Below, piece after piece: positions 1 to 64,000 of a stretch of 64,000 bases of DNA (its first letter is position 1; every line of letters starts with the position of its first letter). Source of the stretch: a virus (lineage: Duplodnaviria > Caudoviricetes); IMG/VR virus record IMGVR_UViG_3300005544_000022, positions 7,140 through 71,139 of that record, one strand, 5' to 3'. Under the pieces are notes generated by a model. The model ran no database searches, was not told where the DNA came from, and worked only from the letters and a program-made list of their open reading frames with translations. The position numbers were made by a program, and so were the translations under genes.

Positions 1-131
1 GCCGGCCCGACTGCTCAGTTGCATTTGTTGGGACTCATTCAAGAGCTAACGGATCGCAAGATCACGATACCCAACGGGGCTCACAAGAAGTAAGCAGCGC
101 CTAAACCAAATCAGATAAGGGGGAATACCAA

Positions 132-446
132 ATGCCCGCGAATGACAACGCCTTGATGGCGAAGCCTCGTAATGTGGATGTGACCGATGCCCGCACCCCG
201 ATGTGGATCGTACGCAAGATCGTGCATCGCTTGGTGCTCGACTTCGGCAGTATCTACATAGTCGATCAGATACAAGTAGCGATGGTTGGCAAGGCGTATG
301 GGTTCATGGTCAGTTTCGAGCTTACGCCCCAATCGCCAAACGTGGAGTTGATGTTCAATGTGAGAATTGCGTATTTCGACTATGTTGGGGAGATCAAGTG
401 GTGTTGCCTTACTACCAGAAATGAGGTAACTGGGAGGTGGCAATGA
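132..446 (+). CDS. hypothetical protein
   Basis: ORF with RBS-like aagggg upstream; no recognisable motif. Confidence 0.6.
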   Translation: MPANDNALMAKPRNVDVTDARTPMWIVRKIVHRLVLDFGSIYIVDQIQVAMVGKAYGFMVSFELTPQSPNVELMFNVRIAYFDYVGEIKWCCLTTRNEVTGRWQ

Positions 447-715
447 GGCGGCACTCTCAATACGATGTAGTGCAACAGAGGGTAACGAATATGTGGTATG
501 TTCAGATGTGCGATGGCAAACGTCATGGCCCATTCGACAGCTATGAAGATGCTAACCAAATGGCTAGCGACGACGTAGCTAGAATATACCGGGTTCACAG
601 CGTATCCCATCTACTGGCATATGACAGAGCCATGCGCGAACGGCGGGGCAAGCTGTCGCCCATAACGCTGCCAACGCCAGATCACCCAGCATTGCGACGC
701 CTGCTTGACGAGTAG
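443..715 (+). CDS. hypothetical protein
   Basis: ORF 437..715; ATG 443 overlaps the upstream TGA (ATGA). Confidence 0.55.
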   Translation: MRRHSQYDVVQQRVTNMWYVQMCDGKRHGPFDSYEDANQMASDDVARIYRVHSVSHLLAYDRAMRERRGKLSPITLPTPDHPALRRLLDE

Positions 716-845
716 TCGTTCTACCTCAATTACCCCTAGCTATTCGCATCTAGTTAAGCCGCCAATTTTCAAGGTATCACCCTAGCACCCAAAATTGCTG
801 AACGCTGTATATGCACTAATAGCTACCAGATTTCAGCAGCAAATG

Positions 846-852
846 CGTATGT
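846..852 (+). promoter_or_regulatory. CGTATGT putative phage promoter element
   Basis: Intergenic copy of the recurring motif, upstream of ORF 916. Confidence 0.5.
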
Positions 853-915
853 AACCAGTACAGGCCCACTCGCCTACCCCACAAACCAACGTCAACTTAT
901 GAAGAGGAACTAACC

Positions 916-1488
916 ATGCCTGCATTCATCAATGCCGACACTGGCAAGCCTGAGAAGAAACGCATGAAGAAAGAGCAAGCGATGATGAGCGGTCAGCGCC
1001 CGTTGTCGTTCGAGGCTGCGTGCAAGAGGTTCAAGAAGCGCTTCACCCTCGATCACACACCGGGCTGGGCGCGGCACATCGTCGAGCGCACGGGCAAGTA
1101 TCCGGCTCCTCGGTACAACAGCGATATGGAGTGGTACCAGCGGTCGGAGTTCATCGGCTTCGCCACGACCGGCAGCCGCAAGTACATTCGTGAGAATGAC
1201 CCGACATGGCCGGTCGGTCGCTGGCTCGACAAGCCGTTCAAGCGTGAAGAGTTCGGCAAGGTTGCCAAGGCAGAGCGCAAGGCGGAGCGTTACGGCACGC
1301 AACGCAAAACGTTGAGCAATCCTACTCCCAAAGCTTTGGATCAGCTTGGCAAGTTGATCGCTGCTACCAAGCCCGCCGCACCGACCAGAACGGCACCAAA
1401 GGGCAAGATCAGCGGCAAGAAGGCCAATCACCGGCCGACCAAAGCCGGTAAGAAGCCGACCAACGGCAACAAGAACGGTAAGAAGTAA
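916..1488 (+). CDS. hypothetical protein with Lys/Pro/Ala-rich basic C-terminal tail
   Basis: RBS gaggaac before ATG; folded-looking N-terminus (YPAPRYNSDMEWY) then low-complexity basic tail. Confidence 0.75.
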   Translation: MPAFINADTGKPEKKRMKKEQAMMSGQRPLSFEAACKRFKKRFTLDHTPGWARHIVERTGKYPAPRYNSDMEWYQRSEFIGFATTGSRKYIRENDPTWPVGRWLDKPFKREEFGKVAKAERKAERYGTQRKTLSNPTPKALDQLGKLIAATKPAAPTRTAPKGKISGKKANHRPTKAGKKPTNGNKNGKK

Positions 1489-1519
1489 GCATCGAACGTC
1501 AACCCAAGGAATGTGTGCC

Positions 1520-1726
1520 ATGAGCGAGTCTGAAATAATTGCGTGGATAGCAGTTGGCTGGTGCTACTTTTGGGGAGCCCTAGTTTCATTCGTACTGGCC
1601 TACATATCTCGTACCCCTAATCCAACAATAAACAGCATGCTTGTACTGGTGAGTTTCTCATGGCCGGTCACAATGCCTTGGATACTGATCAACACGTTCG
1701 CTGAGCTAGGAAAGGATGGGAAATGA
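1520..1726 (+). CDS. small membrane protein
   Basis: ORF 1511..1726 with two hydrophobic segments. Confidence 0.55.
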   Translation: MSESEIIAWIAVGWCYFWGALVSFVLAYISRTPNPTINSMLVLVSFSWPVTMPWILINTFAELGKDGK

Positions 1727-2688
1727 AAGCGCGCACATTCGACAAGGCCGATGTGTACGAGCGCATAACTGCTCAGATCATTAAGGACGTTGAGGCTGGG
1801 ACGATACCCTGGCTGATACCCTGGTCACATTCTAAAGCTACTCAGGCTCGAGACGTGACCTTGCAAGATGTGTGGCCGGCTAATGCCATCACCGGCCACC
1901 TGTACAACGGCGCGAACGTGTTTCAGTGCTGGATGCATCAGTCAAGGCTGAAGGCAGAAGGGCCGCCGCTGTTCCTAACCTTCAAGCAAGCGAAGGCGGC
2001 TGGTGGCTACGTGCGTAAAGGGGAGCAAAGTATCATCGTCATCGGCTTCAATAGTGGCTTGAAGAAAGTCGAGCAGGACGATGGTACGACCAAAACCAAA
2101 AAGACTTTCTATGCGTTCGGCCACTTCGTATTCCACATCAGCCAATGTGAGAATGTGAAGCTGCCAAAGCGCAAGCCCATAGAGCGTCCCGTGGGCCTCG
2201 ATGATGACAAGGCATGGCAGGCGTTCATCAAAGCCACCGGAGCAGACATTCGCCACGGTGGCACGAGTGCTCACTACAAGCCCATCGCAGATTACATACA
2301 AATGCCGACGGCCAAGGCGTTCAAGACTAAGGATGACTACAAGGCCGTCGAGTTGCACGAGTTGACGCACTGGACAAGTCACAAGACTAGGTGCGACAGG
2401 CCAATCATGCACGTATTCCAAAGCGAGGGCTACGCTAAGGAGGAGCTGATTGCCGAGCTTGGCAGTGCCTTTCTATGTGCCAAGCTGGGCGTCGTGCAAA
2501 AGACTGTGCGTCACGCCGACTATGTTGGCGATTGGCTGAAAGTGCTCAAGAACGACAAGCGTGCCATCGTGCGCGCTGCGTCGCAGGCAATGAAGGCGAC
2601 AACCTTCATTGAGACATTGGTAGGCGATGCGTTGAAACCAAAAGTGAAGCGCAAGCGTTTGAAACCCTCGAAAGGAAAAAGGCGATGA
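1723..2688 (+). CDS. ardC: ArdC-family antirestriction / ssDNA-binding protein with zincin-like metallopeptidase domain
   Basis: ITAQIIKDVEAGTIPWLIPW, YNGAN, FLTFKQAKAAGGYVRKGEQS, HELTHWT (HExxH), YAKEELIAELGSAFLC. Confidence 0.9.
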   Translation: MKARTFDKADVYERITAQIIKDVEAGTIPWLIPWSHSKATQARDVTLQDVWPANAITGHLYNGANVFQCWMHQSRLKAEGPPLFLTFKQAKAAGGYVRKGEQSIIVIGFNSGLKKVEQDDGTTKTKKTFYAFGHFVFHISQCENVKLPKRKPIERPVGLDDDKAWQAFIKATGADIRHGGTSAHYKPIADYIQMPTAKAFKTKDDYKAVELHELTHWTSHKTRCDRPIMHVFQSEGYAKEELIAELGSAFLCAKLGVVQKTVRHADYVGDWLKVLKNDKRAIVRAASQAMKATTFIETLVGDALKPKVKRKRLKPSKGKRR

Positions 2689-2921
2689 CCCCAAGACATG
2701 GTGTAGCAGCAGCGACCTTCTTCACAGGCACGCGGAAGAATGGCGACAAGGTGTGGATCAACGTGGCTGAGATAACCACGATGATCGACCACACTGACAA
2801 GAAGAAACCTGACAACAGATACACCATCATCGCAACGGTGCATGGCGTGAGCCAGCAAGCGATGTTTCTGAACGAAACGCCAGAAACCCTGATCGCTACG
2901 GCGGTAACGATAGTCGGGTAA
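2685..2921 (+). CDS. hypothetical protein
   Basis: ATGA overlap with ardC stop. Confidence 0.6.
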   Translation: MTPRHGVAAATFFTGTRKNGDKVWINVAEITTMIDHTDKKKPDNRYTIIATVHGVSQQAMFLNETPETLIATAVTIVG

Positions 2922-2925
2922 GCCC

Positions 2926-3180
2926 ATGTCAACTCGAGAAACGCTGTTAGTGCTGGCATTGGGTTGGCTCTATTTCTGGGGCTTGCTCATAACATTCTGC
3001 TTTCAAATGCTGACGGTTGCGTATTTCAAACAGACTAGAGAAATGACTGGTTTGCATTTGGCCTACATAGTTTTCCTATGTGTGTTCTGGCCTATCAGCT
3101 TACCCAAGGCTGGCGTGCCGGCACTTGGCGATATGTTGTCAACGTTAGTAACTCACATCAAGCAAAGGAGAAAGAGGTGA
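2926..3180 (+). CDS. small membrane protein
   Basis: Two hydrophobic segments, basic C-terminus. Confidence 0.55.
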   Translation: MSTRETLLVLALGWLYFWGLLITFCFQMLTVAYFKQTREMTGLHLAYIVFLCVFWPISLPKAGVPALGDMLSTLVTHIKQRRKR

Positions 3181-3356
3181 GAGTGTTCAGGCGCCTATCT
3201 GATGATGGGCACGCTTCAGTGTTCAAGGCAAGGGTGAGCAGTGATTTGATCGTGCTGGAAATCGCCAGTGCGACTAGCCTGATGAGAATGATAACAAGCC
3301 TATCTAAGGAGGATGCCAAGCGTTTCGCAGCGTGGTTACAAACCAAAACGGAGTGA
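3177..3356 (+). CDS. hypothetical protein
   Basis: ORF 3078..3356; GTG 3177 overlaps the upstream TGA. Confidence 0.5.
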   Translation: MRVFRRLSDDGHASVFKARVSSDLIVLEIASATSLMRMITSLSKEDAKRFAAWLQTKTE

Positions 3357-3360
3357 GCTG

Positions 3361-3537
3361 ATGACTGGGGGTCACATGACGTTCATCGAGGAATACCTGG
3401 GCTGGGAGATATACCTCGATATGCCGGCTGGGATGTACTACGCAATCGACCCTAGTAGCGGCAGCCGCTACGGGCCTAGTCGCAGTCGAGCCGAGTTGAA
3501 ACTCTACATCAGTCGAGTACGCACCAACTACACCTAG
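3361..3537 (+). CDS. hypothetical protein
   Basis: ORF 3313..3537; ATG 3361 after ggag. Confidence 0.5.
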   Translation: MTGGHMTFIEEYLGWEIYLDMPAGMYYAIDPSSGSRYGPSRSRAELKLYISRVRTNYT

Positions 3538-3546
3538 AGGGAAACC

Positions 3547-3639
3547 ATGCCACAACTCGCAGCAGTGACCGTGATGATGGGTCTCGTCGCCGTGTTCGCC
3601 ATCGTGCTAGCGATTGGACTGATCGTGATATTCGGGTAG
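3547..3639 (+). CDS. 30-aa single-pass membrane peptide
   Basis: Translated by hand: MPQLAAVTVMMGLVAVFAIVLAIGLIVIFG; RBS gaggg. Confidence 0.5.
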   Translation: MPQLAAVTVMMGLVAVFAIVLAIGLIVIFG

Positions 3640-3650
3640 TCTGCACAAAA

Positions 3651-3664
3651 GTTCAAAATTGAAC
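3651..3664. promoter_or_regulatory. palindrome GTTCAAAATTGAAC (recurring operator-like site)
   Basis: Inverted repeat between stop 3639 and start 3685. Confidence 0.6.
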
Positions 3665-3684
3665 TTCACCAAGGAGAGGGAAAT

Positions 3685-3951
3685 ATGAGCGAGCATCGAG
3701 ACGTGCGTAGTGATGCCTATTGGCAGCGATGGGCCGATAACTACAAGCCGGTACCTAGCGGGCCGCAGCCGACCGCCACGGGTTATCTGCTACTGGCGGC
3801 GTATGGTAAGGCTAAGCGGGCACTCATTCGGCTGGTGTGCTTTGTGTGGCAGCACGACATCGAGACTGAAGAGTGGGATGAAGTCAACTACAAGATCGAA
3901 AACATACCCTGGCACTGCCGGCGTTGCGGTGCTGGCGGCATAACCCGCTAA
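3685..3951 (+). CDS. hypothetical protein with C-terminal CxxC
   Basis: RBS aggagaggg; WHCRRCG. Confidence 0.6.
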   Translation: MSEHRDVRSDAYWQRWADNYKPVPSGPQPTATGYLLLAAYGKAKRALIRLVCFVWQHDIETEEWDEVNYKIENIPWHCRRCGAGGITR

Positions 3952-4010
3952 GACCAAGCTTCAACACAATCAGGCAGTATGTAAACTCTAAGGAAGAGAG
4001 GGATCGAGCT

Positions 4011-4214
4011 ATGGCTAAAACAACCCAAGTCTACGTGAATGAGGACTGCGTGTTTTTGTTTCAGACCAATCACGGCTCGTTGGTGGTGAGGTTTGAGAAG
4101 GTAGGCACCCGTGATACCGTCTACAGCGTCGTGACCTATCAGGACAAAGCCGGTACAATCATCGGGCCGAACATCGGCTACCCGTTCAAGCCGAGAGGCA
4201 GCAACGAGGCGTGA
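4011..4214 (+). CDS. hypothetical protein
   Basis: ORF 3924..4214; probable ATG 4011. Confidence 0.55.
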   Translation: MAKTTQVYVNEDCVFLFQTNHGSLVVRFEKVGTRDTVYSVVTYQDKAGTIIGPNIGYPFKPRGSNEA

Positions 4215-4218
4215 GCAT

Positions 4219-4461
4219 ATGTGGATACACAAAGCAGAACGAATATTAAAGGAGGGAACGATGGATGTGCAAATCGAGGCGATGCGCTGTCAAGTAACAA
4301 ATGTGTTCTACCCTCATTGGGTACTGAGAAGGGTAGCCGTCGGAACTGACAGCATCGTCGTGCATGAGCCGTTGGCCAAAATGACGGCAACGGCTGTCAA
4401 GAATGATAAGCTAGCAGACTTCGTGAAAATGGTACGAGCCCTCAAGAACATAAAGGAGTAA
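4219..4461 (+). CDS. hypothetical protein
   Basis: Tightly packed + strand ORF. Confidence 0.55.
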   Translation: MWIHKAERILKEGTMDVQIEAMRCQVTNVFYPHWVLRRVAVGTDSIVVHEPLAKMTATAVKNDKLADFVKMVRALKNIKE

Positions 4462-4466
4462 GTGAA

Positions 4467-4826
4467 ATGGGTAAGAACAGACGTAAGCCAATCGAGCGCA
4501 AGCGGCTAGGCCCAGTCGGTGGGCGGTACTCGACGCCGTTCTTGAACTATGGTGCGGGCGTTACAAAGGTAACGCCGCAAACCATCGACATCAAGATACC
4601 TCGCCGCTTGCTACTGGCCTTGCAAGTGCGCGAGAGCAACAAGCAAGAGTGGGGCAACTTGCGCGCGCATTCGATCAATCAATACACACCCGAAAGCCAG
4701 AAAAACAAGCTAAGAAAGGAACTCGAGTACTTACGTGAAGGATGGATGGTGAATGCCTACTTCGGTAGCAACGCATCATTCAGAATTCACGAGGTTTACA
4801 CCCGGCCCGAGGCAGTCACTTACTAA
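4467..4826 (+). CDS. hypothetical protein
   Basis: RBS aaggag; packed ORF. Confidence 0.6.
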   Translation: MGKNRRKPIERKRLGPVGGRYSTPFLNYGAGVTKVTPQTIDIKIPRRLLLALQVRESNKQEWGNLRAHSINQYTPESQKNKLRKELEYLREGWMVNAYFGSNASFRIHEVYTRPEAVTY

Positions 4827-4841
4827 GGAACATCGAGTATC

Positions 4842-5189
4842 ATGGCAAAGAAAGCAAAGAAAAAGCTCAACGGCGTCCACATGCAAGTTGCAGCGGAGCC
4901 AATCGAAGCACCTCAATACCTGGGGCACAAGCCGCGCACTGGCAAAGGCAACAAGATCGCCCTAGCCAGAGCAATCGCAGCAGCACGCAACGCCGCTCGC
5001 AAGAGCAACTTGTTCGACGGCATCAGGGGGCACGGCATCGTGATACTCATAGATGCTGCTTTGCAGGACGCATTTCTACCCAAGGGCAAGATCGAGGTGC
5101 GTCGCGAGGGGGATCGACTGCAACAAGCCTTGAAGCTGGTGAGAGATAGCCAGCGCATGCAACAGGCACCGCCGGGGTTGCTGACATGA
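4842..5189 (+). CDS. hypothetical protein
   Basis: RBS aagga; basic N-terminus. Confidence 0.6.
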   Translation: MAKKAKKKLNGVHMQVAAEPIEAPQYLGHKPRTGKGNKIALARAIAAARNAARKSNLFDGIRGHGIVILIDAALQDAFLPKGKIEVRREGDRLQQALKLVRDSQRMQQAPPGLLT

Positions 5190-5392
5190 CCGTACTCCAG
5201 TTCTATATCAGAGCTGGGCTAATCATCGGCGCCATTGTGGCGGTTGGCGGCTATTGGAGTGCGCACGACAGCCGGCTAGCAATGGAGCATTATTGGAAGA
5301 AGCGACTTGACTGTGAGGCAGTAGGTTGGAGATATCACTCACGAGGCATACGCAGAGGCAAATCAGTAGGTACCATCGAAGAATGTGACTAA
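5186..5392 (+). CDS. small membrane protein
   Basis: ATGA overlap; N-terminal hydrophobic helix. Confidence 0.55.
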   Translation: MTVLQFYIRAGLIIGAIVAVGGYWSAHDSRLAMEHYWKKRLDCEAVGWRYHSRGIRRGKSVGTIEECD

Positions 5393-5598
5393 TGGAGCCA
5401 GAAATGAAACGCAAGCTAAAGCCCAAGGCTAAACCCAAGCTGCAGGAGTACATATACGCAATCGCAAACCCAGTCACCGGCATGGAGTTGGTGCGCTCGA
5501 CCTGGGCGTACTCACTGCAGGAGGCTACTCGCCAAACCGAGAACATCGCTCGGTGCTTTGGCAAGTCAACAGAAGTCGTTCACGTTGAGAGGGCCTGA
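5392..5598 (+). CDS. hypothetical protein
   Basis: TAATG overlap. Confidence 0.55.
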   Translation: MEPEMKRKLKPKAKPKLQEYIYAIANPVTGMELVRSTWAYSLQEATRQTENIARCFGKSTEVVHVERA

Positions 5599-5825
5599 TG
5601 GTTAGAATACTCCTACCCAGCTACCCGGAAGCGGTTAGCATCATGGGCAAGCATGGCACGCAATCGCTGACCACTGATGGGCTTGTGTATCTAGAAAGTG
5701 AGCACGAGCAACTTCTAAAGTTGCTGGTCAGCATGCAATACCACGGCAAGTTCACCGCAGATCAAATAACGGGCATGGCCTTTATCGTAGGGCTGATGCT
5801 GCAAGCACCCGATGGAGGTAACTGA
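5598..5825 (+). CDS. hypothetical protein
   Basis: TGATG overlap. Confidence 0.55.
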   Translation: MVRILLPSYPEAVSIMGKHGTQSLTTDGLVYLESEHEQLLKLLVSMQYHGKFTADQITGMAFIVGLMLQAPDGGN

Positions 5826-6178
5826 TGGCAACGTACAAACAATTCCCACACTGTCACGCATTCGCAGCCGGGCACGCTGCCGAGAACAGCATACCGTTCG
5901 ATGCTTTTGATCGACTAGCCGATCATGAGGTGTTGCCAACCGAGGTGGACCTCTGGAATAGAACTGAAAGCGTGTTCGCTGCGATGAAGCTAAGTGGAGG
6001 GCCAATTCATCAACGGCAAAATGCTCTGTTCGACTTAGGCTATCAGCAAGCCGAGGGCACAGATGAAATTGCCGATGCCGCCGACGACGCCGAGCGCGAA
6101 AGGCTCGAGAAGGAGTACGACCAAAAGCTGGGCCTCGACGACCCGACTATCAGAGAGTTTATGATCTCGCTGTACTGA
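5825..6178 (+). CDS. hypothetical protein
   Basis: TGATG overlap; RBS ggaggt. Confidence 0.6.
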   Translation: MATYKQFPHCHAFAAGHAAENSIPFDAFDRLADHEVLPTEVDLWNRTESVFAAMKLSGGPIHQRQNALFDLGYQQAEGTDEIADAADDAERERLEKEYDQKLGLDDPTIREFMISLY

Positions 6179-6345
6179 AAGCAAACTCGACCCTGAGGAG
6201 ACTTACTATGGAACCCAAGTTGGAATTCGCATTGACCTCGTGGTGCGTAATCTGCCGTAAGTTCGTGCTCGTGCCCTGCGAGCGTGGTGAGTTCACCAAT
6301 AGTAAGAAGCCAAGCTGAAGCGAGCGCGAGCTAAGGAGAATTACG

Positions 6346-8250
6346 ATGCCTAAAGTTAAGAAGAAGGCAAAAGGCAAAGCCAAGCCAATTGCCAAGCCGA
6401 CAGTACGCAGAAAGTTGACCAAGCCACCGGCGAAGAAGTTCACGCCCAAGGCAATGATCGTCACGAGTAAAACGATCAAGAATACGCCGGGCATGCCGCT
6501 TACGGCCAAGGCGTATGTGAAGAAGCCGACCAAGCTACCCGCAAAGGCGAAGAAGCCGGCCAAAGCGAAGGCACCGGCGAAGGCCAAAAAGCCGGCCAAG
6601 GCTAAGGAGACCGTGGTGGAGCAAGAAAGTGCTAATCCATCACGAGCATTGCTAAAGGAATTGACGGACTCGCACCCACTTTGGGTGAGGGAACGTCTTC
6701 CTAACAAGTACGAGCTTATTCTACCCAAAGGCAACGTGCCGGCCTCGCTGCAACAATGCACATTGTTTGATTGGATTAATTGGGGCGAGGGCAATGCATT
6801 CGTGGAGGCTGTCGCCGGCAGTGGTAAGACGACATCGCTGACGCAAGGCTGCCGGTTCATGAATGGTAGCGTGATGTTGACTTGCTTCAATAAGAAGATA
6901 GCAATCGACATCGGCACCAAGCTGGAACAATTGAAGCTGGCCAACGTGCGTGCCAGCACGTTCCACTCGATTGGCTGGCAGGCATGCATCAGAGCTTACA
7001 AAGGCGTCAAGCTCGATGCGCGCGGCAAGCGTGATGCCATGTTCGAGCACTTGCGGGTAGAGGCTGGCTTGATGGAGTTTCCCGTCAAGCTGCGTAGTAT
7101 CGTCGGCAGCCTCGTATCGCTGGCGAAGCAGAAGGGCGTGTTCAAGTTTGCCGACCCTGACGAAATACCTTTTTGGCTAGATATCGTTGAGCATCACAAC
7201 CTCGATGACGATATAGAAGACCCCGCGATGGTCATGCAGGCCGTTGAGTTTGCCATCAGCGGCATCAAATGGTCGAAGGAGATTGCACCAAAGCTGATGG
7301 ACTTCGATGATCAGATTTGGATGCCCATCATCACCAACATGCAGGTACCTAAGTTCGACTGGGTGCTGGTGGATGAAGCGCAGGATACGAATGCCGCTCG
7401 TCGGGCATTGGCGCACAAGATGATGCACGAGCGCAGCCGCATTGTATTCGTCGGTGATCGCAACCAAGCCATCTACGGCTTTTGCGGTGCCGACAGCGAT
7501 GCCATCGACATCCTGATGAAGGACTTCAACTGTATCGCCCTGCCGTTGAATGTCACCTATCGCTGTCCGCAAGCCGTGGTACGCGAGGCTCAGAAATACG
7601 TGAGCCATATCGTAGCCTGGGATCAGGCAGCCATCGGCTCAGTGGCCAGCGTCAACGCCACCGAGTTTTGGGATAACGAGGTGGCAAAGCTTTATCCCGA
7701 GTGCGCCATACTGTGCCGCAACACCAAGCCACTCGTTGCGTTGGCGTTTCAGTTGATCCGTCGCAACGTGGCTTGCCATGTCGAGGGCCGCGACATTGGC
7801 CAGGGTTTGCTCAAGCTGACCCAACGGTGGAAAGTCACTGAGATAGGTGAACTGCACGACAAGCTCGAAGAGTATCTCGAACGTGAGCGGGCTAAGCTCG
7901 ACCTTGCTCATAAAGAGGCTCAGTCGGCCGCCCTGCAGGATAGGGTCGAAACCCTGTACATTTTGATGGAAGGCTGCACGACCGTATCGCAGCTTGCCGC
8001 CAAGATAGACAACCTGTTCAAGGATACCGAAGGCAGCCAAAAGCGCACCGTCACCCTGAGCACTGTACACAAGGCCAAGGGTCGGGAGTGGGATTACGTG
8101 TACATACTCGGCTTCGATAAGTACATGCCGAGCAAGTGGGCCAAGCAATCGTGGGAGAAGGAGCAAGAGACCAACATCATTTACGTCGCGATCACCCGAG
8201 CCATCAAACAGCTCACGTTCACCGAGCATTTGGAGGATAAGAAAGCATGA
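6346..8250 (+). CDS. UvrD/REP-family SF1 DNA helicase with ~110-aa Lys/Ala/Pro-rich N-terminal extension
   Basis: AVAGSGKT (Walker A), LVDEAQD (Walker B), FVGDRNQAIYGF, TYRCP, STVHKAKGREW, YVAITRA; RBS aaggag. Confidence 0.92.
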   Translation: MPKVKKKAKGKAKPIAKPTVRRKLTKPPAKKFTPKAMIVTSKTIKNTPGMPLTAKAYVKKPTKLPAKAKKPAKAKAPAKAKKPAKAKETVVEQESANPSRALLKELTDSHPLWVRERLPNKYELILPKGNVPASLQQCTLFDWINWGEGNAFVEAVAGSGKTTSLTQGCRFMNGSVMLTCFNKKIAIDIGTKLEQLKLANVRASTFHSIGWQACIRAYKGVKLDARGKRDAMFEHLRVEAGLMEFPVKLRSIVGSLVSLAKQKGVFKFADPDEIPFWLDIVEHHNLDDDIEDPAMVMQAVEFAISGIKWSKEIAPKLMDFDDQIWMPIITNMQVPKFDWVLVDEAQDTNAARRALAHKMMHERSRIVFVGDRNQAIYGFCGADSDAIDILMKDFNCIALPLNVTYRCPQAVVREAQKYVSHIVAWDQAAIGSVASVNATEFWDNEVAKLYPECAILCRNTKPLVALAFQLIRRNVACHVEGRDIGQGLLKLTQRWKVTEIGELHDKLEEYLERERAKLDLAHKEAQSAALQDRVETLYILMEGCTTVSQLAAKIDNLFKDTEGSQKRTVTLSTVHKAKGREWDYVYILGFDKYMPSKWAKQSWEKEQETNIIYVAITRAIKQLTFTEHLEDKKA

Positions 8251-8422
8251 GGTGGCTTTTGAAATGGTGGCGTAGGGAAAGTTTGCGTGCAGCGGTCTAC
8301 GGCGAGCAAATGCAGTTTTTCTACTTCACACACCCCGACGACGTATCAGCTGAAGAGCTAGCAAAACGTCGTGCGGATTGGGCTCGCCGTTTGCGACTTG
8401 CTGAGGAGGAGAGCCGTGGCTG
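8247..8422 (+). CDS. hypothetical protein (58 aa)
   Basis: Translated by hand (MRWLLKWWRRESLR...); ATGA overlap with helicase stop. Confidence 0.45.
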
Positions 8423-8709
8423 AAACTGACCAGTACTGTAGCAAATGCAGAAGTAGAATGGAGATGATAGTCACTGACTGCTCACAAATAGGCAGGTGGG
8501 CGGGCAGTGATGGGCTAACCGCAAATCGCCAGTTTAGAAAGGATACTGGCGAAGAGATTATGGTGCGTATGTGGGTGTGCCCCAACTTCAATAAGAAAAC
8601 CAACAACAATTGGTTTCAAGTAAACGTGTTAGGGCATGCCAAGTACGAGCAGCATGACAAGAAAGCAGAGTTTATCAACCATGACAACCCGCACGCTGTA
8701 ATCCTATAG
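8371..8709 (+). CDS. hypothetical Cys-containing protein (likely start near 8415)
   Basis: YCSKC...VCP; RBS gaggag before a GTG. Confidence 0.55.
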   Translation: MRIGLAVCDLLRRRAVAETDQYCSKCRSRMEMIVTDCSQIGRWAGSDGLTANRQFRKDTGEEIMVRMWVCPNFNKKTNNNWFQVNVLGHAKYEQHDKKAEFINHDNPHAVIL

Positions 8710-8740
8710 CGTGCGACCCCAACCAAGGAGAACTACCCCA

Positions 8741-9007
8741 ATGTCACAAGAGAAGCTCATACCCCTATTGCTGGGCGTCGCCGTTTGCACCCTAGCCGGC
8801 GCGCTGGTGTACGGCGTTTCCACCATACCGCGTGACCCGGCGCTGCCGCCAGTCAAGCCAATGAACTTGAACACGGCAATTCTACACTGCAACGACGCCG
8901 CCTACCAGAAGGCGCCCAACGCCAAGCAGTGGGACATTACCGAGTGCCTGTACCACGCGCTGGATGGCAAGTACCCGATCAAGTCTTCCATTTCGAAGAA
9001 ACAGTGA
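8741..9007 (+). CDS. membrane-anchored hypothetical protein
   Basis: ORF 8711..9007; RBS aaggag; N-terminal hydrophobic helix. Confidence 0.6.
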   Translation: MSQEKLIPLLLGVAVCTLAGALVYGVSTIPRDPALPPVKPMNLNTAILHCNDAAYQKAPNAKQWDITECLYHALDGKYPIKSSISKKQ

Positions 9008-9019
9008 GGCAAAAGTATC

Positions 9020-9373
9020 ATGTTCAAGCTTCCTCTAAAGCGTGGTGGTTTATCAATCGGTGGTGAAGAAACCGCTGAAATGGTTTGGCCACGCTGGCTG
9101 GCCAAGCTGTGGGCAAAGTGGAGGGGGTATTTTTGGATTCCCTGTCCACTGTGCAAGCAACCCTATGCTGGTTTCGAATGGGGTGGAACAATGATTATCG
9201 AAGATGAAAGAGGTAGCGTGGGTGTGGGCGTATGCGCTAAGCCAGAATGCGTTGCTGCCGCTCACAAGCAACGTCATGCATGGCACGCACAGCGTGGAGA
9301 AACAATACTAAGTGAAAAAGGGGGGCTCGTCGTTATCAGCGTAGAAAAGCCTGACGATACAAAGCCGGTATGA
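9020..9373 (+). CDS. hypothetical protein with CxxC
   Basis: WIPCPLC, VCAKPEC. Confidence 0.6.
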   Translation: MFKLPLKRGGLSIGGEETAEMVWPRWLAKLWAKWRGYFWIPCPLCKQPYAGFEWGGTMIIEDERGSVGVGVCAKPECVAAAHKQRHAWHAQRGETILSEKGGLVVISVEKPDDTKPV

Positions 9374-9408
9374 TATAGGCAAAGGCTGCATCAACCCCGA
9401 GGGCTCAA

Positions 9409-9789
9409 ATGCAACGTAGAAAACTGCCACCGCCACGGCGCAAGCTCACGCCGCCGGCGCCTGATCGCCCGCCAGTAAAGGAGATGCTGGTCGGGCCAAA
9501 GAGAGCTTTCAAGCCGTCGCTGCTCGCGCAGTTTCAGCGATTGCTTGAAAAGACCCCCGGCAACTACTGGATAATCGTGTACAGTGGCAAAGGGTATACT
9601 GACCTGGATTTGAACACTACCAAAGAATCCACCGTCAGCACCATACGCCACTTCAAGCACTGTTACCCAGATGCCAAAGTGATCTACTTGAAAATACCCG
9701 ATGAGGAGCCTAAAGCTAGCCCCAAACCAGCCAAGCGCAGCTTTGACAAAAAGAAGTACGCGAAGGCTGCCCGAGCCCGTCAGTACTAA
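9409..9789 (+). CDS. hypothetical basic protein
   Basis: RBS gagggg-like; packed ORF. Confidence 0.6.
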   Translation: MQRRKLPPPRRKLTPPAPDRPPVKEMLVGPKRAFKPSLLAQFQRLLEKTPGNYWIIVYSGKGYTDLDLNTTKESTVSTIRHFKHCYPDAKVIYLKIPDEEPKASPKPAKRSFDKKKYAKAARARQY

Positions 9790-9807
9790 ACCCAGTGGAG
9801 GCGTACC

Positions 9808-10167
9808 GTGCTTCGCTTAATAGTCAAAGTGTGCCCGAAAGAAAATGGCCGTTTCAGTGATGACGAAAGCATCAATCTGAAATGCTACAAAGTTTTCGAG
9901 GTGGAACACGACGACTTAGAGGACTACATTACTGAGCAGCGCGACAATGGCCAGCCGATCAAGCTGGTGGCGATAGAAGTGTTCGAGCAAGCGCCGCTGC
10001 CATTGGCAACGCCAGTGTTTCCAGAGTACAAGCCGAGCGATACGAGCCCGGCAGCGCAGAACTCATTGATGGCAGCACTCGCAGCGAAGCACAAGCCGGC
10101 TAATGACTTCTGGGGCAGCCTGTTCAAGCGTAAACGCTACGTGCCGCCGCTCAACTTGCCTAAGTAG
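9808..10167 (+). CDS. hypothetical protein
   Basis: RBS ggagg; GTG start. Confidence 0.6.
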   Translation: MLRLIVKVCPKENGRFSDDESINLKCYKVFEVEHDDLEDYITEQRDNGQPIKLVAIEVFEQAPLPLATPVFPEYKPSDTSPAAQNSLMAALAAKHKPANDFWGSLFKRKRYVPPLNLPK

Positions 10168-10174
10168 AACTGGC

Positions 10175-10188
10175 GTTCAATTTTGAAC
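10175..10188. promoter_or_regulatory. palindrome GTTCAATTTTGAAC (recurring operator-like site)
   Basis: Exact reverse complement of the 3651 copy; lies between stop 10167 and ATG 10201. Confidence 0.6.
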
Positions 10189-10200
10189 CGGGGTCCAACT

Positions 10201-10314
10201 ATGCGTTGTGTGCTGATTGGCTTACTGTCACCTGTAGTTCTGCTGGCAATCGTGTGGGTGTTCCAAAAGCTGACGGGCTTTCACCATGACGGCCAACGCT
10301 ACAGGTTCAAGTAG
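10201..10314 (+). CDS. 37-aa membrane peptide
   Basis: Translated by hand: MRCVLIGLLSPVVLLAIVWVFQKLTGFHHDGQRYRFK. Confidence 0.45.
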   Translation: MRCVLIGLLSPVVLLAIVWVFQKLTGFHHDGQRYRFK

Positions 10315-10409
10315 AATAGGGGTCCGAGCCCGCAGGCCGAGAGCTCCCCGGCCACTAACTCGTGATGGGGGCTTGGGGTAACGGTGACGCTACCGCCCCG
10401 CTAGAAGTA

Positions 10410-10451
10410 ACTAAGGCGGTCGAGGGCGATGGGTTCCCTGACCGCCTTAGT
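10410..10451 (+). other. strong intergenic hairpin (12-bp stem plus 4-bp inner stem)
   Basis: actaaggcggtc 10410-10421 pairs with gaccgccttagt 10440-10451. Confidence 0.6.
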
Positions 10452-10550
10452 CGTTGCACCCGCGCCGTCAACCCCTTGCGCGTCACAGGAGCATCATAAC
10501 ACTAGCCTAACCATGCCTGATCGTCAACCTAAACTGAGGGAGAACTAGCT

Positions 10551-10886
10551 ATGAGCCTTAATTGGGAGAACGACAAATGCCGCAAGTGCAAGCTGGCGCG
10601 CACGCCTGAAGGGCACGACCCGTGCCTAGGTGAACTGCCGGGGGTTTTGTTCGCGTGTTGCGGGCACGGCAACGGTGCGGGGTATATCTATTTCCAAAAT
10701 GGCGTGCAAGTCAGGTTTGGCTTTTGCTCGATTGAGCAAGTATCACCTGACGAATTAGCTAGAGGCCGAGCATTGAAGCAGTCAGAGCTATTTGAGGCTT
10801 ACCGGCTCAGGCGATTGAATAGCAATGGGCTCAGCAGGGCTAGAACTAGAAGTGATAGGTGGGCTAACAAGTCATCAGAGGGTTAA
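10551..10886 (+). CDS. hypothetical Cys/His-rich protein
   Basis: CRKC...GHDPCLG.LPGV..ACCGHG; RBS gaggga. Confidence 0.65.
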   Translation: MSLNWENDKCRKCKLARTPEGHDPCLGELPGVLFACCGHGNGAGYIYFQNGVQVRFGFCSIEQVSPDELARGRALKQSELFEAYRLRRLNSNGLSRARTRSDRWANKSSEG

Positions 10887-11447
10887 GCGATAGGCAATAA
10901 GGGTCGAGGACCCCTTGCCGCCCCCGACTGGCAACTGGCACTAGTACTGCACTAGGGCTGGTTATCAGCAAGGTAAAGCAACAACCCAGAGGGTTAGATA
11001 TAGATTGTTGCTGTCAGCGTAACAGGTATTGCAGCGACCATTTGCAGGCACCGTGTTTGTGTGGCCGGTGAACGCCACCGCCCCCTACTGTCGTCGGGGT
11101 TTGGATTAGCATCGATCTGCAGCTACTTGGCGCTTGCTAGCCATTTCGCACCAGATCGATCAGTGTAGAACTGCTGTGTATACCCTTAGCCCTGTCAAGC
11201 ATCGGGTAGGTCGGGTCAGGCCCGGTCGCATTAGGCTTTGGCGAAGCCGTGGTCTTTCATTGTTGTGCGGTGAAAGGTCAAGTTCCGCTGAAGCATCATC
11301 AGGCCGTAGTCGCTAGGCAGTAGGCGATGGAGGTCACGCTTCAACACCACTCCAATCTTTAACAAGCTCGATCAGCTATTAGCTGGGCTCGCCTAGCAGG
11401 TACAACATACTGATGGTCTGGCTTCTAGTCAAACCATCAGCAAAACC

Positions 11448-11454
11448 CGTATGT
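11448..11454 (+). promoter_or_regulatory. CGTATGT putative phage promoter element
   Basis: Intergenic; preceded by an 8-bp hairpin (11410-11440) and followed by a GC hairpin. Confidence 0.5.
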
Positions 11455-11503
11455 AATCAACAGCGCACCGCGCGGGGTAATACACCGCGCTGCCTTATAA
11501 ACC

Positions 11504-12940
11504 ATGAGGGAAATCATGCCTAAGAAATCAAATACCGGGCCTGTCGGCGGTAACGTAAAAGCTTGGCAAATGGTAGACATCGTGAAGTACACCCCTGCCG
11601 AGCGTGCGCAGAATTTAGAGTTCATGCTAGACATACTACCAACTTTGATTATGCTGCCACAAAAAAGTATCAGCCGTAGAAATAGACCTGACCCGCGAGA
11701 ATTGCCATTTGGCACTCCATTCTGTTTTGCTGACCATAGCTGGCACCTATTCGGAGCTGGTACTCGGCAAGCTCTCAATTTGCCTATGGGCGTTTTGCAA
11801 AAAGCGCTCACTGAGAACGATAATGGAGCATCAGGTTTGCGTTTACAAACTTTGTTGCGTGATGAATTGCGTGATCTAACTAAACTTAGGCAATCTAGTG
11901 CTAGCGTGACATTGCCGGTTGGAACTAAACCCCCTAAGGAGCATGCAGCCATGCAGAGAAAAGTTGACGACACCATCAATGATGACAGTGGCGTAGAAGA
12001 GTTTGGTTATGGCGGGCCATTGCCTGACTGGTCGCACGCCCAGCAGTTGGCCAAGTTGCGGAAGCACAAAACTTCCAGAGTTACTACCAACACCGACGGC
12101 TTGGTCGCCTTCTGGGCAGCATTCAATGCGCAGACTGCTCAGGCTGATCTCGATCGTAAGCAACACAACCGCAAGCTAAAGCTCGACAAGCTGGCGGCAC
12201 TGGGCCGGATTGTCGAAAACGAAGGTGAGTGGGATGGCGAAAACGGTGAAACTGTGCAGTACGACATCTACGGCCGACTGATCAATGGCGACCACCGACT
12301 GACAGCCATCTCCAAGTGTACGGACCCGGATAAGAAGTTTGTACTGTTAGTGGTACTCAACGTTCCCCCCAAATCGCGCAAAACAATCGACCAGAATTGT
12401 GCTGCGCGCACGTTGGGTCATCAGGCTGAGATGTTTGGCTTCAAGGGCTATGGGAACGAAATGTCCGCAGCAGCGCATCAGCTGTGGGCGTATGGCATGG
12501 GTCAGCGTGGTCAAAGCACGCCCGCTTCTACCAACGATTTAGAGGCGATCTACAAACATCACCCACTGTTGTTTGGGATAGTAAAAAGTACAAAACGAAG
12601 CCACAAGTCCAAAGCAGTGCGTCGAGGGCTCGTTGCGGCGCTTGCCTGCATTGTTGCGACCTATGGAAATAACAGGGCTAAGGCTAAGTTGCCTGCTTTC
12701 TTGGAAGCAATTCAGTCAGGAAATGATGAAGGTAATGAGGCCCCAGCTAAGTACCACGCTTGGATCCTCGCTCGCATCAAGAAGCCATCGAGCGAGGTAA
12801 AATGGTACAATCTGATCAAGGCGTGGAATTTGTATTACAGCAGTGAGGACGTCAAGGGCAAATGGCTTGACAGTGGGGCTGATGTCGAGATTGATGGCAT
12901 ACCACCTGATAGCATTATCCTTGGCATGAATGCTCGGTAA
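11504..12940 (+). CDS. ParB/Srx-like domain protein (alternative start ATG 11951)
   Basis: GEWDGENGETVQYDIYGRLINGDHRLTAI and IDQNCAARTLG resemble the ParB-like GxW..GE.I....G.L.DGQHRL / ID.G..RT motifs. Confidence 0.6.
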   Translation: MREIMPKKSNTGPVGGNVKAWQMVDIVKYTPAERAQNLEFMLDILPTLIMLPQKSISRRNRPDPRELPFGTPFCFADHSWHLFGAGTRQALNLPMGVLQKALTENDNGASGLRLQTLLRDELRDLTKLRQSSASVTLPVGTKPPKEHAAMQRKVDDTINDDSGVEEFGYGGPLPDWSHAQQLAKLRKHKTSRVTTNTDGLVAFWAAFNAQTAQADLDRKQHNRKLKLDKLAALGRIVENEGEWDGENGETVQYDIYGRLINGDHRLTAISKCTDPDKKFVLLVVLNVPPKSRKTIDQNCAARTLGHQAEMFGFKGYGNEMSAAAHQLWAYGMGQRGQSTPASTNDLEAIYKHHPLLFGIVKSTKRSHKSKAVRRGLVAALACIVATYGNNRAKAKLPAFLEAIQSGNDEGNEAPAKYHAWILARIKKPSSEVKWYNLIKAWNLYYSSEDVKGKWLDSGADVEIDGIPPDSIILGMNAR

Positions 12941-12948
12941 AACAACAG

Positions 12949-12955
12949 CGTATGT
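12949..12955 (+). promoter_or_regulatory. CGTATGT-N6-TAG putative phage promoter element
   Basis: Intergenic, 9 nt after stop 12940. Confidence 0.5.
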
Positions 12956-12957
12956 CG

Positions 12958-12996
12958 AGGGTAGCTGAGCCATGCTTGGCTACCCTTTCTACTTTC
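12958..12996 (+). terminator. hairpin with pyrimidine tail (terminator or 5' stabiliser)
   Basis: agggtagc 12958-12965 / gctaccct 12979-12986, then ttctactttc. Confidence 0.45.
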
Positions 12997-13015
12997 AAAT
13001 GGAGCAAGACTACCA

Positions 13016-13588
13016 ATGACCAACCGAGACTATGAAGAAACAGAAGCTAATCGGCGGAACCAGGCTCATATGAATGCGTGGACAGAAAACGCTATAGAGG
13101 CCTGTCGCAATGATCCTGAATTCATGAAGACTGGACTTTGTCCAGTCTGTGTTTGCCATACCCCGTGCCTTTGCGATCAAGCGGCAATCGTATCGCGGAT
13201 GCGTGCATTCTACGAACTGCACAGACCTGGACTCAAAAACGGCTATGCGCCCGGCACCATCAATTCTTACCCTCATAGCTTGCCGGGGGTGGGTGGCGGC
13301 GCCCCGCTGCACTTAGGGACAGGCAGGGACCATCTGGACGAATTGCTGGTGCGACTGTACAACATCGTCGAGCGTGGGCTTGAGGCCAGAAAAGCCGGTA
13401 AGGAAATCGACCCACCTGTCACCACGGCTGAACGTATTGCGTGGGGGGAGCCAACCGCCGTGACTGAGCCGAGACTTGAACCTGAAACGTCATCGACGTA
13501 TGACCCTGTAAGCTGGACTGGCGAGGTACCCGAGCCTCTACTAATCAGGTTCTTCAAGTGGCTCGCGCGACCGCCTGTGATTAAGTAA
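13016..13588 (+). CDS. hypothetical protein
   Basis: RBS ggag; CPVCVCHTPCLC cluster. Confidence 0.65.
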   Translation: MTNRDYEETEANRRNQAHMNAWTENAIEACRNDPEFMKTGLCPVCVCHTPCLCDQAAIVSRMRAFYELHRPGLKNGYAPGTINSYPHSLPGVGGGAPLHLGTGRDHLDELLVRLYNIVERGLEARKAGKEIDPPVTTAERIAWGEPTAVTEPRLEPETSSTYDPVSWTGEVPEPLLIRFFKWLARPPVIK

Positions 13589-13634
13589 GTCTGACGAGTA
13601 CCACTGCACCGACTAACCCTAATGGAGAACTGAC

Positions 13635-14387
13635 ATGCAAAAGTCTAACGATACCGCAGCAGAACGCCTCATTCGCGTTTCGTACACTGAAGGTGGCGGC
13701 CTTGGGCTGTTCATGATCGTACTCAACGAGTCCGCTTACCAGCACCATATCGGAAAAGAGCGCGGCGACCCAGCCGACAGAGTTGAGATCATGTGCGAGG
13801 GTCGACTGCCAGACGGCTCGCCATTTTTCCGCATCAGCGTGCTCACCTCGATCAAGGGGGGCGGCAGAGTTAGCTACGAAGCCCTCGCGACGAGCCGCCC
13901 CATATACGTGTACCGGCGGACAGCGGTGTTCTCTAACCGCTTCAAGAAACCCGGCTCGCGTGGCCAGGGGCTCGAACGCCCGTTCATGTTTGGGCGTACC
14001 AACGCAGTTGAGATGAGCTTGCCCCAAGTGGTCGATGCCGGCGTTGACATGACTACGGTTGGCGACAGCGACTTTTTCGTCTATGTCCCCATCGTCAACA
14101 TGCCGGCCCCAAAGATGCGGCCAAAGGAAATCGCCCGTCAAAGCCGCAAGCGTAAGTCAGTGAGAGAATTGACTGCTGGCGTCGCTGCCGGCGAGTTTCG
14201 CATGAACACTGCCGACTTGTTAACGGAAGTAGGATTTAAGTGGTTGGTAGAACAGATCAATGAGGCGATGAAGCACAACCCCAACTTGGGCATTGCGGGC
14301 GTCAATGCCGAGCGGGTAGAAGATGAAACTGTGCTACGCGGGTTTGTAACGGCTGTGCGCCGCCCCGTCACTTGGCAAAAGCTCTGA
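13635..14387 (+). CDS. hypothetical protein
   Basis: RBS ggagaa; 250-aa ORF. Confidence 0.7.
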   Translation: MQKSNDTAAERLIRVSYTEGGGLGLFMIVLNESAYQHHIGKERGDPADRVEIMCEGRLPDGSPFFRISVLTSIKGGGRVSYEALATSRPIYVYRRTAVFSNRFKKPGSRGQGLERPFMFGRTNAVEMSLPQVVDAGVDMTTVGDSDFFVYVPIVNMPAPKMRPKEIARQSRKRKSVRELTAGVAAGEFRMNTADLLTEVGFKWLVEQINEAMKHNPNLGIAGVNAERVEDETVLRGFVTAVRRPVTWQKL

Positions 14388-14452
14388 AGGGTATGTTAGT
14401 GTTAGGGCAGCTTTAGTCGAAGCTGCCCATCAGCCTTTAATGGAGCAGGACA

Positions 14453-14659
14453 ATGTCACCAGCAATAAGAATATGGCTAATAACTATGGGGGCCGGGGCT
14501 GCCATAATAGGAGGAATTATTTATTATAGAGATAGTCAAAAGCCTGATGATGTGATCGTCGCTGTATGTAGAGATGGAACCTACATTTACCGCAAACCCG
14601 ACGGCACCCATCGCCTCAAAAATGGCGCTGCTGTAAGCGGCCCTGAAGCCTGTAAGTAA
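14453..14659 (+). CDS. small membrane-anchored protein
   Basis: N-terminal hydrophobic helix; RBS ggagcagga. Confidence 0.55.
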   Translation: MSPAIRIWLITMGAGAAIIGGIIYYRDSQKPDDVIVAVCRDGTYIYRKPDGTHRLKNGAAVSGPEACK

Positions 14660-14667
14660 GAACTCGA

Positions 14668-14681
14668 GTTCAATTTCGAAC
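14668..14681. promoter_or_regulatory. palindrome GTTCAATTTCGAAC (recurring operator-like site)
   Basis: Between stop 14659 and GTG 14702. Confidence 0.6.
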
Positions 14682-14701
14682 TTTAACCAGGAGCACCAAC
14701 C

Positions 14702-15241
14702 GTGAAGAACCGCGACTGTTTGGAAGCCCTCGCCACCCTGCTCGAGACCCACGATTTCAAGCCGGGCAAGTTTCACCTCCACGCTTTCATGAGCTCTTAC
14801 GCCTATCTCCGTAACAGCTATGAAACACTGACGAATGAAGACCCGATATACCCCGCTGTCACTGAGCTAGCCGCGCGCAACGGCAATAGTCCAATTGTTA
14901 AGGATGGGCAGCTTATCGACTGCCGCACCGTTGGCTGCGCGATTGGCTGGGCCATTGTTCTACTTCCCATTTTTAAGGAGAGAGGGTTGACGTTTGGCCG
15001 GCCGTATAAAAGCCACGGCCACGACGTTCTGGGTATTGAGTATAGACCGCCAAACCCCAGAGATCATGATGCCGGCATGTATGCCGTGGAGAAATTCTTT
15101 GACCTATCTCCAACGGTGGCACAGTGGCTATTCGTGGCGCATGAGTATACCGTGGCCGAGCGCTCTAACCCGAAAGCAGTTGCCAGCCGCATTCGCGTAG
15201 TGCTAGAAAACCCAGAGCTAGCCGAGCCCTCGTACACCTAA
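14702..15241 (+). CDS. hypothetical protein
   Basis: RBS aggag; CRTVGCAIGW. Confidence 0.65.
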   Translation: MKNRDCLEALATLLETHDFKPGKFHLHAFMSSYAYLRNSYETLTNEDPIYPAVTELAARNGNSPIVKDGQLIDCRTVGCAIGWAIVLLPIFKERGLTFGRPYKSHGHDVLGIEYRPPNPRDHDAGMYAVEKFFDLSPTVAQWLFVAHEYTVAERSNPKAVASRIRVVLENPELAEPSYT

Positions 15242-15274
15242 AAGTTTGCAACGTTGGTAAAAGGAGAACTACGA

Positions 15275-15622
15275 ATGAAGCCCCAGAAAAGGCAGCAAGA
15301 ACCCGAGCCAGTCAGGCTGCCACCTCTTCCTGCTGCCTACTGCGAGTCCTACCAATACCGCATCGACAATCACCACGTTCTCACCTTATGGGGCAAGCAG
15401 GGCGACACATTCCACGTCGCCATGTCGATGCACGTCAACCTCTTTCGCCACCTGAATGAGCGGGTGATGCATTCGATTGAGGAGATGAAGCAACGGCAGA
15501 AGCCAAAAACCGACGAGCAAAACCCGCTCGGCATCGCAGCCCCGCCGACGGATGCAGCGGTCATCAAGCCGGTCGGCGAAAAGCCTCAAGAACCTGAAGC
15601 ACCTAAGGAGCAGCAACCATGA
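15275..15622 (+). CDS. hypothetical protein
   Basis: ORF 15254..15622; ATG 15275 after aaggag. Confidence 0.6.
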   Translation: MKPQKRQQEPEPVRLPPLPAAYCESYQYRIDNHHVLTLWGKQGDTFHVAMSMHVNLFRHLNERVMHSIEEMKQRQKPKTDEQNPLGIAAPPTDAAVIKPVGEKPQEPEAPKEQQP

Positions 15623-15903
15623 TACAGGCTACCGCCACAGCTGAGCTTCGCTGGGTACTACGTCCGGTAATCGCAGGCGCCGGGGGTAAGATGGACCAAA
15701 GCCCCGACGTGCCTATTCTGCAGCGCCGGTTTCATGCCGTCGAAAACCCCGGCGGCCACAACGAGCGCAGTTACTTCCTCTGGCTTGATGTGCCCATTGG
15801 TATCGAGCCCGAGGCCGACAAGCTGGCCAGATTAGCGGCTGAGAATGCTATGGCCGCCAACCAGCTAACGTTGCAGTGGCCGAGCGTCAAGTTGTTTGGT
15901 TAG
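15619..15903 (+). CDS. hypothetical protein
   Basis: ATGA overlap. Confidence 0.55.
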   Translation: MIQATATAELRWVLRPVIAGAGGKMDQSPDVPILQRRFHAVENPGGHNERSYFLWLDVPIGIEPEADKLARLAAENAMAANQLTLQWPSVKLFG

Positions 15904-15946
15904 ATGCGTAGATAGTGCTTGCGTCAAACGATAAAGGAACGTCACT

Positions 15947-16138
15947 ATGACAGGTCAAGACGTACTCGTGATCGCAGGCAGCCTAGGCTTCTTCGCCTAC
16001 TCATACTTCCTTTACAAATGGGGGTACGAGATGGGCCTAGCTGACGGTACCGCAACAGCCTACACGCGCGACGTGGAGGCTAGGCAGTCGGTGGAGCGCT
16101 TTCAACCCGAGCGCGCTTCGCCAAATAAGCTTCACTGA
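15947..16138 (+). CDS. small membrane protein
   Basis: RBS aagga; hydrophobic N-terminus. Confidence 0.55.
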   Translation: MTGQDVLVIAGSLGFFAYSYFLYKWGYEMGLADGTATAYTRDVEARQSVERFQPERASPNKLH

Positions 16139-16676
16139 GCTTGAAGACTAGCCTCCGGGCCTTTTCACTTTCGTTTGGAATTTGCATCACAGTGACAAAC
16201 CCGGAGGCTAGCATTCGTTCCTCGCCCTCAGTACGGCGCCTGATGTCGGTAACGACCAAGCCATTATCTGTCAGGCAGCGTCGGGCGAGATCCGTATAGG
16301 CTGAAATATTATAGTGATGTCCCCATGAGCGGAAGGACACGATCAAGTCAACGGGTGGAATTACTAGGTTTGGATCGGCGATGTGCCAATGACATTCGAC
16401 ATGGGGCAGCCGAGCTACGAAGTTGTTGTAGCCGTCTCTAACATCTGACCACGCCTCTGGCACCTTTTCAGTATATCCACCATTGTTACCAGTATCTTTA
16501 CAGCTACCGCCAGTTCCATCCATCAAGTGAACCCGGCCGATCTTGTAGTGATCGGCAATCAGCAAGCTTTTGACGGCGCGACCCGAGCCGATGTCTAGCA
16601 TAGATGTTGGCTTGATGTCGGGCAATGCCTCGACGAAACCTGCAAAGGTCTTCTGAGCTCTGTACAAACCCGACAT
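16080..16676 (-). CDS. class I SAM-dependent methyltransferase (paralogue 1 of 3)
   Basis: LDIGSG, HLMDGTG, SFRSWGHHY, DIR; ATG at 16676 with RBS agaggg; the only convincing minus-strand gene. Confidence 0.8.
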   Translation of the reverse strand: MSGLYRAQKTFAGFVEALPDIKPTSMLDIGSGRAVKSLLIADHYKIGRVHLMDGTGGSCKDTGNNGGYTEKVPEAWSDVRDGYNNFVARLPHVECHWHIADPNLVIPPVDLIVSFRSWGHHYNISAYTDLARRCLTDNGLVVTDIRRRTEGEERMLASGFVTVMQIPNESEKARRLVFKLSEAYLAKRARVESAPPTA

Positions 16677-16701
16677 GGTTTTCCCTCTATTTAACCCCGA
16701 C

Positions 16702-16708
16702 CGTATGT
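16702..16708 (+). promoter_or_regulatory. CGTATGT putative phage promoter element
   Basis: In the gap between the divergent starts 16676(-) and 16748(+). Confidence 0.45.
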
Positions 16709-16747
16709 GGTTATAGCAAACCCTCAACCAGTGAGCAAGGAGTGACT

Positions 16748-16978
16748 ATGATCTACCCAATCGAAAGCAAGCTTTACATGGAAGATGACAGGTTCATGCT
16801 ACAATGGCGCGGCCATAAGTACGTCGGAAGTGGTGGCGGTGGCGGCGGAGCTGGCAGTGGCGGAGGCGGCCCGGCAAATAGTAGTGAGTGCGGTGGAACG
16901 GTCGACTTAACCTCGCATATAGAAGGGATAATTCGCCACGTACTAGACTCGTACTTCACGGGCAAAAGGCCAACCTGA
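16748..16978 (+). CDS. hypothetical Gly-rich protein
   Basis: ORF 16625..16978; RBS aaggag before ATG 16748. Confidence 0.55.
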   Translation: MIYPIESKLYMEDDRFMLQWRGHKYVGSGGGGGGAGSGGGGPANSSECGGTVDLTSHIEGIIRHVLDSYFTGKRPT

Positions 16979-17115
16979 CACAAGCAAGGAGTTACCCAAT
17001 GCGCCTAATCCTACCCATCGTGCTACTGGTGACAAAAGTGTACGAGCTCTACGAAGCCTGCAAGATCAAGTGCTGTAAGCTGAGAAGCAGGGCTGGTTGC
17101 AAAGCTGGTGAATAA

Positions 17116-17337
17116 ATGCTAGGTCTTGCAGCGACAATCGAGGGTTGGCAGGAGGGACTAAAGATGAGCAGCAAGGTACTCGACCTCTATAACGCATCAC
17201 TGCCGTACTTGGCCAAAGCTTGGGCTTGGCTGGAGCAGGCCGCCGCGCAAGTATTCATCTGGGCGAAAACCTACACCCATGCCACCATGTTCATCATTGG
17301 GTTCTTCTTAGGCTTGATCGTAAGCCGCTTAATCTAG
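17116..17337 (+). CDS. small membrane protein
   Basis: C-terminal hydrophobic helix. Confidence 0.5.
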   Translation: MLGLAATIEGWQEGLKMSSKVLDLYNASLPYLAKAWAWLEQAAAQVFIWAKTYTHATMFIIGFFLGLIVSRLI

Positions 17338-17357
17338 CAACCAGAACGGGGGTCTGA

Positions 17358-17750
17358 ATGAGGGTACTGTCACCAAAGCTGATCGAGTGGTACGGCAACC
17401 CCACGCACTGGTGCCCAGCCTGCAAAGCTGGTCATCCTTTTCTAGTCAAAGTGCCTAACATCAAAACCAGCAAGCCACTCTGGTCATTCAATGGCGATTA
17501 CGACAGGCCGAGCTTTGCACCGAGCATGCGCATATTCTGGACTGATCGAAAGACTAGCCAGGAGCACACCGTTTGCCACTACTTTTTGACTGACGGGCAG
17601 ATCAAGTATTGTGAGGACTCGCCTCACAAGTTTGCCGGCAAAACGATTGACTTGCCTGATTTTCCAGAGGAGCAGTTTCAGTACTATGAGGAGGCCAACT
17701 CGTGGGGTCAACCGTCGAAGCCGCCTAACCTGACGCTGGTAAAGAAGTAG
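17358..17750 (+). CDS. DUF6527-like Cys/His protein
   Basis: HWCPAC..GH, WSFNGDYDRPSFAPS, CHYFLTDGQIKYCEDSPH..AG.TIDLPD. Confidence 0.65.
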   Translation: MRVLSPKLIEWYGNPTHWCPACKAGHPFLVKVPNIKTSKPLWSFNGDYDRPSFAPSMRIFWTDRKTSQEHTVCHYFLTDGQIKYCEDSPHKFAGKTIDLPDFPEEQFQYYEEANSWGQPSKPPNLTLVKK

Positions 17751-17756
17751 GCTATC

Positions 17757-18119
17757 ATGTGGATGCGACCTATAGTGTGCGTGCTCGCTTTGCTTGTTGC
17801 AGAGCAAGCTTTGGCGCATAGCTGGTACCCTCACGAATGCTGTACAGGGTTGGACTGCGCCGAGGTAACGCAGATAACGCATCCGACTGGGGAACAACTC
17901 GAAGCATTGATTGTACCGGGCACGCCAATGCCGCGCATGGTTGGTGGAATTGGCCCTATGGCTGTCACGACTAAATATGGAACAGTCGTCGTGCCCGACC
18001 AATTTCCCCGTCAGCGCTCACTCGATGGTAGCTGGCATGCCTGCATTCGCATCGTTGTGAAGAATAACGTGGTGCTGCTGCGTCGCCTGCTATGCTTGTT
18101 CGAACCTGACCCAATGTAG
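17757..18119 (+). CDS. secreted Cys-rich hypothetical protein
   Basis: Signal peptide (ALA/H cleavage), HSWYPHECC..LDC, SLDGSWHAC. Confidence 0.65.
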   Translation: MWMRPIVCVLALLVAEQALAHSWYPHECCTGLDCAEVTQITHPTGEQLEALIVPGTPMPRMVGGIGPMAVTTKYGTVVVPDQFPRQRSLDGSWHACIRIVVKNNVVLLRRLLCLFEPDPM

Positions 18120-18125
18120 AGTGCT

Positions 18126-18767
18126 ATGCAAACCATCGAAGGTATACATTTCCCCCAGCCGGTGCTGGATCACTTGAATGCGATTGCGCCGACGTGGGCG
18201 CAGACGTTAATTGACCGAGCGTGGATGGCTTATATCGCTATGGAGAAAGCCCTCAACCACGCCGTCGAGCGGAATGAAGTCAAAACCCTGCTCGACATAG
18301 GTGCTGACGCCGGCATGATTGATATTCTGCTAGGCGCCACCTCACAATTCCCCCGACTGACCGACATTTATTTGCTTGACGGCGATGGCACAAGCACGCG
18401 CCTCAGTGAGAAGTATAGCGCAGAGCAGGTAGCCTGGAACAATGTGCATATGGGCGTCGAGTTGGTGAAGGCCAACGTTAATTCCAACATTGCCGTGCAT
18501 GCTGTGAAGCCAGACCCGAGCTTGATATTGCCCCAAGCCATGGATGTGATACTCAGCCTCAAGTCGTGGGGGCATCACTACCCCGTCGAGGTGTATCTCG
18601 AGTTCGTGAAGCATAACTTGGCTGCAACCGGCGTCGTGCTGCTTGACATCCGCGAAAACACCAACGGCCGCCAAGTGCTAGAGGCTAACGGCTTCAAGGT
18701 AGTCGAGTTGATACCAGATAGGTCATCAAAGTGCCAACGTATGTTATTGAAGAGAGGGCAGTCATGA
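18126..18767 (+). CDS. class I SAM-dependent methyltransferase (paralogue 2 of 3)
   Basis: LLDIGADAG, YLLDGDG, SLKSWGHHYP, DIR. Confidence 0.8.
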   Translation: MQTIEGIHFPQPVLDHLNAIAPTWAQTLIDRAWMAYIAMEKALNHAVERNEVKTLLDIGADAGMIDILLGATSQFPRLTDIYLLDGDGTSTRLSEKYSAEQVAWNNVHMGVELVKANVNSNIAVHAVKPDPSLILPQAMDVILSLKSWGHHYPVEVYLEFVKHNLAATGVVLLDIRENTNGRQVLEANGFKVVELIPDRSSKCQRMLLKRGQS

Positions 18768-18982
18768 TTGGAGCAGTGTCATTTGTATTAGGGCTAGCCC
18801 TCGCCATCTATGGTGAATATAAGATTGACAGCTACGATGACCGAATGGGCATTCGCCCCGGCGCATCTATCGACGGCTACGGCTCGAACATCAGCTATGT
18901 ATGGCCTTACACACACTTCTGCCAAATTGGATTTCTAATTGCTTTGCTGTCACCAGTCATTGGTCTGTTGGCGCACTACTAA
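18764..18982 (+). CDS. small membrane protein
   Basis: ATGA overlap; two hydrophobic segments. Confidence 0.55.
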   Translation: MIGAVSFVLGLALAIYGEYKIDSYDDRMGIRPGASIDGYGSNISYVWPYTHFCQIGFLIALLSPVIGLLAHY

Positions 18983-18996
18983 CAAAGGGGCACTCA

Positions 18997-19254
18997 ATGT
19001 CAAGATACCTTTACCCTCGTGAGGAGCGAGGCACTAACGTCGAGCTACCTTCGACTATCGCTCAATGGAGGGCTAACATCGCCTACCGCTGCAAGCTGCG
19101 TGACACAGTAGTCTGGACCAATACAAAGATCGAACCAGATGACGTACCTATCACGCGGGTTGAGTTGTTCAAATTCAAGATCGTGAAGCCTGCAGAACCT
19201 ACCAATTCATGGAGCTTGCAGCGATGCGGATCACCTGGACTGAAAAGTCAGTAG
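18997..19254 (+). CDS. hypothetical protein
   Basis: ORF 18901..19254; RBS aagggg before ATG 18997. Confidence 0.5.
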   Translation: MSRYLYPREERGTNVELPSTIAQWRANIAYRCKLRDTVVWTNTKIEPDDVPITRVELFKFKIVKPAEPTNSWSLQRCGSPGLKSQ

Positions 19255-19859
19255 AGTATTTGAACCGGCACAACAAGCAGGGCGACGATAACTTTGCCCT
19301 GTTCGCCAAGCAGCAGATCAGAGCTCAGAAGCGCCTCGATGACATAGCTCGGGTCGTCGATGAGTGGAGGCCAACCCGCTCGCTCGACATCGGGTGCGGG
19401 CTGGGTGTGATTGATATCCTGCTGGCCGAGCGCTACAATCTGGCTCACATTCACTTGCTCGACGGTGACGGTAGCAGCCCCATCCAGCACGACTATCAGA
19501 CCGATATGCAACCGTGGAACGACGTGTTTGCGGCAGCCGAGCTTGTGCAGAAAAACGTAGGTAAGGACGTCGTGGTTTACCCGCACTTGGTAGTGCCGGC
19601 GAGCGAGTCCATGGCCGCAATGGCCAAGGAAATTGGCGAGCTGGACATGGTGTGCAGCTTCAAGTCGTGGGGCGTCCACTATCCTGTCAGCACCTACCTG
19701 CAATTCGCGCATGAGGTTTTGCGGCCTGGGGGTTTGCTGGTCATCGACATTCGCGAGGAGCGTGGCGATGGCGACAAGAATAACCAAGTCGAGCAAGCTG
19801 GCTTTCGGCTCGTGAAGCAGTTGGACGCGCGAGTTCGCACGTTCAGGAGAGGCATATGA
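19209..19859 (+). CDS. class I SAM-dependent methyltransferase (paralogue 3 of 3)
   Basis: SLDIGCGLG, HLLDGDG, SFKSWGVHYP, LRPGGLLVIDIR. Confidence 0.85.
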   Translation: MELAAMRITWTEKSVEYLNRHNKQGDDNFALFAKQQIRAQKRLDDIARVVDEWRPTRSLDIGCGLGVIDILLAERYNLAHIHLLDGDGSSPIQHDYQTDMQPWNDVFAAAELVQKNVGKDVVVYPHLVVPASESMAAMAKEIGELDMVCSFKSWGVHYPVSTYLQFAHEVLRPGGLLVIDIREERGDGDKNNQVEQAGFRLVKQLDARVRTFRRGI

Positions 19860-19996
19860 GGCTGAGCCCAAAGCAAGAAAAAGCACTGCTGCGAATGCTC
19901 CAGAAGTTTGTGGCTGGTGTGGACGATGTTGCTGATCGTCGCGAGCTGGTGCAGTTGATGACAGCGCTTGAAATCAAACTTGGATTAGACAGATGA
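19856..19996 (+). CDS. hypothetical protein (46 aa)
   Basis: Translated by hand; ATGA overlaps at both ends. Confidence 0.5.
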   Translation: MRLSPKQEKALLRMLQKFVAGVDDVADRRELVQLMTALEIKLGLDR

Positions 19997-20883
19997 AAGT
20001 CGGCTTCTTTTGCTCGAAGCGCGCTCGCTGCATTGAGTTTGCAGAACTGTTTCGAGCGGGCGTGCAGCGGCGCGGCGACGAGTTAGATATCAGGCCGGTA
20101 CTGAAAGCGCATGGCGACCCACATGAGGTTGATGGGGAGATAGTGCCTGATGTGGATGTAGCGGTTATCAACGCCATTCTACATCGCAAAGCCTTCAAGA
20201 CTATGTACGATGCCGGCATTCCAGTTGTATATATCGACAAGGCTTATAATCGGGATTGGAATTGGCGTCGTACCAGCATTGGCGCGCACCAGCCGACGCA
20301 CTACCTGGGCTTCAGAAACAAGCTGTCTGGCCGTCGCGTGCAGTTCGGGTGGGAGCCTGCAACATGGCGGCGCAAAGGCGCTCATGTGTTGCTGGCGTGG
20401 TCGGATAACCGTGACCACGAGTGGCGGGGTTGGCCTAAGCCAGAGGAGCACGTCAAGCCGGTCATCGCTGGCTTGCGGCATTTCACCGGCCGCAAACTCT
20501 ACTACAGCGCCAAGCCCAATTATGCGACTGGCGAGCCCGTGCATGGGCTGATTGATGTCTTCAATCTACTGCCCGGTACGCGAGTAACCAGTTTCTTCAC
20601 GGGCTGTCATGCGCTGGTAACTCCGGGCACCAGCGTTTGCTTGCATGCCTTGCTGGCAGGGATACCAACTATTGTGCTGGCCGATGCGCTGGTGCGTAAT
20701 ATATCCTCTACATGCATTTGCCAAATAGAGAGCCCATACCTAGCAACCCATCAAGAGCGCATTCAGCTACTCAATGATCTGGCTTATTGTCAGTGGCATA
20801 AGGGAGAGTTTGCCGATGGTACAGCTTGGCTCGATATTCGTGAACAGCTAGCGGAAGGGGTAGGGATCAATGTCAAATCGTAG
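19993..20883 (+). CDS. GT-B-like protein resembling KpsS/KpsC capsule-synthesis glycosyltransferases (paralogue 1 of 3)
   Basis: IDKAY..., HQP, ALVTPGTSVCLHALLAGIPT, RIQLLNDLAYCQW..GE; family link is by recalled resemblance only. Confidence 0.55.
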   Translation: MKVGFFCSKRARCIEFAELFRAGVQRRGDELDIRPVLKAHGDPHEVDGEIVPDVDVAVINAILHRKAFKTMYDAGIPVVYIDKAYNRDWNWRRTSIGAHQPTHYLGFRNKLSGRRVQFGWEPATWRRKGAHVLLAWSDNRDHEWRGWPKPEEHVKPVIAGLRHFTGRKLYYSAKPNYATGEPVHGLIDVFNLLPGTRVTSFFTGCHALVTPGTSVCLHALLAGIPTIVLADALVRNISSTCICQIESPYLATHQERIQLLNDLAYCQWHKGEFADGTAWLDIREQLAEGVGINVKS

Positions 20884-21145
20884 TGGCGCCTACTTGCTGT
20901 CAGAAACCTATAACTTGCAAGCCGCAAGCGAGGGTATGTTGGTAGTGCCGAAGCTCAGGCGACGACAGCCTAAGCAAACGATGCTGCCTAAAGACCCGCC
21001 GTTGGTCAGGCAGTTTCGTTGGACTACCCCCGAAAGCGTGCTGGCTCGTATCAAGGAACTCGCGAGCCAGCCGATCCGTACAGCACCAACCGGGTTTGCG
21101 CTCAACTACAAAAGGCGCGACCAATGCCAAAGGGTGATCCCATGA
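20870..21145 (+). CDS. hypothetical protein
   Basis: Overlapping start, packed ORF. Confidence 0.5.
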   Translation: MSNRSGAYLLSETYNLQAASEGMLVVPKLRRRQPKQTMLPKDPPLVRQFRWTTPESVLARIKELASQPIRTAPTGFALNYKRRDQCQRVIP

Positions 21146-21324
21146 AGTACATTCTGATTTGGTACATCGCACAAGCAATCGCATCAGCCGTCTCGCCGTA
21201 TGGCGGTAGCATGACTTCCGGCTCAGCCGAGTTCAACGATCAGAAGAGCTGTGAGCTAGCAGCCGAGCAAATCAAGTCATGGAATGACAAGGCTAAGACT
21301 GCGTGTATGGAGAAAGGTGAGTAA
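21142..21324 (+). CDS. small secreted protein
   Basis: MKYILIWYIAQAIA...; EFNDQKSCELAAEQ..AC. Confidence 0.55.
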   Translation: MKYILIWYIAQAIASAVSPYGGSMTSGSAEFNDQKSCELAAEQIKSWNDKAKTACMEKGE

Positions 21325-21334
21325 GGAGTGGGCG

Positions 21335-21562
21335 ATGAATACCAAGTTTGTGAAGCATCTTAAAGTAGGGGATCGCGTTCGGGTACAAGACCCTGAAGGC
21401 GTAGGCAAGGTAACGCATGTCGAACGGTCGCAGTGGTTAACGGCGTCGGGCGGGTGCTTCAGAATAGATGCTGACTTGGTAGCCGGCCCAAATGCCGGCA
21501 AAACGATATGGGATCAGCACCTGCCCGGCGATGCTGAGGTCGAAGTCTACCCAGTTCACTAG
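21335..21562 (+). CDS. hypothetical protein
   Basis: ORF 21284..21562; RBS aaggag. Confidence 0.55.
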   Translation: MNTKFVKHLKVGDRVRVQDPEGVGKVTHVERSQWLTASGGCFRIDADLVAGPNAGKTIWDQHLPGDAEVEVYPVH

Positions 21563-21573
21563 GAGTAACTCAC

Positions 21574-21678
21574 GTGGCAAGCGCAATGACGTATGCACAA
21601 GGCTGGATCATCATCGGTGAGCTTGCCTTTGTCATCCTTCTGATCATTTATAACATCGGCATCGGAGGCCCTCAATGA
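21574..21678 (+). CDS. 34-aa membrane peptide
   Basis: Translated by hand; RBS aggag; ATGA overlap with the oxygenase. Confidence 0.45.
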   Translation: MASAMTYAQGWIIIGELAFVILLIIYNIGIGGPQ

Positions 21679-22367
21679 TTACGGTAACTCAAACCGAGCT
21701 CTATGCTCATGTGTGCGGCGGGGTTCATGGGGCGAAGTTGTCGGCCTATCCATTCACGCACATCAGCATGAGGAACTTCCTGCCGCAGTTTCTGTACGGG
21801 CGGCTTATCAATTCACTGCCGGCGCCCGAGCTCTACACCCCGTTGAGCGACACTCGCGCACAATTCATATTCACGCCCGAGAACCAAGCGAAGCTGCCGG
21901 CCGATACGGTCGGAGTTTGGATGGACCTGCTCAAAGTGTTCAATGAGATTGGGTTCAAGCAAACCATGTTCAACAAGCTGGCCAGCGGGTTGAAGCATCG
22001 TTTTGGCGATCAGACCCTCGACGACATCGACTGCGATATGGATATCAGATTGATGCGCGATACGGCCGGCTACTTCATTGCACCACATTGCGATACTATG
22101 AAGAAGATAATCACGATGCAAATCTATCTGCCGGCCACAGTTCGTCACATCGACAGCGGTACGATCATGTACAAGAAAGATGCAACAAACGACGGTATGT
22201 TTGTCGAGGTAGTGCGTTTTCCTTACGTGCCAAATTTCAGCTATGCATTCGTCGTCAACAATAAGGAGCCTCACCAAAGCTGGCACGGGGTTGAAACCCT
22301 GCCACCTGACTTTCCCGGCGCGCGCAATAGTCTGCTCGTGATGTTCAATGCTGTAGGTGGTAAATGA
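21675..22367 (+). CDS. 2OG-Fe(II) oxygenase (prolyl-hydroxylase-like DSBH fold)
   Basis: IAPHCD (HxD at 22086), ITMQIYLP, SWHGV (distal His), ARNSL (2OG-binding Arg). Confidence 0.8.
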   Translation: MITVTQTELYAHVCGGVHGAKLSAYPFTHISMRNFLPQFLYGRLINSLPAPELYTPLSDTRAQFIFTPENQAKLPADTVGVWMDLLKVFNEIGFKQTMFNKLASGLKHRFGDQTLDDIDCDMDIRLMRDTAGYFIAPHCDTMKKIITMQIYLPATVRHIDSGTIMYKKDATNDGMFVEVVRFPYVPNFSYAFVVNNKEPHQSWHGVETLPPDFPGARNSLLVMFNAVGGK

Positions 22368-23236
22368 AATTCGCCTATCATCTGCGAGGCGAACGCCCTC
22401 GACAGAAGCAACTGTGTACTGCATTGCAAGCCGGCGCTGCCAAGCATGGGGATGAGGTGATCCCCATTGTCGGCTACTTAGGCCCAGAGCCTAGCGTCGA
22501 TGGCGTGATACTGCTAGGCGTCAGCGGCCTTCATCACAGAATAAGCAACCGCATGGTGTACGACGCTTATCTTGCCAAGGGTAAGCGAACGATGCTGTTC
22601 GACAAGGGCTATGTGCGGAAGGACAGTAGCGACCGCGACTACTTGCGGGTGTGCGTCGATGGGTTCCAGCCACTCAGCTACTTCATGAACACGACTAGAC
22701 CCAATGATAGATTTGAGCAGTTGGGTATCAAGCTCAGGCCCTATGCCACCAAAGGCGATTACTTCTTGCTAGATGGTGTCAGTCAAAAGTACTGCGCTTG
22801 GCACGGCATCGACAGTCACCTTGCCTGGGGCTTGAGCGTAATTGAGAAGATCAGGGCACACAGCAACCGCCCCATCGTTTATCGGCTGAAGAAATCAGTA
22901 GCGAACTACAAGGCTCTACGTGATATGCTGCGCACGACCATATCGAAGCGTGATCTAGCCGACGATATGAAACGCGCCATGATCGTCATCAGCCACGGCG
23001 GCAATCTGGGTTGGGATGCCATGATGAATGGTCGTGCTCACTTCGCCATCGGTCCGAGCATTGCTAGAAGTGTCAGCGAAACCGACTGGGCCAAAATTCA
23101 CACGCCGTATGTACCTAGTGAGGCAGAGCGCTATCAGTTGATGTGCAATGCTGCGTACTGTCAATGGACCGTAGCCGAGCTTGCAAGCGGCGAAGGGTGG
23201 GCAGTCATCAAACAGCAGCTAGAGGAAACCAAATGA
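22364..23236 (+). CDS. GT-B-like KpsS/KpsC-type protein (paralogue 2 of 3)
   Basis: FDKGY, DGFQP, VISHGGNLGWDAMMNG, RYQLMCNAAYCQWTVAELASG. Confidence 0.55.
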   Translation: MKFAYHLRGERPRQKQLCTALQAGAAKHGDEVIPIVGYLGPEPSVDGVILLGVSGLHHRISNRMVYDAYLAKGKRTMLFDKGYVRKDSSDRDYLRVCVDGFQPLSYFMNTTRPNDRFEQLGIKLRPYATKGDYFLLDGVSQKYCAWHGIDSHLAWGLSVIEKIRAHSNRPIVYRLKKSVANYKALRDMLRTTISKRDLADDMKRAMIVISHGGNLGWDAMMNGRAHFAIGPSIARSVSETDWAKIHTPYVPSEAERYQLMCNAAYCQWTVAELASGEGWAVIKQQLEETK

Positions 23237-23451
23237 GTGACGTAGAAGGACCAACGTGGCTTTACTGGCTTACCTATGAAGGCACGGGTAATCCACGTAG
23301 GCCCGATTATTTTGGTGGAGTATTTTCGGCATTACAGCTAGCACGAGCGGCTGTGACTGATATCCACACTCATGTAGCAATTGCTAGGATCTATAAAATT
23401 GCCTTAGATCACCCGTGGTCGCCCGAATTGGTTTGGCAAGAGCGCGAGTAA
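23233..23451 (+). CDS. hypothetical protein
   Basis: ORF 23143..23451; ATGA overlap. Confidence 0.55.
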   Translation: MSDVEGPTWLYWLTYEGTGNPRRPDYFGGVFSALQLARAAVTDIHTHVAIARIYKIALDHPWSPELVWQERE

Positions 23452-23455
23452 TTCA

Positions 23456-24442
23456 ATGCCCGTATTCGATTGGCAGAAGTTTCTCGAGCATCATCACATC
23501 GAGTACACTGACCGAGGCCGTAACGTCAGCAAGAACAACCTCGCGCTGAAATGCCCGTGGTGCGGCTCGGCTGATCCCAGCCAGCATATGAACGTGAGCC
23601 TTAAAGGCTATGGTTATTTCTGCTGGCGTGATGCTACGCATCGGGGCACCAACAATGCCAAGTTGGTGCAGAAGCTACTCAACTCGAGTTGGGCAGAAGC
23701 AATCGCGGTAACTGGTGGCGCCGTCGAGGTGCTGCCAGACGAAGACTTCGATACCAGAATTAACCGCTTGCTGCATGGTGAGGCTGAGCCGGTTCGCAAG
23801 CTGCCCATGCCTAAGGATTGGAAGCGCCTCGACCAGCCGTCAGGCAACCTACAGCGCAATCTCATCATTGAGTACATGAAGCGGCGAGGTTACGGGCTCG
23901 GCAGCGTGATGCGACTGGCCAAGCGGTATGACATCCATTACGCTATGAAGGATAATTGGGATCGTCGGGTTATTTGGCCGCTGCATGATCGGCACGGTGA
24001 CTTGGTGAACTACACCGGCCGCGCCATCAGCAGCACTCAAAAGATCAGATACAAAACCCTGTCAGGCGACTTGGCCCGTATGCGCATGAGCGAGTGTCTG
24101 TTCGACCTGGGCACGCTTATCAAGGTGCGAGCAGAAGCGTTGGTATTGACTGAAGGCCCGTTCGATGCCATGCGCATGGGTTGGATAGGTGAGCCATTAG
24201 GCATCTACTCGACGTGTGTGTTCACTCAGAATGTCAGTGAAACGCAAGCCGCATTGCTGAGCCAGCTTGCTTACAGATTTGAACGTGTGTTCGTGCTATT
24301 CGACCAGGGCGCCGACTTGCAATCATTTAGAGCCGCAAGCTCGCTGGGCTTCGAGCGCATCAAACTCCCCAACGGTGTTAAAGATCCTGACCAGCTATCG
24401 ACTGCGCAGGCGTTTGCGATGTGCCACAGCCTGCTATCGTGA
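23456..24442 (+). CDS. DNA primase (Zn-binding plus Toprim domains)
   Basis: CPWC...H...FCW zinc finger, RVIWPL.D..G..VNYTGR, LTEGPFDAM Toprim. Confidence 0.85.
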   Translation: MPVFDWQKFLEHHHIEYTDRGRNVSKNNLALKCPWCGSADPSQHMNVSLKGYGYFCWRDATHRGTNNAKLVQKLLNSSWAEAIAVTGGAVEVLPDEDFDTRINRLLHGEAEPVRKLPMPKDWKRLDQPSGNLQRNLIIEYMKRRGYGLGSVMRLAKRYDIHYAMKDNWDRRVIWPLHDRHGDLVNYTGRAISSTQKIRYKTLSGDLARMRMSECLFDLGTLIKVRAEALVLTEGPFDAMRMGWIGEPLGIYSTCVFTQNVSETQAALLSQLAYRFERVFVLFDQGADLQSFRAASSLGFERIKLPNGVKDPDQLSTAQAFAMCHSLLS

Positions 24443-24570
24443 TGGGTTGTAACAGCAACCTAAGTTGCTAACATGGTAAATTTTATTAACCCGGATCTCG
24501 ATTGTTTGGGCTATACTTGGGGCAGGCTAAACCGATGGGGTTTGGCCGAGCCTTATATGGGGTTAGTCAC

Positions 24571-25386
24571 ATGGCAACGAAGACCAAGGAAAAGCCGAAA
24601 GTCAAGAACCTGCCAAAGTCCAGCTCGATGGTGCTGGTCAAGGTCGGCACCAAGAACACTGCCGGGTATTGGGCAACTCAGATCAATACCATTTGGCGCA
24701 AAACGGCTGCCAGCTACATCGAGATGGGCAAGCTGCTGGTCGAGGCCAAGAGCCTGTTGAAGCAGTCAGAGTGGAAGCTGCTGCTCGATGACAAGCTCGA
24801 CTTCGACGAGAGCAAGGCCAAAAAGCTGATGCTGATCGCCCGGCACCAAACTCTGGCCAAAAGTTCAAATTTGAACTTGCTTCCCCCGAGCTACAACACG
24901 CTCTACACGTTGACCAAGTTGGATGACAAGGCCGTCAACACTGCCATCAAGCGCGGCGACATTCACCCCAATATGGATGGGGGCGATGCCGACGAGCTGG
25001 TGGAAATGTTTCAGCCCAAGAAGCCCAAGCCCGAGCGGTCACGTGAGGCCGACGACGCCGAGGTGATCGAGCATGAGGACGATGAGCAAGAGGAAGATGA
25101 TGAGGGTGAAGGCGGAGGCGAGGGTGCCGACGCTGATGATGAAGACGAGGACGATGACGACGATGCGCCGGCGCCCAAGGGCATTCGAAAGCCTGAAGAG
25201 GCAAAGGCTACGCCGTATGACACTGCCGTAGACAACTTCGACGGTGGCATCGACAGCATGCTTTACTATTGTGAGAACCTCGAAGCCGCCATGGAAAAGA
25301 AAGGGGTTGACAAGCTCGAAAAGGAACTAAAGGTCAAGCTGAAGCAACTGCATGCCGTCACTGCACGGCTGCTGAAAACCTACTGA
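24571..25386 (+). CDS. DUF3102-like protein with acidic linker
   Basis: ORF 24502..25386; IEMGKLLVEAK....EW...L..KL.F....A.KLM.IA; D/E-rich tract. Confidence 0.55.
   Translation: MATKTKEKPKVKNLPKSSSMVLVKVGTKNTAGYWATQINTIWRKTAASYIEMGKLLVEAKSLLKQSEWKLLLDDKLDFDESKAKKLMLIARHQTLAKSSNLNLLPPSYNTLYTLTKLDDKAVNTAIKRGDIHPNMDGGDADELVEMFQPKKPKPERSREADDAEVIEHEDDEQEEDDEGEGGGEGADADDEDEDDDDDAPAPKGIRKPEEAKATPYDTAVDNFDGGIDSMLYYCENLEAAMEKKGVDKLEKELKVKLKQLHAVTARLLKTY
24861..24878. promoter_or_regulatory. perfect 18-bp palindrome AAGTTCAAATTTGAACTT inside a CDS
   Basis: Same core as the intergenic GTTCRANNTYGAAC copies. Confidence 0.5.
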
Positions 25387-25411
25387 GGGGTTAGAGAGGG
25401 GAGCATTAGCT

Positions 25412-25513
25412 ATGGCACACGACCCGTCAACAATCGAAAAAGCGTGGCTAATTTTTCTACTAATGGTGGGCATAACCAGCATTGTTGTGCTTGCCTTTCT
25501 ACTGATGAATTGA
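25412..25513 (+). CDS. 33-aa membrane peptide
   Basis: Translated by hand: MAHDPSTIEKAWLIFLLMVGITSIVVLAFLLMN; RBS gaggggag. Confidence 0.45.
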   Translation: MAHDPSTIEKAWLIFLLMVGITSIVVLAFLLMN

Positions 25514-25615
25514 TATAACTGTAGGTGGCGTAGGACGGAGCTCGGCTCAACTGCCCGAGCACCTTCGCGGGCTCTGCCCTACGCCTTCACACAATCAGTT
25601 TGTCGGGGGTATCTC

Positions 25616-26227
25616 GTGACCTATACGCCATATCTCGACCAAGGACTAGAACGATGGCTGTTCACGACCGCGCGCCGTAACCTTTGGCGGGTGCCTCAAT
25701 GGTACAGCGTCGATGACTTAGTGCAGGATGGCTACGCTAGCTTCTACAAATGCGCCAAGCACTACGGCCGGTTGGCCCGCAAGCGCAAGCCAAAGAAGGA
25801 CGACCGACGCAACTTCATGGCGTTGGTCAAGCGCACGTTCGAAAACCATATCCATGACCTATCGACCAAGTCTACCATTCAGCGGGTAGAAAAGCCGGTA
25901 TCGCAACTGCATCGGCCAGAAATATCGGCTGATGATTGGCTCGAACGTCACGCCAGCGTAGTAGAAGAAAGTATGGCTGACATAACTATCGTCCTTCAGC
26001 AGGCACCGCGAGAAATCAAGCAAGCAATTGCCATACTGGTCGGCGATGTTGTGGACGTCAAATACCTACGCACCAGCAAGAAAAACACGAAGCTCGTTAA
26101 CAGGGAGACAACCAACGAATACCTATGCCGGCGCCTGATCGCGTTCGGGCACAATTTCGATCCGAAAAAGGTTGACATGATCGAGCAGGTTAGGCACTAT
26201 TTCGGAGTGCAATCGACAGCAACGTGA
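25616..26227 (+). CDS. sigma-factor-like protein (region 2-like)
   Basis: SVDDLVQDGYASFYKCAKHY...F...VKRTFENHIHDL resembles sigma70 region 2; no clear region 4. Confidence 0.55.
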   Translation: MTYTPYLDQGLERWLFTTARRNLWRVPQWYSVDDLVQDGYASFYKCAKHYGRLARKRKPKKDDRRNFMALVKRTFENHIHDLSTKSTIQRVEKPVSQLHRPEISADDWLERHASVVEESMADITIVLQQAPREIKQAIAILVGDVVDVKYLRTSKKNTKLVNRETTNEYLCRRLIAFGHNFDPKKVDMIEQVRHYFGVQSTAT

Positions 26228-26244
26228 GTAAGGAGTGATAGCAA

Positions 26245-26529
26245 ATGAGCTTTCACGTCGAGTTTGTGTCAGCTTCAGTAGAGGAGGCGGCACACATCAT
26301 CAACAACGACTGCCCTACCTTGCCGGCCAGCGTCAAGAGCTTTCTCATCGAAGCGCTCGAAGGCTGTAAGGGTGCGGCGGTTTCAATCGCTGCACATGGG
26401 TACCTCTACGCACCGGGCGCCAAGTACGATAACTCCACCGTCAACATCGTGGTGAAACGGCTGGCGATGCGCACTGCGGCACCCCCGCCGAAAGTGAAAG
26501 TAAAAGGGCCGAAACCCCCCAAAGGTTAG
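26245..26529 (+). CDS. hypothetical protein
   Basis: RBS aaggag. Confidence 0.6.
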   Translation: MSFHVEFVSASVEEAAHIINNDCPTLPASVKSFLIEALEGCKGAAVSIAAHGYLYAPGAKYDNSTVNIVVKRLAMRTAAPPPKVKVKGPKPPKG

Positions 26530-26544
26530 AGCTGGACTCTGAAA

Positions 26545-26560
26545 CGTATGTAGTGTGTAG
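26545..26560 (+). promoter_or_regulatory. CGTATGT-N6-TAG putative phage promoter element
   Basis: Intergenic, upstream of 26609. Confidence 0.5.
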
Positions 26561-26608
26561 GCCCTGAGTTCGGCCTAACCGATACCGTTACAACAAGGAG
26601 ACTTAACG

Positions 26609-27244
26609 ATGAACGTTTATGACGAACTGACTGGCGCCGTGAAACTCAGTCAGAAGAAGGGCGAAGCCGATCAGGCGCACTTGAGGAAACTGGTCGAAAA
26701 GGCTAGCGAGCTATCCGACAAAGCGTGGGAAGGCTTGTCGGGCAAAGCGCAGACTTGGGTGAACTCGGCGGTCGATGCCGTGCAAGCTCAAGAGGACATT
26801 CCCGAACCGGCCGGCTTTGGCCAGCCCGACGATGACGACGAGGTTGAGGAGGAGCAGGAGACTGTTGAAGCTGCCGACGATGACGATGACGTACCCCCAA
26901 GCAAAGGAGCTAAGACTGTGAAAGCCAAGGAAGCGAAGAAGGCTAAGGGCAAGCCGGCAAAGGCTGCTAAGGCTGCCAAGGGCAATGGTAAGGCGAAGGT
27001 TGCTGCCAAGAAGAAAGAGGGCGGCGCCAAGCGTGGCCGGGCAGCTCGCCTGTTCAAAGACGATCAGCGCATCACCGTGCTCAGCAAGAAGAACCCCAAG
27101 CGTGAGGGCAGCGGCGGCTACGAGCGTTTCGAGCTCTACTCCACCGGCAAGAAGGGCATGACTGTCAAGCAAGCGCTCGATGCCGGCGTGACCAGCGGCG
27201 ACCTGAAGTGGGACAGCGAGCACAAGTTCATCAAGATCGACTGA
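26609..27244 (+). CDS. hypothetical protein with acidic then basic low-complexity linker (putative DNA-binding)
   Basis: RBS aaggag; folded N- and C-terminal parts (NPKREGSGGYERF..Y...MTV...DL.WD) flank D/E- and K/A-rich tracts. Confidence 0.75.
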   Translation: MNVYDELTGAVKLSQKKGEADQAHLRKLVEKASELSDKAWEGLSGKAQTWVNSAVDAVQAQEDIPEPAGFGQPDDDDEVEEEQETVEAADDDDDVPPSKGAKTVKAKEAKKAKGKPAKAAKAAKGNGKAKVAAKKKEGGAKRGRAARLFKDDQRITVLSKKNPKREGSGGYERFELYSTGKKGMTVKQALDAGVTSGDLKWDSEHKFIKID

Positions 27245-27289
27245 GCCTACACAGCTAGCTCTGCCTACACATGATGGCTTCATCTCCGG

Positions 27290-28177
27290 GTGAAGCCATC
27301 ACTGTATGAAGGACACAAGATGATAGAACTACCCCCTAAAAACGTTGCAGCCCTATGCAAGTTCATGATCGAGCGGCAGCGTATCCACACTCGTCGCTAC
27401 TTGGGCAAGCCGAAGCCCTGGACCAGTGACCCGATATTGCAACAGTACCGGTTCTGCAACATTTACCGTGAGCAGGATAAGGTCACTAAGTGGATCGCCT
27501 ACAACTGGCGCGACCCGAACAACATGCATATAGACTTGTGGTTTGCTATGCTAGTCGCTCGCTACATCAACGAGCCCGGTACGCTCAAGCTGCTACCGTT
27601 CCCCTTGCCTTGGAACCGGCTCAACTTTCACGATGCCGTGAATGCTCGCAAGAGTGCTGGACTTACGGTGTACAATGCGGCATATATCATTTCGACTGGA
27701 GGTCAAGCCAAGCCGAAGCACGAGTACCTGGGCAACTTCTTCGACAAGTTTTGGTGGATGAGAAAGCAAATTCGCCCACGCGAAGGCGATACCCTGGCCA
27801 ATTTCAGCGAGCGGCTGGTGGCGGTGCAGGGCATGGGTAAGTTCTTCAGCGGGCAGATCATCGCTGACGTAAAGTATGCTGAAGGCAGCACCTTGCGCAA
27901 AGCCGACGACTGGTGGACATTTGCCGTGTCAGGCCCCGGCTCGAGACGTGGCCTCAACCGGGTTTGCAACAACCCCGTCGATCAGGGTTGGAATGAGGGA
28001 GATTGGCATGCACACCTCAGTACGTTACGTCGTGCGGTCAATAAGGAAATCACATCGAAGGGCTTGGAGAAGCTGCATGCACAAGATCTACAAAATTCGC
28101 TATGTGAGTTTGACAAGTATCTGCGAGTCCAAAACGGTGAAGGGCGCCCTAAGCAAAAGTACGATGGTATGGCGTAG
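27290..28177 (+). CDS. aGPT-Pplase1 family (5-hmdU DNA kinase helical domain) protein, stand-alone; likely start 27320
   Basis: PWTSDPILQQYRFCNIYREQDKVT, AAYII, HhH-like QGMGKFFSGQIIAD, GPGSRRGL, QNSLCEFDKY; no Walker A. Confidence 0.85.
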   Translation: MKPSLYEGHKMIELPPKNVAALCKFMIERQRIHTRRYLGKPKPWTSDPILQQYRFCNIYREQDKVTKWIAYNWRDPNNMHIDLWFAMLVARYINEPGTLKLLPFPLPWNRLNFHDAVNARKSAGLTVYNAAYIISTGGQAKPKHEYLGNFFDKFWWMRKQIRPREGDTLANFSERLVAVQGMGKFFSGQIIADVKYAEGSTLRKADDWWTFAVSGPGSRRGLNRVCNNPVDQGWNEGDWHAHLSTLRRAVNKEITSKGLEKLHAQDLQNSLCEFDKYLRVQNGEGRPKQKYDGMA

Positions 28178-28266
28178 CTTTTCAATTGAAGATCGAACGT
28201 GCGCCATCGGCGTAGTATTCTGGTTGTGGAGCTCGATCGGTTACTTGGCCGGTCAAGTGGGGTAGA

Positions 28267-29127
28267 ATGGACCTGATCGTAATACCTACTCGGGGGCGAG
28301 CGAAGCGGCAGCAAACTTTGGCTACCCTCGAGAAGACAGATGTTGTGTACACCCACAAAGTAGTTCTACTTGTGCGGCCTGAGGAAGTGACAAAGTACCG
28401 TCACCCAAGCTATAAAGGCAAACGCATTAAGTCAGCGACTATGAAGGAGATTGACGTGGTGGCAGTGCCAGAAGACTGCGAAGGTATAAGTAAGAAGCGA
28501 GCCTATGCCTTGACCACGCTGGCAAAGCAATACGACGCCAAGTATCTAATGATGCTCGATGATGACCTGTCATTCTGTCATCGGCCTGATTTGCGTAAGG
28601 CAGATATGCCTTATATCAACGCTGACGCTTACGGCATGCATTGGATGCTCGAAACTATCACCGAGCAATTAGAAAAAGGGTATGCTCATGTCGGGTTGAT
28701 TTCTAGGCAGGCCAACCGCAAGCTAGGCGTTAGGTGGCAGAAACCCGGTCGATTGATGAATGCCTATGCCTACAATGTGCCAATAATTTCTCAGCTAATA
28801 CGCAAGCACAAATTAGTGCTAGGTCGCTTGCAGTTCATGGAAGACTTTGATTTGACGTTACAGCTATTGCGCCTTGGTTATCCCAACCGCATCAGTTGCC
28901 GATTTGCCTGGACTACCACGTCAAACCTCGATGGAGGCTGTAGCACGTACCGCACTGCAGAAGCACAAGCTGAGGCCGCGCGTAAGCTGGCCAAGCTGCA
29001 TAAGCCTTTTGTGCAGGTAGTGGAAAAGCAAGCCAAGACCTGGAAGAACTCGTTGACTGCCCGCGTCGATGTGCGGGTAGCTTGGAAGAAAGCCTACGAG
29101 GCTAGTAAGGGAGGTAAACGTGGCTGA
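28267..29127 (+). CDS. GT-A glycosyltransferase, TAGT/GREB1-like family
   Basis: IVIPTRGRA, MMLDDDL (DxD), EDFDLTLQLLRLGYPN, TSNLDGGCSTYR. Confidence 0.8.
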   Translation: MDLIVIPTRGRAKRQQTLATLEKTDVVYTHKVVLLVRPEEVTKYRHPSYKGKRIKSATMKEIDVVAVPEDCEGISKKRAYALTTLAKQYDAKYLMMLDDDLSFCHRPDLRKADMPYINADAYGMHWMLETITEQLEKGYAHVGLISRQANRKLGVRWQKPGRLMNAYAYNVPIISQLIRKHKLVLGRLQFMEDFDLTLQLLRLGYPNRISCRFAWTTTSNLDGGCSTYRTAEAQAEAARKLAKLHKPFVQVVEKQAKTWKNSLTARVDVRVAWKKAYEASKGGKRG

Positions 29128-29329
29128 CACCGCGAAGGACTTTTCGCCGGCTGAGCGGGCGATACTACACAATCAGCAACTTCTCATGTTGGGCGTGACC
29201 AAGCTTTTGGTGGAGATTGGCTACAACGTACTGGCAGCCAAAATCCAAAGGGAGTTCATAACCGCGCCAGACTTTGTGGCGCTGGACGATACAGCTCGAG
29301 AGTTGGGGTTAAAGGGAGACGAGCAATGA
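29120..29329 (+). CDS. hypothetical protein
   Basis: RBS ggaggt; overlaps the GT stop. Confidence 0.55.
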   Translation: MADTAKDFSPAERAILHNQQLLMLGVTKLLVEIGYNVLAAKIQREFITAPDFVALDDTARELGLKGDEQ

Positions 29330-29562
29330 GCTTGAAGGATGATCTCATAAAACTGCGTGACCAGCTAGCCACGGATTACAATCATTGTACCGGCTTGCGC
29401 ACTATAGCTGCCGATGATCTCGTGCAAACATTAGGTGAGGTGGCGGCAGATATGCTGCCTGAGTTTGCTGCACTCGATGAAGCAGCGCAAGAATTCGCAT
29501 TGAACGAGGCGTGTCCAGAAGGTACCACTATAAGCTGTAGCCCCGTTCGCCTACTAGAGTAA
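29326..29562 (+). CDS. hypothetical protein
   Basis: ATGA overlap. Confidence 0.55.
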   Translation: MSLKDDLIKLRDQLATDYNHCTGLRTIAADDLVQTLGEVAADMLPEFAALDEAAQEFALNEACPEGTTISCSPVRLLE

Positions 29563-29580
29563 CCAGTACTCGGAGTACCC
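29557..29580 (+). repeat. 24-bp direct repeat, copy 1
   Basis: gagtaaccagtactcggagtaccc; 22/24 identical to 29902-29925. Confidence 0.75.
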
Positions 29581-29582
29581 CA

Positions 29583-29894
29583 ATGTCCAAGTCCAAAACA
29601 GTAATCAATGAAGGCTTTTGGAGTGCTTCTAATAAGCCTGTACCAAACAAAGAGCCTTGGCAGGGTCAAGCCCAGTTCTTGAGCAAGTTAAGAAGCGTTG
29701 AGGAAGCAGCTCATGTCATGCGCTATCGAGGCTTTTCAGTTTGCCGCGTATGCAGGCGGCCTAACGGGATAGAAGAGTTTTCGATTTCTTCTGACGATGT
29801 AACTGCGGTATGGCCCTCGGGATTTTCCCATTATATTTTAGCCCACAATGTCGAGCCGTCGAAAGCCTTCAAGGCTTTCATTCTAAGCTTCTAA
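29583..29894 (+). CDS. hypothetical protein (CxxC...HY..H)
   Basis: YRGFSVCRVC..PNG..EF....WPSGFSHYILAHNVEP. Confidence 0.65.
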   Translation: MSKSKTVINEGFWSASNKPVPNKEPWQGQAQFLSKLRSVEEAAHVMRYRGFSVCRVCRRPNGIEEFSISSDDVTAVWPSGFSHYILAHNVEPSKAFKAFILSF

Positions 29895-29901
29895 AGCAGT
29901 C

Positions 29902-29925
29902 GAGTAACCAGTAACCGGAGTACCC
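29902..29925 (+). repeat. 24-bp direct repeat, copy 2
   Basis: gagtaaccagtaaccggagtaccc. Confidence 0.75.
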
Positions 29926-29930
29926 TGTAA

Positions 29931-30593
29931 ATGAAACATGCTGATATCTATGGCAACGCTAGGTTTGCTGGTAGCATCAAGAGATACCACACTTGGCCGT
30001 TTATCTCTACGCAAACCGTGGGCGAGCACACGTGGCAAATCTTTCGCATCTACTACAGCATTTGGGGTGAACTTCCACCTCATGTGACGACAGCGATTAT
30101 CTGGCACGATGCCGGCGAGCTGTTCGCTGGCGATACGCCCTATCCAGCCAAAAAGGCTTCGCCGGGGTTACGTGGGTTGCTCAAAACTTTGGAAATTGAT
30201 GGCGTCGAGCAAATGGGCGGGCCGTGGAACGCCGATGGCAAGCTCACGACCCTTGAGCAAATCAAGATAAAGATTTGTGACAACCTTGACATGCTTGAGC
30301 ACGGCTTGGTCGAGATGGCAATGGGCAACCGCCTTATGGAACCCGTCGCCAACGTGACCTATGCGTGGCTCATTGAAACCCTCGATTGGGATAATGACGC
30401 GCTACCTCACCTCGATAAAGACTATGCCATTCGCTACCTGCTCAAAGTCCGTAAAGCGGCGCTAACGTATGGTATACCCAGCGAGGTTTTCATCATCGAG
30501 AAAAATATACCCCTCGCTGCTCAGCTGACCAAGCTGGCCGCAGTAACCAACCAGCCACCCGGAACCCCAGTCGTTTTGCCAGTCAACATCTAG
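29931..30593 (+). CDS. HD-domain nucleotide phosphohydrolase (YfbR-like)
   Basis: IKRYHT....QTVGEH, WHDAGE..AGD.PYPAK, CDNLD. Confidence 0.8.
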   Translation: MKHADIYGNARFAGSIKRYHTWPFISTQTVGEHTWQIFRIYYSIWGELPPHVTTAIIWHDAGELFAGDTPYPAKKASPGLRGLLKTLEIDGVEQMGGPWNADGKLTTLEQIKIKICDNLDMLEHGLVEMAMGNRLMEPVANVTYAWLIETLDWDNDALPHLDKDYAIRYLLKVRKAALTYGIPSEVFIIEKNIPLAAQLTKLAAVTNQPPGTPVVLPVNI

Positions 30594-30621
30594 CACTGCA
30601 CCAACCCCAGGAGTATAGACG

Positions 30622-31749
30622 GTGGATATCATCAAAGCTACAAACGTCAATGAGGCATATCTCAAAGGGCTGCACCTGCTTGCACACAAAGGCGTACCCG
30701 AGAAATCGCGCGCCGGCGACGTGCTGGTAGTTCCCAACCCGGTCGTCACGCAATACAACTACCCCATGGAGCGGGTGCTGTTCGACGTGACGCGCGATGC
30801 CAACCCCTGGTTTCATTTGATGGAAGCACTGTGGATGCTGATGGGCCGCAACGATGCCACTTGGCTGGACCGCTTCGTCAAGGACTACTCGAAGCGGTTC
30901 GCTGAGGATGATGGTACCCAGTGGGGCGCCTATGGCCAGCGGTGGCGCAGTCACTTTGCGTATACAGAAATTGATGAGGATACCGACCTACCCCTCGAGA
31001 CCATGATCGACCAGCTATCAGAAGTGGTCAGGCTGTTGGCCAAGAACCCCAACGACCGCCGCGTGGTGCTGCAGATGTGGGACCCCGAGTACGACCTGAG
31101 CAAAAACACAAAGGATGTACCGTGCAACCTTTGCGTGCTGCCGCGCGTGGTCAACAAAAAGCTCGACATCACCGTTTTCTGTCGCAGCAATGATGCCATC
31201 TGGGGTGCGTATGGCAGCAACGCCGTTCACTTCAGCATTTTGCAGGAGTACCTTGCTCGGCGGCTGCACCTGGAAATGGGCACGTACTACCAGATCAGCA
31301 ACAACTTTCACGCCTATAAGGACGTGTTCGACGCCAAGACCAAGCATCTGATTATCGACCCCGCTGGGCCGACTGGGCCGGTGCCTACGCCAATAGGTAA
31401 GAGTGAGTTTGTGGTGGCGCCCGCTTGGCACACACCGGCCGATACGGTGAGATGCCCCTACTATGACACGGCGCATCCAACCCCCATCGTGACTTCTGGT
31501 GATACGTTCGACGATGACTTGATCCAGTTCTTCAGCGGTGAGCACCCGCCGATCAAGTACTATCACAACAGCTTTTTCTCTGAGATCGCCGTACCGATGT
31601 ACTACAGTTTCAAGGCGTGGCGAGATAAGGATTTGACTGACGCTTTGCGTTGGCTTACGCGCATGCCTGAGCCAAATGGCGATTGGCGCCTTGCATGCCA
31701 ACAGTGGTATGATCGACGCCGCTATGCTGGAACTAAGGTTCAAAGTTGA
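30622..31749 (+). CDS. thymidylate-synthase-superfamily enzyme, probable dUMP hydroxymethylase
   Basis: RRVVLQMWDP, DVPCN (catalytic Cys), RSNDAIWGAYGSNAVHF (Asn177-equivalent indicates dUMP), NNFHAY; C-terminal extension; neighbourhood. Confidence 0.8.
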   Translation: MDIIKATNVNEAYLKGLHLLAHKGVPEKSRAGDVLVVPNPVVTQYNYPMERVLFDVTRDANPWFHLMEALWMLMGRNDATWLDRFVKDYSKRFAEDDGTQWGAYGQRWRSHFAYTEIDEDTDLPLETMIDQLSEVVRLLAKNPNDRRVVLQMWDPEYDLSKNTKDVPCNLCVLPRVVNKKLDITVFCRSNDAIWGAYGSNAVHFSILQEYLARRLHLEMGTYYQISNNFHAYKDVFDAKTKHLIIDPAGPTGPVPTPIGKSEFVVAPAWHTPADTVRCPYYDTAHPTPIVTSGDTFDDDLIQFFSGEHPPIKYYHNSFFSEIAVPMYYSFKAWRDKDLTDALRWLTRMPEPNGDWRLACQQWYDRRRYAGTKVQS

Positions 31750-31751
31750 AC
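31738..31751. promoter_or_regulatory. palindrome GTTCAAAGTTGAAC (recurring operator-like site)
   Basis: Overlaps the TS stop codon; upstream of 31783. Confidence 0.55.
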
Positions 31752-31782
31752 CGGGGCTCTATCAACTAGTGGAGTTGAAACT

Positions 31783-32061
31783 ATGACGAACTACAAGCTA
31801 GTTCTGCTGACGGCAAGCATGAGCCTAGGCTTTGGCGCGCTGGTAGGCTGCGATAGTCGGTTCTGGCCTGACCCTGCTCGGGAGAAGCAGGAAAAGCAGG
31901 CCCAAGTAGTTGCCGGCCGTGACAACGAGGGTTTGAAGATACGAGTGGACGACCTCGACCATCGTGCTAGGGACGAAGCAACGGCGGTTGACAAACGCTT
32001 TAGGGAACTAGAGCGCCGCATCGAGCGATTGGAGCAGGGCTTGCCCGCAGTGCGCCAATAG
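31783..32061 (+). CDS. predicted lipoprotein with coiled coil
   Basis: Signal peptide with lipobox LVG-C; heptad-like C-terminus. Confidence 0.6.
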   Translation: MTNYKLVLLTASMSLGFGALVGCDSRFWPDPAREKQEKQAQVVAGRDNEGLKIRVDDLDHRARDEATAVDKRFRELERRIERLEQGLPAVRQ

Positions 32062-32074
32062 TTCGAAATTGAAC
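32061..32074. promoter_or_regulatory. palindrome GTTCGAAATTGAAC (recurring operator-like site)
   Basis: Exact reverse complement of the 14668 copy; starts in the stop codon of 31783. Confidence 0.6.
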
Positions 32075-32087
32075 GAGGGCTCCAGTT

Positions 32088-32312
32088 ATGAAGCGCTACC
32101 TTTGCTTTGCCGGATACAGCTATTACAGCGAGGGGGGCTTTCTCGATTGCTGTGGGTCAGCCTCAACCAAAATCAAAGCGGTAGAGATTTGCCTAAAGAA
32201 AGAGCAAGACTGGTGGCATGTCGTCGATACCAAAACCGGCAAGATCGTTGCAGGGGTTAGTGGAGACTATTGTGGTCAGCTGAACGATGCAACGCTGCTA
32301 TCATTCGTGTAA
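32088..32312 (+). CDS. hypothetical protein
   Basis: RBS gaggg; YLCFAGYSYY..GG. Confidence 0.6.
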   Translation: MKRYLCFAGYSYYSEGGFLDCCGSASTKIKAVEICLKKEQDWWHVVDTKTGKIVAGVSGDYCGQLNDATLLSFV

Positions 32313-32324
32313 AGAGGTAAGCAC

Positions 32325-32675
32325 ATGATAACCAGAAGAAAGCTACTGTACTGGCTCGGCCTAGCGCCGGCTGCTTCAATTCTGCCAGTCAACAAGTTCG
32401 GCTCGGCTAGCGCACTGTTCGACGGGCCAACTGAGAATATTGGCAAAACTATCCAATACGTTCAATATGTTGACCCTACTAAGTGGACTGTGCCTAAGGA
32501 TTGGAGTAAGGTTTACATTGACATTGAGTGCATAGGTTACGGGGGTGGGAATGGCGGTGGTGGCGGTGACGCAGCAAGAATGACGATGCGGCAAGCGTCG
32601 GGCGAAAGCAGCCCGATTGGTACTGGCGGTGCAGGCAGAAAGTTAGCCAAGGGAGAACCCGATGTCAGCGAATGA
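32325..32675 (+). CDS. Tat-like signal plus glycine-rich domain fragment
   Basis: MITRRKLL N-terminus; WTVP.....IECIGYGGGNGGGGG. Confidence 0.5.
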   Translation: MITRRKLLYWLGLAPAASILPVNKFGSASALFDGPTENIGKTIQYVQYVDPTKWTVPKDWSKVYIDIECIGYGGGNGGGGGDAARMTMRQASGESSPIGTGGAGRKLAKGEPDVSE

Positions 32676-33135
32676 TAGGCAGGTAGGTGGTAGCCACTAC
32701 AAAGGCGGTTACGAGCATTGGGATTTTGTGACCAACGTTGGTATGAGCTACTTGGGCGCGCAAGTTTGCAAGTACCTGAAGCGCTGGCGCGACAAGAACG
32801 GCCGCGAGGACGTCGAAAAGGCTGGGCACTTCCTCGACAAAATGATCGAGGTATCGCCCATTTTAATCATGCAAAAGCTGAATATACCGATAGACTACAT
32901 CAACGGCGAGCTAAACAGCTACTTGCACGCTAACGGTATCAAAGGCGAAGAAGCTGCCGTCACGTCTATCCTCGCGACATGGTCTAGCAAAGGCCACTTA
33001 CAAATGGCCAAATGCTATATCGAGACCTTGGTAATGAAGATACCCCAAGGGCACGCCACCATTAACCGTGGTGGAGGCGGTGGTTACGCTTCACGGCCCG
33101 ACAGCGATGAGAGCGTACATGGAAATAGATCGTGA
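32662..33135 (+). CDS. DUF3310 protein (T7 gp1.7-like, putative nucleotide kinase)
   Basis: QVGGSHYK, KYLKRWRDKNGREDVEKAGHFL. Confidence 0.8.
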   Translation: MSANDRQVGGSHYKGGYEHWDFVTNVGMSYLGAQVCKYLKRWRDKNGREDVEKAGHFLDKMIEVSPILIMQKLNIPIDYINGELNSYLHANGIKGEEAAVTSILATWSSKGHLQMAKCYIETLVMKIPQGHATINRGGGGGYASRPDSDESVHGNRS

Positions 33136-34222
33136 AGCATTGCTGGCGACAACCAAGGCCGCTAGCAGTGTGATGGCAGCCAATCATTCGGTCCCCATCT
33201 TCAGTAAAATTTGGCTGATGGAAAACCACGTGCTGGCGTTCAACAACACCAGCATGGTAATCCATATTCCAATCGACATGCCGGCACTGGGCGGCGTCGA
33301 TGGCAAGCTGTTGGCCCAGTTGCTCGACCGCTCGGGTGAGGAAACGGTCACTATAGAAGTCATCGACGGCAACAAGGCTCGGGTGGAAATCGGTCGCAGC
33401 AAGGCAACCCTGGCAGTGATGGACCCGACCGACTACGTGCATCAGTTGGCCAAGGTACCAGCACTCAATGGCACAGTGTCTATGCCCATAGTTGAAATAC
33501 CTTGCGAGCAACTGGGCGAAGAGATCGACCTGGGCGCCTTGCTCAACGTCGGCACCTTGAAGCATGAGCAGGATATAGCCTTCAGCTCGCTCACCCTCAA
33601 CGGCAAGGATGGCAAGCTGACCATGTACGCCAGCGACCGTGTAAGCATCAACCGCAGTATCCTCAGCCTCGACAACATCGAAGAGCCGATAACCCGGCTG
33701 GTGCCTATGGATTTCATGCGCACCCTCAAAAAGCTGTGGGATTTGTTCGGTGAAGGCATGTTGCATATTGACCCCAAGCATGTGCTGGTCAGTGTTGAGG
33801 ATGGGCCTACTTTCTATACTGCGGTTAACACGTCAGAAAAGCCAATCGACTTCAGGGCAGCAATAGGCCGGCTGTGGCCGAGCGGTAAGATTGATATCAA
33901 AACGCTCGTGCCGATACCTGACGACTTTTGGGATACCATCAAGCGCGCCAAGCTGTTCGCCAAGAGTGAACCTAACCTAGTCACCCTGATTGCTAGGCAG
34001 AATGAGCTTGAGGTTACGGCCGCGAGTGCCGAAGGCAACTTCAATGAGGTATTGGAGTTCGAGCACCCACCGCAAAAGATATCAGTCAGTTGTGATGATT
34101 TGCTTGACGCGGCCTCGCACGTTGATCGCATCTACTTATCCAGCAGCGGTGTGGCTATGTTCGGCCCGCGCAAGTTCAGCCGGTTTGTCGCCGGCAGAAC
34201 AACCTACAGTTCAGGAGGCTAG
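33119..34222 (+). CDS. dnaN: DNA polymerase III beta-like sliding clamp
   Basis: 367 aa from ATG 33119; IDREALL...SVPIFSKIWL, YASDRVSI (ATDGHRL-like), DFWDTIKRAKLF. Confidence 0.7.
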   Translation: MEIDREALLATTKAASSVMAANHSVPIFSKIWLMENHVLAFNNTSMVIHIPIDMPALGGVDGKLLAQLLDRSGEETVTIEVIDGNKARVEIGRSKATLAVMDPTDYVHQLAKVPALNGTVSMPIVEIPCEQLGEEIDLGALLNVGTLKHEQDIAFSSLTLNGKDGKLTMYASDRVSINRSILSLDNIEEPITRLVPMDFMRTLKKLWDLFGEGMLHIDPKHVLVSVEDGPTFYTAVNTSEKPIDFRAAIGRLWPSGKIDIKTLVPIPDDFWDTIKRAKLFAKSEPNLVTLIARQNELEVTAASAEGNFNEVLEFEHPPQKISVSCDDLLDAASHVDRIYLSSSGVAMFGPRKFSRFVAGRTTYSSGG

Positions 34223-34224
34223 CT

Positions 34225-34479
34225 ATGCAGGAGTACGCGCTATTGGTGGCGATTGACATCAAAGTTCTGCAGGAAAGGCTCAACGCGCTCGGCGCCGCTG
34301 GGTGGGAGTTGGTTTACATCAACTCGCACTTTATCAGTTACCAGCCACTCCAACCCGGCGAGGGGCGAGCCGGTGGAGGACCAGCTGGCGGCCCAGCAGA
34401 AAATGGGTACGTGCAGTGGAATGCTGCAATGAAACGTAGCAAGGTGGGCCCAGATTGGAATAAAGCGCCACCCCAATAA
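34225..34479 (+). CDS. hypothetical protein
   Basis: RBS ggagg; LNALGAAGWELV. Confidence 0.55.
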   Translation: MQEYALLVAIDIKVLQERLNALGAAGWELVYINSHFISYQPLQPGEGRAGGGPAGGPAENGYVQWNAAMKRSKVGPDWNKAPPQ

Positions 34480-34491
34480 GGAGCACCGAAA

Positions 34492-34767
34492 ATGATGAGC
34501 CCCGATGATGTAGCACGCGCATGTTCCCATGCTCGTAGCCTTGTACTCGCTCGTTACCCCACAGCTCGGGCACAGCCAGGACTTGTTATGACGTGCCACG
34601 TGCTTTGGATGCTCGATCAAATAGCAGAGTTCATGGGCGCAATGCCGCCCCGCCGTGAGAAAGCAATGCGCTGGCTCGGGTTTGTGCAGGGCTATCTTTG
34701 GACGGCAACCTACTGCACCATTGAAGACTTGAAGAAGGCCAATCGACCTAGTGATGGAGCTGAGTGA
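34492..34767 (+). CDS. hypothetical protein
   Basis: RBS aaggag; HVLWML...KAMRWLGFVQG. Confidence 0.65.
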   Translation: MMSPDDVARACSHARSLVLARYPTARAQPGLVMTCHVLWMLDQIAEFMGAMPPRREKAMRWLGFVQGYLWTATYCTIEDLKKANRPSDGAE

Positions 34768-35348
34768 TGCCTATCAATCGACGCGGCGTGCATATCAACT
34801 GGCATGGCAAGTACCTTAATGAGGAGGAAATTGCGGCCGACATGATAGCGAAGATCAGGGCTAACCCCGAAGGCGTCAAGGTTTGGCTTGATCCTGTTAG
34901 TTGGAAAATGCCTTATGGTGATTATAAGGAGCTGCCTCCACATGCCGGCGCCTTGATAAACGTCGGTATGCAAGTTCGCAACTACTATGGGCTTTGGCAT
35001 CCTGAGTGCCCGTATACCAAACCCGGCAGCGCTGATTTAGAAGTTAAAGATGGCATCATCACCGACCCAATGTTCCCCGACAACCTATCAATGCGCGTAA
35101 TCGAGCGAGTGCGTAAGGTATTCGCAGATGAGGCCAAGCACTCGAAAGAGTTACACATTGCTGACAATCATCCCCAACGATTAGGCTTTGCTTGGTGTGG
35201 TGCCCCGTTGTTAGATAACAAAATGCGAACCTTTCGCAACGTTGAGGAGGCTGCTCAAATCGGCCGTCGTGGTGGTAAAGATACTTTCATCGTTTGCACT
35301 CGTTGCCTTGAACGGGTCACGGCAGCGCTACGTCACGGGCACAACTAA
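34764..35348 (+). CDS. hypothetical protein
   Basis: Overlapping start and stop with neighbours. Confidence 0.65.
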   Translation: MMPINRRGVHINWHGKYLNEEEIAADMIAKIRANPEGVKVWLDPVSWKMPYGDYKELPPHAGALINVGMQVRNYYGLWHPECPYTKPGSADLEVKDGIITDPMFPDNLSMRVIERVRKVFADEAKHSKELHIADNHPQRLGFAWCGAPLLDNKMRTFRNVEEAAQIGRRGGKDTFIVCTRCLERVTAALRHGHN

Positions 35349-38029
35349 TGTCCTTCTTTCCTATACCTGAAAAGGTAAGCAAACAAACAGCGGCTAAAGC
35401 CGACATTAAGATGCTCCACACGTTGGAGTGTCAAGCTTGCCCCTTGTCACAGATCAAGGGTAACAAGCACCCCGACATGCCGGCAACGGGCGTCAGCAAC
35501 CCGATGGTCTACGCATTGGGTGAGGCCCCCGGCAAGGATGAGGATATACGCGGCCGGCAGTTCGTAGGCAAAAGCGGCCAATTGCTCAGGGACTTGCTCA
35601 TTGACATTATGGGCACCGATTACAAGAACTACTTTCGTTGGAATAACACCGTTCGCACCCGACCGATTGACAACGCCACACCGACTTGGCAGAGCATCGA
35701 GTGCTGCCGACCTAGCATCGTGAGGGATATCGAGCAAAGCAAGCCGAAGGCTATATTTGGATTTGGCAACATACCGCTGTCATGGCTCACGGGGTATTCT
35801 GGTATCTACGCCTATCGTGGCCGCCGCATGCCCGTCAAGGTAGGCACACACGTTTGCTGGTACTTCCCCATGCTGCATCCAGCGGCGATACTGCATGGCG
35901 TCAAAGGCTATGACCCCGACGACGATGACGATGGCAGTGATTACAATCAATCTGATCGCGAGTTCATCAATGAGGATCATCGCATACTCAAGTTCGATCT
36001 CATTAAAGCCCTGGCACTGCTCGACAAGCTCGGGCCACCTATGATCCATTCAGCCGACGATGCCTTGAGCGGCATTGATGTAATGGATAAGTGCGACGAT
36101 CAGGCCCTCGATATTATTGAAGAACAGTTGAAGCTGTACGGTTCGAAGGTAGTAATCGGCATCGACTACGAGACCGACGCACTGCGACCGTACAATCCCG
36201 ACCGGCGAATACTGACCGCCGCCGTCAGCGATGGGCTCGGCGCGATCACCATTCCATTCGATCACCCTGAAGCGAGCTGGACCCCCAAGCAACGCGAACG
36301 CCTCGACCGTATTTGGATTAACTTTCTCACCACGGCTACGGCCATCAAAGCGGTACACAACCTGCAATTCGAGCTGGAGTGGACTGGCCATCGGTTCGCC
36401 GGCGACTTGCTCAAAGCCGGTAGGTGGGAATGTACGATGGTTCAAGCGTCGATCATCGACCATCGCTATAAGGGCACCAAGCCAAGCCCGTTGTCGCTAG
36501 AGTTTCTGGTGCTGCAACACTTCGGCTTCAACCTGAAGAAGCTCGCAGCCGTCGAGCGTCACAACCTGATAAACACGCCGCTGCCTCACGTGCTCCAGTA
36601 CAATGGGCTAGATGCCAAGTACCATGCGTTGCTGTTCAAGCGTCAGCACGCAATCATAAGGAACGAGAACCTACTCGTTGCCTACAAGCTCGCCAGCCGC
36701 CGCGTGCCCACGCTGGTTATGAGCCAGCTCAAAGGCATTCCTGTATCACAAAAGCAAGTCGAGGTGCTGCACGCCAAGTACGCAGATCGCATTGAAACAA
36801 CCTCGAAGCAGATTGCCGTCAATCGTACCGTCAAGCGGTTCAAGCGAGACTATAAATTCGACTTCGACCCCGGCAAGCATTGCGTGAAGCTGTTTCACGA
36901 CATGCTGCAACGTAAGGAGTGCGAGGTATTCGACAAGAAGAAACGTGATGCCAAAACTTGGTGGGTAGGTGATAAGAAAGTTAACAAGATAAGCTGCGAT
37001 GAAGATGTGCTCAAGCAAATTGGCGGCGAGTTGCCAGAGCTAATCATTCGCTTGCGTAAGGCACAAAAGCGTATGGGCACTTACATTCTACCCATGCGCA
37101 CGGGCAGTGAAATACTTTGGCCCGGCAGCTATCTCCATCCAGTTTATAATCACACTTTCACCGATACTGGCCGGCTGAGCGCTGAAGAGCCCAACGTTCA
37201 GAACTACCCCAAGCGTGATGGCGAGGCCAAAGAGGTTCGCAAGGGCATCGTCGCTCGCAAGGGGCGCATGATTGTCGCCATCGACTACGGGCAAATAGAA
37301 GCCCGCGTCATCGCCATGTACACGAAGGATAAAACCTTCGTCAAAGCATTGTGGGAAGACTACGACGTTCATATGGAGTGGGCCGAGCGCGTAGCCTATG
37401 CGGTGCCGGGGCTAGTCGGCGGCAAGCAGTACCTTAAAGACAAACCCACGATGAAAAAGTTTCGCACGGGCATCAAAAACGAATGGACATTCCCACTGTT
37501 TTTCGGCGCCACGCTTGAGTCCGTTTGCAACTACCTCACTGAAGGTAATGACCACGACTGCAAGGTAGAACCCGGCCAACTCAAAAAGGTTCACAGCGAT
37601 TTCTGGAAGCAGTTCGGCGGCGTCAAGGTTTGGCAAGAAACCCTGCGCGATTTTTATGAGGAGCATGGGTATGTAGAAACCTTCACTGGCCGGCGCCGTC
37701 ACGGGCCTATGAGCTTCAACAAGCTAATCAATGCGCCCGTGCAGGGTTTCACTGCCGAGCTTGTGATGGACGGTATGTGCAGGTTAAGCGAAACAAACGA
37801 CCCGCTGCTGCACCCTGAAATTCAAATCCACGATGACTTGACGTGGGTGAGCGTGCCCGAAAACAGGGTAGATGAACTGGCCGACAAGGCGTTGGATGTG
37901 TTGCTCAACCCGCCCGCGCCGTTTATCGAGCATGTCAACGTGCCAATCACAATGGAGCTTAGCGTAGGCAAGAACTGGCTGGAAATGACCGACATAGGTG
38001 TGTTCAAGTCGAACGAGTGGAAGAGGTGA
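35348..38029 (+). CDS. polA: family A DNA polymerase with N-terminal family-4 uracil-DNA-glycosylase-like domain and 3'-5' exonuclease
   Basis: CQAC, GEAPG, HPAA (UDG); DYETD, HNLQFE, YNGLDA (Exo I-III); TGRLS..PNVQN, DYGQIEARV (motif A), QIHDD (motif C). Confidence 0.92.
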   Translation: MSFFPIPEKVSKQTAAKADIKMLHTLECQACPLSQIKGNKHPDMPATGVSNPMVYALGEAPGKDEDIRGRQFVGKSGQLLRDLLIDIMGTDYKNYFRWNNTVRTRPIDNATPTWQSIECCRPSIVRDIEQSKPKAIFGFGNIPLSWLTGYSGIYAYRGRRMPVKVGTHVCWYFPMLHPAAILHGVKGYDPDDDDDGSDYNQSDREFINEDHRILKFDLIKALALLDKLGPPMIHSADDALSGIDVMDKCDDQALDIIEEQLKLYGSKVVIGIDYETDALRPYNPDRRILTAAVSDGLGAITIPFDHPEASWTPKQRERLDRIWINFLTTATAIKAVHNLQFELEWTGHRFAGDLLKAGRWECTMVQASIIDHRYKGTKPSPLSLEFLVLQHFGFNLKKLAAVERHNLINTPLPHVLQYNGLDAKYHALLFKRQHAIIRNENLLVAYKLASRRVPTLVMSQLKGIPVSQKQVEVLHAKYADRIETTSKQIAVNRTVKRFKRDYKFDFDPGKHCVKLFHDMLQRKECEVFDKKKRDAKTWWVGDKKVNKISCDEDVLKQIGGELPELIIRLRKAQKRMGTYILPMRTGSEILWPGSYLHPVYNHTFTDTGRLSAEEPNVQNYPKRDGEAKEVRKGIVARKGRMIVAIDYGQIEARVIAMYTKDKTFVKALWEDYDVHMEWAERVAYAVPGLVGGKQYLKDKPTMKKFRTGIKNEWTFPLFFGATLESVCNYLTEGNDHDCKVEPGQLKKVHSDFWKQFGGVKVWQETLRDFYEEHGYVETFTGRRRHGPMSFNKLINAPVQGFTAELVMDGMCRLSETNDPLLHPEIQIHDDLTWVSVPENRVDELADKALDVLLNPPAPFIEHVNVPITMELSVGKNWLEMTDIGVFKSNEWKR

Positions 38030-38033
38030 CACC

Positions 38034-38291
38034 GTGGCAAGTAAAATCAGAAGGTTCGAGGCTAGTGTTAAACCAGGAGTTGCAGCGAATGAATTCCATC
38101 TAGACAAGTGTGAGGATCAAGTACTCAAGCTGTTCGATGAGTGGCGGCAGGAAATAGCAACTCGCACCTATCACATTTTTGGCGTGCAGTGGCGCCGCGT
38201 GCGCGGCCCGTCACGCGATGCTGCTGATGGTAGCTGGTACGTTGAGCTGGAAGTTCTATACGAGTTTGTTTATAGCCATTTGGGAGCGTGA
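38034..38291 (+). CDS. hypothetical protein
   Basis: ORF 37998..38291; GTG 38034 after gaggtg. Confidence 0.5.
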   Translation: MASKIRRFEASVKPGVAANEFHLDKCEDQVLKLFDEWRQEIATRTYHIFGVQWRRVRGPSRDAADGSWYVELEVLYEFVYSHLGA

Positions 38292-38292
38292 C

Positions 38293-39216
38293 ATGACAGC
38301 CCTAATAACCAAGTACAGACCCCGCAGGTTTGCCGACGTGATTGGGCACGCTAGCGCCGTGCGAGCGTTGCAGCGCGCGTTGGAAAAGGGCACCAGCAAA
38401 ACGTTTCTACTGACTGGGCCGACTGGCGTAGGCAAAACCACGCTTGCCCGCATCGCTGCAACTGTCGCCGGCTGCAAGTCAGATATCATGGAGGTCGATG
38501 CTGCCACGCGCACCGGCATTGACGACATGCGCGAAATTGCTGAAGGCATGAACTACGCGCCTCTATCTGGCGATGCCAAGGCGATCATCATAGATGAAGC
38601 CCACGCCCTGAGCAAAGCGGCCGTGCAGTCATTGCTCAAAACGTTCGAGGAGCCTCCAAGCTGGGGCTATTGGTTCATGTGTACGACCGAGCCAACCAAG
38701 ATCCCTGCCAACCTACGCAGTCGATGCCTACATCTCACCTTGAAGCCGGTTGATATTGAGGATATCAAAGGCTTGCTCGATGACATAAACTCAAAAGAGA
38801 AGCTGAAGGTCAAGGGCGATATAGTGGCGTTGTGCGCTGAGGAGGCTCAAGGCTCACCCCGGCAAGCCATCACCAACCTAGCCTTGTGCGCTGATGTCAA
38901 GAACCTCACCGAAGCTGCCGAGCTACTGCAATCGGCCGCTGAGTTACCCCAAGCAATCGACCTTGCACGCTTTCTATTTGCTGGTGGCTCGTGGCGTGAC
39001 TGCCAAGCCAAGCTGCGTGCGATGAAGGATCAGAACGCCGAAAGCGTGCGCCAAGTTGTGCGGGCCTATATGACCACGATTGCGCTATCCATTCCAGGTG
39101 GTAACAAGCTGGCCCAAGCTCTAGCCGTGCTCGAAGCCTTCGATACCCCTTGCAACTCGCAGGACGGCATATCACCTATCGTGCTGCGTTGCGCTAGTTT
39201 GCTGGTCAAAAGATAA
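38293..39216 (+). CDS. dnaX: DnaX (gamma/tau)-like clamp loader AAA+ ATPase
   Basis: KYRPRRFADVIGH, GPTGVGKTT, DAA.RTGIDDMR, IIDEAH.LS..A..SLLKTFEEPP, SRC, GSPR. Confidence 0.9.
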   Translation: MTALITKYRPRRFADVIGHASAVRALQRALEKGTSKTFLLTGPTGVGKTTLARIAATVAGCKSDIMEVDAATRTGIDDMREIAEGMNYAPLSGDAKAIIIDEAHALSKAAVQSLLKTFEEPPSWGYWFMCTTEPTKIPANLRSRCLHLTLKPVDIEDIKGLLDDINSKEKLKVKGDIVALCAEEAQGSPRQAITNLALCADVKNLTEAAELLQSAAELPQAIDLARFLFAGGSWRDCQAKLRAMKDQNAESVRQVVRAYMTTIALSIPGGNKLAQALAVLEAFDTPCNSQDGISPIVLRCASLLVKR

Positions 39217-39217
39217 A

Positions 39218-39224
39218 CGTATGT
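39218..39224 (+). promoter_or_regulatory. CGTATGT putative phage promoter element
   Basis: Directly after the dnaX stop. Confidence 0.5.
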
Positions 39225-39266
39225 AGTTAGTGACCGAACCCCCAAACCCTGCCAGAAAGCACCCCC

Positions 39267-39824
39267 ATGCAACAGCGCCCCGACAAGACCCCGAGCAAGA
39301 ACCCCCAAGCGGCCGACTACCGCGAATTGCTGGTGATCGACCGCGATGACTTGGAAGGCTGCCTCACCGACCACTCTGACAACTTTTTCTACATCGCCGA
39401 CGCCCACGTGCAGGCAGTCGCCAAGCGCGATGCCCTCAAGCTCGAGATCGAAGAGCTGCACGCTGCCCTCGATAGGGACATTCGTGAACAGGCCGCCAAG
39501 AACGAGGAGAAAACAACCGAGGCTGGCATTCAGCAAAAGATCAAAGACGACCCCGACATGCGCGACCTGAAGCAGCAGTTATTGAATGCCAGTCAGAAGA
39601 CCGACGAGTGGGGCGCATTGAAGGAAGCGTTTTATCAGCGCGGCTACATGCTGCGTGAGCTTGTGGCGATAACGCTCAAGAAACTTTCAATGGAAGGAGA
39701 GATCAGCTCGACCGAACGTGCGACCAACGAATTGCGAGCGAGGCAGGGCGACCGCGCCATCGAGCGGGTGAGAACTGCCCGCGAAACGATGCCCATGAAG
39801 CGACTTGGCAAAAAGAGCAAGTAG
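39267..39824 (+). CDS. UvsY-like recombination mediator
   Basis: Helical; L.IDRD.L, LKEAFYQRGYMLREL resembles the T4 UvsY C-terminus; sits next to SSB and RecA. Confidence 0.6.
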   Translation: MQQRPDKTPSKNPQAADYRELLVIDRDDLEGCLTDHSDNFFYIADAHVQAVAKRDALKLEIEELHAALDRDIREQAAKNEEKTTEAGIQQKIKDDPDMRDLKQQLLNASQKTDEWGALKEAFYQRGYMLRELVAITLKKLSMEGEISSTERATNELRARQGDRAIERVRTARETMPMKRLGKKSK

Positions 39825-39831
39825 CAGGTAG

Positions 39832-40056
39832 GTGGAGGTGGAAAACATTGCATGGATAGTTGCTATCGTTCTTGTTGCGGTAGTAGTCTTACCGATAGCT
39901 AACTATGTAAACGTCAGGCTCATAAGCCTAGCGTACTACCGCAGCAGATTAGAGTATGTCAGAAACGTTCGTCAACTTGGAGTGGATGATGAAAGCGAGT
40001 ACCCAGTCAAAGACCAAGACCAACGGCGGTCGTCGGCATTTCACGTATCGCGGTGA
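39832..40056 (+). CDS. small membrane protein
   Basis: Hydrophobic N-terminus; overlaps the SSB start. Confidence 0.4.
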   Translation: MEVENIAWIVAIVLVAVVVLPIANYVNVRLISLAYYRSRLEYVRNVRQLGVDDESEYPVKDQDQRRSSAFHVSR

Positions 40057-41290
40057 AGACCGCACCGCCGAGGACGTCAGCCGCGCCAGCAAAACCAGCG
40101 GCGGCACTTTCGACCAGTATTTGACCCAAGGTGTGAACTTCTTCAAGCCCCGCGAAGGCGAGAACAACATTCGCATCATGCCCCTCAGCTGGGAGGACAC
40201 CAAAAAGTGGGGCAAGGACTGGGCGATACTGATCTACGTGCATCACAGCATCGGCGCCGATAACTCGGCCTACCTTTGCCTCGAGAAAATGAAGGGCGAG
40301 GCTTGCCCCATTTGCGAGGCACGGGCCGACGCCGAGACCGAGGACGAGCAGCGCGCACTGAGGCCCAACAAGCGGGCGCTGGTGTGGCTGATCGACCGCG
40401 ACAACGAGAAGGCAGGGCCGCATGTGTGGTCTATGCCGCTTCAGCTTTACCGTGACCTGCAAACGCGCAGCATCGACAAGAAGACCGGCACGGTGATACT
40501 GATCGACCATCCTGACGAGGGCTACGACATTAGCTTCGTCAAGGAGGGCACTGGCCTGCATACCAAGTACACGGCCGTCGAGGTTGCTCGGGATGGCTCA
40601 GCGCTCAGCGAGAACGAGAAAAAGCAAACCCGCTGGCTCGACCTGATCGCCGAGCAGCCGTTGCCCGAAATCCTCAACTACTACGACGCCGACTACATCA
40701 CCAAGGTTCTCGAAGGCAAGTCGTCGAAGCGCGATGACGACGAGGACGAGGACGATGATGACAAGCCGGCCCGTAAGCGCGTCAAGTCGGAGAACCGGCG
40801 CAACAAGGGCAAGGCCGATGACGACGAGGACGCTGACGAGGCCGAGGAGACTGAGGACGAAGACGAGGATGAGGCTGACGAAAAGGCCATTCGTCGCAAC
40901 AAGCGAAGCGTCGCCCGTGACGAGGATGAGGATGACGAAGCCGAGGAGGAGTCCAGCGACGACGATAGCAGTGATGAGGACGAGGACGAAGAGGACGTCA
41001 AGCCTGCCCGCCGCCGCGCCTCGAAGGTAGTCGATGACGATGACGAGGAAGAGGAGGCTGACGAAGACGGTGACGATGACGACGACGACGATGACGAGCC
41101 CAAGGCCAAAAAGGGCAAGGGTAAGTCGTCAAAGCGCGCGGCCGCCGACGACGATGATGAGGAAGAGGAGGCTGACGAAGACGAGGACGACGAGGACGAG
41201 GACGAAAAGCCGAAGGGCAAGGCTGGCACCGCCAGTGCCCGTGCTCGTGCTAAGCTCGAAGCGATGAAGAAAAAGCGCGGCAAGAAGTAA
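39956..41290 (+). CDS. T4 gp32-like ssDNA-binding protein with ~190-aa D/E/K-rich tail (likely start 39986)
   Basis: FFKP.EGENNIRIMP, YVH, YLCL....CPICE, VWLIDR, G.DI.F.KEG.G..TKY. Confidence 0.8.
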   Translation: MSETFVNLEWMMKASTQSKTKTNGGRRHFTYRGEDRTAEDVSRASKTSGGTFDQYLTQGVNFFKPREGENNIRIMPLSWEDTKKWGKDWAILIYVHHSIGADNSAYLCLEKMKGEACPICEARADAETEDEQRALRPNKRALVWLIDRDNEKAGPHVWSMPLQLYRDLQTRSIDKKTGTVILIDHPDEGYDISFVKEGTGLHTKYTAVEVARDGSALSENEKKQTRWLDLIAEQPLPEILNYYDADYITKVLEGKSSKRDDDEDEDDDDKPARKRVKSENRRNKGKADDDEDADEAEETEDEDEDEADEKAIRRNKRSVARDEDEDDEAEEESSDDDSSDEDEDEEDVKPARRRASKVVDDDDEEEEADEDGDDDDDDDDEPKAKKGKGKSSKRAAADDDDEEEEADEDEDDEDEDEKPKGKAGTASARARAKLEAMKKKRGKK

Positions 41291-41326
41291 AGGGTTTCCT
41301 GGCCTCTCGTGCAGTGTAGGTCAGGA

Positions 41327-41377
41327 GGCGGGTGGCGTAAGGCTTAGCTCCATTAGCCGTGCGTCACCCGCCATTTT
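41327..41377 (+). terminator. intrinsic-terminator-like hairpin between ssb and recA
   Basis: ggcgggtggcg / cgtcacccgcc stem followed by atttt. Confidence 0.5.
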
Positions 41378-41396
41378 AACGTCAGAAGGTAGGAAA

Positions 41397-42413
41397 ATGC
41401 GTAAGCGCCTGAGTGAGAAAACTAACGGGGCTGACAATGACTACTTCAAGCCGCCCACCAACATCGAGTTCATCAGAAGCGGTTGCGTGCTCTTCGACTG
41501 CATGCTCGGCGGGGGCTGGCCCCTCGGCAGAATGTCGAACCTCGTTGGCGACAAGTCAACTGGAAAAACCCTTTGCGCCATTGAGGCTGCTGCAAACTTC
41601 GCCCGACAATATCCTAACGGTCATATCTGGTATCGAGAGGCAGAAGCAGCATTTGATGAAAGCTATGCTGGTGCCCTCGGCCTACCTGTTGACCGGGTTG
41701 ACTTTGGACCAGAGGGCCTCGATAGTGCTTGGGAAACTGTGGAAGATATATTCGAAGACCTTACTGACTGCTGCGAGCGAGCCATTGAAAGTAAAGAACC
41801 AGGGCTCTACATAATCGACAGCCTCGATGCCTTATCAAGCCGCGCCGAGTTGGCGCGTAAGATTGATGAAGGCAGCTACGGCATGGAAAAGCAAAAGCAG
41901 CTTGGCCAGTTGTTTCGCCGGCTGACCCGCAAGCTGAAGGAAGCCCGCATCGCCCTGCTGATTATTTCGCAGGTGCGTGACAAGATCGGCATATCATTCG
42001 GTGACAAGCACCGGCGTTCTGGTGGCCGCGCGATGGACTTTTACGCATCGCTCGTTGTGTACCTGAGCCATCTTAAGCAACTCAGTCGCACCATTGGCGG
42101 CATCAAACGGCCGACAGCCATTCACGTCAGGGCCAAATGCCAAAAGAATAAGATCGCCATGCCGTTCAGAGAGTGCGAGTTCACCTTGCGCTTTGGGTAC
42201 GGCATTGACGAAATGGATGCCTGCGTGACCTTTCTCGAAATGGCCAAGGCGACCAAGCTCGTGCCTGAGCTGGATAAGAACTTCATGGCGCGGGTTGATA
42301 AGCTGAACGATGCCGACTATAAAAAGCAATTGATCGTGCTGCGCAAAGCCACGCGCAAAGCATGGCGAGCCATCGAGGTAGACTTCGCCCCAACCCGAAG
42401 AAAGTACGTGTGA
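41397..42413 (+). CDS. recA: RecA/UvsX-family recombinase
   Basis: LGGGWPLGR, GDKSTGKT, IIDSLDAL, ISQVRDKIGISFG, GGRAMDFYAS. Confidence 0.92.
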   Translation: MRKRLSEKTNGADNDYFKPPTNIEFIRSGCVLFDCMLGGGWPLGRMSNLVGDKSTGKTLCAIEAAANFARQYPNGHIWYREAEAAFDESYAGALGLPVDRVDFGPEGLDSAWETVEDIFEDLTDCCERAIESKEPGLYIIDSLDALSSRAELARKIDEGSYGMEKQKQLGQLFRRLTRKLKEARIALLIISQVRDKIGISFGDKHRRSGGRAMDFYASLVVYLSHLKQLSRTIGGIKRPTAIHVRAKCQKNKIAMPFRECEFTLRFGYGIDEMDACVTFLEMAKATKLVPELDKNFMARVDKLNDADYKKQLIVLRKATRKAWRAIEVDFAPTRRKYV

Positions 42414-42790
42414 TGCCGCTTATTGAGGTTAAGGAACTATGCCATCACTGTGGTAAGTATCACTTCCCTAGTGAGGGTTGCTTTGGGCACAACTGGCTTG
42501 TGCCACCTACAGTGCAGAAAATACCCGTTGGTGACTACAGCAAAAGTGTGTGGATACAATCGCAAGCTGGAACACCGTGGCAATATATAAGCGAGGTACG
42601 GGCAGGCGGAGTTACAACTTGGTTTCGGGATGGCATTCGCGTCGAGCCGTTCGACTTCGATCTCGAGGCTAAGCAGGCATTGCACACTGCCGAGTACCAT
42701 CTGCGCTCGGGTACCTTCACGGTTTATGATGGCCCCGCCACGCACGTTAGGGTAGAAGCAGGAGGCAGCAGTGGCGACCAGCAGTCCTGA
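42413..42790 (+). CDS. hypothetical protein
   Basis: TGATG overlap; CHHCGKYH...C. Confidence 0.55.
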   Translation: MPLIEVKELCHHCGKYHFPSEGCFGHNWLVPPTVQKIPVGDYSKSVWIQSQAGTPWQYISEVRAGGVTTWFRDGIRVEPFDFDLEAKQALHTAEYHLRSGTFTVYDGPATHVRVEAGGSSGDQQS

Positions 42791-43055
42791 TAGTGTCCGA
42801 GCAGCGCTAGCTATACAAGAAGCGTTTGCAGATTACAAAGTCGCCATGCAAATCGACTGGCCGGCGACGTTTCCATCACTACGGCTTGGCCCGCACCGTG
42901 ACCCACGCGAGCTTGCCGAGCAAATTCGTAAGGATGTGGATAAGCTGAAGTCGTGCAGTGCAGCAGCCCGCTTCGCAATACGAGAGGAACGTTGCGCGCG
43001 AGCGGGCATCACCGTTCACGGCGTACCATGCTTTGACGTTAATCGTACTGAGTAG
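42771..43055 (+). CDS. hypothetical protein
   Basis: RBS ggagg. Confidence 0.5.
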   Translation: MATSSPDSVRAALAIQEAFADYKVAMQIDWPATFPSLRLGPHRDPRELAEQIRKDVDKLKSCSAAARFAIREERCARAGITVHGVPCFDVNRTE

Positions 43056-43071
43056 CTAAAGGAAGGTTCTT

Positions 43072-43284
43072 ATGGCTATAGGTGGAAAATTTAAGATAGA
43101 CGTTAGTCGCGGTGGCTATCCTGTATGGTGTACGTTATTCTATGAGGGTAAGGAGATAGCTCGGCTACATCACAGTGACCTGCGAGATCTACGATATGCT
43201 GCTAAACAAGCTATGCGCGAAGCGCGTCAGCAATTACGCAAGGGCTCGCCAAGCGAACCTGAGAAGTACCTCAACGAAGTGTAA
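43072..43284 (+). CDS. hypothetical protein
   Basis: RBS aaggaagg. Confidence 0.55.
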   Translation: MAIGGKFKIDVSRGGYPVWCTLFYEGKEIARLHHSDLRDLRYAAKQAMREARQQLRKGSPSEPEKYLNEV

Positions 43285-43308
43285 CCCAAGGGCTAAAGGA
43301 GGAAGTAC

Positions 43309-43632
43309 ATGAAACCGGCAAAGATAGGCGGCTTTACCAACGTCATGAAGAGACCCGCTAACTGGCGGCATACAAATGTACCTATAGAAGACCTTTATGT
43401 TCGCGCCGTGCGTAGTGGCGACGGCGTACCTACCGTGACCAGCGCGTGGCTGCCAAGCAAGGAAGAACTCGAGCAATTGAACAATGGTTGCCCGGTGCTG
43501 GTTTCCATCATCACAACCCAGCCACTGCATCCAATGGCAATTCATGTCGGCTCAGTTGTCGATGTGCTGCCAACGAACATTGCTCCTGGCTTGCCGGGTG
43601 GCGTGAAGCTGCCCAAAAATACGGAGCACTGA
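43309..43632 (+). CDS. hypothetical protein
   Basis: RBS aggagg; SAWLPSKEELEQLNNG. Confidence 0.65.
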   Translation: MKPAKIGGFTNVMKRPANWRHTNVPIEDLYVRAVRSGDGVPTVTSAWLPSKEELEQLNNGCPVLVSIITTQPLHPMAIHVGSVVDVLPTNIAPGLPGGVKLPKNTEH

Positions 43633-43633
43633 C

Positions 43634-44182
43634 ATGCGCGCAGGTGGAGGGAAGGCCAAGGGGGCAAGCTTCGAGCGGGAAATATGCCGCTTGCTGTCGC
43701 TTTGGGTATCACACGGCAAGCAGGAAGATTTGTATTGGCGGTCGGCAATGAGCGGCGGGCGCGCTACTGTCGGCAAGCGGCGAGGGGTTGACCTCGTTGC
43801 GCAGGCTGGGGATATCAGCAGCGTACACAAAGCTGGCCACGTGCTCACCACTGAGTTCTACTTCGAAACCAAACACGTGAAGGAATTGCACTTAGACAAT
43901 TTCATGGTGAAGGGTACCGGCCAGCTCGCCACGTTTTGGGAAACCGCAGCTCAGGAAGCTGCCAGTTACCATAAGGCGCCGGTTATCATCGCTCGGCAAA
44001 ACCGCTTCCCCACCTTGTGGATCAGTGAGGATGGCATCGTTGACGTGCTGCATGGTGCGACAATCAAACGACGCTGGCCGAAAGGCAAGCTCGCGATGAT
44101 CCGCGTAGCGGGTACAGCCCTAGCTATATGGAACTTCGATTTGCTGCTCGCCACGCCGTTCAAGTATAGCGGCTTAAACTAG
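43634..44182 (+). CDS. Hjc-type Holliday junction resolvase (PD-(D/E)xK)
   Basis: GKAKGASFEREIC, GDI, FETK. Confidence 0.8.
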   Translation: MRAGGGKAKGASFEREICRLLSLWVSHGKQEDLYWRSAMSGGRATVGKRRGVDLVAQAGDISSVHKAGHVLTTEFYFETKHVKELHLDNFMVKGTGQLATFWETAAQEAASYHKAPVIIARQNRFPTLWISEDGIVDVLHGATIKRRWPKGKLAMIRVAGTALAIWNFDLLLATPFKYSGLN

Positions 44183-44187
44183 AGCCC

Positions 44188-44203
44188 CGTATGTTATGAT
44201 TAG
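44188..44203 (+). promoter_or_regulatory. CGTATGT-N6-TAG putative phage promoter element
   Basis: Directly after the resolvase stop. Confidence 0.5.
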
Positions 44204-44243
44204 CCCGCATGATGCTGCCTCCCCCGTCGGCTCATGCGTGGCA

Positions 44244-44292
44244 GGCGCGGCCCGACCCTTACCCCCAAGGAAGTCGGGTCGCGCCACTTTTA
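44244..44292 (+). terminator. GC-rich hairpin with T tract
   Basis: ggcgcggcccgac / gtcgggtcgcgcc followed by actttt. Confidence 0.5.
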
Positions 44293-44488
44293 CCTGCAAC
44301 CTGAGTAGCTACAACCCGCCCCGGCGCCGTACCTAACCCCATGCCGTGCGAGCCTCGCCAATGCCACCCAGTAGCGCCGCCTGCGTGCATGAGCGACCCG
44401 CCCGCTAGGGTAGTGACCCCCCGACAAGTCGGCGCCTAGCGATGCAAATAGCTTGGTGCCTATGCAACCTAACTGAACGGAGTTCACT

Positions 44489-45019
44489 GTGCCACGAAGC
44501 GCTGCATATCGTAGGTGTCAAGATTTACTGCCCGAGCTGAGTAAAGAGGAGTTGAAGGAGATACTACAGTGGGCTAATGGACTTGCCGGCATGGGCCGCA
44601 TGGCCGAAGCAATCGCCCCCACCCCTAAAGGGAATATGATTACTGAGGATGACTGGCTGGCCTACGCTATCGGCAGAGCCATGATTAGCCGAGGGCAGTT
44701 CACAACCAAGAACGTGAACATGCGGCTTGCCCTCGCTGCTAGGATTACCCCGGCTTATAAGGAGGCCAGCCTTCAACAGCGCACGACGTTGCTAGCTCAG
44801 GTAAGTAAGCATGAGCCGCTGTTAGAATACGAGCTTCAGTACTTAGGGGATGTTGTCATCAATGCCCTCATAAACAACCTTGCGTGGATGGATGGTCTCG
44901 ATGCCGAAACACTGATGCGCAATATCGACCGCATACCCAAAGCCTTGGATGCTGAGTTCCCAGGCTATGCCGCTAACAACCTGCTTCGTTTGCTATTGCC
45001 ACATCGTAATAGGGGATAA
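44489..45019 (+). CDS. hypothetical protein upstream of the helicase
   Basis: RBS ggag; GTG start. Confidence 0.65.
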   Translation: MPRSAAYRRCQDLLPELSKEELKEILQWANGLAGMGRMAEAIAPTPKGNMITEDDWLAYAIGRAMISRGQFTTKNVNMRLALAARITPAYKEASLQQRTTLLAQVSKHEPLLEYELQYLGDVVINALINNLAWMDGLDAETLMRNIDRIPKALDAEFPGYAANNLLRLLLPHRNRG

Positions 45020-45022
45020 GTA

Positions 45023-46474
45023 ATGGCAGAGAATGAAAAGCTCGATGCTAACATTCAAAAGAACCTACTGGCGTTGCTGTGCTACGACGACAAGCGGGGT
45101 ACAGAAGTTGCGAGCATGCTGGAGGCCGATCAGTTCGATGGCTTGACGCGCACAATTGCCACGGCAGTCTACAAGTACCGATCGCAGTACAGAGGCAAGC
45201 CTCCCGGCCGGCGCTACATGCCGACGTTGATTGAGCAGTTGCCAATTCAGGATGAGCAGTTGAAAGCCGCTCGCATGCTCAACCTCGAGATGAGCAAGCT
45301 GGTCAAGGCTATAAATTCTGATTATGTGATTGGGCAGGCGAGTGGGTTTGCTGTCAGGCAGAAATTCAAGCTCGAGACTGAGGCTCTGGCTACGGTACTC
45401 ACCAAACCGCCTTACGATATGGACAAGGCTCGTGCGCTAGTTCATTCGATGGCGACTTACCAACCTAGAGTAGTCGATGCTGGTATCAGGCTAAACGACG
45501 CACGCCAATCGCTGGCTTTCCTTACCGCACCGGATGATGGCTATAAGCTACTTATCGGACCTTTTGACAATACCAAGTTGCGGCTTGCGCCCAAAACCTT
45601 GCTACTCTATTTGGCTTTCAAGAACTCAGGTAAGTCGTGGTTCTGTACGCATGTTGGCCGCTCGTGCGCGATGCAAGGCGCAAACGTGCTGCACGTCAGC
45701 CTCGAGATGTCGCAACAGCAAGTCGCCGGTCGGTACGTGCAAAACTTCTTTGGCGTGTCGAAGTACAGCTCGAAGTATCTGAAGGTTTCGTTTACGACTG
45801 AAAAAGGTGCAGCGACGGGTTGGAACCAAAAACTGGTCACACCTAAGCTGACAGTGGATAAGCGGGGCATCTACCAAATACTGAAAAACAAGCTGGCACA
45901 GTTCGACCGGTTGACAGAACGTATTATCATAAAGGAATTTCCTACTGGCAGCATGACGCTTCACATGCTCGAAAGCTACCTCGACTTTATGGATAGGCAT
46001 TTCAACTTCCAGCCTAATGTCATCATTGTCGACTACCCAGATTTGATGAAACTGAGTACGAGGGATTATCGCATCGACATAGGCGAAAACGTCAAGGCGT
46101 TGCGTGGCTTGGCCAACACCCGTAATGCGGCCCTGGTCTGCCCAAGCCAAATCAATCGAAGCGGAGCTACCAAAAAGCAGGTGCGCAGTATTCACACGGC
46201 TGAGGATATCAGCAAGGTGAACACGGCCGACAATGTGATTACCTACTCGCAAACTGGCACAGAGCGGCAGTACCATTTGGCTCGCCTATTGCTAGAACAT
46301 GCGCGCGATACCGAAGCCGGTATAGAGGCCGCTATAACTCAGAACTATGCGATTGGCCAGTATGTTACTGATGCCCGATTGATGCTCAACAGCTATCGCG
46401 CTCGCATTGAGGGAGATGACGAGGCAAGTGGCGACGATGCAAAGTCTGACGACAAGCCAGAAGGTTTGGTATGA
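45023..46474 (+). CDS. dnaB: DnaB-like replicative helicase
   Basis: AFKNSGKS (Walker A), SLEM, IIVDY, PSQINR, AEDISK..TADNVI. Confidence 0.88.
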   Translation: MAENEKLDANIQKNLLALLCYDDKRGTEVASMLEADQFDGLTRTIATAVYKYRSQYRGKPPGRRYMPTLIEQLPIQDEQLKAARMLNLEMSKLVKAINSDYVIGQASGFAVRQKFKLETEALATVLTKPPYDMDKARALVHSMATYQPRVVDAGIRLNDARQSLAFLTAPDDGYKLLIGPFDNTKLRLAPKTLLLYLAFKNSGKSWFCTHVGRSCAMQGANVLHVSLEMSQQQVAGRYVQNFFGVSKYSSKYLKVSFTTEKGAATGWNQKLVTPKLTVDKRGIYQILKNKLAQFDRLTERIIIKEFPTGSMTLHMLESYLDFMDRHFNFQPNVIIVDYPDLMKLSTRDYRIDIGENVKALRGLANTRNAALVCPSQINRSGATKKQVRSIHTAEDISKVNTADNVITYSQTGTERQYHLARLLLEHARDTEAGIEAAITQNYAIGQYVTDARLMLNSYRARIEGDDEASGDDAKSDDKPEGLV

Positions 46475-48045
46475 TCCTTCAAAGCACCATTCGCAAGTTT
46501 CTTAACCGGCAGCGTGACGATCATCGCTGGCTCAAGAAGCTTAGCAAAAGCGACGTGGATGAATTGCTGAACTCGCTTGAGCCGCGCCCCAAGCTGTGGC
46601 CGAAGCTCATGCTGCACCAAAAGGTCGCTTTCTACCTAGGCGTTGCCTACCAAAGTTTCTCATTCTGGCTCGACATGGGCTCGGGCAAAACCCTTGTTGC
46701 CTTGGAGCTCATGAAATACTGGTACCAGTGCGGCATCGTGAAGCGCTGCATCGTGTTTGTGATAACCGACAAGGCATTTCCCACATGGGAAAAGCAAATC
46801 GAAAAGTACAAGATCGGCCTGCCGGTCATCGCCCTCGAAGAATCCAGCGTGAACAAGTGGGAGCAGCTCTACAACTTCAAGCACGGTTTCGTTCTTGTCA
46901 CCTACGCCGGCGCCGTGGCTATGTGCAGCGAAACGGTATCGGGCAAGGGTAAGAAAAAGCGTGGGTGGAAACTCAATAAGAACCTGATGAATAGGCTCAG
47001 CGACGGCGCTGACATGCTGGTGATGGATGAAAGCACCAGGGCCGGCAACATTCAATCGCTGAGCCATAAGCTCTGCGCCTACCTGTCGAAACGCATGAAC
47101 TATCGCTATGCCCTAGCAGGCCGGCCGTTCGGGCGCGACCCTACATTGCTGTGGACACAGCAGCGTTTGATTGACCAGGGCGGCAGCCTTGGCGAAACGA
47201 AGGCGTTGTTTCAGGAAGCCTTTTTTGCTAAAGAGCGCAACCCATTTGCTCGCTCGCAGTACGCCTTCAACTACACGTTTAGAAAAGAGATGATGCCCAA
47301 GCTGACGGAGCTCATGCAGCACCGCAGCATCACGTATGAAGAGCGCGAGTTTCAGGATGTCGCCAAGGTTATTCCCATTATCGAGCCGGTGTACCTGAGC
47401 CGCACGGCTAGAAAATACTACGACTATGGTGTAAAGGAACTCGCCAAGGCTAGAGGTAACTTTGTCGAGACTAAAAACCTGTTTCTGAAGCTGCGCCAAA
47501 TCACATCGGGGTTTGTCGGCGTCAAGAATGATGAAACCGGCGAGAAGGCATCGTTGAAGTTCGACGACAACCCCAAGCTAGATAAGCTGAGCGAACTCAT
47601 TGCAGAGCTGCCCCTCGACCGTAAGGCCGTGGTATTCTATGACTACACGTGGTCGGCCAACCAAATCATCGCGCACTTGTCCTTTCTGCAGGGCATTCAA
47701 TATATCTGGCTTTGGTCAGGTACTAAAAACTCGCGTGCCGAGTTGCAGCGATTTGCCGATGATCCCAAATGCCGCGTTGCAATCATCAACAACAAGGTTG
47801 GAGCTTACTCGCTCGATGGCTTGCAGGATGTGGCCAACTACATATTCTTCTATGAAAGCCCGGTGTCGGTCATCGACCGTGAGCAAGCTGAGAAACGCCT
47901 CAACCGTAAAGGCCAGAAACGAAAGGTGTGGATATATGACTTGGCAGTAACTAACAGTGTGGATGAACGCATACTTGCTTTCCATAAGGAAGGTAAGGAC
48001 CTGATGGCGATGGTTCGCAAAAACCCCGAAAGCTTGTTGGAGTAA
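46471..48045 (+). CDS. SNF2-like SF2 helicase/ATPase
   Basis: LDMGSGKT, VMDES, ALAGRP, QAEKRLNRKGQ. Confidence 0.85.
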   Translation: MILQSTIRKFLNRQRDDHRWLKKLSKSDVDELLNSLEPRPKLWPKLMLHQKVAFYLGVAYQSFSFWLDMGSGKTLVALELMKYWYQCGIVKRCIVFVITDKAFPTWEKQIEKYKIGLPVIALEESSVNKWEQLYNFKHGFVLVTYAGAVAMCSETVSGKGKKKRGWKLNKNLMNRLSDGADMLVMDESTRAGNIQSLSHKLCAYLSKRMNYRYALAGRPFGRDPTLLWTQQRLIDQGGSLGETKALFQEAFFAKERNPFARSQYAFNYTFRKEMMPKLTELMQHRSITYEEREFQDVAKVIPIIEPVYLSRTARKYYDYGVKELAKARGNFVETKNLFLKLRQITSGFVGVKNDETGEKASLKFDDNPKLDKLSELIAELPLDRKAVVFYDYTWSANQIIAHLSFLQGIQYIWLWSGTKNSRAELQRFADDPKCRVAIINNKVGAYSLDGLQDVANYIFFYESPVSVIDREQAEKRLNRKGQKRKVWIYDLAVTNSVDERILAFHKEGKDLMAMVRKNPESLLE

Positions 48046-48049
48046 CCCC

Positions 48050-48538
48050 ATGCCAAAAGCCAGATACCCCGGTGACTTAGGTAAAGACGATGATAACGAC
48101 GGTGCCTCGTTCCATCATACGACGCATCATGAGGATGAAGCGGTTATAGCGCATACGAGGATAACTAGGGTCGGCCAAGTCGAGGTTGTGAAGATTGCCC
48201 GCATATATAAGACCAAAGCCGAGCCCATGACTACTGAGGAGGTATTGCATCACCTCGGTTCTGACAGCCTGCTAAACCAAGTGCGGCGCAAGATCAGCAG
48301 CCATACTGGCAAGGTGGAGCAAGCTATGCAGCAGGTTAAGTCCCTTAGCCCAGTCGCGCTTCGCAGGATGGAGTTCGAGGCGGCGATTGAAATCGCGGCT
48401 ACGCTCGGCATTGACCTAACGCCTGGAGCTCAGCCGCCGACTGGTGTGCGTGGAGCTATTGGTCCGAAAGGTCCTACTGGCGCACCAAAAGGCCCAACTG
48501 GTCCCAGCCTTAGAGAAGCTAGTAAAGGTAAGAAATGA
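48050..48538 (+). CDS. hypothetical protein with short collagen-like Gly-X-Y tail
   Basis: GVRGAIGPKGPTG..GPTGPS. Confidence 0.6.
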   Translation: MPKARYPGDLGKDDDNDGASFHHTTHHEDEAVIAHTRITRVGQVEVVKIARIYKTKAEPMTTEEVLHHLGSDSLLNQVRRKISSHTGKVEQAMQQVKSLSPVALRRMEFEAAIEIAATLGIDLTPGAQPPTGVRGAIGPKGPTGAPKGPTGPSLREASKGKK

Positions 48539-49596
48539 CCGCGATAGTCACTGCTGACTTGCACTTGAGCAGCAACCCCCGCGACAGCTATCGGCACCAC
48601 TTTGTCAGGAACATCTTGCTCGGCATCGTGACGCGCAAGCGACCGACCACGCTAATCATTCTGGGCGACCTGACTGATCAAAAGGACTATCACAGCTCAG
48701 AACTTGTTAACACGATCGTCGAGTATCTGTACGCCTTTTCGCTAGAATGTCCCGTAATCGTCATGCGGGGCAATCATGATTGCATCAACCCCGACATGCC
48801 ATTCTTCGGCTTTGTCAAGCATATCCCCAACATCACTTGGATTACCCAACCCAAAGTGATGACCATCGCCGGGCTTGGTGTGTGCTGCTTTCTACCTCAC
48901 ACGCGCAACTACAAACGGGACTGGGCAGAACTATCGTTCGCCCCGTACAAGCGTGACCCCAATACAGGCTTCATCTTTGCCCACAATACCTTCGACGGCG
49001 CTGACGCTGGCCACGGTCGAACGCTGCGAGGCATACCAACGTCGGTGTTCCCCAAACAGGCTACAGTCATCAGCGGCGATATCCACATACCGCAAACTCT
49101 CAATCAGGTGACTTATGTAGGTGCTCCCTATACCGTCACGTTCGGCGATAGCTACAAACCCCGCGTGCTGCAGATTGGACTAACACCCGAGCGGCCCTAT
49201 ACGGTTTCAGGCCGTAAGGAAGCCTCACGTGAAATCCAAATGCAGTCGATACCATGCGAGGGGGCGCAAAAGCGCGTCGTCGATATTAAGAACCCTCACA
49301 AGGGCTTGGCTATTGCTCTTAACAAGGGCGACATGGTAAAAGCTCGTGTTCACTTGGCGGCCGAAGACTATGCTCGATGGAATGAAATACAGGCGCAAGT
49401 GCGCAAGGCAATCGAGCAGCAGGGCGCCATCGCCAGCATCATCCAGCCCATAAAGGTAAGCCAGACTATCAAGCTGCAACGCAAGCGCACGGCTGGGCTT
49501 CAGAATGATCTCGAGCTACTTGAAACCTACGCGAAGCGGCGAGGCGTGACAACTGACACGCTGAAAACTGGTAAATGGATCATGGAGCAAGTGTGA
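48535..49596 (+). CDS. sbcD: SbcD/Mre11-like metallophosphoesterase nuclease
   Basis: ADLHL, LGDL, GNHD, AHN, SGDIH. Confidence 0.88.
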   Translation: MTAIVTADLHLSSNPRDSYRHHFVRNILLGIVTRKRPTTLIILGDLTDQKDYHSSELVNTIVEYLYAFSLECPVIVMRGNHDCINPDMPFFGFVKHIPNITWITQPKVMTIAGLGVCCFLPHTRNYKRDWAELSFAPYKRDPNTGFIFAHNTFDGADAGHGRTLRGIPTSVFPKQATVISGDIHIPQTLNQVTYVGAPYTVTFGDSYKPRVLQIGLTPERPYTVSGRKEASREIQMQSIPCEGAQKRVVDIKNPHKGLAIALNKGDMVKARVHLAAEDYARWNEIQAQVRKAIEQQGAIASIIQPIKVSQTIKLQRKRTAGLQNDLELLETYAKRRGVTTDTLKTGKWIMEQV

Positions 49597-49775
49597 TGCA
49601 CTGGATATTTCTGTCGGTACTAGCTGTATGCGTAGCCATCCTCGCTATGGTGTCAGATACTGACGACTTGAAGCAACGAGTTTGCCTGTTGGAAGGCCGA
49701 GAAGTAACTAGAACCTACGTGCTTGGGTTCATATTAAACTATGGCTGCATTGACAAGCCAAAGGAAACGAAGTGA
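49575..49775 (+). CDS. small membrane protein
   Basis: Hydrophobic helix; overlaps both neighbours. Confidence 0.5.
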   Translation: MDHGASVMHWIFLSVLAVCVAILAMVSDTDDLKQRVCLLEGREVTRTYVLGFILNYGCIDKPKETK

Positions 49776-51616
49776 AGATCGAGTTTCGCCAGCTAGCAAT
49801 CGAGCACTTCGGCAGCTTTGCTGAGAAGCAACTGCTCCGCCTCACGCCATTGAGCGTCGGGGTGCATTTCGTGCGCGGCGCCAACGAGGTGGAAAAGCTT
49901 GGCCCCAACGGGGCTGGCAAATCGAAGATGGTCAACGCCCTGGCGTGGTGCCTGTACGGCAAGACTACCGATAACCTCAAAGCTTCTGACGTCAAACCGT
50001 GGTCTGGTAAAGGCAAACCCCGCGTCAGCCTGATTGCCAACTTCGATGGCAAGAAGCGCAAGGTGACGCGCACCACCCCTAACTTTCTCGAGCTTGATGG
50101 CAAAGAGGTGAGCCAGGACGAGATAGATAACTTGATGCACATGAACTACGGGGTGTTCAAGCAGGCGATGCTGTTCGGCCAATCAGAGCCGCTGTTCTTT
50201 GACTTGCCTAATAAAGATAAGCTGGCACTGCTGAGTGAAGTGCTTGAGCTGGATAAGTGGGAGGTTCGCTCACAAAAGGCGAGCGAGCGCACCCGCGAGC
50301 TAGAAACTCGAGAGACTACCCTTCGCACTGAACTCAGCTCGCTAGAAACAAGTATTACCAGAGTAAAGGATTTGATTGCCAGCACGATTGCCGCTCGCGA
50401 CAAGTGGGAAACTGAGCTGGCCACCAAGTTGAAGAATGCTGATAAAGATAAGCGAACGCTTACCGAACAACTCGCAGCAGTCGAGAAGAAACTCAAAACG
50501 GCTACTCGCATCGGCGTGCATGCTGCGACCAAGCTAGGTGAGGTGCAGGCTGATCTCAAAATAGCCGAGGAGTACCTGAACAAGCACAATCAGCAACTAT
50601 CTGTACTCAATGAGCGCAACCGGCAGCTTACGAGCCAGCGCGCGGTAGTTGCGAAGGACCTCGAAGAATTAGATAAGGCTCGTCGCTGCCCGACATGCAA
50701 TCAGCCTATAACTCGTGTCAACGTGCGCACGCATCGCCAGCATTTGCTGGATAGGCTGAAGCAGCTCGATAAGCAAATCAAAGAGAGCACGCCGGCTGAT
50801 ATTCCTGAAACCCAAAAGCTGACGGTCAAGTATAAGAACGACGTAATCATGAACCGGGCGCATGCGGTCACGTACCAAACTGAGATGGATGGTCGTGCTC
50901 GTGAGGTAACAGCCCTGAATGTCACGCGATCGGAATATCGGGCAAGGCTCGATGTGATCGACAAGCTGATGCAAGAGCGTGAAGCTGAAGCCAACCCACA
51001 CACGGCCCAGCTCAAAAAGCTCAAGACCCAGCTTACAGAAATGAAGGCCGAAAGCCTCGTAGCCGGCAAAGCGGCCGACAAAGCTTCGAGACAGGCCGCG
51101 CGCAGCAAGTACTGGATCAAAGGGTTCAAGGACGTTCGGCTGTTTGTAATAGAAGACGTACTGCAGGAACTCGAGTTAACGACCAATGCATTGCTGGAAG
51201 ACATGGGCTTGCTCGGCTGGCAAGTCAACTATGCGGTAGAGCGGGAAACCAAGTCGGGCAGCATTCAAACCGGCATGACGATCAGCATTCTATCACCACG
51301 CAATAAAAAGCCGGTCAAGTGGGAGTCCTGGTCAGGGGGTGAGGGCCAACGCCTACGATTGGCTGGCGCTTTGGCGCTGTCTGAGGTATTATTGGGGTAT
51401 GCCAATATCGAGGTCAATCTCGAGATATTGGATGAACCTACCAAGCACTTATCGGACGAAGGGGTAGTCGACTTGTGCGAGATGCTGACAGCGCGCAGTG
51501 AGCAGCTGGGCCGGAAAATCCTGTACATTGATCACATGGCTCAAGAGAGCAGTCAGTTCGCTTCGACTATCGTAGTTCGCAAGACCAAGGCCGGTTCATT
51601 GATTGAACAGAGCTAA
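49772..51616 (+). CDS. sbcC: SbcC/Rad50-like SMC ATPase
   Basis: NGAGKS, coiled coil with CPTC zinc hook, SGGE signature, ILDEP. Confidence 0.92.
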   Translation: MKIEFRQLAIEHFGSFAEKQLLRLTPLSVGVHFVRGANEVEKLGPNGAGKSKMVNALAWCLYGKTTDNLKASDVKPWSGKGKPRVSLIANFDGKKRKVTRTTPNFLELDGKEVSQDEIDNLMHMNYGVFKQAMLFGQSEPLFFDLPNKDKLALLSEVLELDKWEVRSQKASERTRELETRETTLRTELSSLETSITRVKDLIASTIAARDKWETELATKLKNADKDKRTLTEQLAAVEKKLKTATRIGVHAATKLGEVQADLKIAEEYLNKHNQQLSVLNERNRQLTSQRAVVAKDLEELDKARRCPTCNQPITRVNVRTHRQHLLDRLKQLDKQIKESTPADIPETQKLTVKYKNDVIMNRAHAVTYQTEMDGRAREVTALNVTRSEYRARLDVIDKLMQEREAEANPHTAQLKKLKTQLTEMKAESLVAGKAADKASRQAARSKYWIKGFKDVRLFVIEDVLQELELTTNALLEDMGLLGWQVNYAVERETKSGSIQTGMTISILSPRNKKPVKWESWSGGEGQRLRLAGALALSEVLLGYANIEVNLEILDEPTKHLSDEGVVDLCEMLTARSEQLGRKILYIDHMAQESSQFASTIVVRKTKAGSLIEQS

Positions 51617-51623
51617 CGTATGT
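51617..51623 (+). promoter_or_regulatory. CGTATGT putative phage promoter element
   Basis: Directly after the sbcC stop. Confidence 0.5.
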
Positions 51624-51740
51624 TGTAAGCGGGGCTGATGCACGACGATGACAAAAACTTCTGGTTGATGCTGTTCCTGCTGTTTAGCCTAGTCGCTATA
51701 TCAGCACTGGTAGCCGGCTATTTGATGGAGGAAGCGTTCG

Positions 51741-52106
51741 GTGACGATCTGGGTCGACGATATGTACAAGTACCCGATGGGCCAATTCAAGGCCAGAGGT
51801 GGGCGCGTTTACAAGATGTCGCATCTCATCGCCACCGACCTAAAAGAGCTGCATCGTATGGCTCGTCGCCTTGGTGTAGATAAACGTCACTTTCAAGATA
51901 AGTATAGCGGGCCTCACTATGACATTGCGATGTCTAAGCGAAAGCTCGCGGTCGAGTATGGGGCTGTGGAAGTAACCATGCGTGAGCTTGCTGCGATACT
52001 TTGGTGCCAGCGCAACGAGTTGCCATTCCGCAATCCAGGCCACGCTTACAGACGAATGATCGCAGACTACAAAAATCGCAGACTACAAAAACAGGGTGAG
52101 GGTTAG
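51741..52106 (+). CDS. DUF4031 domain protein
   Basis: IWVDD, MSHLIA..L.ELH.MA..LGV..RHFQ, HYDI. Confidence 0.8.
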   Translation: MTIWVDDMYKYPMGQFKARGGRVYKMSHLIATDLKELHRMARRLGVDKRHFQDKYSGPHYDIAMSKRKLAVEYGAVEVTMRELAAILWCQRNELPFRNPGHAYRRMIADYKNRRLQKQGEG

Positions 52107-52108
52107 TA

Positions 52109-52552
52109 ATGGAACGTCGTCGCTTGGGGCAACTGCCAAAGCCGTGCCCGCTCGTAACAGGTAGAACTATCTACGACAAGTCAGCCAAGCAGCTTAGGCC
52201 CGAGAACTACCAATGGTACACTTACCTCACCAAGCCGACAGACGAGAAGTTTGGTGGCGTGTTCAAGCGAGTAGGCCGCGACCCTAAACGAATACCGCAG
52301 AATGTTCTCGAGGCGTCGGGGCACAAGCCTCGCTCGGCAACGTCACGCATCAAAACCTATCTCCTTGACTTAGAGATAGAGCGCGACCCCTCGCGAGATC
52401 GTGGCTTGAAACGGTTGCGTGAGCTCTGTGTGCGCTGTGCCGTCACGACCAACGAAATCCGCCAATGTGCAATCATCAACTGCCCACTCTGGGCGCATAG
52501 GCTCGGTACCAACCCCCATAACTTTCACAAGCGTCAAGCTAGAAAGGAGTAG
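52109..52552 (+). CDS. hypothetical protein (possible Zn-binding C-terminus)
   Basis: LC..C......IRQC....CPLW.HRLG.NP. Confidence 0.6.
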   Translation: MERRRLGQLPKPCPLVTGRTIYDKSAKQLRPENYQWYTYLTKPTDEKFGGVFKRVGRDPKRIPQNVLEASGHKPRSATSRIKTYLLDLEIERDPSRDRGLKRLRELCVRCAVTTNEIRQCAIINCPLWAHRLGTNPHNFHKRQARKE

Positions 52553-52555
52553 TGC

Positions 52556-54082
52556 ATGCGCGTTGTAATTTACAGACCTACTAAATCAGAGCATGACGCG
52601 GCGCTCGCTGACGCTTTGCTTACCGGCTTCGAGGCCAACGGCGACAAGGTCTTCCTCAAAAAGTCAGTTGAGTTTAGTGGGATTGATGAATGGACCCAAA
52701 TGATCGTGCTCATTGGGCTCAGCGACAAGTCGCTGTATACCCAGCACATCAGAGCCGGCAAGAGCGTATTGCTAATTGATGACGGCTACATCAATCCGCA
52801 GAAGTACTATCGGTTTGCCCTGGATGGGTTTCAATCGTGGTTTCTACATAGCGAGCCTATGTCGCACGACAGGCTGGCGACCATACTAAAGGAAGCAGGG
52901 CTGACCATGCTGCCCTTCACAGAGCGCCAGCAACCGCTCGGGCTGTACGTCGGCAACCCTGAAGCCTATTGCAGATGGCACGAGCTGACCGATGATAAGG
53001 ACGACAAGCATTCCTTCGATAGCAATATGTGCCGGCACATCGCCGTCAGGATAATCCCGCAAGTTTGGGGCACGCCGACAGCGGCTTACCTACCAAATGC
53101 AAGCTTCAATGCCGACCATCCAAAGTTCAGGGATGGCCCCCGAGGTACCATTGTACTACCGCCTGATACGCCACTTAGCGAAGCATTGAAGGATTGCTCC
53201 ATGCTGGTCGAGCACGGCGGAAACTTCGGCGTCGCCGCACTTATTGCCGGCGTACCAGTTGTAGTTACAACGGCAGAAGGGATAAGCCCGGTGTACCCCA
53301 TCGCTGGGCACGGCATCGAGGCAGTGCGAGCACCACCTAAGACTACGGACGCAGAGCGCGTGCAAGTACTGGCCAACCTAGCATGGCATCAGTTCACGTT
53401 GAATGAGATTGCATCGGGCATGGCGTTGCAGCACCTAACCCCGCACACGATCAAGCATTTGGAGGGCATGGTCACTGATCCTAACAATCAATCCTACCTG
53501 ATTGCTCAATACAGAATGATGCACAATGCCGGCAAGTATCGCGGCGGGCTCAATGAAGAGATCATTGCCCACATCACCACGATGGTTGACGCTCACAAGC
53601 CGCAGAGCTTGCTCGACTACGGCAGCGGCAAAGGCAGGCAGTACCTCGAGAAAAAGCAGCACGAGCTGTGGAACGGCCCCGAGCCGACGTGCTATGACCC
53701 TGCACACGCGCCATTCGCGACCAGACCCGAGGGGCAGTTCGACGGCGTGATCTGTACCGATGTGGCTGAGCATATTCCGCCTGAAGGTGTCGAGGCATTT
53801 CTCGACGACGTGTTGCAGTACGCTCGCAAGTTCGTGTTCTTTTGTATTTACACCGGGCCGGCAATCAAGTATTTACCCGACGGGCGCAACGTTCACCTCA
53901 CAGTCAGAAAGCAAAAGTGGTGGAACCAGCAAATCTTCGAGGCAATCTACCGACGTGAGCCAGCAAATTTGACGCCTATAGATGTTACTGTGCTCAGTGA
54001 CAAGTCGATCCGAATGAAAAGCAGCACCATCGAAATCACCACACTGTATCGAGGCGGGGAGCGAAATGAAAAAGCAGCTTAG
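52556..54082 (+). CDS. fusion of GT-B-like KpsS/KpsC-type domain (paralogue 3) and class I SAM methyltransferase
   Basis: N-terminus: IDDGY, DGFQ, EHGGNFGVAALIAGVP, LANLAWHQFTLNEIASG; C-terminus: LLDYGSGKG, YDPA, FDGVICTDVAEHIP. Confidence 0.75.
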   Translation: MRVVIYRPTKSEHDAALADALLTGFEANGDKVFLKKSVEFSGIDEWTQMIVLIGLSDKSLYTQHIRAGKSVLLIDDGYINPQKYYRFALDGFQSWFLHSEPMSHDRLATILKEAGLTMLPFTERQQPLGLYVGNPEAYCRWHELTDDKDDKHSFDSNMCRHIAVRIIPQVWGTPTAAYLPNASFNADHPKFRDGPRGTIVLPPDTPLSEALKDCSMLVEHGGNFGVAALIAGVPVVVTTAEGISPVYPIAGHGIEAVRAPPKTTDAERVQVLANLAWHQFTLNEIASGMALQHLTPHTIKHLEGMVTDPNNQSYLIAQYRMMHNAGKYRGGLNEEIIAHITTMVDAHKPQSLLDYGSGKGRQYLEKKQHELWNGPEPTCYDPAHAPFATRPEGQFDGVICTDVAEHIPPEGVEAFLDDVLQYARKFVFFCIYTGPAIKYLPDGRNVHLTVRKQKWWNQQIFEAIYRREPANLTPIDVTVLSDKSIRMKSSTIEITTLYRGGERNEKAA

Positions 54083-54923
54083 GGCTAGAACCTTCAACTT
54101 CGAGCAAACCCCACAATCCTCCCATACGGTGCTACCGGCACCGCCAGCCGAGTTCATCCCTACCTGCAAGCTCGATGTGATAACGTCGTGCTCGGCTGAG
54201 GGCTGGACCCGCTATGGCCAAAAGTGCGTGCGCTCATTCATGGACTACTGGCCAGCCGGCATCAAGCTGCATTTGGTGAGCGAGGATAACCTTACCCAGC
54301 ACATTTCGGGGTACGATCCCAATCGCATAGTATTCCATTCGTTATACAGCTACGAACTGGCCGCCAAGTTCTACGAGCGTCACAAGGATAACAAGGCATC
54401 CAAGGGCTACAAGCGGCACACGTTCTACAACTTTCGTGAGGATGCCTATCGCTTCAGCAAGAAGGTATTCGCTATTCGCTTGGTGACGCTCAACATGATC
54501 GAGGGCCGGGTAATCTGGCTCGATGCCGATACGGTCACATCTAGCGCGATACCGTTGGAGTTGCTGTATCGCATGCCTCCCGATGATTATTGCCTCGCTT
54601 TTCTGGATCGGCCCCGCTACCATAGCGAGTGTGGCTTTGTCGGCTATAACCTCAATCATCAGGATACTAAAGACTTCATTGCCAAGTTCGCCCAGCTATA
54701 CGAGCTGGATAAAGTGTTCGACTTGCGCGAGTGGCATGATAGCTGGGTATTCGATTGGCTGCGTCACAAGATGCAGATTAGGGGCTACCCAATCTCACAC
54801 AACAATCTGAGCCACCCATTTGTCCATAGCGAACTAGGCAAGTATATGGACCACATGAAAGGCAATCGCAAGAACCTAGGTATGTCGGTTGAGCATCCAA
54901 AATACAAACGCAAGAAGGGTTAA
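54066..54923 (+). CDS. GT-A glycosyltransferase
   Basis: RFSKKVFA, IWLDADT (DxD), SECGFVGYN, EWHDSWVFD, YMDHMKG.RK. Confidence 0.75.
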   Translation: MKKQLRARTFNFEQTPQSSHTVLPAPPAEFIPTCKLDVITSCSAEGWTRYGQKCVRSFMDYWPAGIKLHLVSEDNLTQHISGYDPNRIVFHSLYSYELAAKFYERHKDNKASKGYKRHTFYNFREDAYRFSKKVFAIRLVTLNMIEGRVIWLDADTVTSSAIPLELLYRMPPDDYCLAFLDRPRYHSECGFVGYNLNHQDTKDFIAKFAQLYELDKVFDLREWHDSWVFDWLRHKMQIRGYPISHNNLSHPFVHSELGKYMDHMKGNRKNLGMSVEHPKYKRKKG

Positions 54924-54925
54924 GC

Positions 54926-55186
54926 ATGCTTCGCACCTGTATGGATTGTGAAGGCCCGCTGCATGCCGCCTTTAGCTTTGTGCTAGCTAGGGATGTTAAT
55001 GCTTACCTCAATGGCGAGCCTGTAGCAGTAATTCGCGAGAGATGCGATTGGTGTGCTGCTTGGGCAGCTAGCTATGGAGGATGTGATAACGGCCTTCCCT
55101 TCATGTGGGGGCTCGACGCCATGCAAGCGATAGCCGCTCGACGTAGGCAGCTCTGTGAACGACAAATGCAGCGCGCAGGTAAATAG
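54926..55186 (+). CDS. hypothetical protein
   Basis: CMDC...CDWC; packed ORF. Confidence 0.5.
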   Translation: MLRTCMDCEGPLHAAFSFVLARDVNAYLNGEPVAVIRERCDWCAAWAASYGGCDNGLPFMWGLDAMQAIAARRRQLCERQMQRAGK

Positions 55187-55189
55187 GAG

Positions 55190-55873
55190 TTGAATGTGAA
55201 ACAGCATCGGGGCATTTGGTTGCCAGATAACGATACGCACTTTGCCGAACACTTGGATGCGGGACCTGAGTACCAGGGTGCCGGCACCTATCAGTTTAAG
55301 AAGATTGAAATGGCGCTGGCTAGGGTTGAGCAATGGCGAGGTGCGGTTGACGTAGGCGCGCACGTTGGCCTATGGTCGCGCGTACTAGCCGACAAATTCG
55401 AAACCCTCTGGGCCTTCGAGCCGGTACCCGAGCACCAAGCCTGCTTCGTTAAGAACCTTACCGAGTACAAAGCAGGCAAGAACCCACGCATCGTGTTGCA
55501 TCCCGTTGCACTTGGTAGCGCTGCCGGCCACACGTTCATCGACCCTGTTCCTAATAACAGCGGCAATGCTTGCGTTACCGATCATCACCTAAAGGGAATT
55601 AAAGTTCAATTACGAACTTTGGACAGCTTCAGGCTGTTCGAAAAGCACGTCGACTTTATCAAGATAGACGTCGAGGGCTACGAGCTTGAAGTTATCAAAG
55701 GCGGCGAGGAAACGATCAGGAAGTGCCGGCCAGTGATGGTGATCGAGCAAAAGCCGGGACATGCTCAGCGTTACGGGTTTGGGGAGCGTGCCGCCGTCAA
55801 TGTTGTGCTGGCTTGGGGTGCTGAGCTGCTATGGCATCGCGCCGGCGACTACTGTCTGGGTTGGAAAAACTAA
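55190..55873 (+). CDS. FkbM-family methyltransferase
   Basis: VDVGAHVGLW, AFEPV, LDSF, FIKIDVEGYE..VIKG, IEQK. Confidence 0.9.
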   Translation: MNVKQHRGIWLPDNDTHFAEHLDAGPEYQGAGTYQFKKIEMALARVEQWRGAVDVGAHVGLWSRVLADKFETLWAFEPVPEHQACFVKNLTEYKAGKNPRIVLHPVALGSAAGHTFIDPVPNNSGNACVTDHHLKGIKVQLRTLDSFRLFEKHVDFIKIDVEGYELEVIKGGEETIRKCRPVMVIEQKPGHAQRYGFGERAAVNVVLAWGAELLWHRAGDYCLGWKN

Positions 55874-55885
55874 CGGAGAGCACTC

Positions 55886-56374
55886 ATGGCCACGCCTAAT
55901 ACACCGTCGAATGAGAATACACAGCCGAATGAGACGATTGGGTCAACGCCTGCCAAGCCACGTGGCAAACCGTTCAAGAAGCTCGACCCGCCGAAGCCGG
56001 CCAACAAGTACGAGTCTGTTCCTAATTGGTTTAGCAGAAACCTCGCACTGCTGGCCTGCCTCGTGCTACTGGCGCTGGTAGTCGATCTCAAGCAACGCAC
56101 CATGACCCGGTTGCATGAGGTGGAAGCCAGCCTAAGCCAACTGATTACGACCATGGACGACAATAACAAGTCGAGCCACATCACCGAGATGGTAGAGATA
56201 CGCTCGGCCCGCGATCAGATTTTGAAGGCTCGGCTCGATACCCCGCCACCGGCACCGGCGCCGCAGCAAAACAACGGCGCTATCGAAGATAAGATAAAGG
56301 TGCTGAGCGTTCAGGTCGAGGACTTGCGCAAGCGTCAAATCAGAACGACGAAACGATTGAGGCAAGGCGAATGA
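55886..56374 (+). CDS. membrane-anchored coiled-coil protein
   Basis: One hydrophobic helix followed by heptad-like segments. Confidence 0.6.
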   Translation: MATPNTPSNENTQPNETIGSTPAKPRGKPFKKLDPPKPANKYESVPNWFSRNLALLACLVLLALVVDLKQRTMTRLHEVEASLSQLITTMDDNNKSSHITEMVEIRSARDQILKARLDTPPPAPAPQQNNGAIEDKIKVLSVQVEDLRKRQIRTTKRLRQGE

Positions 56375-56577
56375 GGTCTTTACGAGAAGTACTGAGGGCA
56401 TGGCTGATGGTACCCCCAACGCCATGCCCGTACTGTACCAATCCTGATCGGCTAGTGACGCGCGCTTGCCGATATAATGCAGAACATCCACGATATGGCT
56501 CAGTTGGGGGCGACCCACCGTGCCTCTGTGATAACTGGGCGTGCTATTACCACAAGCGGTTGAACATCGGTAACTAA
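56371..56577 (+). CDS. small Cys-rich protein
   Basis: ATGA overlap; CPYC, C.CD...CYYH. Confidence 0.5.
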   Translation: MRSLREVLRAWLMVPPTPCPYCTNPDRLVTRACRYNAEHPRYGSVGGDPPCLCDNWACYYHKRLNIGN

Positions 56578-56603
56578 CAAGAAGCAACAAGTGAGGGCTA
56601 GCT

Positions 56604-57380
56604 ATGACGACGAAACCGCGCCACATCTGCCTAGGCTATGACTCTCGGGAACAAGCGGCGTACAGCGTTGCCCGCAACTCGACCGACAAGTTCAAGCCCG
56701 ACAACTTCGTCCATCCAATACATCCATTGGTACTGGGCGATCTGATCAAGCAAGGGCTGTATACCCGCCCAATCGAATATCGCAAGGTAGAAAAGGGCAG
56801 TGGTGTTCAACTGTACGATCCTATTTCTGAAGCCCCGATGTCGACCGAGTTCGCCATCAGCCGGTTTTTGACTATGGAAGTAGCTCGCAGACATCACATT
56901 AAGAAGTGGCTGGACGATGGTAATCTTGGCTGGGCCTTGTTCATGGATTGCGACGTGATGGTGCGTCACCCGCTCGGACAGCTTTTCAGAACTGTCGAGC
57001 TGCACCCTGACAAAGCCTTGTTCTGTGTGCATCACAAGCACGAGCCGCCAGTCGGACTGAAGATGGATGCTCAGGCTCAGGTGCGCTACGCTCGCAAGAA
57101 CTGGTCGAGCGTCATGCTGTTCAACCTCGATCATCCTGCCAATTGGACCTTGACGGTCGAGCTTATCAACAAGGTACCAGGACGAGATTTGCACAGGTTT
57201 TGCTGGCTCGATGACAAGTACATTGGCGAGTTGGATGTTAAGTGGAATTGGCTAGTTGGCCATTCTGACCCAACCATTAATCCTTCAATAGTCCACTTTA
57301 CCGAGGGTGGCCCGTGGTTTGCCGACTACTGCGATGTGCCCTACGCCGAGGAATGGCGGAATAATTTATTGTATGGTTAG
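56604..57380 (+). CDS. GT8-like GT-A glycosyltransferase
   Basis: LGYDSRE, STEFAISRF, LFMDCD (DxD), RKNWSSVMLFN, WNWLVG, HFTEGGPWF. Confidence 0.8.
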   Translation: MTTKPRHICLGYDSREQAAYSVARNSTDKFKPDNFVHPIHPLVLGDLIKQGLYTRPIEYRKVEKGSGVQLYDPISEAPMSTEFAISRFLTMEVARRHHIKKWLDDGNLGWALFMDCDVMVRHPLGQLFRTVELHPDKALFCVHHKHEPPVGLKMDAQAQVRYARKNWSSVMLFNLDHPANWTLTVELINKVPGRDLHRFCWLDDKYIGELDVKWNWLVGHSDPTINPSIVHFTEGGPWFADYCDVPYAEEWRNNLLYG

Positions 57381-57629
57381 CAAGGGCTTACGGGCGCTGG
57401 TCTAGCAAAAGGGCTTTTGCTAAGGTGGCTCGTTGAGGGTTAGTCGACCTACGGGGCAACCTACTCAATCTGTGAAACGCTTGTGATCCTCTTAACTGAG
57501 GGGGAGGAAGTTATGCCTTATCGTGCCTGTTTTCGTCTGTAATAAATCGTACCTTCGATTGTATGTACAAGGTACGGGGTTAAAAGCGCAAACGTCATCG
57601 CCTCAAACTAGACACGCAAGGGGTAAGTT

Positions 57630-59624
57630 ATGCAAGAGTTCGCATCAGCCAACGTCACAGCCATGCAGCAGTTGCCAACCATTCTTCAACAAGTAATTCA
57701 CAAAACACGATACGCTCGCTGGAATGACGAACTGGGCCGACGCGAGAATTGGTACGAGACGGTCGCCCGCTACTGCAACTTCTTTCAAAAGCACATCAAG
57801 AACAAGTTCGATTGCGACCTAGGCACGATACACAACCCCAGCACGCCCCTTGGGCAAGCCTTCCACGCCATCTACACCCTTCAAGCCATGCCAAGCATGC
57901 GCTGTTTCATGTCAGCCGGCCCAGCTCTCGAGGCCGAGGCATTCTTTGGTTTCAATTGTACCTATCGCGCCGTCAACGACGTGCGGGCCTTCGATGAGAT
58001 CCTCTACGTCCTTATGTGCGCATGCGGCGTAGGCTTTTCAGTAGAGCGGCAATTCGTTGGCCAATTGCCGATGATACCTAAGCGGCTCAAGCCGAGCACA
58101 GAGGTAATCGTCGTCGAAGACAGCCGCGAAGGCTGGGCCAAGGCATTCGCGCTACTGATCGAGCGGCTGTACCAGGGCAACATTCCTAGCTGGGATATCA
58201 GCAAGCTTCGCCCAGCCGGCGCTCGATTGAAGACTACCGGCGGGTATTCGAGTGGGCCTGATCCATTGGTCGAGCTATTCAAGTTCACCGTTCACACGTT
58301 CGAGCAAGCCAAGAGCCGCCGCCTCAACTCCCTCGAATGCCATGACATAGTATGCAAGATCGGTGATATTGTCGTCGTGGGCGGCGTGCGACGTGCAGCG
58401 CTAATCTCACTTAGCAACCCGAGCGACATGCGGTTGCGGCATGCCAAGATGGGCAATTGGGACCTCACTACCCCTTGGCGAGCCTTGGCCAATAACTCTG
58501 CCTGCTATACCGAGCGGCCGACGACTGGCGCCTTTATGGCCGAATGGCTTGCACTCTACGACAGCAAGTCGGGTGAGCGAGGCATCGTCAATCGCGAGGC
58601 ATTGGCTAACAAGTGTCGGAATATCGGCCGTCGCGTGCATTGGGATGACTTTGCCGATACCGAGGCTGAGGATACTATCGACTTCGGCGTGAACCCCTGC
58701 TCAGAAATCATTTTACGCTCGCAGCAAACCTGCAACCTGAGCGAAGGCATTGTACGCGCCAACGATACCGTGCAGTCTTTGGTATGGAAAGCGCAAATCG
58801 CATCCATGCTCGGTACGTGGCAAGCAACGTTGAGCGATTACGGCTATGTAGGCCCCGAGTGGCAAAAGAATGCTGAGGAGGAGCGGTTGCTGGGCGTAAG
58901 CCTTACCGGCATCATGGATAACCCAATCCTTTCGCATCGGCATCACCCGCACTTCGAGTCCACCCTTGTCGCCATGCGGGCAGCCGCCAGTAAGACCAAC
59001 CACGACTGGAGTAGCAAGCTCGGCATCAATCCTGCCGCTGCCGTTACCTGCGTCAAGCCGAGCGGCACCGTCAGTCAGCTTGTCGATAGCAGCAGCGGTA
59101 TCCACTCGCGCCATGCGCCCAAGTACATTCGCCGCGTCACGATGGATAACCATAACCCGATCTGCCAGTTCATGAAGGATTGTGGCCTGCCCAACGAGCC
59201 AAGCGCCTACAAGCCGCACGTGAACACGATATTCGCTTTTCCTGTACGGGCACCTAATGTCAACGACAAGCTATTCAACCGCTCGGCCATCGAGCAGTTG
59301 GAGCACTGGCATGCCATCAATAGTGTTTGGGCAGAGCATAGCGTAAGCTGCACGATCACAGCGGATGAGAACGAGTGGCCGCAAGTCGGGGGCTGGGTGT
59401 GGCAACACTTCGATGAGATTTCAGGTGTGAGCTTTCTGCCCAAGTCGAACTCGGTTTACCGGCAGATGCCTTACGAGGCTTGCGACGAGGCTACTCTTGG
59501 TAAGCTCGAAGCCCAAATGCCGGCAACCATTGACTGGGACCAGCTAAAGAGCTACGAAGCTGTAGACACGACCGAAAACAGCCAGCAGCTCGCCTGCACC
59601 GGCGACAAGTGTGAGATGGTCTGA
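57630..59624 (+). CDS. nrdJ: class II (adenosylcobalamin-dependent) monomeric ribonucleotide reductase
   Basis: YAR....RRENW.ETV.R, GFNC, GGVRR.A, GVNPCSE, TCVKPSGT, C-terminal CTGDKC. Confidence 0.93.
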   Translation: MQEFASANVTAMQQLPTILQQVIHKTRYARWNDELGRRENWYETVARYCNFFQKHIKNKFDCDLGTIHNPSTPLGQAFHAIYTLQAMPSMRCFMSAGPALEAEAFFGFNCTYRAVNDVRAFDEILYVLMCACGVGFSVERQFVGQLPMIPKRLKPSTEVIVVEDSREGWAKAFALLIERLYQGNIPSWDISKLRPAGARLKTTGGYSSGPDPLVELFKFTVHTFEQAKSRRLNSLECHDIVCKIGDIVVVGGVRRAALISLSNPSDMRLRHAKMGNWDLTTPWRALANNSACYTERPTTGAFMAEWLALYDSKSGERGIVNREALANKCRNIGRRVHWDDFADTEAEDTIDFGVNPCSEIILRSQQTCNLSEGIVRANDTVQSLVWKAQIASMLGTWQATLSDYGYVGPEWQKNAEEERLLGVSLTGIMDNPILSHRHHPHFESTLVAMRAAASKTNHDWSSKLGINPAAAVTCVKPSGTVSQLVDSSSGIHSRHAPKYIRRVTMDNHNPICQFMKDCGLPNEPSAYKPHVNTIFAFPVRAPNVNDKLFNRSAIEQLEHWHAINSVWAEHSVSCTITADENEWPQVGGWVWQHFDEISGVSFLPKSNSVYRQMPYEACDEATLGKLEAQMPATIDWDQLKSYEAVDTTENSQQLACTGDKCEMV

Positions 59625-60302
59625 ATGACGTGGGCATTGGTACTGGGCGGGGCTGCAAATGTGTTCGAGGATGCTGATCGTGCAATCAGCATCTTCGGGC
59701 AACCCGACTTGGTTGTCGGTGTCAAAGACATTTGGATCACCTACCCTACCATGCACCACGTCGTTACCTTTCACATCGACAGAATACCCTTTGAGCTCGA
59801 GAAGCGTCAGAAATTGGGCTACGCCAACCCGTTAGCATTTTGGACCTACAACGGCGTGCGTTGCCCTCGCATGCGCATTGAGATAAAAACCCTCAAGGTG
59901 CGTGGTGGCTCAAGCGGTTTGCTCGGCGCCCTAGTCGGCAAGACTGTAGCCGACAAGGCAATACTCGCCGGCATTCCGCTTGACCCCAACATGCCTCATT
60001 TCCACAGTCGGCGACGCAACAAGCCGTGGGCAGAGGCTAAGCACTACCGTCATCATTGGAGTAATTATATGAAAGACCTTAAAGGCAACGTCATGTCGAT
60101 GTCGGGCTACACCAAAGAACTACTAGGTGAACCAACGCCAGAGTGGATGAGTTATGGACACCGACCCTCCAGTGCCGTACACGATACCGCCCCAAGCAAA
60201 GCGGCCACGAGCGAAGCAGATCATCAAGGAAGTGCTGGCAAAGTACGATGTGCCAATATGGATGGTCTACAACAACCCCAAAATGCGGCCGCCCCTAGCT
60301 AA
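59625..60302 (+). CDS. Rossmann-like protein resembling DUF115/MAF or sialyltransferase-type folds
   Basis: ALVLGGA, GGSSGLLG, ILAGIPLD, SMSGYT.ELLG; weak resemblance only. Confidence 0.4.
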   Translation: MTWALVLGGAANVFEDADRAISIFGQPDLVVGVKDIWITYPTMHHVVTFHIDRIPFELEKRQKLGYANPLAFWTYNGVRCPRMRIEIKTLKVRGGSSGLLGALVGKTVADKAILAGIPLDPNMPHFHSRRRNKPWAEAKHYRHHWSNYMKDLKGNVMSMSGYTKELLGEPTPEWMSYGHRPSSAVHDTAPSKAATSEADHQGSAGKVRCANMDGLQQPQNAAAPS

Positions 60303-60555
60303 GCAGGCCGTGCAGGAAATTTGTGGTCGCCTGTTTGTAGAGCTCGGGTATAGTATGGCAGTGATTAGCCAATGCACTGCTTGTACCGACGCATCAACCA
60401 GAAGACAGGTTAGAGAATATGTCAACGCTCACGGCGATCCGCAAACTCACGCCCAGCCAGCACGACGACTTGAACAGGTTGCAGAAGCTGCACGCAAAGC
60501 AAGAAAGGCTACTGGCGCAGCACTTCCTCATGGCGATGGGCAAGCTAACGAATAA
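60154..60555 (+). CDS. DnaA domain IV-like helix-turn-helix protein
   Basis: QIIKEVLAKYDV...R...ELGYSMAVIS...DAST..QVR. Confidence 0.5.
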   Translation: MDTDPPVPYTIPPQAKRPRAKQIIKEVLAKYDVPIWMVYNNPKMRPPLAKQAVQEICGRLFVELGYSMAVISQCTACTDASTRRQVREYVNAHGDPQTHAQPARRLEQVAEAARKARKATGAALPHGDGQANE

Positions 60556-61396
60556 AACCAGCATCGACCAAATCGCCTATCTGCTACGAGCCGGCAATAT
60601 CGACGGCGTTACCCGTCTCGTCGATGACGCCATTGAGAAGTTCAGCAACGTACTCGGCGCTGTGTTGGCCTTGGCTGGTCACAATGAGGCGAGTGTTTGG
60701 GCTAGGAAGTTCCACAGGCTAGGCAAGTCGGCCGGCTTTTTGGATTTCACTGATCGCCGTGTTGCCACAACCATCGCCAGCAACAAGTTCAATTTCACCA
60801 CCAATCTCATGCGGCAGCAGCGCAACTTGGTGCGGCTCGCGCTAATTCAGGAGTTACGCGGCGATGCGACGTATGAGCAGATCGCCACCCGGTTCACGCA
60901 TATGGTCGGCTTGACAGATCAACAGTACAAATCTGTCGGTGTGTACCGGCGCGCACTGCAAGCCCAACGCATCGAAAACCAAACAGAAGCCAACCCCGTC
61001 GAAATCGTGAAGGTCGATGACAGCGTTGACGTGCTCTCGCCCTTCATGATTGACCGTATGGTCAATCAGTACGCACAAGCACAACGCAAAGCTCGTGCCG
61101 ATACCATCGCCGCGACCGATGGCTTGAAGCTGATAAACCAGGGCAGATACCTCGCTGTGAGCCAAGCAGCGGAGTCCGTCGGCGCCAACGGTACCAAGAC
61201 ATGGCTGCACACGACTTCGATAGAGCCTCGAGAAACTCACCTCGATACGGTGGGCACAACTATAGACATTGACGAGCCATTTGATGTCGGCGGGGTATCA
61301 ATGCTATACCCTGGAGACCAAAGCCTAGGCGCCGGGCCAGAGGACGTGATAAACTGCAAGTGTGGAGTATCTTACGACTTGCAACCAGGAGACTGA
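60419..61396 (+). CDS. phage head morphogenesis protein (SPP1 gp7 / Mu F family)
   Basis: RADTIA.TD, KTW....PRETH, DEPF.VGG..MLYPGD...GP.DVINCKC. Confidence 0.85.
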   Translation: MSTLTAIRKLTPSQHDDLNRLQKLHAKQERLLAQHFLMAMGKLTNKTSIDQIAYLLRAGNIDGVTRLVDDAIEKFSNVLGAVLALAGHNEASVWARKFHRLGKSAGFLDFTDRRVATTIASNKFNFTTNLMRQQRNLVRLALIQELRGDATYEQIATRFTHMVGLTDQQYKSVGVYRRALQAQRIENQTEANPVEIVKVDDSVDVLSPFMIDRMVNQYAQAQRKARADTIAATDGLKLINQGRYLAVSQAAESVGANGTKTWLHTTSIEPRETHLDTVGTTIDIDEPFDVGGVSMLYPGDQSLGAGPEDVINCKCGVSYDLQPGD

Positions 61397-61398
61397 CA

Positions 61399-61611
61399 AT
61401 GCCGCAGAGGCATCTTTTCAAGAAGGTAGACAACAAAGCTGTTGGCATGCTTGTTCTGTGCCTAGCTGTAACGATTATGACCTTCTTCATTACGGTTGCG
61501 ATGATTAGCTCAAGCATTTTCACAATACGCAAAGAGTTAGTGACTATTCAACATCGCCTATCTGAACTTGAGAAGTTCAACATCGAGCATCGCCTACTGG
61601 AAAAGAGATGA
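61399..61611 (+). CDS. small membrane protein
   Basis: RBS aggag; hydrophobic helix. Confidence 0.5.
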   Translation: MPQRHLFKKVDNKAVGMLVLCLAVTIMTFFITVAMISSSIFTIRKELVTIQHRLSELEKFNIEHRLLEKR

Positions 61612-61636
61612 CACACCAATTGGGGGACTACCGACC

Positions 61637-62635
61637 ATGACAAGCTGGTGGAGGCTTTATGCTGAAAGTCGCGGGATCACAATGTCACCCGGAAGCAGCT
61701 GGGCAAAAATATGCGCTCAGTACTACGAGGCAGATATCGGCAGCTCGCACGCGAAACGGCTCGCTCTATTGGTTGATGCGGCTGGCTCACCGGGTCTACC
61801 TGTCCCTCCTGATACTGGGGTTAGTGCTGGCATCCTTGGCTATGGCTGGGCTCGTAGGCTGGCTGATAGCGACCTAGACGCGCTGCAATCCTCAGGCGCG
61901 CGGGCGATGTATGTTGCTGGCGCTCGCGCCCCGATGGACTCGGGTTATCAAGAGGAGGATGAAGCGCCTGCTGCCGATGGCAATGATGCCTACACCACTT
62001 CTCTACTGCACTTTGACGGCAGCGATGCCAGCACGACGTTCACAGATAGCAATATCGGCGGCAGTGCCCACATCTGGACAGCCAACGGTAATGCGCAGCT
62101 CAGTACTGCTCTGAAGAAATTCGGCACCGCCAGCCTGTTGCTCGATGGTACGGGCGACTCCATTCAAACCGACGGTCATGCCGACTTTTCATTGGCAGCA
62201 GATTGGACCATTGACTTCTGGTTCAACCGGGCAGGCGGCGATGGCACCAACCGAGGGCTTGCCCATTTTGACAATGCCTCTGAAAGCGCGCCCGGTTGGA
62301 GAATTTCCCTCAACACAGCGAACAAAGTCACCGCCGGTGCTTTCTTCGTAGGTGGCAACACGCAGATGGCCAGCACAAGCACGTTTACGGCGGCGGGCTG
62401 GAACCATGTGGCCGCGGTTCGCACGGGCAATACCATGAAGCTATTCATCAATGGCACCATGGAGGCCTCAGATACTCTCAACAATGCATTGCGCGATACT
62501 GGTACCAAGCTGTGGCTCGGTCAGTACGGAGCCGATAGGTTCTACTTCAATGGTTCGATCGACGAGTTCCGGGTCAGCAAGGGCATCGCCCGTTGGACAG
62601 CCGACTTCACGCCGTACAGCGTCGCCTATAGCTGA
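61637..62635 (+). CDS. LamG/concanavalin A-like lectin domain protein (probable virion protein)
   Basis: LLHFDG..ASTTFTD, KFGTASL.LDG.GD, WTIDFWF, WNHVAAVR.G....LFING, IDEFRVSKGIARW. Confidence 0.85.
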   Translation: MTSWWRLYAESRGITMSPGSSWAKICAQYYEADIGSSHAKRLALLVDAAGSPGLPVPPDTGVSAGILGYGWARRLADSDLDALQSSGARAMYVAGARAPMDSGYQEEDEAPAADGNDAYTTSLLHFDGSDASTTFTDSNIGGSAHIWTANGNAQLSTALKKFGTASLLLDGTGDSIQTDGHADFSLAADWTIDFWFNRAGGDGTNRGLAHFDNASESAPGWRISLNTANKVTAGAFFVGGNTQMASTSTFTAAGWNHVAAVRTGNTMKLFINGTMEASDTLNNALRDTGTKLWLGQYGADRFYFNGSIDEFRVSKGIARWTADFTPYSVAYS

Positions 62636-62718
62636 TAATGGGGCTGGCAGGCCAAATTTGGCTATGCTATACAGTCTGCGCGCTTAGTTATAGGGAACCA
62701 ACCTAAGGGGTTAATAGC

Positions 62719-64000
62719 ATGACCGAACTAATTCCTGCCCCGCTGAAAACCATGCGGGACATTACTGGTACCCTGGAAGAACCGGGGTCAGGTGACAATC
62801 CAGTAATCCTTGGCTGGGCCGACGAGATCGCTCAGCGCTTTCCTAAAATGCGTTTGTACTGTGCGCAGTACACCCACGACAGCATTCCCTGGTGCGGGCT
62901 CACCGTCGGCTACTGCATGGCTCACAACGGCATCGAGCCCGTTTTCGGCCCGAGCGATACCGACAAGTTTCTCTGGGCTCGAGCCTGGGAACAGTTCGGT
63001 ACCGAGCGCGAGGGCGAGCCACAGTTGGGCGACGTGCTCGTTTTCCCCGGCCACGTCACCATGTACGATGGTCGAGAGGGTGACTACTACTTGTGCCGTG
63101 GCGGCAACCAATCGGATAGCGTTCGCGTATCCCACATGCCGGCTAGCAGCGTGATCGCCGTGCGGGTGCCACCTGGACCGACCTCAGTGCATGTACCGGC
63201 GCAGAAGCCAGCACCAATCAAGATCAGCAGCAAGCCGCGCTTCACTAATATCGTCGCTACTGTGTTCGGCGGTGCTGAGGATCCCAACACCAGTGCCTAC
63301 GACAATCACACCATCGACGATGACGAGTTGGGTGTAGCTCTGCCGGCGCGCTTCTCGGGCACTCGGCCTCGCGTGCGTGTGTTCAACGGCAGCCGCAGCG
63401 TCGATTGTACCATCGTGGACGTTGGGCCGTGGAACACCAACGACAAGTACTGGGAGCACAATGCTCGACCCCAAGCAGAAAGTGGGCGTGACCAAACTGG
63501 TCGCTCGACCAACCGGGCCGGTATCGACTTGACCCCGGCTGCCGCCTTCGCGCTTGGCATCAACGGGAAAGGCATAGTAGATTGGATGTTCATCCCAGCC
63601 GCTACGACTAACGAAGCGAAGGAAGAAGCCGTCGTTCGCGACTCCTCTCGCAAAATGCAGCTGTTCGCCAATGTGCGAGCATTCATGAAGGCGGTACTCG
63701 CTACCGTTGGCGGCGTGTTCACGATGGACAACTTTGGCCTGCTCAACTCTTGGCTGGGCATTGGTCAAGGCGCCGTGCCGATCACTACGCTGCTCACTCT
63801 TGCAGCGGCCGGCATTGGCATTTGGGTGCTGGTGAACGTGCTGGACAAGATGTCGATGGAAGACTTCAAGGCTGGCCGTTGGATGCCCAGCGAGCTTGCC
63901 AAGGGCAACCCCATCGACGTAGCCAATCCGGTACCGGCTGGGCCAGTCAAGCCAGCTACGCAGCCAGAACCCGCAGCAGACGGCACCCCCGTACCGGAGT
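62719..64000 (+). CDS. endolysin-like protein (partial): TIGR02594-type CHAP amidase, RlpA-like DPBB domain and C-terminal membrane segments
   Basis: Translated by hand, open to the window end; IPWCG (Cys), GHV (His), GGNQSDSV; IVDVGPW...GIDLTPAAAFALGI; hydrophobic tail; RBS aagggg. Confidence 0.85.
   Translation, partial: MTELIPAPLKTMRDITGTLEEPGSGDNPVILGWADEIAQRFPKMRLYCAQYTHDSIPWCGLTVGYCMAHNGIEPVFGPSDTDKFLWARAWEQFGTEREGEPQLGDVLVFPGHVTMYDGREGDYYLCRGGNQSDSVRVSHMPASSVIAVRVPPGPTSVHVPAQKPAPIKISSKPRFTNIVATVFGGAEDPNTSAYDNHTIDDDELGVALPARFSGTRPRVRVFNGSRSVDCTIVDVGPWNTNDKYWEHNARPQAESGRDQTGRSTNRAGIDLTPAAAFALGINGKGIVDWMFIPAATTNEAKEEAVVRDSSRKMQLFANVRAFMKAVLATVGGVFTMDNFGLLNSWLGIGQGAVPITTLLTLAAAGIGIWVLVNVLDKMSMEDFKAGRWMPSELAKGNPIDVANPVPAGPVKPATQPEPAADGTPVPE

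Follow-up and report, generated by a model that had tools for sequence, protein, structure and literature searches.

A recurrent cassette of putative glycosyltransferase and methyltransferase genes, enlarged in an uncultured phage

What would an uncultured phage of about 110 kb build with approximately 15 sugar-transferase and methyltransferase genes, and is such a toolkit peculiar to it? The original prediction, made on a window of 64,000 nucleotides (positions 7,140 to 71,139 of IMG/VR record IMGVR_UViG_3300005544_000022), was a multi-sugar, O-methylated glycan placed on virion proteins, on a hypermodified DNA base or on the host envelope. The core block (52109-57380) is operon-like and comprises a GT-B-methyltransferase fusion, two GT-A enzymes (one GT6/GT8-like, the other GT8-like) and a methyltransferase of the FkbM family. 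The second block (16080-23236) comprises three methyltransferase paralogues, two GT-B-like genes and a P4H-like oxygenase. A sister contig (109.7 kb) has three additional GT-B-like genes and two additional FkbM genes outside the window. The features discussed here are as follows.

16080-16727, minus strand: class I SAM methyltransferase, paralogue 1 (blastp; sub-threshold Methyltransf_23, E = 0.003)
17358-17750, plus strand: DUF6527 protein, a neighbour (Pfam, 4e-10)
18126-18767, plus strand: class I SAM methyltransferase, paralogue 2 (blastp; family profile against PDB)
19209-19859, plus strand: class I SAM methyltransferase, paralogue 3 (blastp; sub-cut-off Pfam matches)
19993-20883, plus strand: putative glycosyltransferase of GT-B fold, KpsC/WbbB-like, paralogue A (blastp to 22364)
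21675-22367, plus strand: probable P4H-like 2OG-Fe(II) oxygenase (profile to PDB; HxD...H...R)
22364-23236, plus strand: putative glycosyltransferase of GT-B fold, KpsC/WbbB-like, paralogue B, modelled (AF2, Foldseek, VIA-align)
28267-29127, plus strand: TAGT-family GT-A of a separate 5-hmdU DNA pathway, for context (Pfam TAGT, 6e-15, above cut-off)
52109-52552, plus strand: small, very basic protein at the cassette head (pI 10.3; position conserved in relatives)
52556-54082, plus strand: KpsC/WbbB-like domain of GT-B fold (residues 1-300) fused to a class I methyltransferase (about 330-475) (blastp, Pfam, PHROG)
54066-54923, plus strand: predicted retaining-type GT-A (GT6/GT8-like), cassette anchor gene (AF2 and Foldseek; DxD motif)
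55190-55873, plus strand: FkbM-family methyltransferase (Pfam Methyltransf_21, 4e-24; phrog_8156, 1e-33)
56604-57380, plus strand: GT8-like GT-A glycosyltransferase (profile to WbbM/GT8; phrog_28018, 1e-44)
59625-60302, plus strand: conserved protein between RNR and a Mu-F-like head gene (same position in relatives)

Folds and motifs of the encoded enzymes

The three GT-B-like sequences had been proposed to be paralogues, and blastp confirms this (19993 with 22364, 2e-23; 22364 with the N-terminus of 52556, 6e-18; 19993 with the same N-terminus, 1e-7). It is evident that the paralogy of 19993, 22364 and residues 1-300 of 52556 is old, with patristic distances of 1.8-3.2, and some of these sequences have their nearer relatives in other phages, not among one another. 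Judged from the sequences, this ancient divergence would agree with distinct specificities. The AF2 model of 22364 (pLDDT 94.8, pTM 0.90) has a GT-B fold. Its best PDB matches in Foldseek (134 at E <= 0.001) comprise glycosyltransferases of the GT-B type and UDP-GlcNAc 2-epimerases, two groups with this fold in common, and are headed by KpsC, KrkA and WbbB (E about 1e-6). In VIA-align the Z score is 13.6 over 245 residues with KpsC and 12.9 with WbbB. BFVD matches include a "capsule polysaccharide biosynthesis protein" of a Tetraselmis virus and a protein of CcrColossus.

KpsC (GT107), WbbB (GT99) and KrkA are retaining beta-Kdo transferases. They and the GT-B-like model are compact, of about 300 residues, and align over 245-254 of 290 residues (Z 12.4-13.6), but at a sequence identity of 11-15%. 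The GT-B-like family, of 3980 representative clusters, has no Pfam model and no Capsule_synth match, and does not conserve the HP and QxxxKD (Asp nucleophile) motifs of KpsC and WbbB. The likeness of 22364 to these enzymes is thus one of fold only, and a CMP-Kdo donor cannot be assumed. Invariant in the family are instead D80-K-G-Y, R116, S140, K142, Y-R-P-K, G-x-N, G-x-P, Q267 and E272, and a G-x-N...A...G-x-P block conserved near the C-terminus can be aligned with the GT1 nucleotide-sugar motif. Since the catalytic motifs of its neighbours are missing, we infer transferase activity from the fold and the nucleotide-binding motif.

Two GT-A enzymes had been expected besides the TAGT, and both assignments hold. 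For 54066 the structure model (pLDDT 91.5) is that of a retaining GT-A enzyme like GT6 and GT8. All of its top 50 PDB matches in Foldseek are retaining GT-A enzymes of GT6/GT8 type (E about 1e-8), including BoGT6a, alpha3GalT, XXYLT1, LARGE1 and WbbM. The D-A-D of WLDADT is invariant in this family, and none of 505 homologues has a Pfam domain. The 56604 family conserves FIDGDM, and its profile matches WbbM (5e-6), a GT8 enzyme (1.5e-3) and then glycogenins; the nearest Atlas clusters are named glycosyltransferase or GT8.

The five predicted methyltransferase domains are likewise present, namely the three paralogues, the fusion and FkbM. The paralogues are joined by blastp (16080 with 18126, 3e-23; 16080 with 19209, 5e-20; 18126 with 19209, 1e-25) and by motif I (LDIGCG) and a SWGHHY block, 16080 being the sole clear minus-strand gene of the region. 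Their family profile matches only methyltransferases in PDB (best 5e-4), and 19209 falls slightly under the cut-offs of five Pfam methyltransferase families (best 6e-5). The C-terminus of 52556 matches Methyltransf_23 above cut-off (8e-7) and the PHROG methyltransferase phrog_24759 (2e-22). The same fusion is found in the metagenomic proteins P0149, P0156, P0162, P0173 and P0250, and P0184 has the opposite domain order with DUF268.

A 2OG-Fe(II) oxygenase was also predicted, and 21675 is probably such an enzyme of the P4H-like kind. Its stop codon and the start codon of 22364 overlap in an ATGA. It has no Pfam match; a profile of five homologues matches PDB 9ei6, a prolyl 4-hydroxylase alpha domain protein, over nearly its full length (E = 0.002), followed by 9blq (0.05), and the homologues keep H138-x-D140, H204 and a downstream Arg. 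The small protein 52109 has no family match in domain searches; three relatives (L007, L008 and L012) have a homologue of it ahead of the cassette (E about 1e-45). The description of 59625 as Rossmann-like was not upheld, with no match in Pfam, NCBIfam, PHROG or PDB and none to PF01973. Its homologues occupy the equivalent position in L007, L008, L012 and L009, and it is a candidate member of the toolkit.

A cassette common to hundreds of phages

The toolkit is not confined to this phage. Its core, 52556-57380, is a recurrent mobile cassette common to hundreds of uncultured environmental phages, and this phage has further genes of the toolkit beyond the window. With the 54066 family as anchor, of which at least 588 relatives were confirmed in IMG/VR, we surveyed 80 loci of that database. 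GT-B-like genes are present in 76 of the 80 loci (215 copies in all, at most 6 in one locus), FkbM lies beside the 54066 family in 60, and the 56604 family is found in 49. Other phages have added a cytidylyltransferase-cupin gene in 35 loci, which points to activated donors. Giant phages of Caulobacter and the Pelagibacter phage Mosig also carry the cassette, as do some bacterial assemblies. Nine assemblies of Inquilinus, for instance, contain homologous gene pairs, which implies that there is a cellular acceptor somewhere.

These partners bear on whether a glycan is made at all. It is very unlikely, in our view, that the GT-B-like proteins are epimerase-like or binding proteins, that the methyltransferases act on protein, RNA or small molecules, and that the co-occurrence reflects another pathway. 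Such an explanation would suit a family that has neither a Pfam model nor its neighbours' catalytic motifs, UDP-GlcNAc 2-epimerases have the same fold (ranking lower among the structural matches), and the methyltransferase profiles are silent on substrate. However, the constant partners belong to two genuine GT-A families whose DxD motifs are intact, and the GT1-like nucleotide-sugar block and the cytidylyltransferase-cupin genes of other phages also argue for sugar transfer, as does FkbM, since sugar methylation is common among FkbM enzymes.

The surroundings of the cassette vary. In Caulobacter phage CcrColossus its genes lie between tail proteins and lysis genes, and in the temperate phage ct7QV12 they are directly upstream of terminase in a late operon. 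In relatives of the present phage, synteny of the cassette extends to the Mu-F-like head gene. In the sister contig one FkbM gene lies between prohead protease and portal, and another DUF6527 gene adjoins the FkbM gene of this head module. A late or structural gene context of the cassette has arisen in independent lineages, which speaks for a virion acceptor. The largest group of related loci has the cassette among replication genes, with a helicase on one side and a RecA/UvsX-like gene on the other, and not in a structural module, which counts against a virion acceptor.

Candidate acceptors of a methylated glycan

As predicted, Pfam scans detected no nucleotide-sugar synthesis families among the scanned ORFs of the window, and Epimerase, NTP_transferase and CTP_transf_3 had no match on the sister contig either. 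None of the toolkit enzymes has a transmembrane segment, and Pfam scans of window ORFs revealed neither flippases nor export functions. We tentatively favor, as the best single explanation, a soluble cytoplasmic system of glycan assembly and O-methylation that uses host activated sugars and SAM, with virion proteins as its likeliest acceptor. Activated sugars and SAM would be supplied by the host, each deeply diverged transferase would provide one sugar or one linkage, and the methyltransferases would cap or decorate the sugars. The GT-B-methyltransferase fusion suggests that sugar transfer would be coupled to methylation. The acceptor would be other than DNA in most cassette-bearing phages, and oxygenase 21675 may generate a hydroxylated acceptor residue. 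The predicted multi-sugar, O-methylated glycan thus agrees with the enzymology (distinct GT-B and GT-A transferases, SAM methyltransferases and a recurrent fusion).

Virion proteins are most likely by analogy with mycobacteriophage operons. In cluster O mycobacteriophages, an O-methyltransferase is followed by three tandem glycosyltransferases, and capsid and tail tube are modified (PMC11600133, citing Freeman et al. 2023). The operons of Che8 and Corndog/cluster O (PMC11600133, PMC12619734) are, like the genes studied here, phage-encoded and soluble, with an O-methyltransferase beside tandem glycosyltransferases and without sugar-activation or export genes. They decorate capsid and tail-tube proteins, whereas the glycan of the present system is a predicted one. 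The two are likened by gene content; here the main transferase belongs to an unannotated GT-B family of up to six copies, accompanied by GT6/GT8-like GT-A enzymes, the genes are spread over three or four blocks, and the cultured carriers have Gram-negative rather than actinobacterial hosts.

Among giant viruses, Tetraselmis virus 1 has relatives of the KpsC-like fold. A064R of chlorovirus PBCV-1 had been offered as a parallel; this host-independent transferase, to which a sugar methyltransferase is fused, makes O-methylated capsid glycans. Both A064R and 52556 are virus-encoded transferase-methyltransferase fusions, likened by domain make-up, but the analogy is loose because A064R joins two GT-A domains to its methyltransferase and 52556 joins a GT-B domain to a class I methyltransferase. 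In mycobacterial methylmannose polysaccharide synthesis, a mannosyltransferase and an O-methyltransferase alternate. This pairing of a soluble GT-B enzyme with a methyltransferase resembles the present gene set, but its acceptor is a free cytoplasmic polysaccharide, and the match of 22364 to ManT (7qsg, Foldseek E = 7e-5) is weak.

The TAGT gene at 28267, correctly predicted, neighbors HMUDK_hel (1.5e-43), HD hydrolase and ThyA-like genes. TAGT might add the first sugar on 5-hydroxymethyl-dU, with GT8-like and GT-B-like enzymes extending it and methyltransferases O-methylating it into a methylated oligosaccharide on thymidine, which we regard as improbable. In its favor, the sister contig has a dCTP-deaminase-like gene besides these four genes, TAGT recurs in G007, whose toolkit is more similar than that of any other relative, a primase gene adjoins the first block, and the products of 22364 and 54066 are basic proteins with a net charge of about +11. 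Against it, 52556, 56604 and FkbM are acidic or neutral. We know of no DNA glycan that approaches the needs of 6 GT-B-like and 7 methyltransferase domains, and the described DNA sugar-hypermodification clusters are without methylated DNA glycans or KpsC-like enzymes. In other phages, JGT/TAGT-like GT-A and GT8-like secondary transferases build mono- to trisaccharides on hydroxymethyl pyrimidine, the GT8-like enzymes making di- and trisaccharides on 5hmC, and such genes are typically clustered (Pyle, Lund, O'Toole & Saleh; bioRxiv 10.1101/2023.12.21.572611), whereas the TAGT here is 23 kb from the cassette. Moreover, carriers without a hydroxymethyl-pyrimidine pathway exist. A ThyA-family gene was absent from all 10 other cassette-bearing records searched, among them ct7QV12 and Mosig, both complete, and G009, which is 93% complete, a TET gene from all five large cassette-bearing contigs, and TAGT from all but one of nine records of other phages. 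DNA glycosylation is therefore not the conserved role of the cassette, and a hypermodified base is the least likely conserved target of the three proposed.

Modification of the host envelope is unlikely as well. Host LPS, capsule or an undecaprenyl- or lipid-linked glycan would be capped, extended or methylated during infection, for example to block superinfection or change a receptor, in parallel with O-polysaccharide terminators of the WbbB and WbdD type. KpsC and WbbB, the nearest solved structures, work on lipid-linked acceptors, which favors an envelope target and counts against a virion one. The "capsule polysaccharide" annotation among BFVD relatives, the bacterial gene pairs and the temperate carrier ct7QV12 point the same way, and the many glycosyltransferases of large cyanophages have been interpreted as cell-surface modifiers (PMC12801897). 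However, the enzymes show no membrane anchor, Pfam scans of window ORFs revealed no gene for a flippase, an ABC exporter or a ligase, the carriers appear mostly lytic, the HP and QxxxKD motifs are missing, and the ct7QV12 genes are in the late operon next to terminase instead of near the integrase, where conversion genes typically lie.

What is new here is the recognition of 52556-57380 as a recurrent cassette, which this phage has enlarged with a second block and with the extra genes of the sister contig.

Predicted glycosyltransferases, methyltransferases and an oxygenase

Three genes of the window, 19993, 22364 and 52556 (genes are named by their start coordinates), had been read from the sequence alone as GT-B-like paralogues, and all-versus-all blastp of the genome ORFs agrees with this reading (E = 2e-23 to 1e-7, with 52556 represented by its N-terminal 300 residues). 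None of the three has a match in Pfam, PHROG or NCBIfam, and Capsule_synth is likewise unmatched. Since a word-indexed homologue search gave only 2 relatives of 22364, an exhaustive profile search was needed, which identified 3980 cluster representatives of a GT-B-like family without a Pfam model, 330 of them below 1e-30. The representatives are mostly of about 285 residues. Several others are fusion proteins of about 500 residues: in five of these Methyltransf_23 comes after the family domain, and a DUF268 methyltransferase-like domain stands ahead of it in one. Thus, the architecture of 52556 is that of a recurrent fusion.

The AlphaFold model of 22364, built from a 45-sequence alignment (pLDDT 94.8), fits the GT-B arrangement, in which a cleft separates a pair of Rossmann-like alpha/beta domains. 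Its best Foldseek matches in the PDB (134 at E ≤ 0.001) belong to glycosyltransferases or epimerases of the GT-B fold, with KpsC, KrkA and WbbB at the top, and VIA-align gives Z scores of 13.6 with KpsC (245 residues) and 12.9 with WbbB, compared with at most 10.1 for GT1 enzymes, UDP-GlcNAc 2-epimerases and other GT-B families. The retaining beta-Kdo transferases GT99/GT107 are therefore the nearest fold among solved structures. In place of the non-transferase fold that had been named as counter-evidence to the original prediction, the model points to a GT-B fold, one that includes UDP-GlcNAc 2-epimerases. In addition, the family profile contains a nucleotide-sugar block, THGSNA..A..AGVP (pattern hGGxx...A...G.P), that aligns with GT1 enzymes (YjiC and others); 13 of the 14 matches are GT-B transferases, at E-values of only 0.03-1. 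Family members also match the putative-glycosyltransferase family DUF6716 below its cut-off. In a viral structure library, the relatives of 22364 include a fusion protein of 506 residues, two Tetraselmis virus 1 "capsule polysaccharide biosynthesis" proteins and a protein of Caulobacter phage CcrColossus.

The beta-Kdo transferases WbbB and KpsC have a conserved HP motif and a QxxxKD motif with an Asp nucleophile. No adjacent H-P or K-D column pair reaches 50% in the 45-sequence alignment; at the place predicted by alignment with KpsC, the sequence is G-x-S-x-K-Y, and the family has its own invariant residue set in place of the two motifs. We therefore call the family GT-B-fold, KpsC/WbbB-like, and not a member of GT99/GT107. 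For the same reason, a Kdo-type glycan was rejected as unsupported, and Kdo is not taken to be the donor. From the model, 19993, 22364 and the N-terminal part of 52556 are regarded as putative glycosyltransferases of the GT-B fold.

The window also encodes two predicted GT-A enzymes, 54066 and 56604, besides TAGT (28267), the GT-A enzyme of a separate 5-hmdU DNA pathway. Neither 54066 nor its 120 listed homologues match any Pfam model (including Glyco_transf_8 and Glyco_transf_6), 54066 has no PHROG or NCBIfam match, and GT8/Nucleotid_trans appear in the Atlas only as neighbouring clusters. A fold search was needed because the family profile matched no PDB sequence. The best 50 Foldseek PDB matches of the 54066 model (37-sequence alignment, pLDDT 91.5) are all retaining GT6/GT8-type GT-A enzymes (E = 1e-8 to 3e-7), and D153-A-D155, in WLDADT, is invariant in the 37 sequences. 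As a single sequence, 56604 is unmatched in Pfam and NCBIfam, its only PHROG match being phrog_28018, of unknown function. Its 25-sequence profile (alignment A4) matches WbbM (5.3e-6), the GT8 enzyme 5gvv (1.5e-3) and then glycogenins; FIDGDM is conserved in the family, with D115-G-D117 invariant.

The five methyltransferase domains of the original prediction are likewise present. Gene 55190 is a clear FkbM methyltransferase (Pfam PF05050, 86.1 bits against a cut-off of 22.7), and the C-terminal part of 52556 scores over the Methyltransf_23 cut-off. The small paralogues 16080 (- strand), 18126 and 19209 match each other by blastp (1e-25 to 5e-20) and conserve motif I LDIGCG and an acidic motif II LLDGD; their profile has 88 PDB matches, methyltransferases only. 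This subfamily is linked to the methyltransferase domain of 52556 through motif I only (hhalign 93%, 42 columns).

The predicted 2OG-Fe(II) oxygenase corresponds to 21675-22367. It has no Pfam match, and as a single sequence it returns only noise from the PDB. A profile of five homologues matches the P4H-domain protein 9ei6 (E = 0.002) over residues 17-214, nearly full length, and the HxD motif, the distal His and an Arg are invariant in the 5 sequences. These profile results suggest that 21675 is probably a P4H-like 2OG-Fe(II) oxygenase. The gene ends in an overlap of its stop codon with the 22364 start codon; this GT-B-like gene is translationally coupled to the candidate oxygenase.

The Rossmann-like reading of 59625 was not upheld: single-sequence scans of Pfam, PHROG and NCBIfam are empty, a PDB profile search gave nothing above noise, and no fold or family was assigned. 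Assignment to MptE-like/DUF115 proteins gained no support, with no PF01973 match in the genome at E ≤ 1 and no PDB match for the family profile; the family is small (5 sequences) and possibly too distant for detection.

The phage genome and the extent of the toolkit

The source record is a 71,139-bp viral contig, 64 kb of which form the window, and the + strand holds nearly all window genes. Megablast of positions 50000-60500 against INPHARED gave no match, and no near relative was found among 50,697 isolate phage records. The UDG-fused family A polymerase (PolA) is about 31% identical to PolA of Vibrio and Edwardsiella phages, which indicates that this phage is distant from isolates. By Pfam, the replication and nucleotide-metabolism region encodes a primase, a sliding clamp, UDG-PolA, a clamp loader, a gp32-like protein, a RecA-like protein, DnaB-like and SNF2 helicases, an SbcCD-like pair and a class II RNR. 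A thymidine-hypermodification set (Pfam) occupies window positions 27290-31749:

27290, HMUDK_hel
28267, TAGT
29931, HD hydrolase
30622, ThyA-like

TAGT (charge +22) and the HMUDK-like protein (+16) are strongly basic, as expected of DNA-acting proteins. Just before this set, the ORF at 26609-27244 shares a C-terminal 62-residue module (48% identity, E = 5e-13) with genome ORF 2107-2526, located 5′ of the window. Window positions 1723-2688 encode a fusion of ArdC-N, an antirestriction domain, with a zincin MPTase-PolyVal metallopeptidase (Pfam, 2e-22 and 9e-49).

A sister contig of 109,752 bp, circularly permuted and of about 88-95% nucleotide identity, represents a near-complete genome. Since it carries a 36.8-kb stretch that the 71-kb record lacks, the record is incomplete. 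The stretch contains genes for the tail, head and portal, for GIY-YIG and HNH endonucleases and for a dCTP-deaminase-like protein, as well as three GT-B-like and two FkbM genes. About 2 kb past the window end on the sister contig, the three GT-B-like genes stand in tandem and are followed by one FkbM gene; the other FkbM gene is flanked by the prohead protease, which is fused to Acb1 and ChaB domains, and by a Mu-like portal. This protease fusion (sister contig L089:12656-13729, - strand) is one 357-residue protein with ChaB, anti-CBASS Acb1 (Pfam 2e-38) and XkdF-type prohead protease parts. This combination suggests that the anti-defence nuclease travels or matures together with the head protease. 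DUF6527 genes adjoin methyltransferase genes at two places, next to the small paralogues (window 17358-17750) and next to the head-module FkbM gene (L089:14482-14856, - strand). The gene at window positions 62719-63999, continued in the sister contig (L088:5977-7281), encodes a 434-residue protein with a weak DPBB-like match and a Pro/Thr/Ala-rich tail at its end; it sits just upstream of the second GT-B-like block.

In total, GT-B-like domains number six in the lineage and methyltransferase domains seven; besides these there are TAGT, two GT-A enzymes of the GT6/GT8-like kind and the oxygenase. They are dispersed in several blocks of the same genome that carries the 5-hmdU/TAGT DNA pathway, and the whole system takes up about 12% of the coding capacity of this phage. 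The six GT-B-like paralogues of the lineage are deeply diverged, with some closer to other phages' genes than to one another, so different specificities fit better than recent amplification. From 52109 to 56374, within the block 52109/52556-57380 that we refer to as the cassette, the genes are packed in an operon-like manner with gaps of a few bases. The two intergenic motifs examined gave no usable timing signal for toolkit genes. A palindrome, GTTCRANNTYGAAC, is found at window positions 3651-61588 in 10 copies with at most 1 mismatch, against 0.4 expected by chance, mostly at gene junctions; every copy is reported on the + strand.

The toolkit enzymes all appear to be soluble, and export genes are absent. 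As originally noted, nucleotide-sugar synthesis genes were not detected in the window; the near-complete sister genome likewise lacks Epimerase, NTP_transferase and CTP_transf_3.

A recurrent cassette in phages and bacterial assemblies

By tblastn, the GT-B-like family was found in no isolate or GenBank phages other than Pelagibacter phage Mosig and a Manatee Spring podovirus, both of which have the 54066 family 1-2 genes away. A related-locus search with alignment A1 gave only 4 loci. By scanning IMG/VR with the 54066 family, we confirmed at least 588 relatives and took 80 loci for counting with HMMs built in this analysis, many of which belong to one syntenic lineage with the cassette between a helicase and a RecA/UvsX-like gene. 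GT-B-like genes are found in 76 of the 80 loci (215 copies, ranging from 0 to 6 per locus), FkbM in 60, the 56604 family in 49 and the 52556-type methyltransferase in 21. A third GT-A-like family, annotated as "putative glycosyltransferase" in Mosig, occurs in 36 of the 80. The partners of the GT-B-like family are almost always a GT6/GT8-like transferase and an FkbM methyltransferase. A fusion of a cytidylyltransferase-like domain with a mannose-6-phosphate-isomerase-type cupin is present in 35 of the 80 loci (among L018-L076, e.g., L025:8999-9793, - strand) and absent from this phage. Its closest solved relatives are ethanolamine-phosphate and glycerol-3-phosphate cytidylyltransferases, a likeness that hints at CDP- or CMP-activated donors in the phages carrying it.

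The other cassette genomes include a 42.7-kb temperate podovirus, a T4-like pelagiphage and jumbo contigs of 220-300 kb. Phage relatives of the lineage studied here (L007-L012) carry the cassette and are syntenic through RNR, the 59625 homologue and a Mu-F-like gene, and in Caulobacter giant phages the cassette lies between tail-protein genes and lysis genes. Cultured carriers are Caulobacter phage CcrColossus (gp126-131), Bertelyvirus phages of C. crescentus and Mosig (Mosig_00183-00191). Pairs or sets of the same families are also found in bacterial assemblies (L100-L126), including nine of Inquilinus and those of Chelativorans, Mesorhizobium and Methylobacterium; the 54066 family further occurs in Rubrivivax and others. 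In the nine Inquilinus assemblies the 54066 family adjoins 1-3 GT-B-like genes and the third GT-A-like family. No phage hallmark was seen in the flanks of the bacterial loci, where greedy ORF calling is unreliable. We found no description of the GT-B-like family or of the cassette in the literature searched.

Predicted product and its acceptor

The glycan and methylation toolkit seen in the original prediction is judged to be real, on the paralogy, the GT-B and GT-A folds and the methyltransferases. Its reading as a system for a methylated multi-sugar glycan has fared unevenly: it is reasonable for the enzyme set, but DNA did not hold as a conserved acceptor, with ThyA, TAGT and TET mostly absent from the carriers searched. 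Transferases of distinct kinds and SAM methyltransferases are each present several times, a transferase-methyltransferase fusion recurs, the genes are tightly packed, and other phages add a nucleotidyltransferase; together, these features suggest that the enzymes would build a methylated oligo- or polysaccharide stepwise from host-made donors. As judged from gene content, the cassette most likely makes a methylated glycan from such donors, and a role unrelated to glycans is very unlikely for this set of predicted transferases and methyltransferases.

Virion proteins are our tentative choice of acceptor. Several independent lineages have late or structural genes next to the cassette. The likeness to virion glycosylation of the mycobacteriophage type lies in gene content (a methyltransferase with several transferases and no export genes) and, in some lineages only, in the position at structural genes. 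A scan for tails rich in Ser/Thr or Pro among the sister contig's structural proteins revealed only suggestive disordered tails, and a role of the 434-residue DPBB-like protein as glycan acceptor is only speculation. A less likely possibility is that the P4H-like oxygenase, together with the GT-B enzyme coupled to it, makes a methylated glycan that is joined to virion proteins through hydroxyproline or hydroxylysine; to our knowledge, phages are not known to have this type of linkage. The KpsC/WbbB-like fold and the homologues in bacteria would also be consistent with an envelope or lipid-linked glycan as the acceptor, which we consider unlikely.

Alternatively, the sugar placed by TAGT on 5-hydroxymethyl-dU could be extended and O-methylated by cassette enzymes in this lineage. 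This extension of a DNA sugar is rather improbable, since the cassette stands apart from the genes that it would depend on: in the window, 23 kb separate it from TAGT and the ThyA-like gene, and it is thus not clustered with a hydroxymethyl-pyrimidine source (ThyA-like or 5mYOX/TET), whereas in published DNA-glycan clusters the transferases are next to base-modifying enzymes (bioRxiv 10.1101/2023.12.21.572611). Among the other cassette-bearing records searched, ThyA-family genes are found in 0 of 10 (including two complete genomes and one 93% complete) and TAGT in 1 of 9; outside this lineage, TAGT is thus seen in that one relative only. TET is found in 0 of 5 large cassette contigs. These results argue against DNA as the conserved target.

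Glycosylation encoded by viruses is well documented in giant algal viruses, in the virions of a few mycobacteriophages and in the DNA of some phages. In large aquatic phages and cyanophages, many unclassified glycosyltransferases have been listed with no function given (for cyanophages, PMC12801897). The system described here is a probable form of virus-encoded glycan synthesis, widespread and unannotated, and it points to a much larger phage glycan toolkit than has been annotated so far. If true, it would be a source of new transferases, and under the DNA reading, if true, thymidine in DNA would carry a methylated oligosaccharide, the first hypermodification of this kind. If the particles or another target carry methylated glycans, these would bear on phage-host recognition, on resistance to host defences and on grazing or immune recognition. 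The cassette is present in cultured Caulobacter and Pelagibacter phages, which makes the question directly testable.

Follow-up and report, generated by a model that had tools for sequence, protein, structure and literature searches.

A recurrent phage gene cassette predicted to glycosylate 5-hydroxymethyldeoxyuridine in DNA

Phages of the M6, ViI, PaMx11 and PhiW-14 type introduce 5-hydroxymethyldeoxyuridine (5-hmdU) at the pre-replicative stage, to serve as the attachment point for post-replication chemistry, and the locus described here appears to follow the same logic. A second route is the cytosine system of phages that combine a TET (5mYOX) dioxygenase with a TAGT-type glycosyltransferase (GT), in which the acceptor is likewise a hydroxymethyl group on the polymer. 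Phage GT-A enzymes of the TAGT kind have been reported to glycosylate 5hmC on DNA (PMC8256090; bioRxiv 10.1101/2023.12.21.572611) and to be similar in fold to JGT, the base-J glucosyltransferase (bioRxiv 10.1101/2023.12.21.572611). Base J, produced in kinetoplastids by JBP1/2 and JGT, belongs to the product class that we predict here, a glycosyl-oxymethyl-uracil in DNA. Glycosylated thymidine itself is already known in phages, namely SP-15, YerA41 and Carin-5, with the sugars on a C5 linker (PMC13697223). The gene set described here is shared by many uncultured phages and by a single cultured one.

The window analysed here is a 64,000-nucleotide stretch of viral DNA from a 71-kb record, which has a closed relative of ~110 kb (G001; ~90% nucleotide identity, with its first 149 bases recurring at its end). 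On balance we favour the view that this phage of ~110 kb makes its DNA with 5-hmdU instead of dT and then O-glycosylates it on the polymer with a GT-A enzyme, the hydroxymethylase being proposed from homology and the acceptor and sugar from gene context. The five named cassette genes, encoding the helical protein Pp1, a TAGT-family GT, an HD hydrolase, a thymidylate synthase (TS) homologue and a DUF3310 protein, lie within 27290-33135, all on the plus strand, with a clamp and a UDG-exo-PolA fusion downstream. Pfam and PHROG profiles reproduced all seven of these calls, made in a preliminary description of this DNA, at the same positions. The arrangement is syntenic with M6 and Pam3, where Pp1 (M6 gp55), TS (gp58), HD (gp59) and DUF3310 (gp61) have homologues and a family A polymerase adjoins. 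In contrast to M6, the 5-HMUDK, AADT, PLP, rSAM, FAD and acetyltransferase enzymes were not detected and the GT-A stands in their place. It is the only tailoring enzyme found standing in for the kinase and transferase, and from this position we expect a sugar to be what is added, with no phosphate intermediate in its attachment.

The TS homologue (30622-31749, plus strand; PF00303, E 7e-23; phrog_5131, E 4e-101) is predicted from sequence comparison to be a dUMP hydroxymethylase giving 5-hmdUMP. It matches M6 gp58 over its full length (39% identity, E 4e-74) and shares 44% identity with Pam3 gp52 and 32% with the SPO1-type enzyme. Full T-hypermodification cassettes are present in M6-like and Pam3 phages, and there the homologue closest to ours is the sole TS-family gene. 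The alignment shows that the equivalents of Cys146, Arg166, Asp169 and Asn177 (E. coli ThyA numbering) are all kept, including the Asn that had been read earlier as specifying dUMP. Asn takes the place of H147 and Ser that of W80, the same changes as in the SPO1-type, M6, Pam3 and ViI-like homologues, and the H147N change together with the loss of W80 was found in 58/58 cassette copies. At the N177 position T4 gp42 has an Asp, whereas our protein and all 58 cassette copies have an Asn, which distinguishes this system from T-even hmC glucosylation with its dCMP hydroxymethylase and base-specifying Asp. Identity and residue comparison both place the enzyme among the hmU-phage dUMP hydroxymethylases, as had been proposed. 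The intact catalytic Cys, Arg, Asp and Asn, and the annotation of most homologues as 'thymidylate synthase' in databases, would also suit ordinary nucleotide metabolism, with a true thymidylate synthase and plain thymine in the DNA. We regard this as very improbable, given that the nearest relatives are those of hypermodifying M6-like and Pam3 phages and the SPO1-type enzyme, that H147 and W80 are missing just as in hmU phages, and that the gene is linked to an active-type UDG-PolA and to Pp1, whose family occurs only in hypermodifying phages (PMC5889632).

The product of 28267-29127 (plus strand) is a TAGT-family GT-A glycosyltransferase, matching PF20691 with E 6e-15 and 56.1 bits against a curated cut-off of 27.5, and phrog_842 with E 1e-38; we predict from its gene context that it is a 5-hmdU DNA glycosyltransferase. 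Across 38 aligned homologues D98 and D99 never vary, and D100 is more than 90% conserved. The AF2 model (pLDDT 92.9) matched the GT-A enzymes TarS, GnT-I and AvpGT in Foldseek (E 2e-6 to 5e-5), and no JGT structure was among its PDB matches. The protein shares the PF20691 family with the TET/TAGT cytosine system. That system differs in that its dioxygenase acts post-replication on 5mC or T, whereas here the hydroxymethyl group would be made on dUMP by the TS homologue before replication and the base would be uracil-derived. In the tree our GT falls in a well-supported clade of 16 rows, every member of which adjoins a TS homologue and Pp1, and the TET-linked GTs nest inside the TS-linked ones, which fits a single chemistry on a 5-hydroxymethylpyrimidine; among genomes with a TAGT locus without a TS homologue, four have Tet_JBP. 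A search for this domain (PF12851) was negative in G001 and in five further genomes with the TS-linked cassette. Unlike the base-J pathway, the system has no detected JBP-type hydroxylase, and the substitution would be genome-wide and protective rather than a sparse epigenetic mark.

To assess how widespread the cassette is, we surveyed 80 IMG/VR loci that encode a TAGT relative. Pp1 was present in 58/80 and the TS homologue in 59/80; since the gene set recurs in 58/80 independent viral loci, the grouping lies far beyond chance. The amino-acid:DNA transferase PF18724 occurred in only one of the 80 loci, and the kinase and transferase together likewise in only one. The cassette also occurs in the cultured phage PhiJL001 and in four further metagenome contigs, so that it is not a singular find; contigs combining GT-A and ThyS have been surveyed earlier (bioRxiv 10.1101/2023.12.21.572611). 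In PhiJL001 (gp19, gp22, gp24, gp25, gp26) identities to our proteins are 29% for Pp1, 36% for TAGT and 40% for TS, HD and DUF3310 proteins are also encoded, and the cassette adjoins PolA and a dCMP deaminase. PhiJL001, whose host group is the Alphaproteobacteria, is an M6-family siphovirus of 63.6 kb; its PolA is plain and, in the region examined, no large extra set of GTs and methyltransferases was seen.

PhiJL001 also bears on a different reading, in which the DNA holds 5-hmdU (or has partly reverted to T) and the TAGT and other GTs act on non-DNA targets, for instance proteins of the virion or polymers of the host envelope. According to a statement in PMC4276943, which cites the 2005 genome paper, its DNA is 'normally digested by restriction enzymes'; this argues against a heavy, bulky modification in PhiJL001. 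In a published survey, moreover, most GT-bearing viral contigs were not beside base-modification genes (bioRxiv 10.1101/2023.12.21.572611), and the extra GTs and methyltransferases of our phage are scattered among its replication genes. We nevertheless consider a non-DNA target improbable, as this GT clade lies tightly and repeatedly between Pp1 and the TS homologue (58-59/80 loci, across several polymerase types), its nearest relatives outside the TS context adjoin TET dioxygenases, and TAGT-family enzymes have been shown to be active on DNA (PMC8256090).

Six-frame Pfam searches of the 71-kb record and of G001 gave no match to the amino-acid:DNA transferase (ADDT; PF18724) and none at E <= 1 to the 5-hmdU DNA kinase (PF18748), and neither family was found in five further cassette genomes, three of them 100% complete. 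M6 gp51-gp54 gave no tblastn match here or in G001. The absence of a transferase, PLP enzyme, radical SAM enzyme, TET and P-loop kinase, reported previously for the window, holds, and extending the search for aGPT-Pplase2 or a kinase to the rest of the genome, using the 71-kb record and closed G001, revealed neither. Comparison supports the pathway of the preliminary description in its hydroxymethylase grouping, in the replacement of kinase and transferase by a GT and in the lack of a detected kinase or transferase, but not in the option that the sugar is added to the phosphate of 5-hmdU, as no kinase was detected to support it.

Pp1 (27290-28177, plus strand; called product of 285 aa beginning at 27320) matches PF18723 (HMUDK_hel) with E 1.5e-43. 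It had correctly been called aGPT-Pplase1, since PF18723 was formerly named aGPT-Pplase clade 1 and is now the 'helical domain of 5-hmdU DNA kinase' in Pfam. The protein is stand-alone, all-helical and HhH-glycosylase-like, without a P-loop, and is 32% identical to M6 gp55, itself a PF18723 match (E 8e-56). Its AF2 model (pLDDT 95.9) has as nearest folds the archaeal Ogg glycosylases and the PaMx11 gp46 transferase (8z2n). Approximately 40 residues are invariant across Pp1, among them those of an LCE..DKY motif, to which the catalytic Cys of amino-acid:DNA transferases aligns, and Pp1 probably works as an enzyme whose conserved cysteine attacks C6 of a 5-substituted uracil. In most loci the GT comes with a Pp1, and Pp1 retains the catalytic cysteine motif, so that a group installed by Pp1, rather than hmU itself, may bear the sugar. 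In its full form this alternative holds that Pp1, as a cysteine-dependent AADT paralogue, swaps the 5-hmdU hydroxyl for a small nucleophile (a polyol, an amino acid or similar) without prior phosphorylation, and that TAGT and the other GTs glycosylate this linker, as in SP-15 and YerA41, in whose glycosylated thymidines a linker bears the sugar (PMC13697223). The aligned Cys has been validated as catalytic in AADTs (PMC8989533, PMC11472151), the fold resembles PaMx11 gp46, the GT is adjoined by Pp1 in 58/80 loci, and RP13, EP_H11 and IME92, which are grouped with SP-15/YerA41, have a Pp1 gene and no detectable 5-HMUDK (PMC13697223). However, Pp1 and AADTs match only weakly in profile-profile comparison (E 0.0018, probability 15%). 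Hydroxide leaves poorly, and no enzyme that would activate the hydroxyl was detected; M6-type cassettes, too, contain a Pp1, which was dispensable there in vitro (PMC8989533). In addition, two complete genomes contain GT, TS, HD and DUF3310 without Pp1, which leaves the GT as the only recognised tailoring candidate in those cassettes and suggests that Pp1 is dispensable for the glycosylation cassette. In its distribution Pp1 follows the hydroxymethylase, not the glycosyltransferase, and, judging from gene content, it is not required for glycosylation. Altogether, we consider linker formation by Pp1 unlikely, although less so than a non-DNA target.

Taking direct glycosylation as the preferred reading, homology suggests that a dCTP-deaminase-like enzyme would supply dUMP or dUTP; its gene in G001, which also encodes two GTs and an FkbM methyltransferase, maps just past the end of our contig. 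The TS homologue would then hydroxymethylate dUMP before replication. The HD-domain 5'-deoxynucleotidase-like hydrolase (29931-30593, plus strand; PF12917, YfbR-like, E 6e-6; phrog_6047, E 6.5e-26; phrog_7076, E 3e-9), a weak match to M6 gp59 present in 40/80 TAGT loci, would remove competing thymidine nucleotides, clearing dTMP or dTTP-type nucleotides from the pool. The DUF3310 protein (32662-33135, plus strand; PF11753, E 1.3e-5; phrog_5839, E 3e-28), the counterpart of M6 gp61 (31% identity) and present in 46/80 loci, may have some nucleotide-linked role before replication; its match to phrog_236 'nucleotide kinase' (E 4e-14) is limited to the DUF3310 part. In other phages the DUF3310 domain is fused to nucleotide kinases. 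Downstream, a beta-clamp-like (DnaN-like) protein (33068-34222, plus strand; PF00712, E 1.5e-4, a weak match under the Pfam cut-off) precedes the UDG, 3'-5' exonuclease and family A polymerase fusion (35348-38029, plus strand; PF03167, E 5e-16; PF01612; PF00476, E 3e-44), which would copy the genome and remove stray uracil. This 893-aa protein retains the family-4 UDG motifs GEAPG and HPA, and active UDG-PolA fusions are typical of modified-thymine phages (PMC13697223, PMC10201439). After replication, as gene context suggests, the TAGT GT-A would use a host NDP-sugar as donor and glycosylate the oxygen of the 5-hydroxymethyl group without phosphorylation, giving a base-J-like 5-(glycosyloxymethyl)uracil. 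UDG-PolA, a TS homologue, dCTP deaminase, kinase-less Pp1 and multiple sugars are plausible features in common with SP-15/YerA41/Carin-5 and RP13/EP_H11/IME92 (PMC13697223). Compared by length only, our UDG-PolA is shorter than that of YerA41 (1306 aa), the SP15-type enzymes being ~1300 aa with three large insertions; set against the SP-15/YerA41/Carin-5 group, our phage has a genome of ~110 kb.

Beyond TAGT, the lineage has seven predicted GTs and six methyltransferase domains, in line with the earlier mention of other GTs and methyltransferases, and it is plausible that they extend and O-methylate the sugar; dispersed over the genome, they could also serve a non-DNA target. Candidates for extending the glycan and O-methylating it, all on the plus strand, are a third DUF6716-like GT that carries a fused methyltransferase (52556-54082), a GT8-like glycosyltransferase (56604-57380) and, at 55190-55873, an FkbM methyltransferase. 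The other two DUF6716-like putative GTs (19993-20883 and 22364-23236, plus strand), recognised by paralogy to two PF20471 proteins of G001 (E 1e-10 to 7e-26), are candidate glycan-extending enzymes. The class I methyltransferases at 18126-18767 and 19209-19859 (plus strand) are paralogues with 35% mutual identity, and their Pfam methyltransferase matches are weak.

Several smaller genes complete the picture. Within the cassette, two small ORFs of 69 and 78 aa (29120-29562, plus strand), unassigned in function and without a Pfam or PHROG match, are not among the ORFs of at least 80 aa listed for the locus of the close relative. Three further ORFs of 92, 74 and 116 aa (31783-32675, plus strand) include two that were scanned against Pfam and PHROG and gave no family match. 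Between the DUF6716-like pair lies a 2OG-Fe(II) oxygenase-like gene (21675-22367, plus strand), a lead only, which has no Pfam match and points, with an Atlas score of 0.94, to prolyl-hydroxylase-type PF13640 clusters and not to JBP-type PF12851. A DUF7919 protein of 103 aa (29583-29894, plus strand; PF25535, E 5e-7) precedes the HD hydrolase.

The window covers bases 7140-71139 of a 71,139-base IMG/VR virus record. Nearly all genes of the window lie on the plus strand, and every family that the preliminary description had recognised by eye between 27290 and 33135 was borne out by Pfam or PHROG matches. The cassette, on the plus strand, encodes a PF18723 protein (Pp1, 27290-28177; Pfam E 1.5e-43), a TAGT-type GT-A glycosyltransferase (28267-29127; PF20691, Pfam E 6e-15; phrog_842, E 1e-38), a thymidylate-synthase (TS) homologue (30622-31749; PF00303, E 7e-23; phrog_5131, E 4e-101) and, by family matches, a DUF7919 protein, a YfbR-like HD hydrolase (29931-30593) and a DUF3310 protein. 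Downstream of it lie an 893-aa UDG-exonuclease-PolA fusion, whose UDG domain retains the family-4 motifs GEAPG and HPA, a weakly matching DnaN-like clamp, and a clamp-loader ATPase, a gp32-like SSB, RecA, DnaB and other replication genes. All functional assignments are inferred from homology, residue conservation, modelled folds and neighbouring genes. When 50,697 phage records were searched by megablast, the region had no match; the lineage has no close cultured relative.

We compared the cassette with those of M6 and Pam3, phages with full thymidine-hypermodification cassettes. M6 gp55 matches PF18723 ('HMUDK_hel'), gp51 matches PF18724 ('ADDT', the amino-acid:DNA transferase or AADT) and gp54 matches PF18748 (the '5-hmdU DNA kinase'). 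As the gp55 family is named 'aGPT-Pplase clade 1' in the GenBank records of M6 relatives, gp55 carries both names, and the protein initially described as 'aGPT-Pplase1' therefore belongs to Pfam's 'kinase helical domain' family. The M6 genes are ordered AADT, PLP enzyme, radical SAM (rSAM) enzyme, kinase, Pp1, gp56, TS homologue and HD hydrolase, followed by DUF3310 and the polymerase, and Pam3 has the same gene set. Common to M6 and the window are Pp1 (32% identity), the TS homologue (39%, E 4e-74), the HD hydrolase (weak) and DUF3310 (31%); no trace of the AADT, PLP enzyme, rSAM enzyme or kinase of M6 was found in the window by tblastn. In the window the glycosyltransferase directly follows Pp1, whereas in M6-type phages the tailoring genes lie on the opposite side of Pp1. 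Directly 5' of Pp1, 26609-27244 encodes a protein of 211 aa in which an extended acidic stretch precedes a basic one rich in lysine and alanine; its C-terminal 57 residues also match a region upstream of Pp1 in the cultured phage PhiJL001 (E 1e-6). This protein was rejected as a candidate for the missing kinase, being of low complexity and unlike M6 gp54.

To assign the TS homologue, we aligned it with E. coli ThyA, T4 gp42, M6 gp58, Pam3 gp52, an SPO1-type enzyme and a ViI-type enzyme. Cys146, Arg166, Asp169 and Tyr94 are all retained, and the N177 position is occupied by Asn, in contrast to the Asp of T4 dCMP hydroxymethylase. His147 is replaced by Asn and W80 is lost, as in the SPO1-type, M6, Pam3 and ViI-like enzymes but not in ThyA, a pattern present in 58 of the 58 TS homologues in TAGT loci. 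In TS, mutating the W80 equivalent lets the exocyclic methylene intermediate escape, behaviour that would be consistent with hydroxymethylase chemistry. Together with homology, these residues lead us to infer that the TS homologue is a dUMP hydroxymethylase.

The lack of an amino-acid transferase and a kinase, at first noted for the window only, extends to the window's whole record and to G001, a close relative: six-frame Pfam searches of both detected neither ADDT nor the P-loop kinase family 5-HMUDK. aGPT-Pplase3 (PF18746) and SNAD2 (PF18745) were also absent, which is uninformative, and Tet_JBP was not found in G001. G001 is a 109,752-base contig whose TAGT enzyme is 96% identical to that of the window; it is collinear with the window's record, circularly permuted, with about 72-95% nucleotide identity, and the window's record is a fragment, itself permuted, that covers 65% of a genome of this type. 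The database classes G001 as 'linear, 85% complete'; its first 149 bases are repeated at its end with 99.3% identity, so that we regard it as effectively closed, probably a closed, circularly permuted genome. The part of G001 missing from the window's record contains a dCTP-deaminase-like gene, a GIY-YIG endonuclease, two DUF6716 putative glycosyltransferases and an FkbM methyltransferase, and the rest of it is a long minus-strand block presumed to hold structural genes. The GIY-YIG gene (8552-9025 of L005, a locus of G001) is homing-endonuclease-like and is situated between the dCTP deaminase and glycosyltransferase genes.

The AF2 model of the TAGT enzyme has a GT-A fold (pLDDT 92.9), with fold matches including TarS, GnT-I, AvpGT, TarP and GalNAc-T2, and invariant positions across 38 homologues comprise D98-D99-D100 (invariant or nearly so) and about 30 others. 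In a quick maximum-likelihood tree, the enzyme falls in a well-supported 16-row clade, all rows of which are TS- and Pp1-linked, and three distinct TET-linked TAGT enzymes nest among TS-linked ones, which fits a single chemistry, i.e., sugar transfer to a 5-hydroxymethylpyrimidine on DNA, whether the hydroxymethyl group comes from a TS homologue or from TET. In published work, GT-A enzymes from phage TET clusters were shown to glycosylate 5hmC in DNA and are reported to resemble the base-J glucosyltransferase in fold and to co-occur often with 'ThyS' genes (PMC8256090; bioRxiv 10.1101/2023.12.21.572611). As no nucleotide-sugar genes were seen, we assumed that the sugar donor is supplied by the host. 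The most likely product of the cassette is glycosylated 5-hydroxymethyl-dU formed without a kinase, and the interpretation given in the preliminary description is partly supported. Rather than being a one-off, the cassette represents a recurring variation on known hmU-based hypermodification systems.

Four metagenome contigs with TAGT homologues of 36-65% identity all encode PF18723, TAGT and Thymidylat_synt, mostly with HD, and have PolA with or without UDG. Of 80 IMG/VR loci with TAGT relatives, surveyed with locally built profiles, 59 have the TS homologue, 58 Pp1, 46 DUF3310 and 40 HD; ADDT and the kinase occurred together at a single locus (1/80), L094. Neither the kinase nor ADDT was found in any of three 100%-complete cassette genomes, two of which have terminal repeats. 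The cassette has a cultured representative, PhiJL001, which belongs to the same virus family as M6 and encodes Pp1 (gp19), TAGT (gp22), the TS homologue (gp24), HD (gp25) and DUF3310 (gp26), adjoining PolA and a dCMP deaminase; the literature searched contained no report on the chemistry of the cassette's product. L094 (IMGVR_UViG_3300020576_001247, about 4516-11800) is a hybrid with ADDT, the P-loop 5-hmdU kinase, Pp1, TAGT, the TS homologue, HD and DUF3310; its DNA may receive an amino acid as well as a sugar, or the sugar may go onto an amino-acid-derived group. At another locus (L019), a radical SAM/SPASM gene (9863-10834) directly follows TAGT in a further Pp1-TAGT-HD-TS cassette with UDG-PolA. 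In the jumbo phage Ralstonia phage RSL1 (locus L101, NC_010811.2 162908-177756), three TAGT-like glycosyltransferases accompany an NDP-sugar pyrophosphorylase, a nucleotidyl transferase, an APS kinase and a sulfotransferase, adjoined by a TS-family gene, an arrangement suggestive of a pathway to a sulfated, glycosylated pyrimidine.

We then considered the role of Pp1, whose all-helical model (pLDDT 95.9) is closest in fold to the archaeal Ogg, AlkA and EndoIII glycosylases and also to the solved PaMx11 gp46 transferase. About 40 residues, many of them charged, are invariant across 40 homologues, including C46 and an LCE..DKY motif. A PDB sequence search with the Pp1 profile gave only spurious pilin matches, and hhalign showed no significant similarity between Pp1 and an alignment of three AADT sequences. 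Against 35 AADTs, hhalign gave E 0.0018 with a probability of only 15%, pairing an HhH-like G-x-G...AD segment as well as 'QDLQNSLCEF' of Pp1 with 'QEVETILCKW' of AADT, in which the cysteine is a validated nucleophile (PMC8989533, PMC11472151, PMC13458397). The Cys motifs of Pp1 and AADT are thus likely to be homologous. Loss of the AADT metal ligands in Pp1 (ET to QN) was considered and dropped, since clade 1 members vary at these positions (E-H or Q-N). Because the LCE motif is kept in Pp1 of both cassette types, Pp1 looks like an enzyme rather than a passive helical domain. Pp1 tracks the hydroxymethylase and not the glycosyltransferase; it is absent from TET-linked TAGT loci and present in M6-type cassettes. 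Two complete genomes, MW202897 (40 kb, circular) and G026 (50.7 kb, terminal repeats), carry the glycosyltransferase, TS homologue, HD and DUF3310 without Pp1, and mainly for this reason we prefer direct glycosylation of 5-hmdU over a route in which Pp1 acts first. One idea is that Pp1 converts unmodified 5-hmdU to thymine. PhiW-14, SP10, M6 and ViI end with a mixture of T and hypermodified T, and SPO1 keeps hmU. The listed carriers of Pp1 are these same four phages, all hypermodifying, and SPO1 lacks it (PMC5889632). M6 gp55 is dispensable for the in vitro reaction (PMC8989533).

Counting against direct O-glycosylation, the glycosylated thymidine of known phages has its sugar on a linker (PMC13697223). 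The DNA of PhiJL001 is reported to be cut normally by restriction enzymes (PMC4276943), which speaks against a heavy, bulky modification in that phage. Further candidate sugar-transferring genes include a family of five DUF6716-like putative glycosyltransferases (window 19993-23236 and 52556-54082; L005 10048-11924), of which those at 19993, 22364 and 52556 (its N-terminal 296 residues) are paralogous to both G001 DUF6716 proteins. One member is fused to a methyltransferase (52556-54082), and another two lie on either side of a 2OG-Fe(II) oxygenase-like gene (21675-22367), a candidate prolyl-hydroxylase-type 2OG oxygenase rather than a TET. The product of 56604-57380 resembles viral GT8-like glycosyltransferases. 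Besides the methyltransferase fused to 52556, the window encodes a pair of class I methyltransferase paralogues, and FkbM-type enzymes occur at 55190 and in G001. These additional glycosyltransferases and methyltransferases, tied to DNA solely by their shared genome, could assemble a methylated oligosaccharide on the modified base; up to five sugars are borne by YerA41 (PMC13697223).

A joint reading, which we put forward tentatively and consider rather unlikely to hold in full, is a widespread class of phage DNA in which all T is laid down as 5-hmdU and directly O-glycosylated, with a methylated oligosaccharide in this lineage and with Pp1 as a kinase-independent, cysteine-dependent C5 rewriter. 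Glycosylated 5-hmdU DNA would then be the bacterial-virus counterpart of base J, and Pp1 would act on the polymer, for example by turning unglycosylated 5-hmdU back into thymine, which would explain why Pp1 is present in every hypermodifying hmU phage but not in SPO1. If true, glycosylated hydroxymethyluracil would be a common protective chemistry of environmental phages, beyond kinetoplastids and a few jumbo phages, and a single enzyme would suffice to turn 5-hmdU DNA into sugar-bearing DNA, which could be used in 5hmU mapping chemistry and for restriction-resistant DNA. The kinase-less cassette would also provide a defined setting for the function of clade 1 'aGPT-Pplase', a question since 2013, and would point to phage genomes that standard sequencing may under-sample. 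Elsewhere in the window, an ArdC-N antirestriction domain is fused to an MPTase-PolyVal zincin peptidase (1723-2688, E 9e-49), upstream of a UvrD-like helicase (6346-8250).
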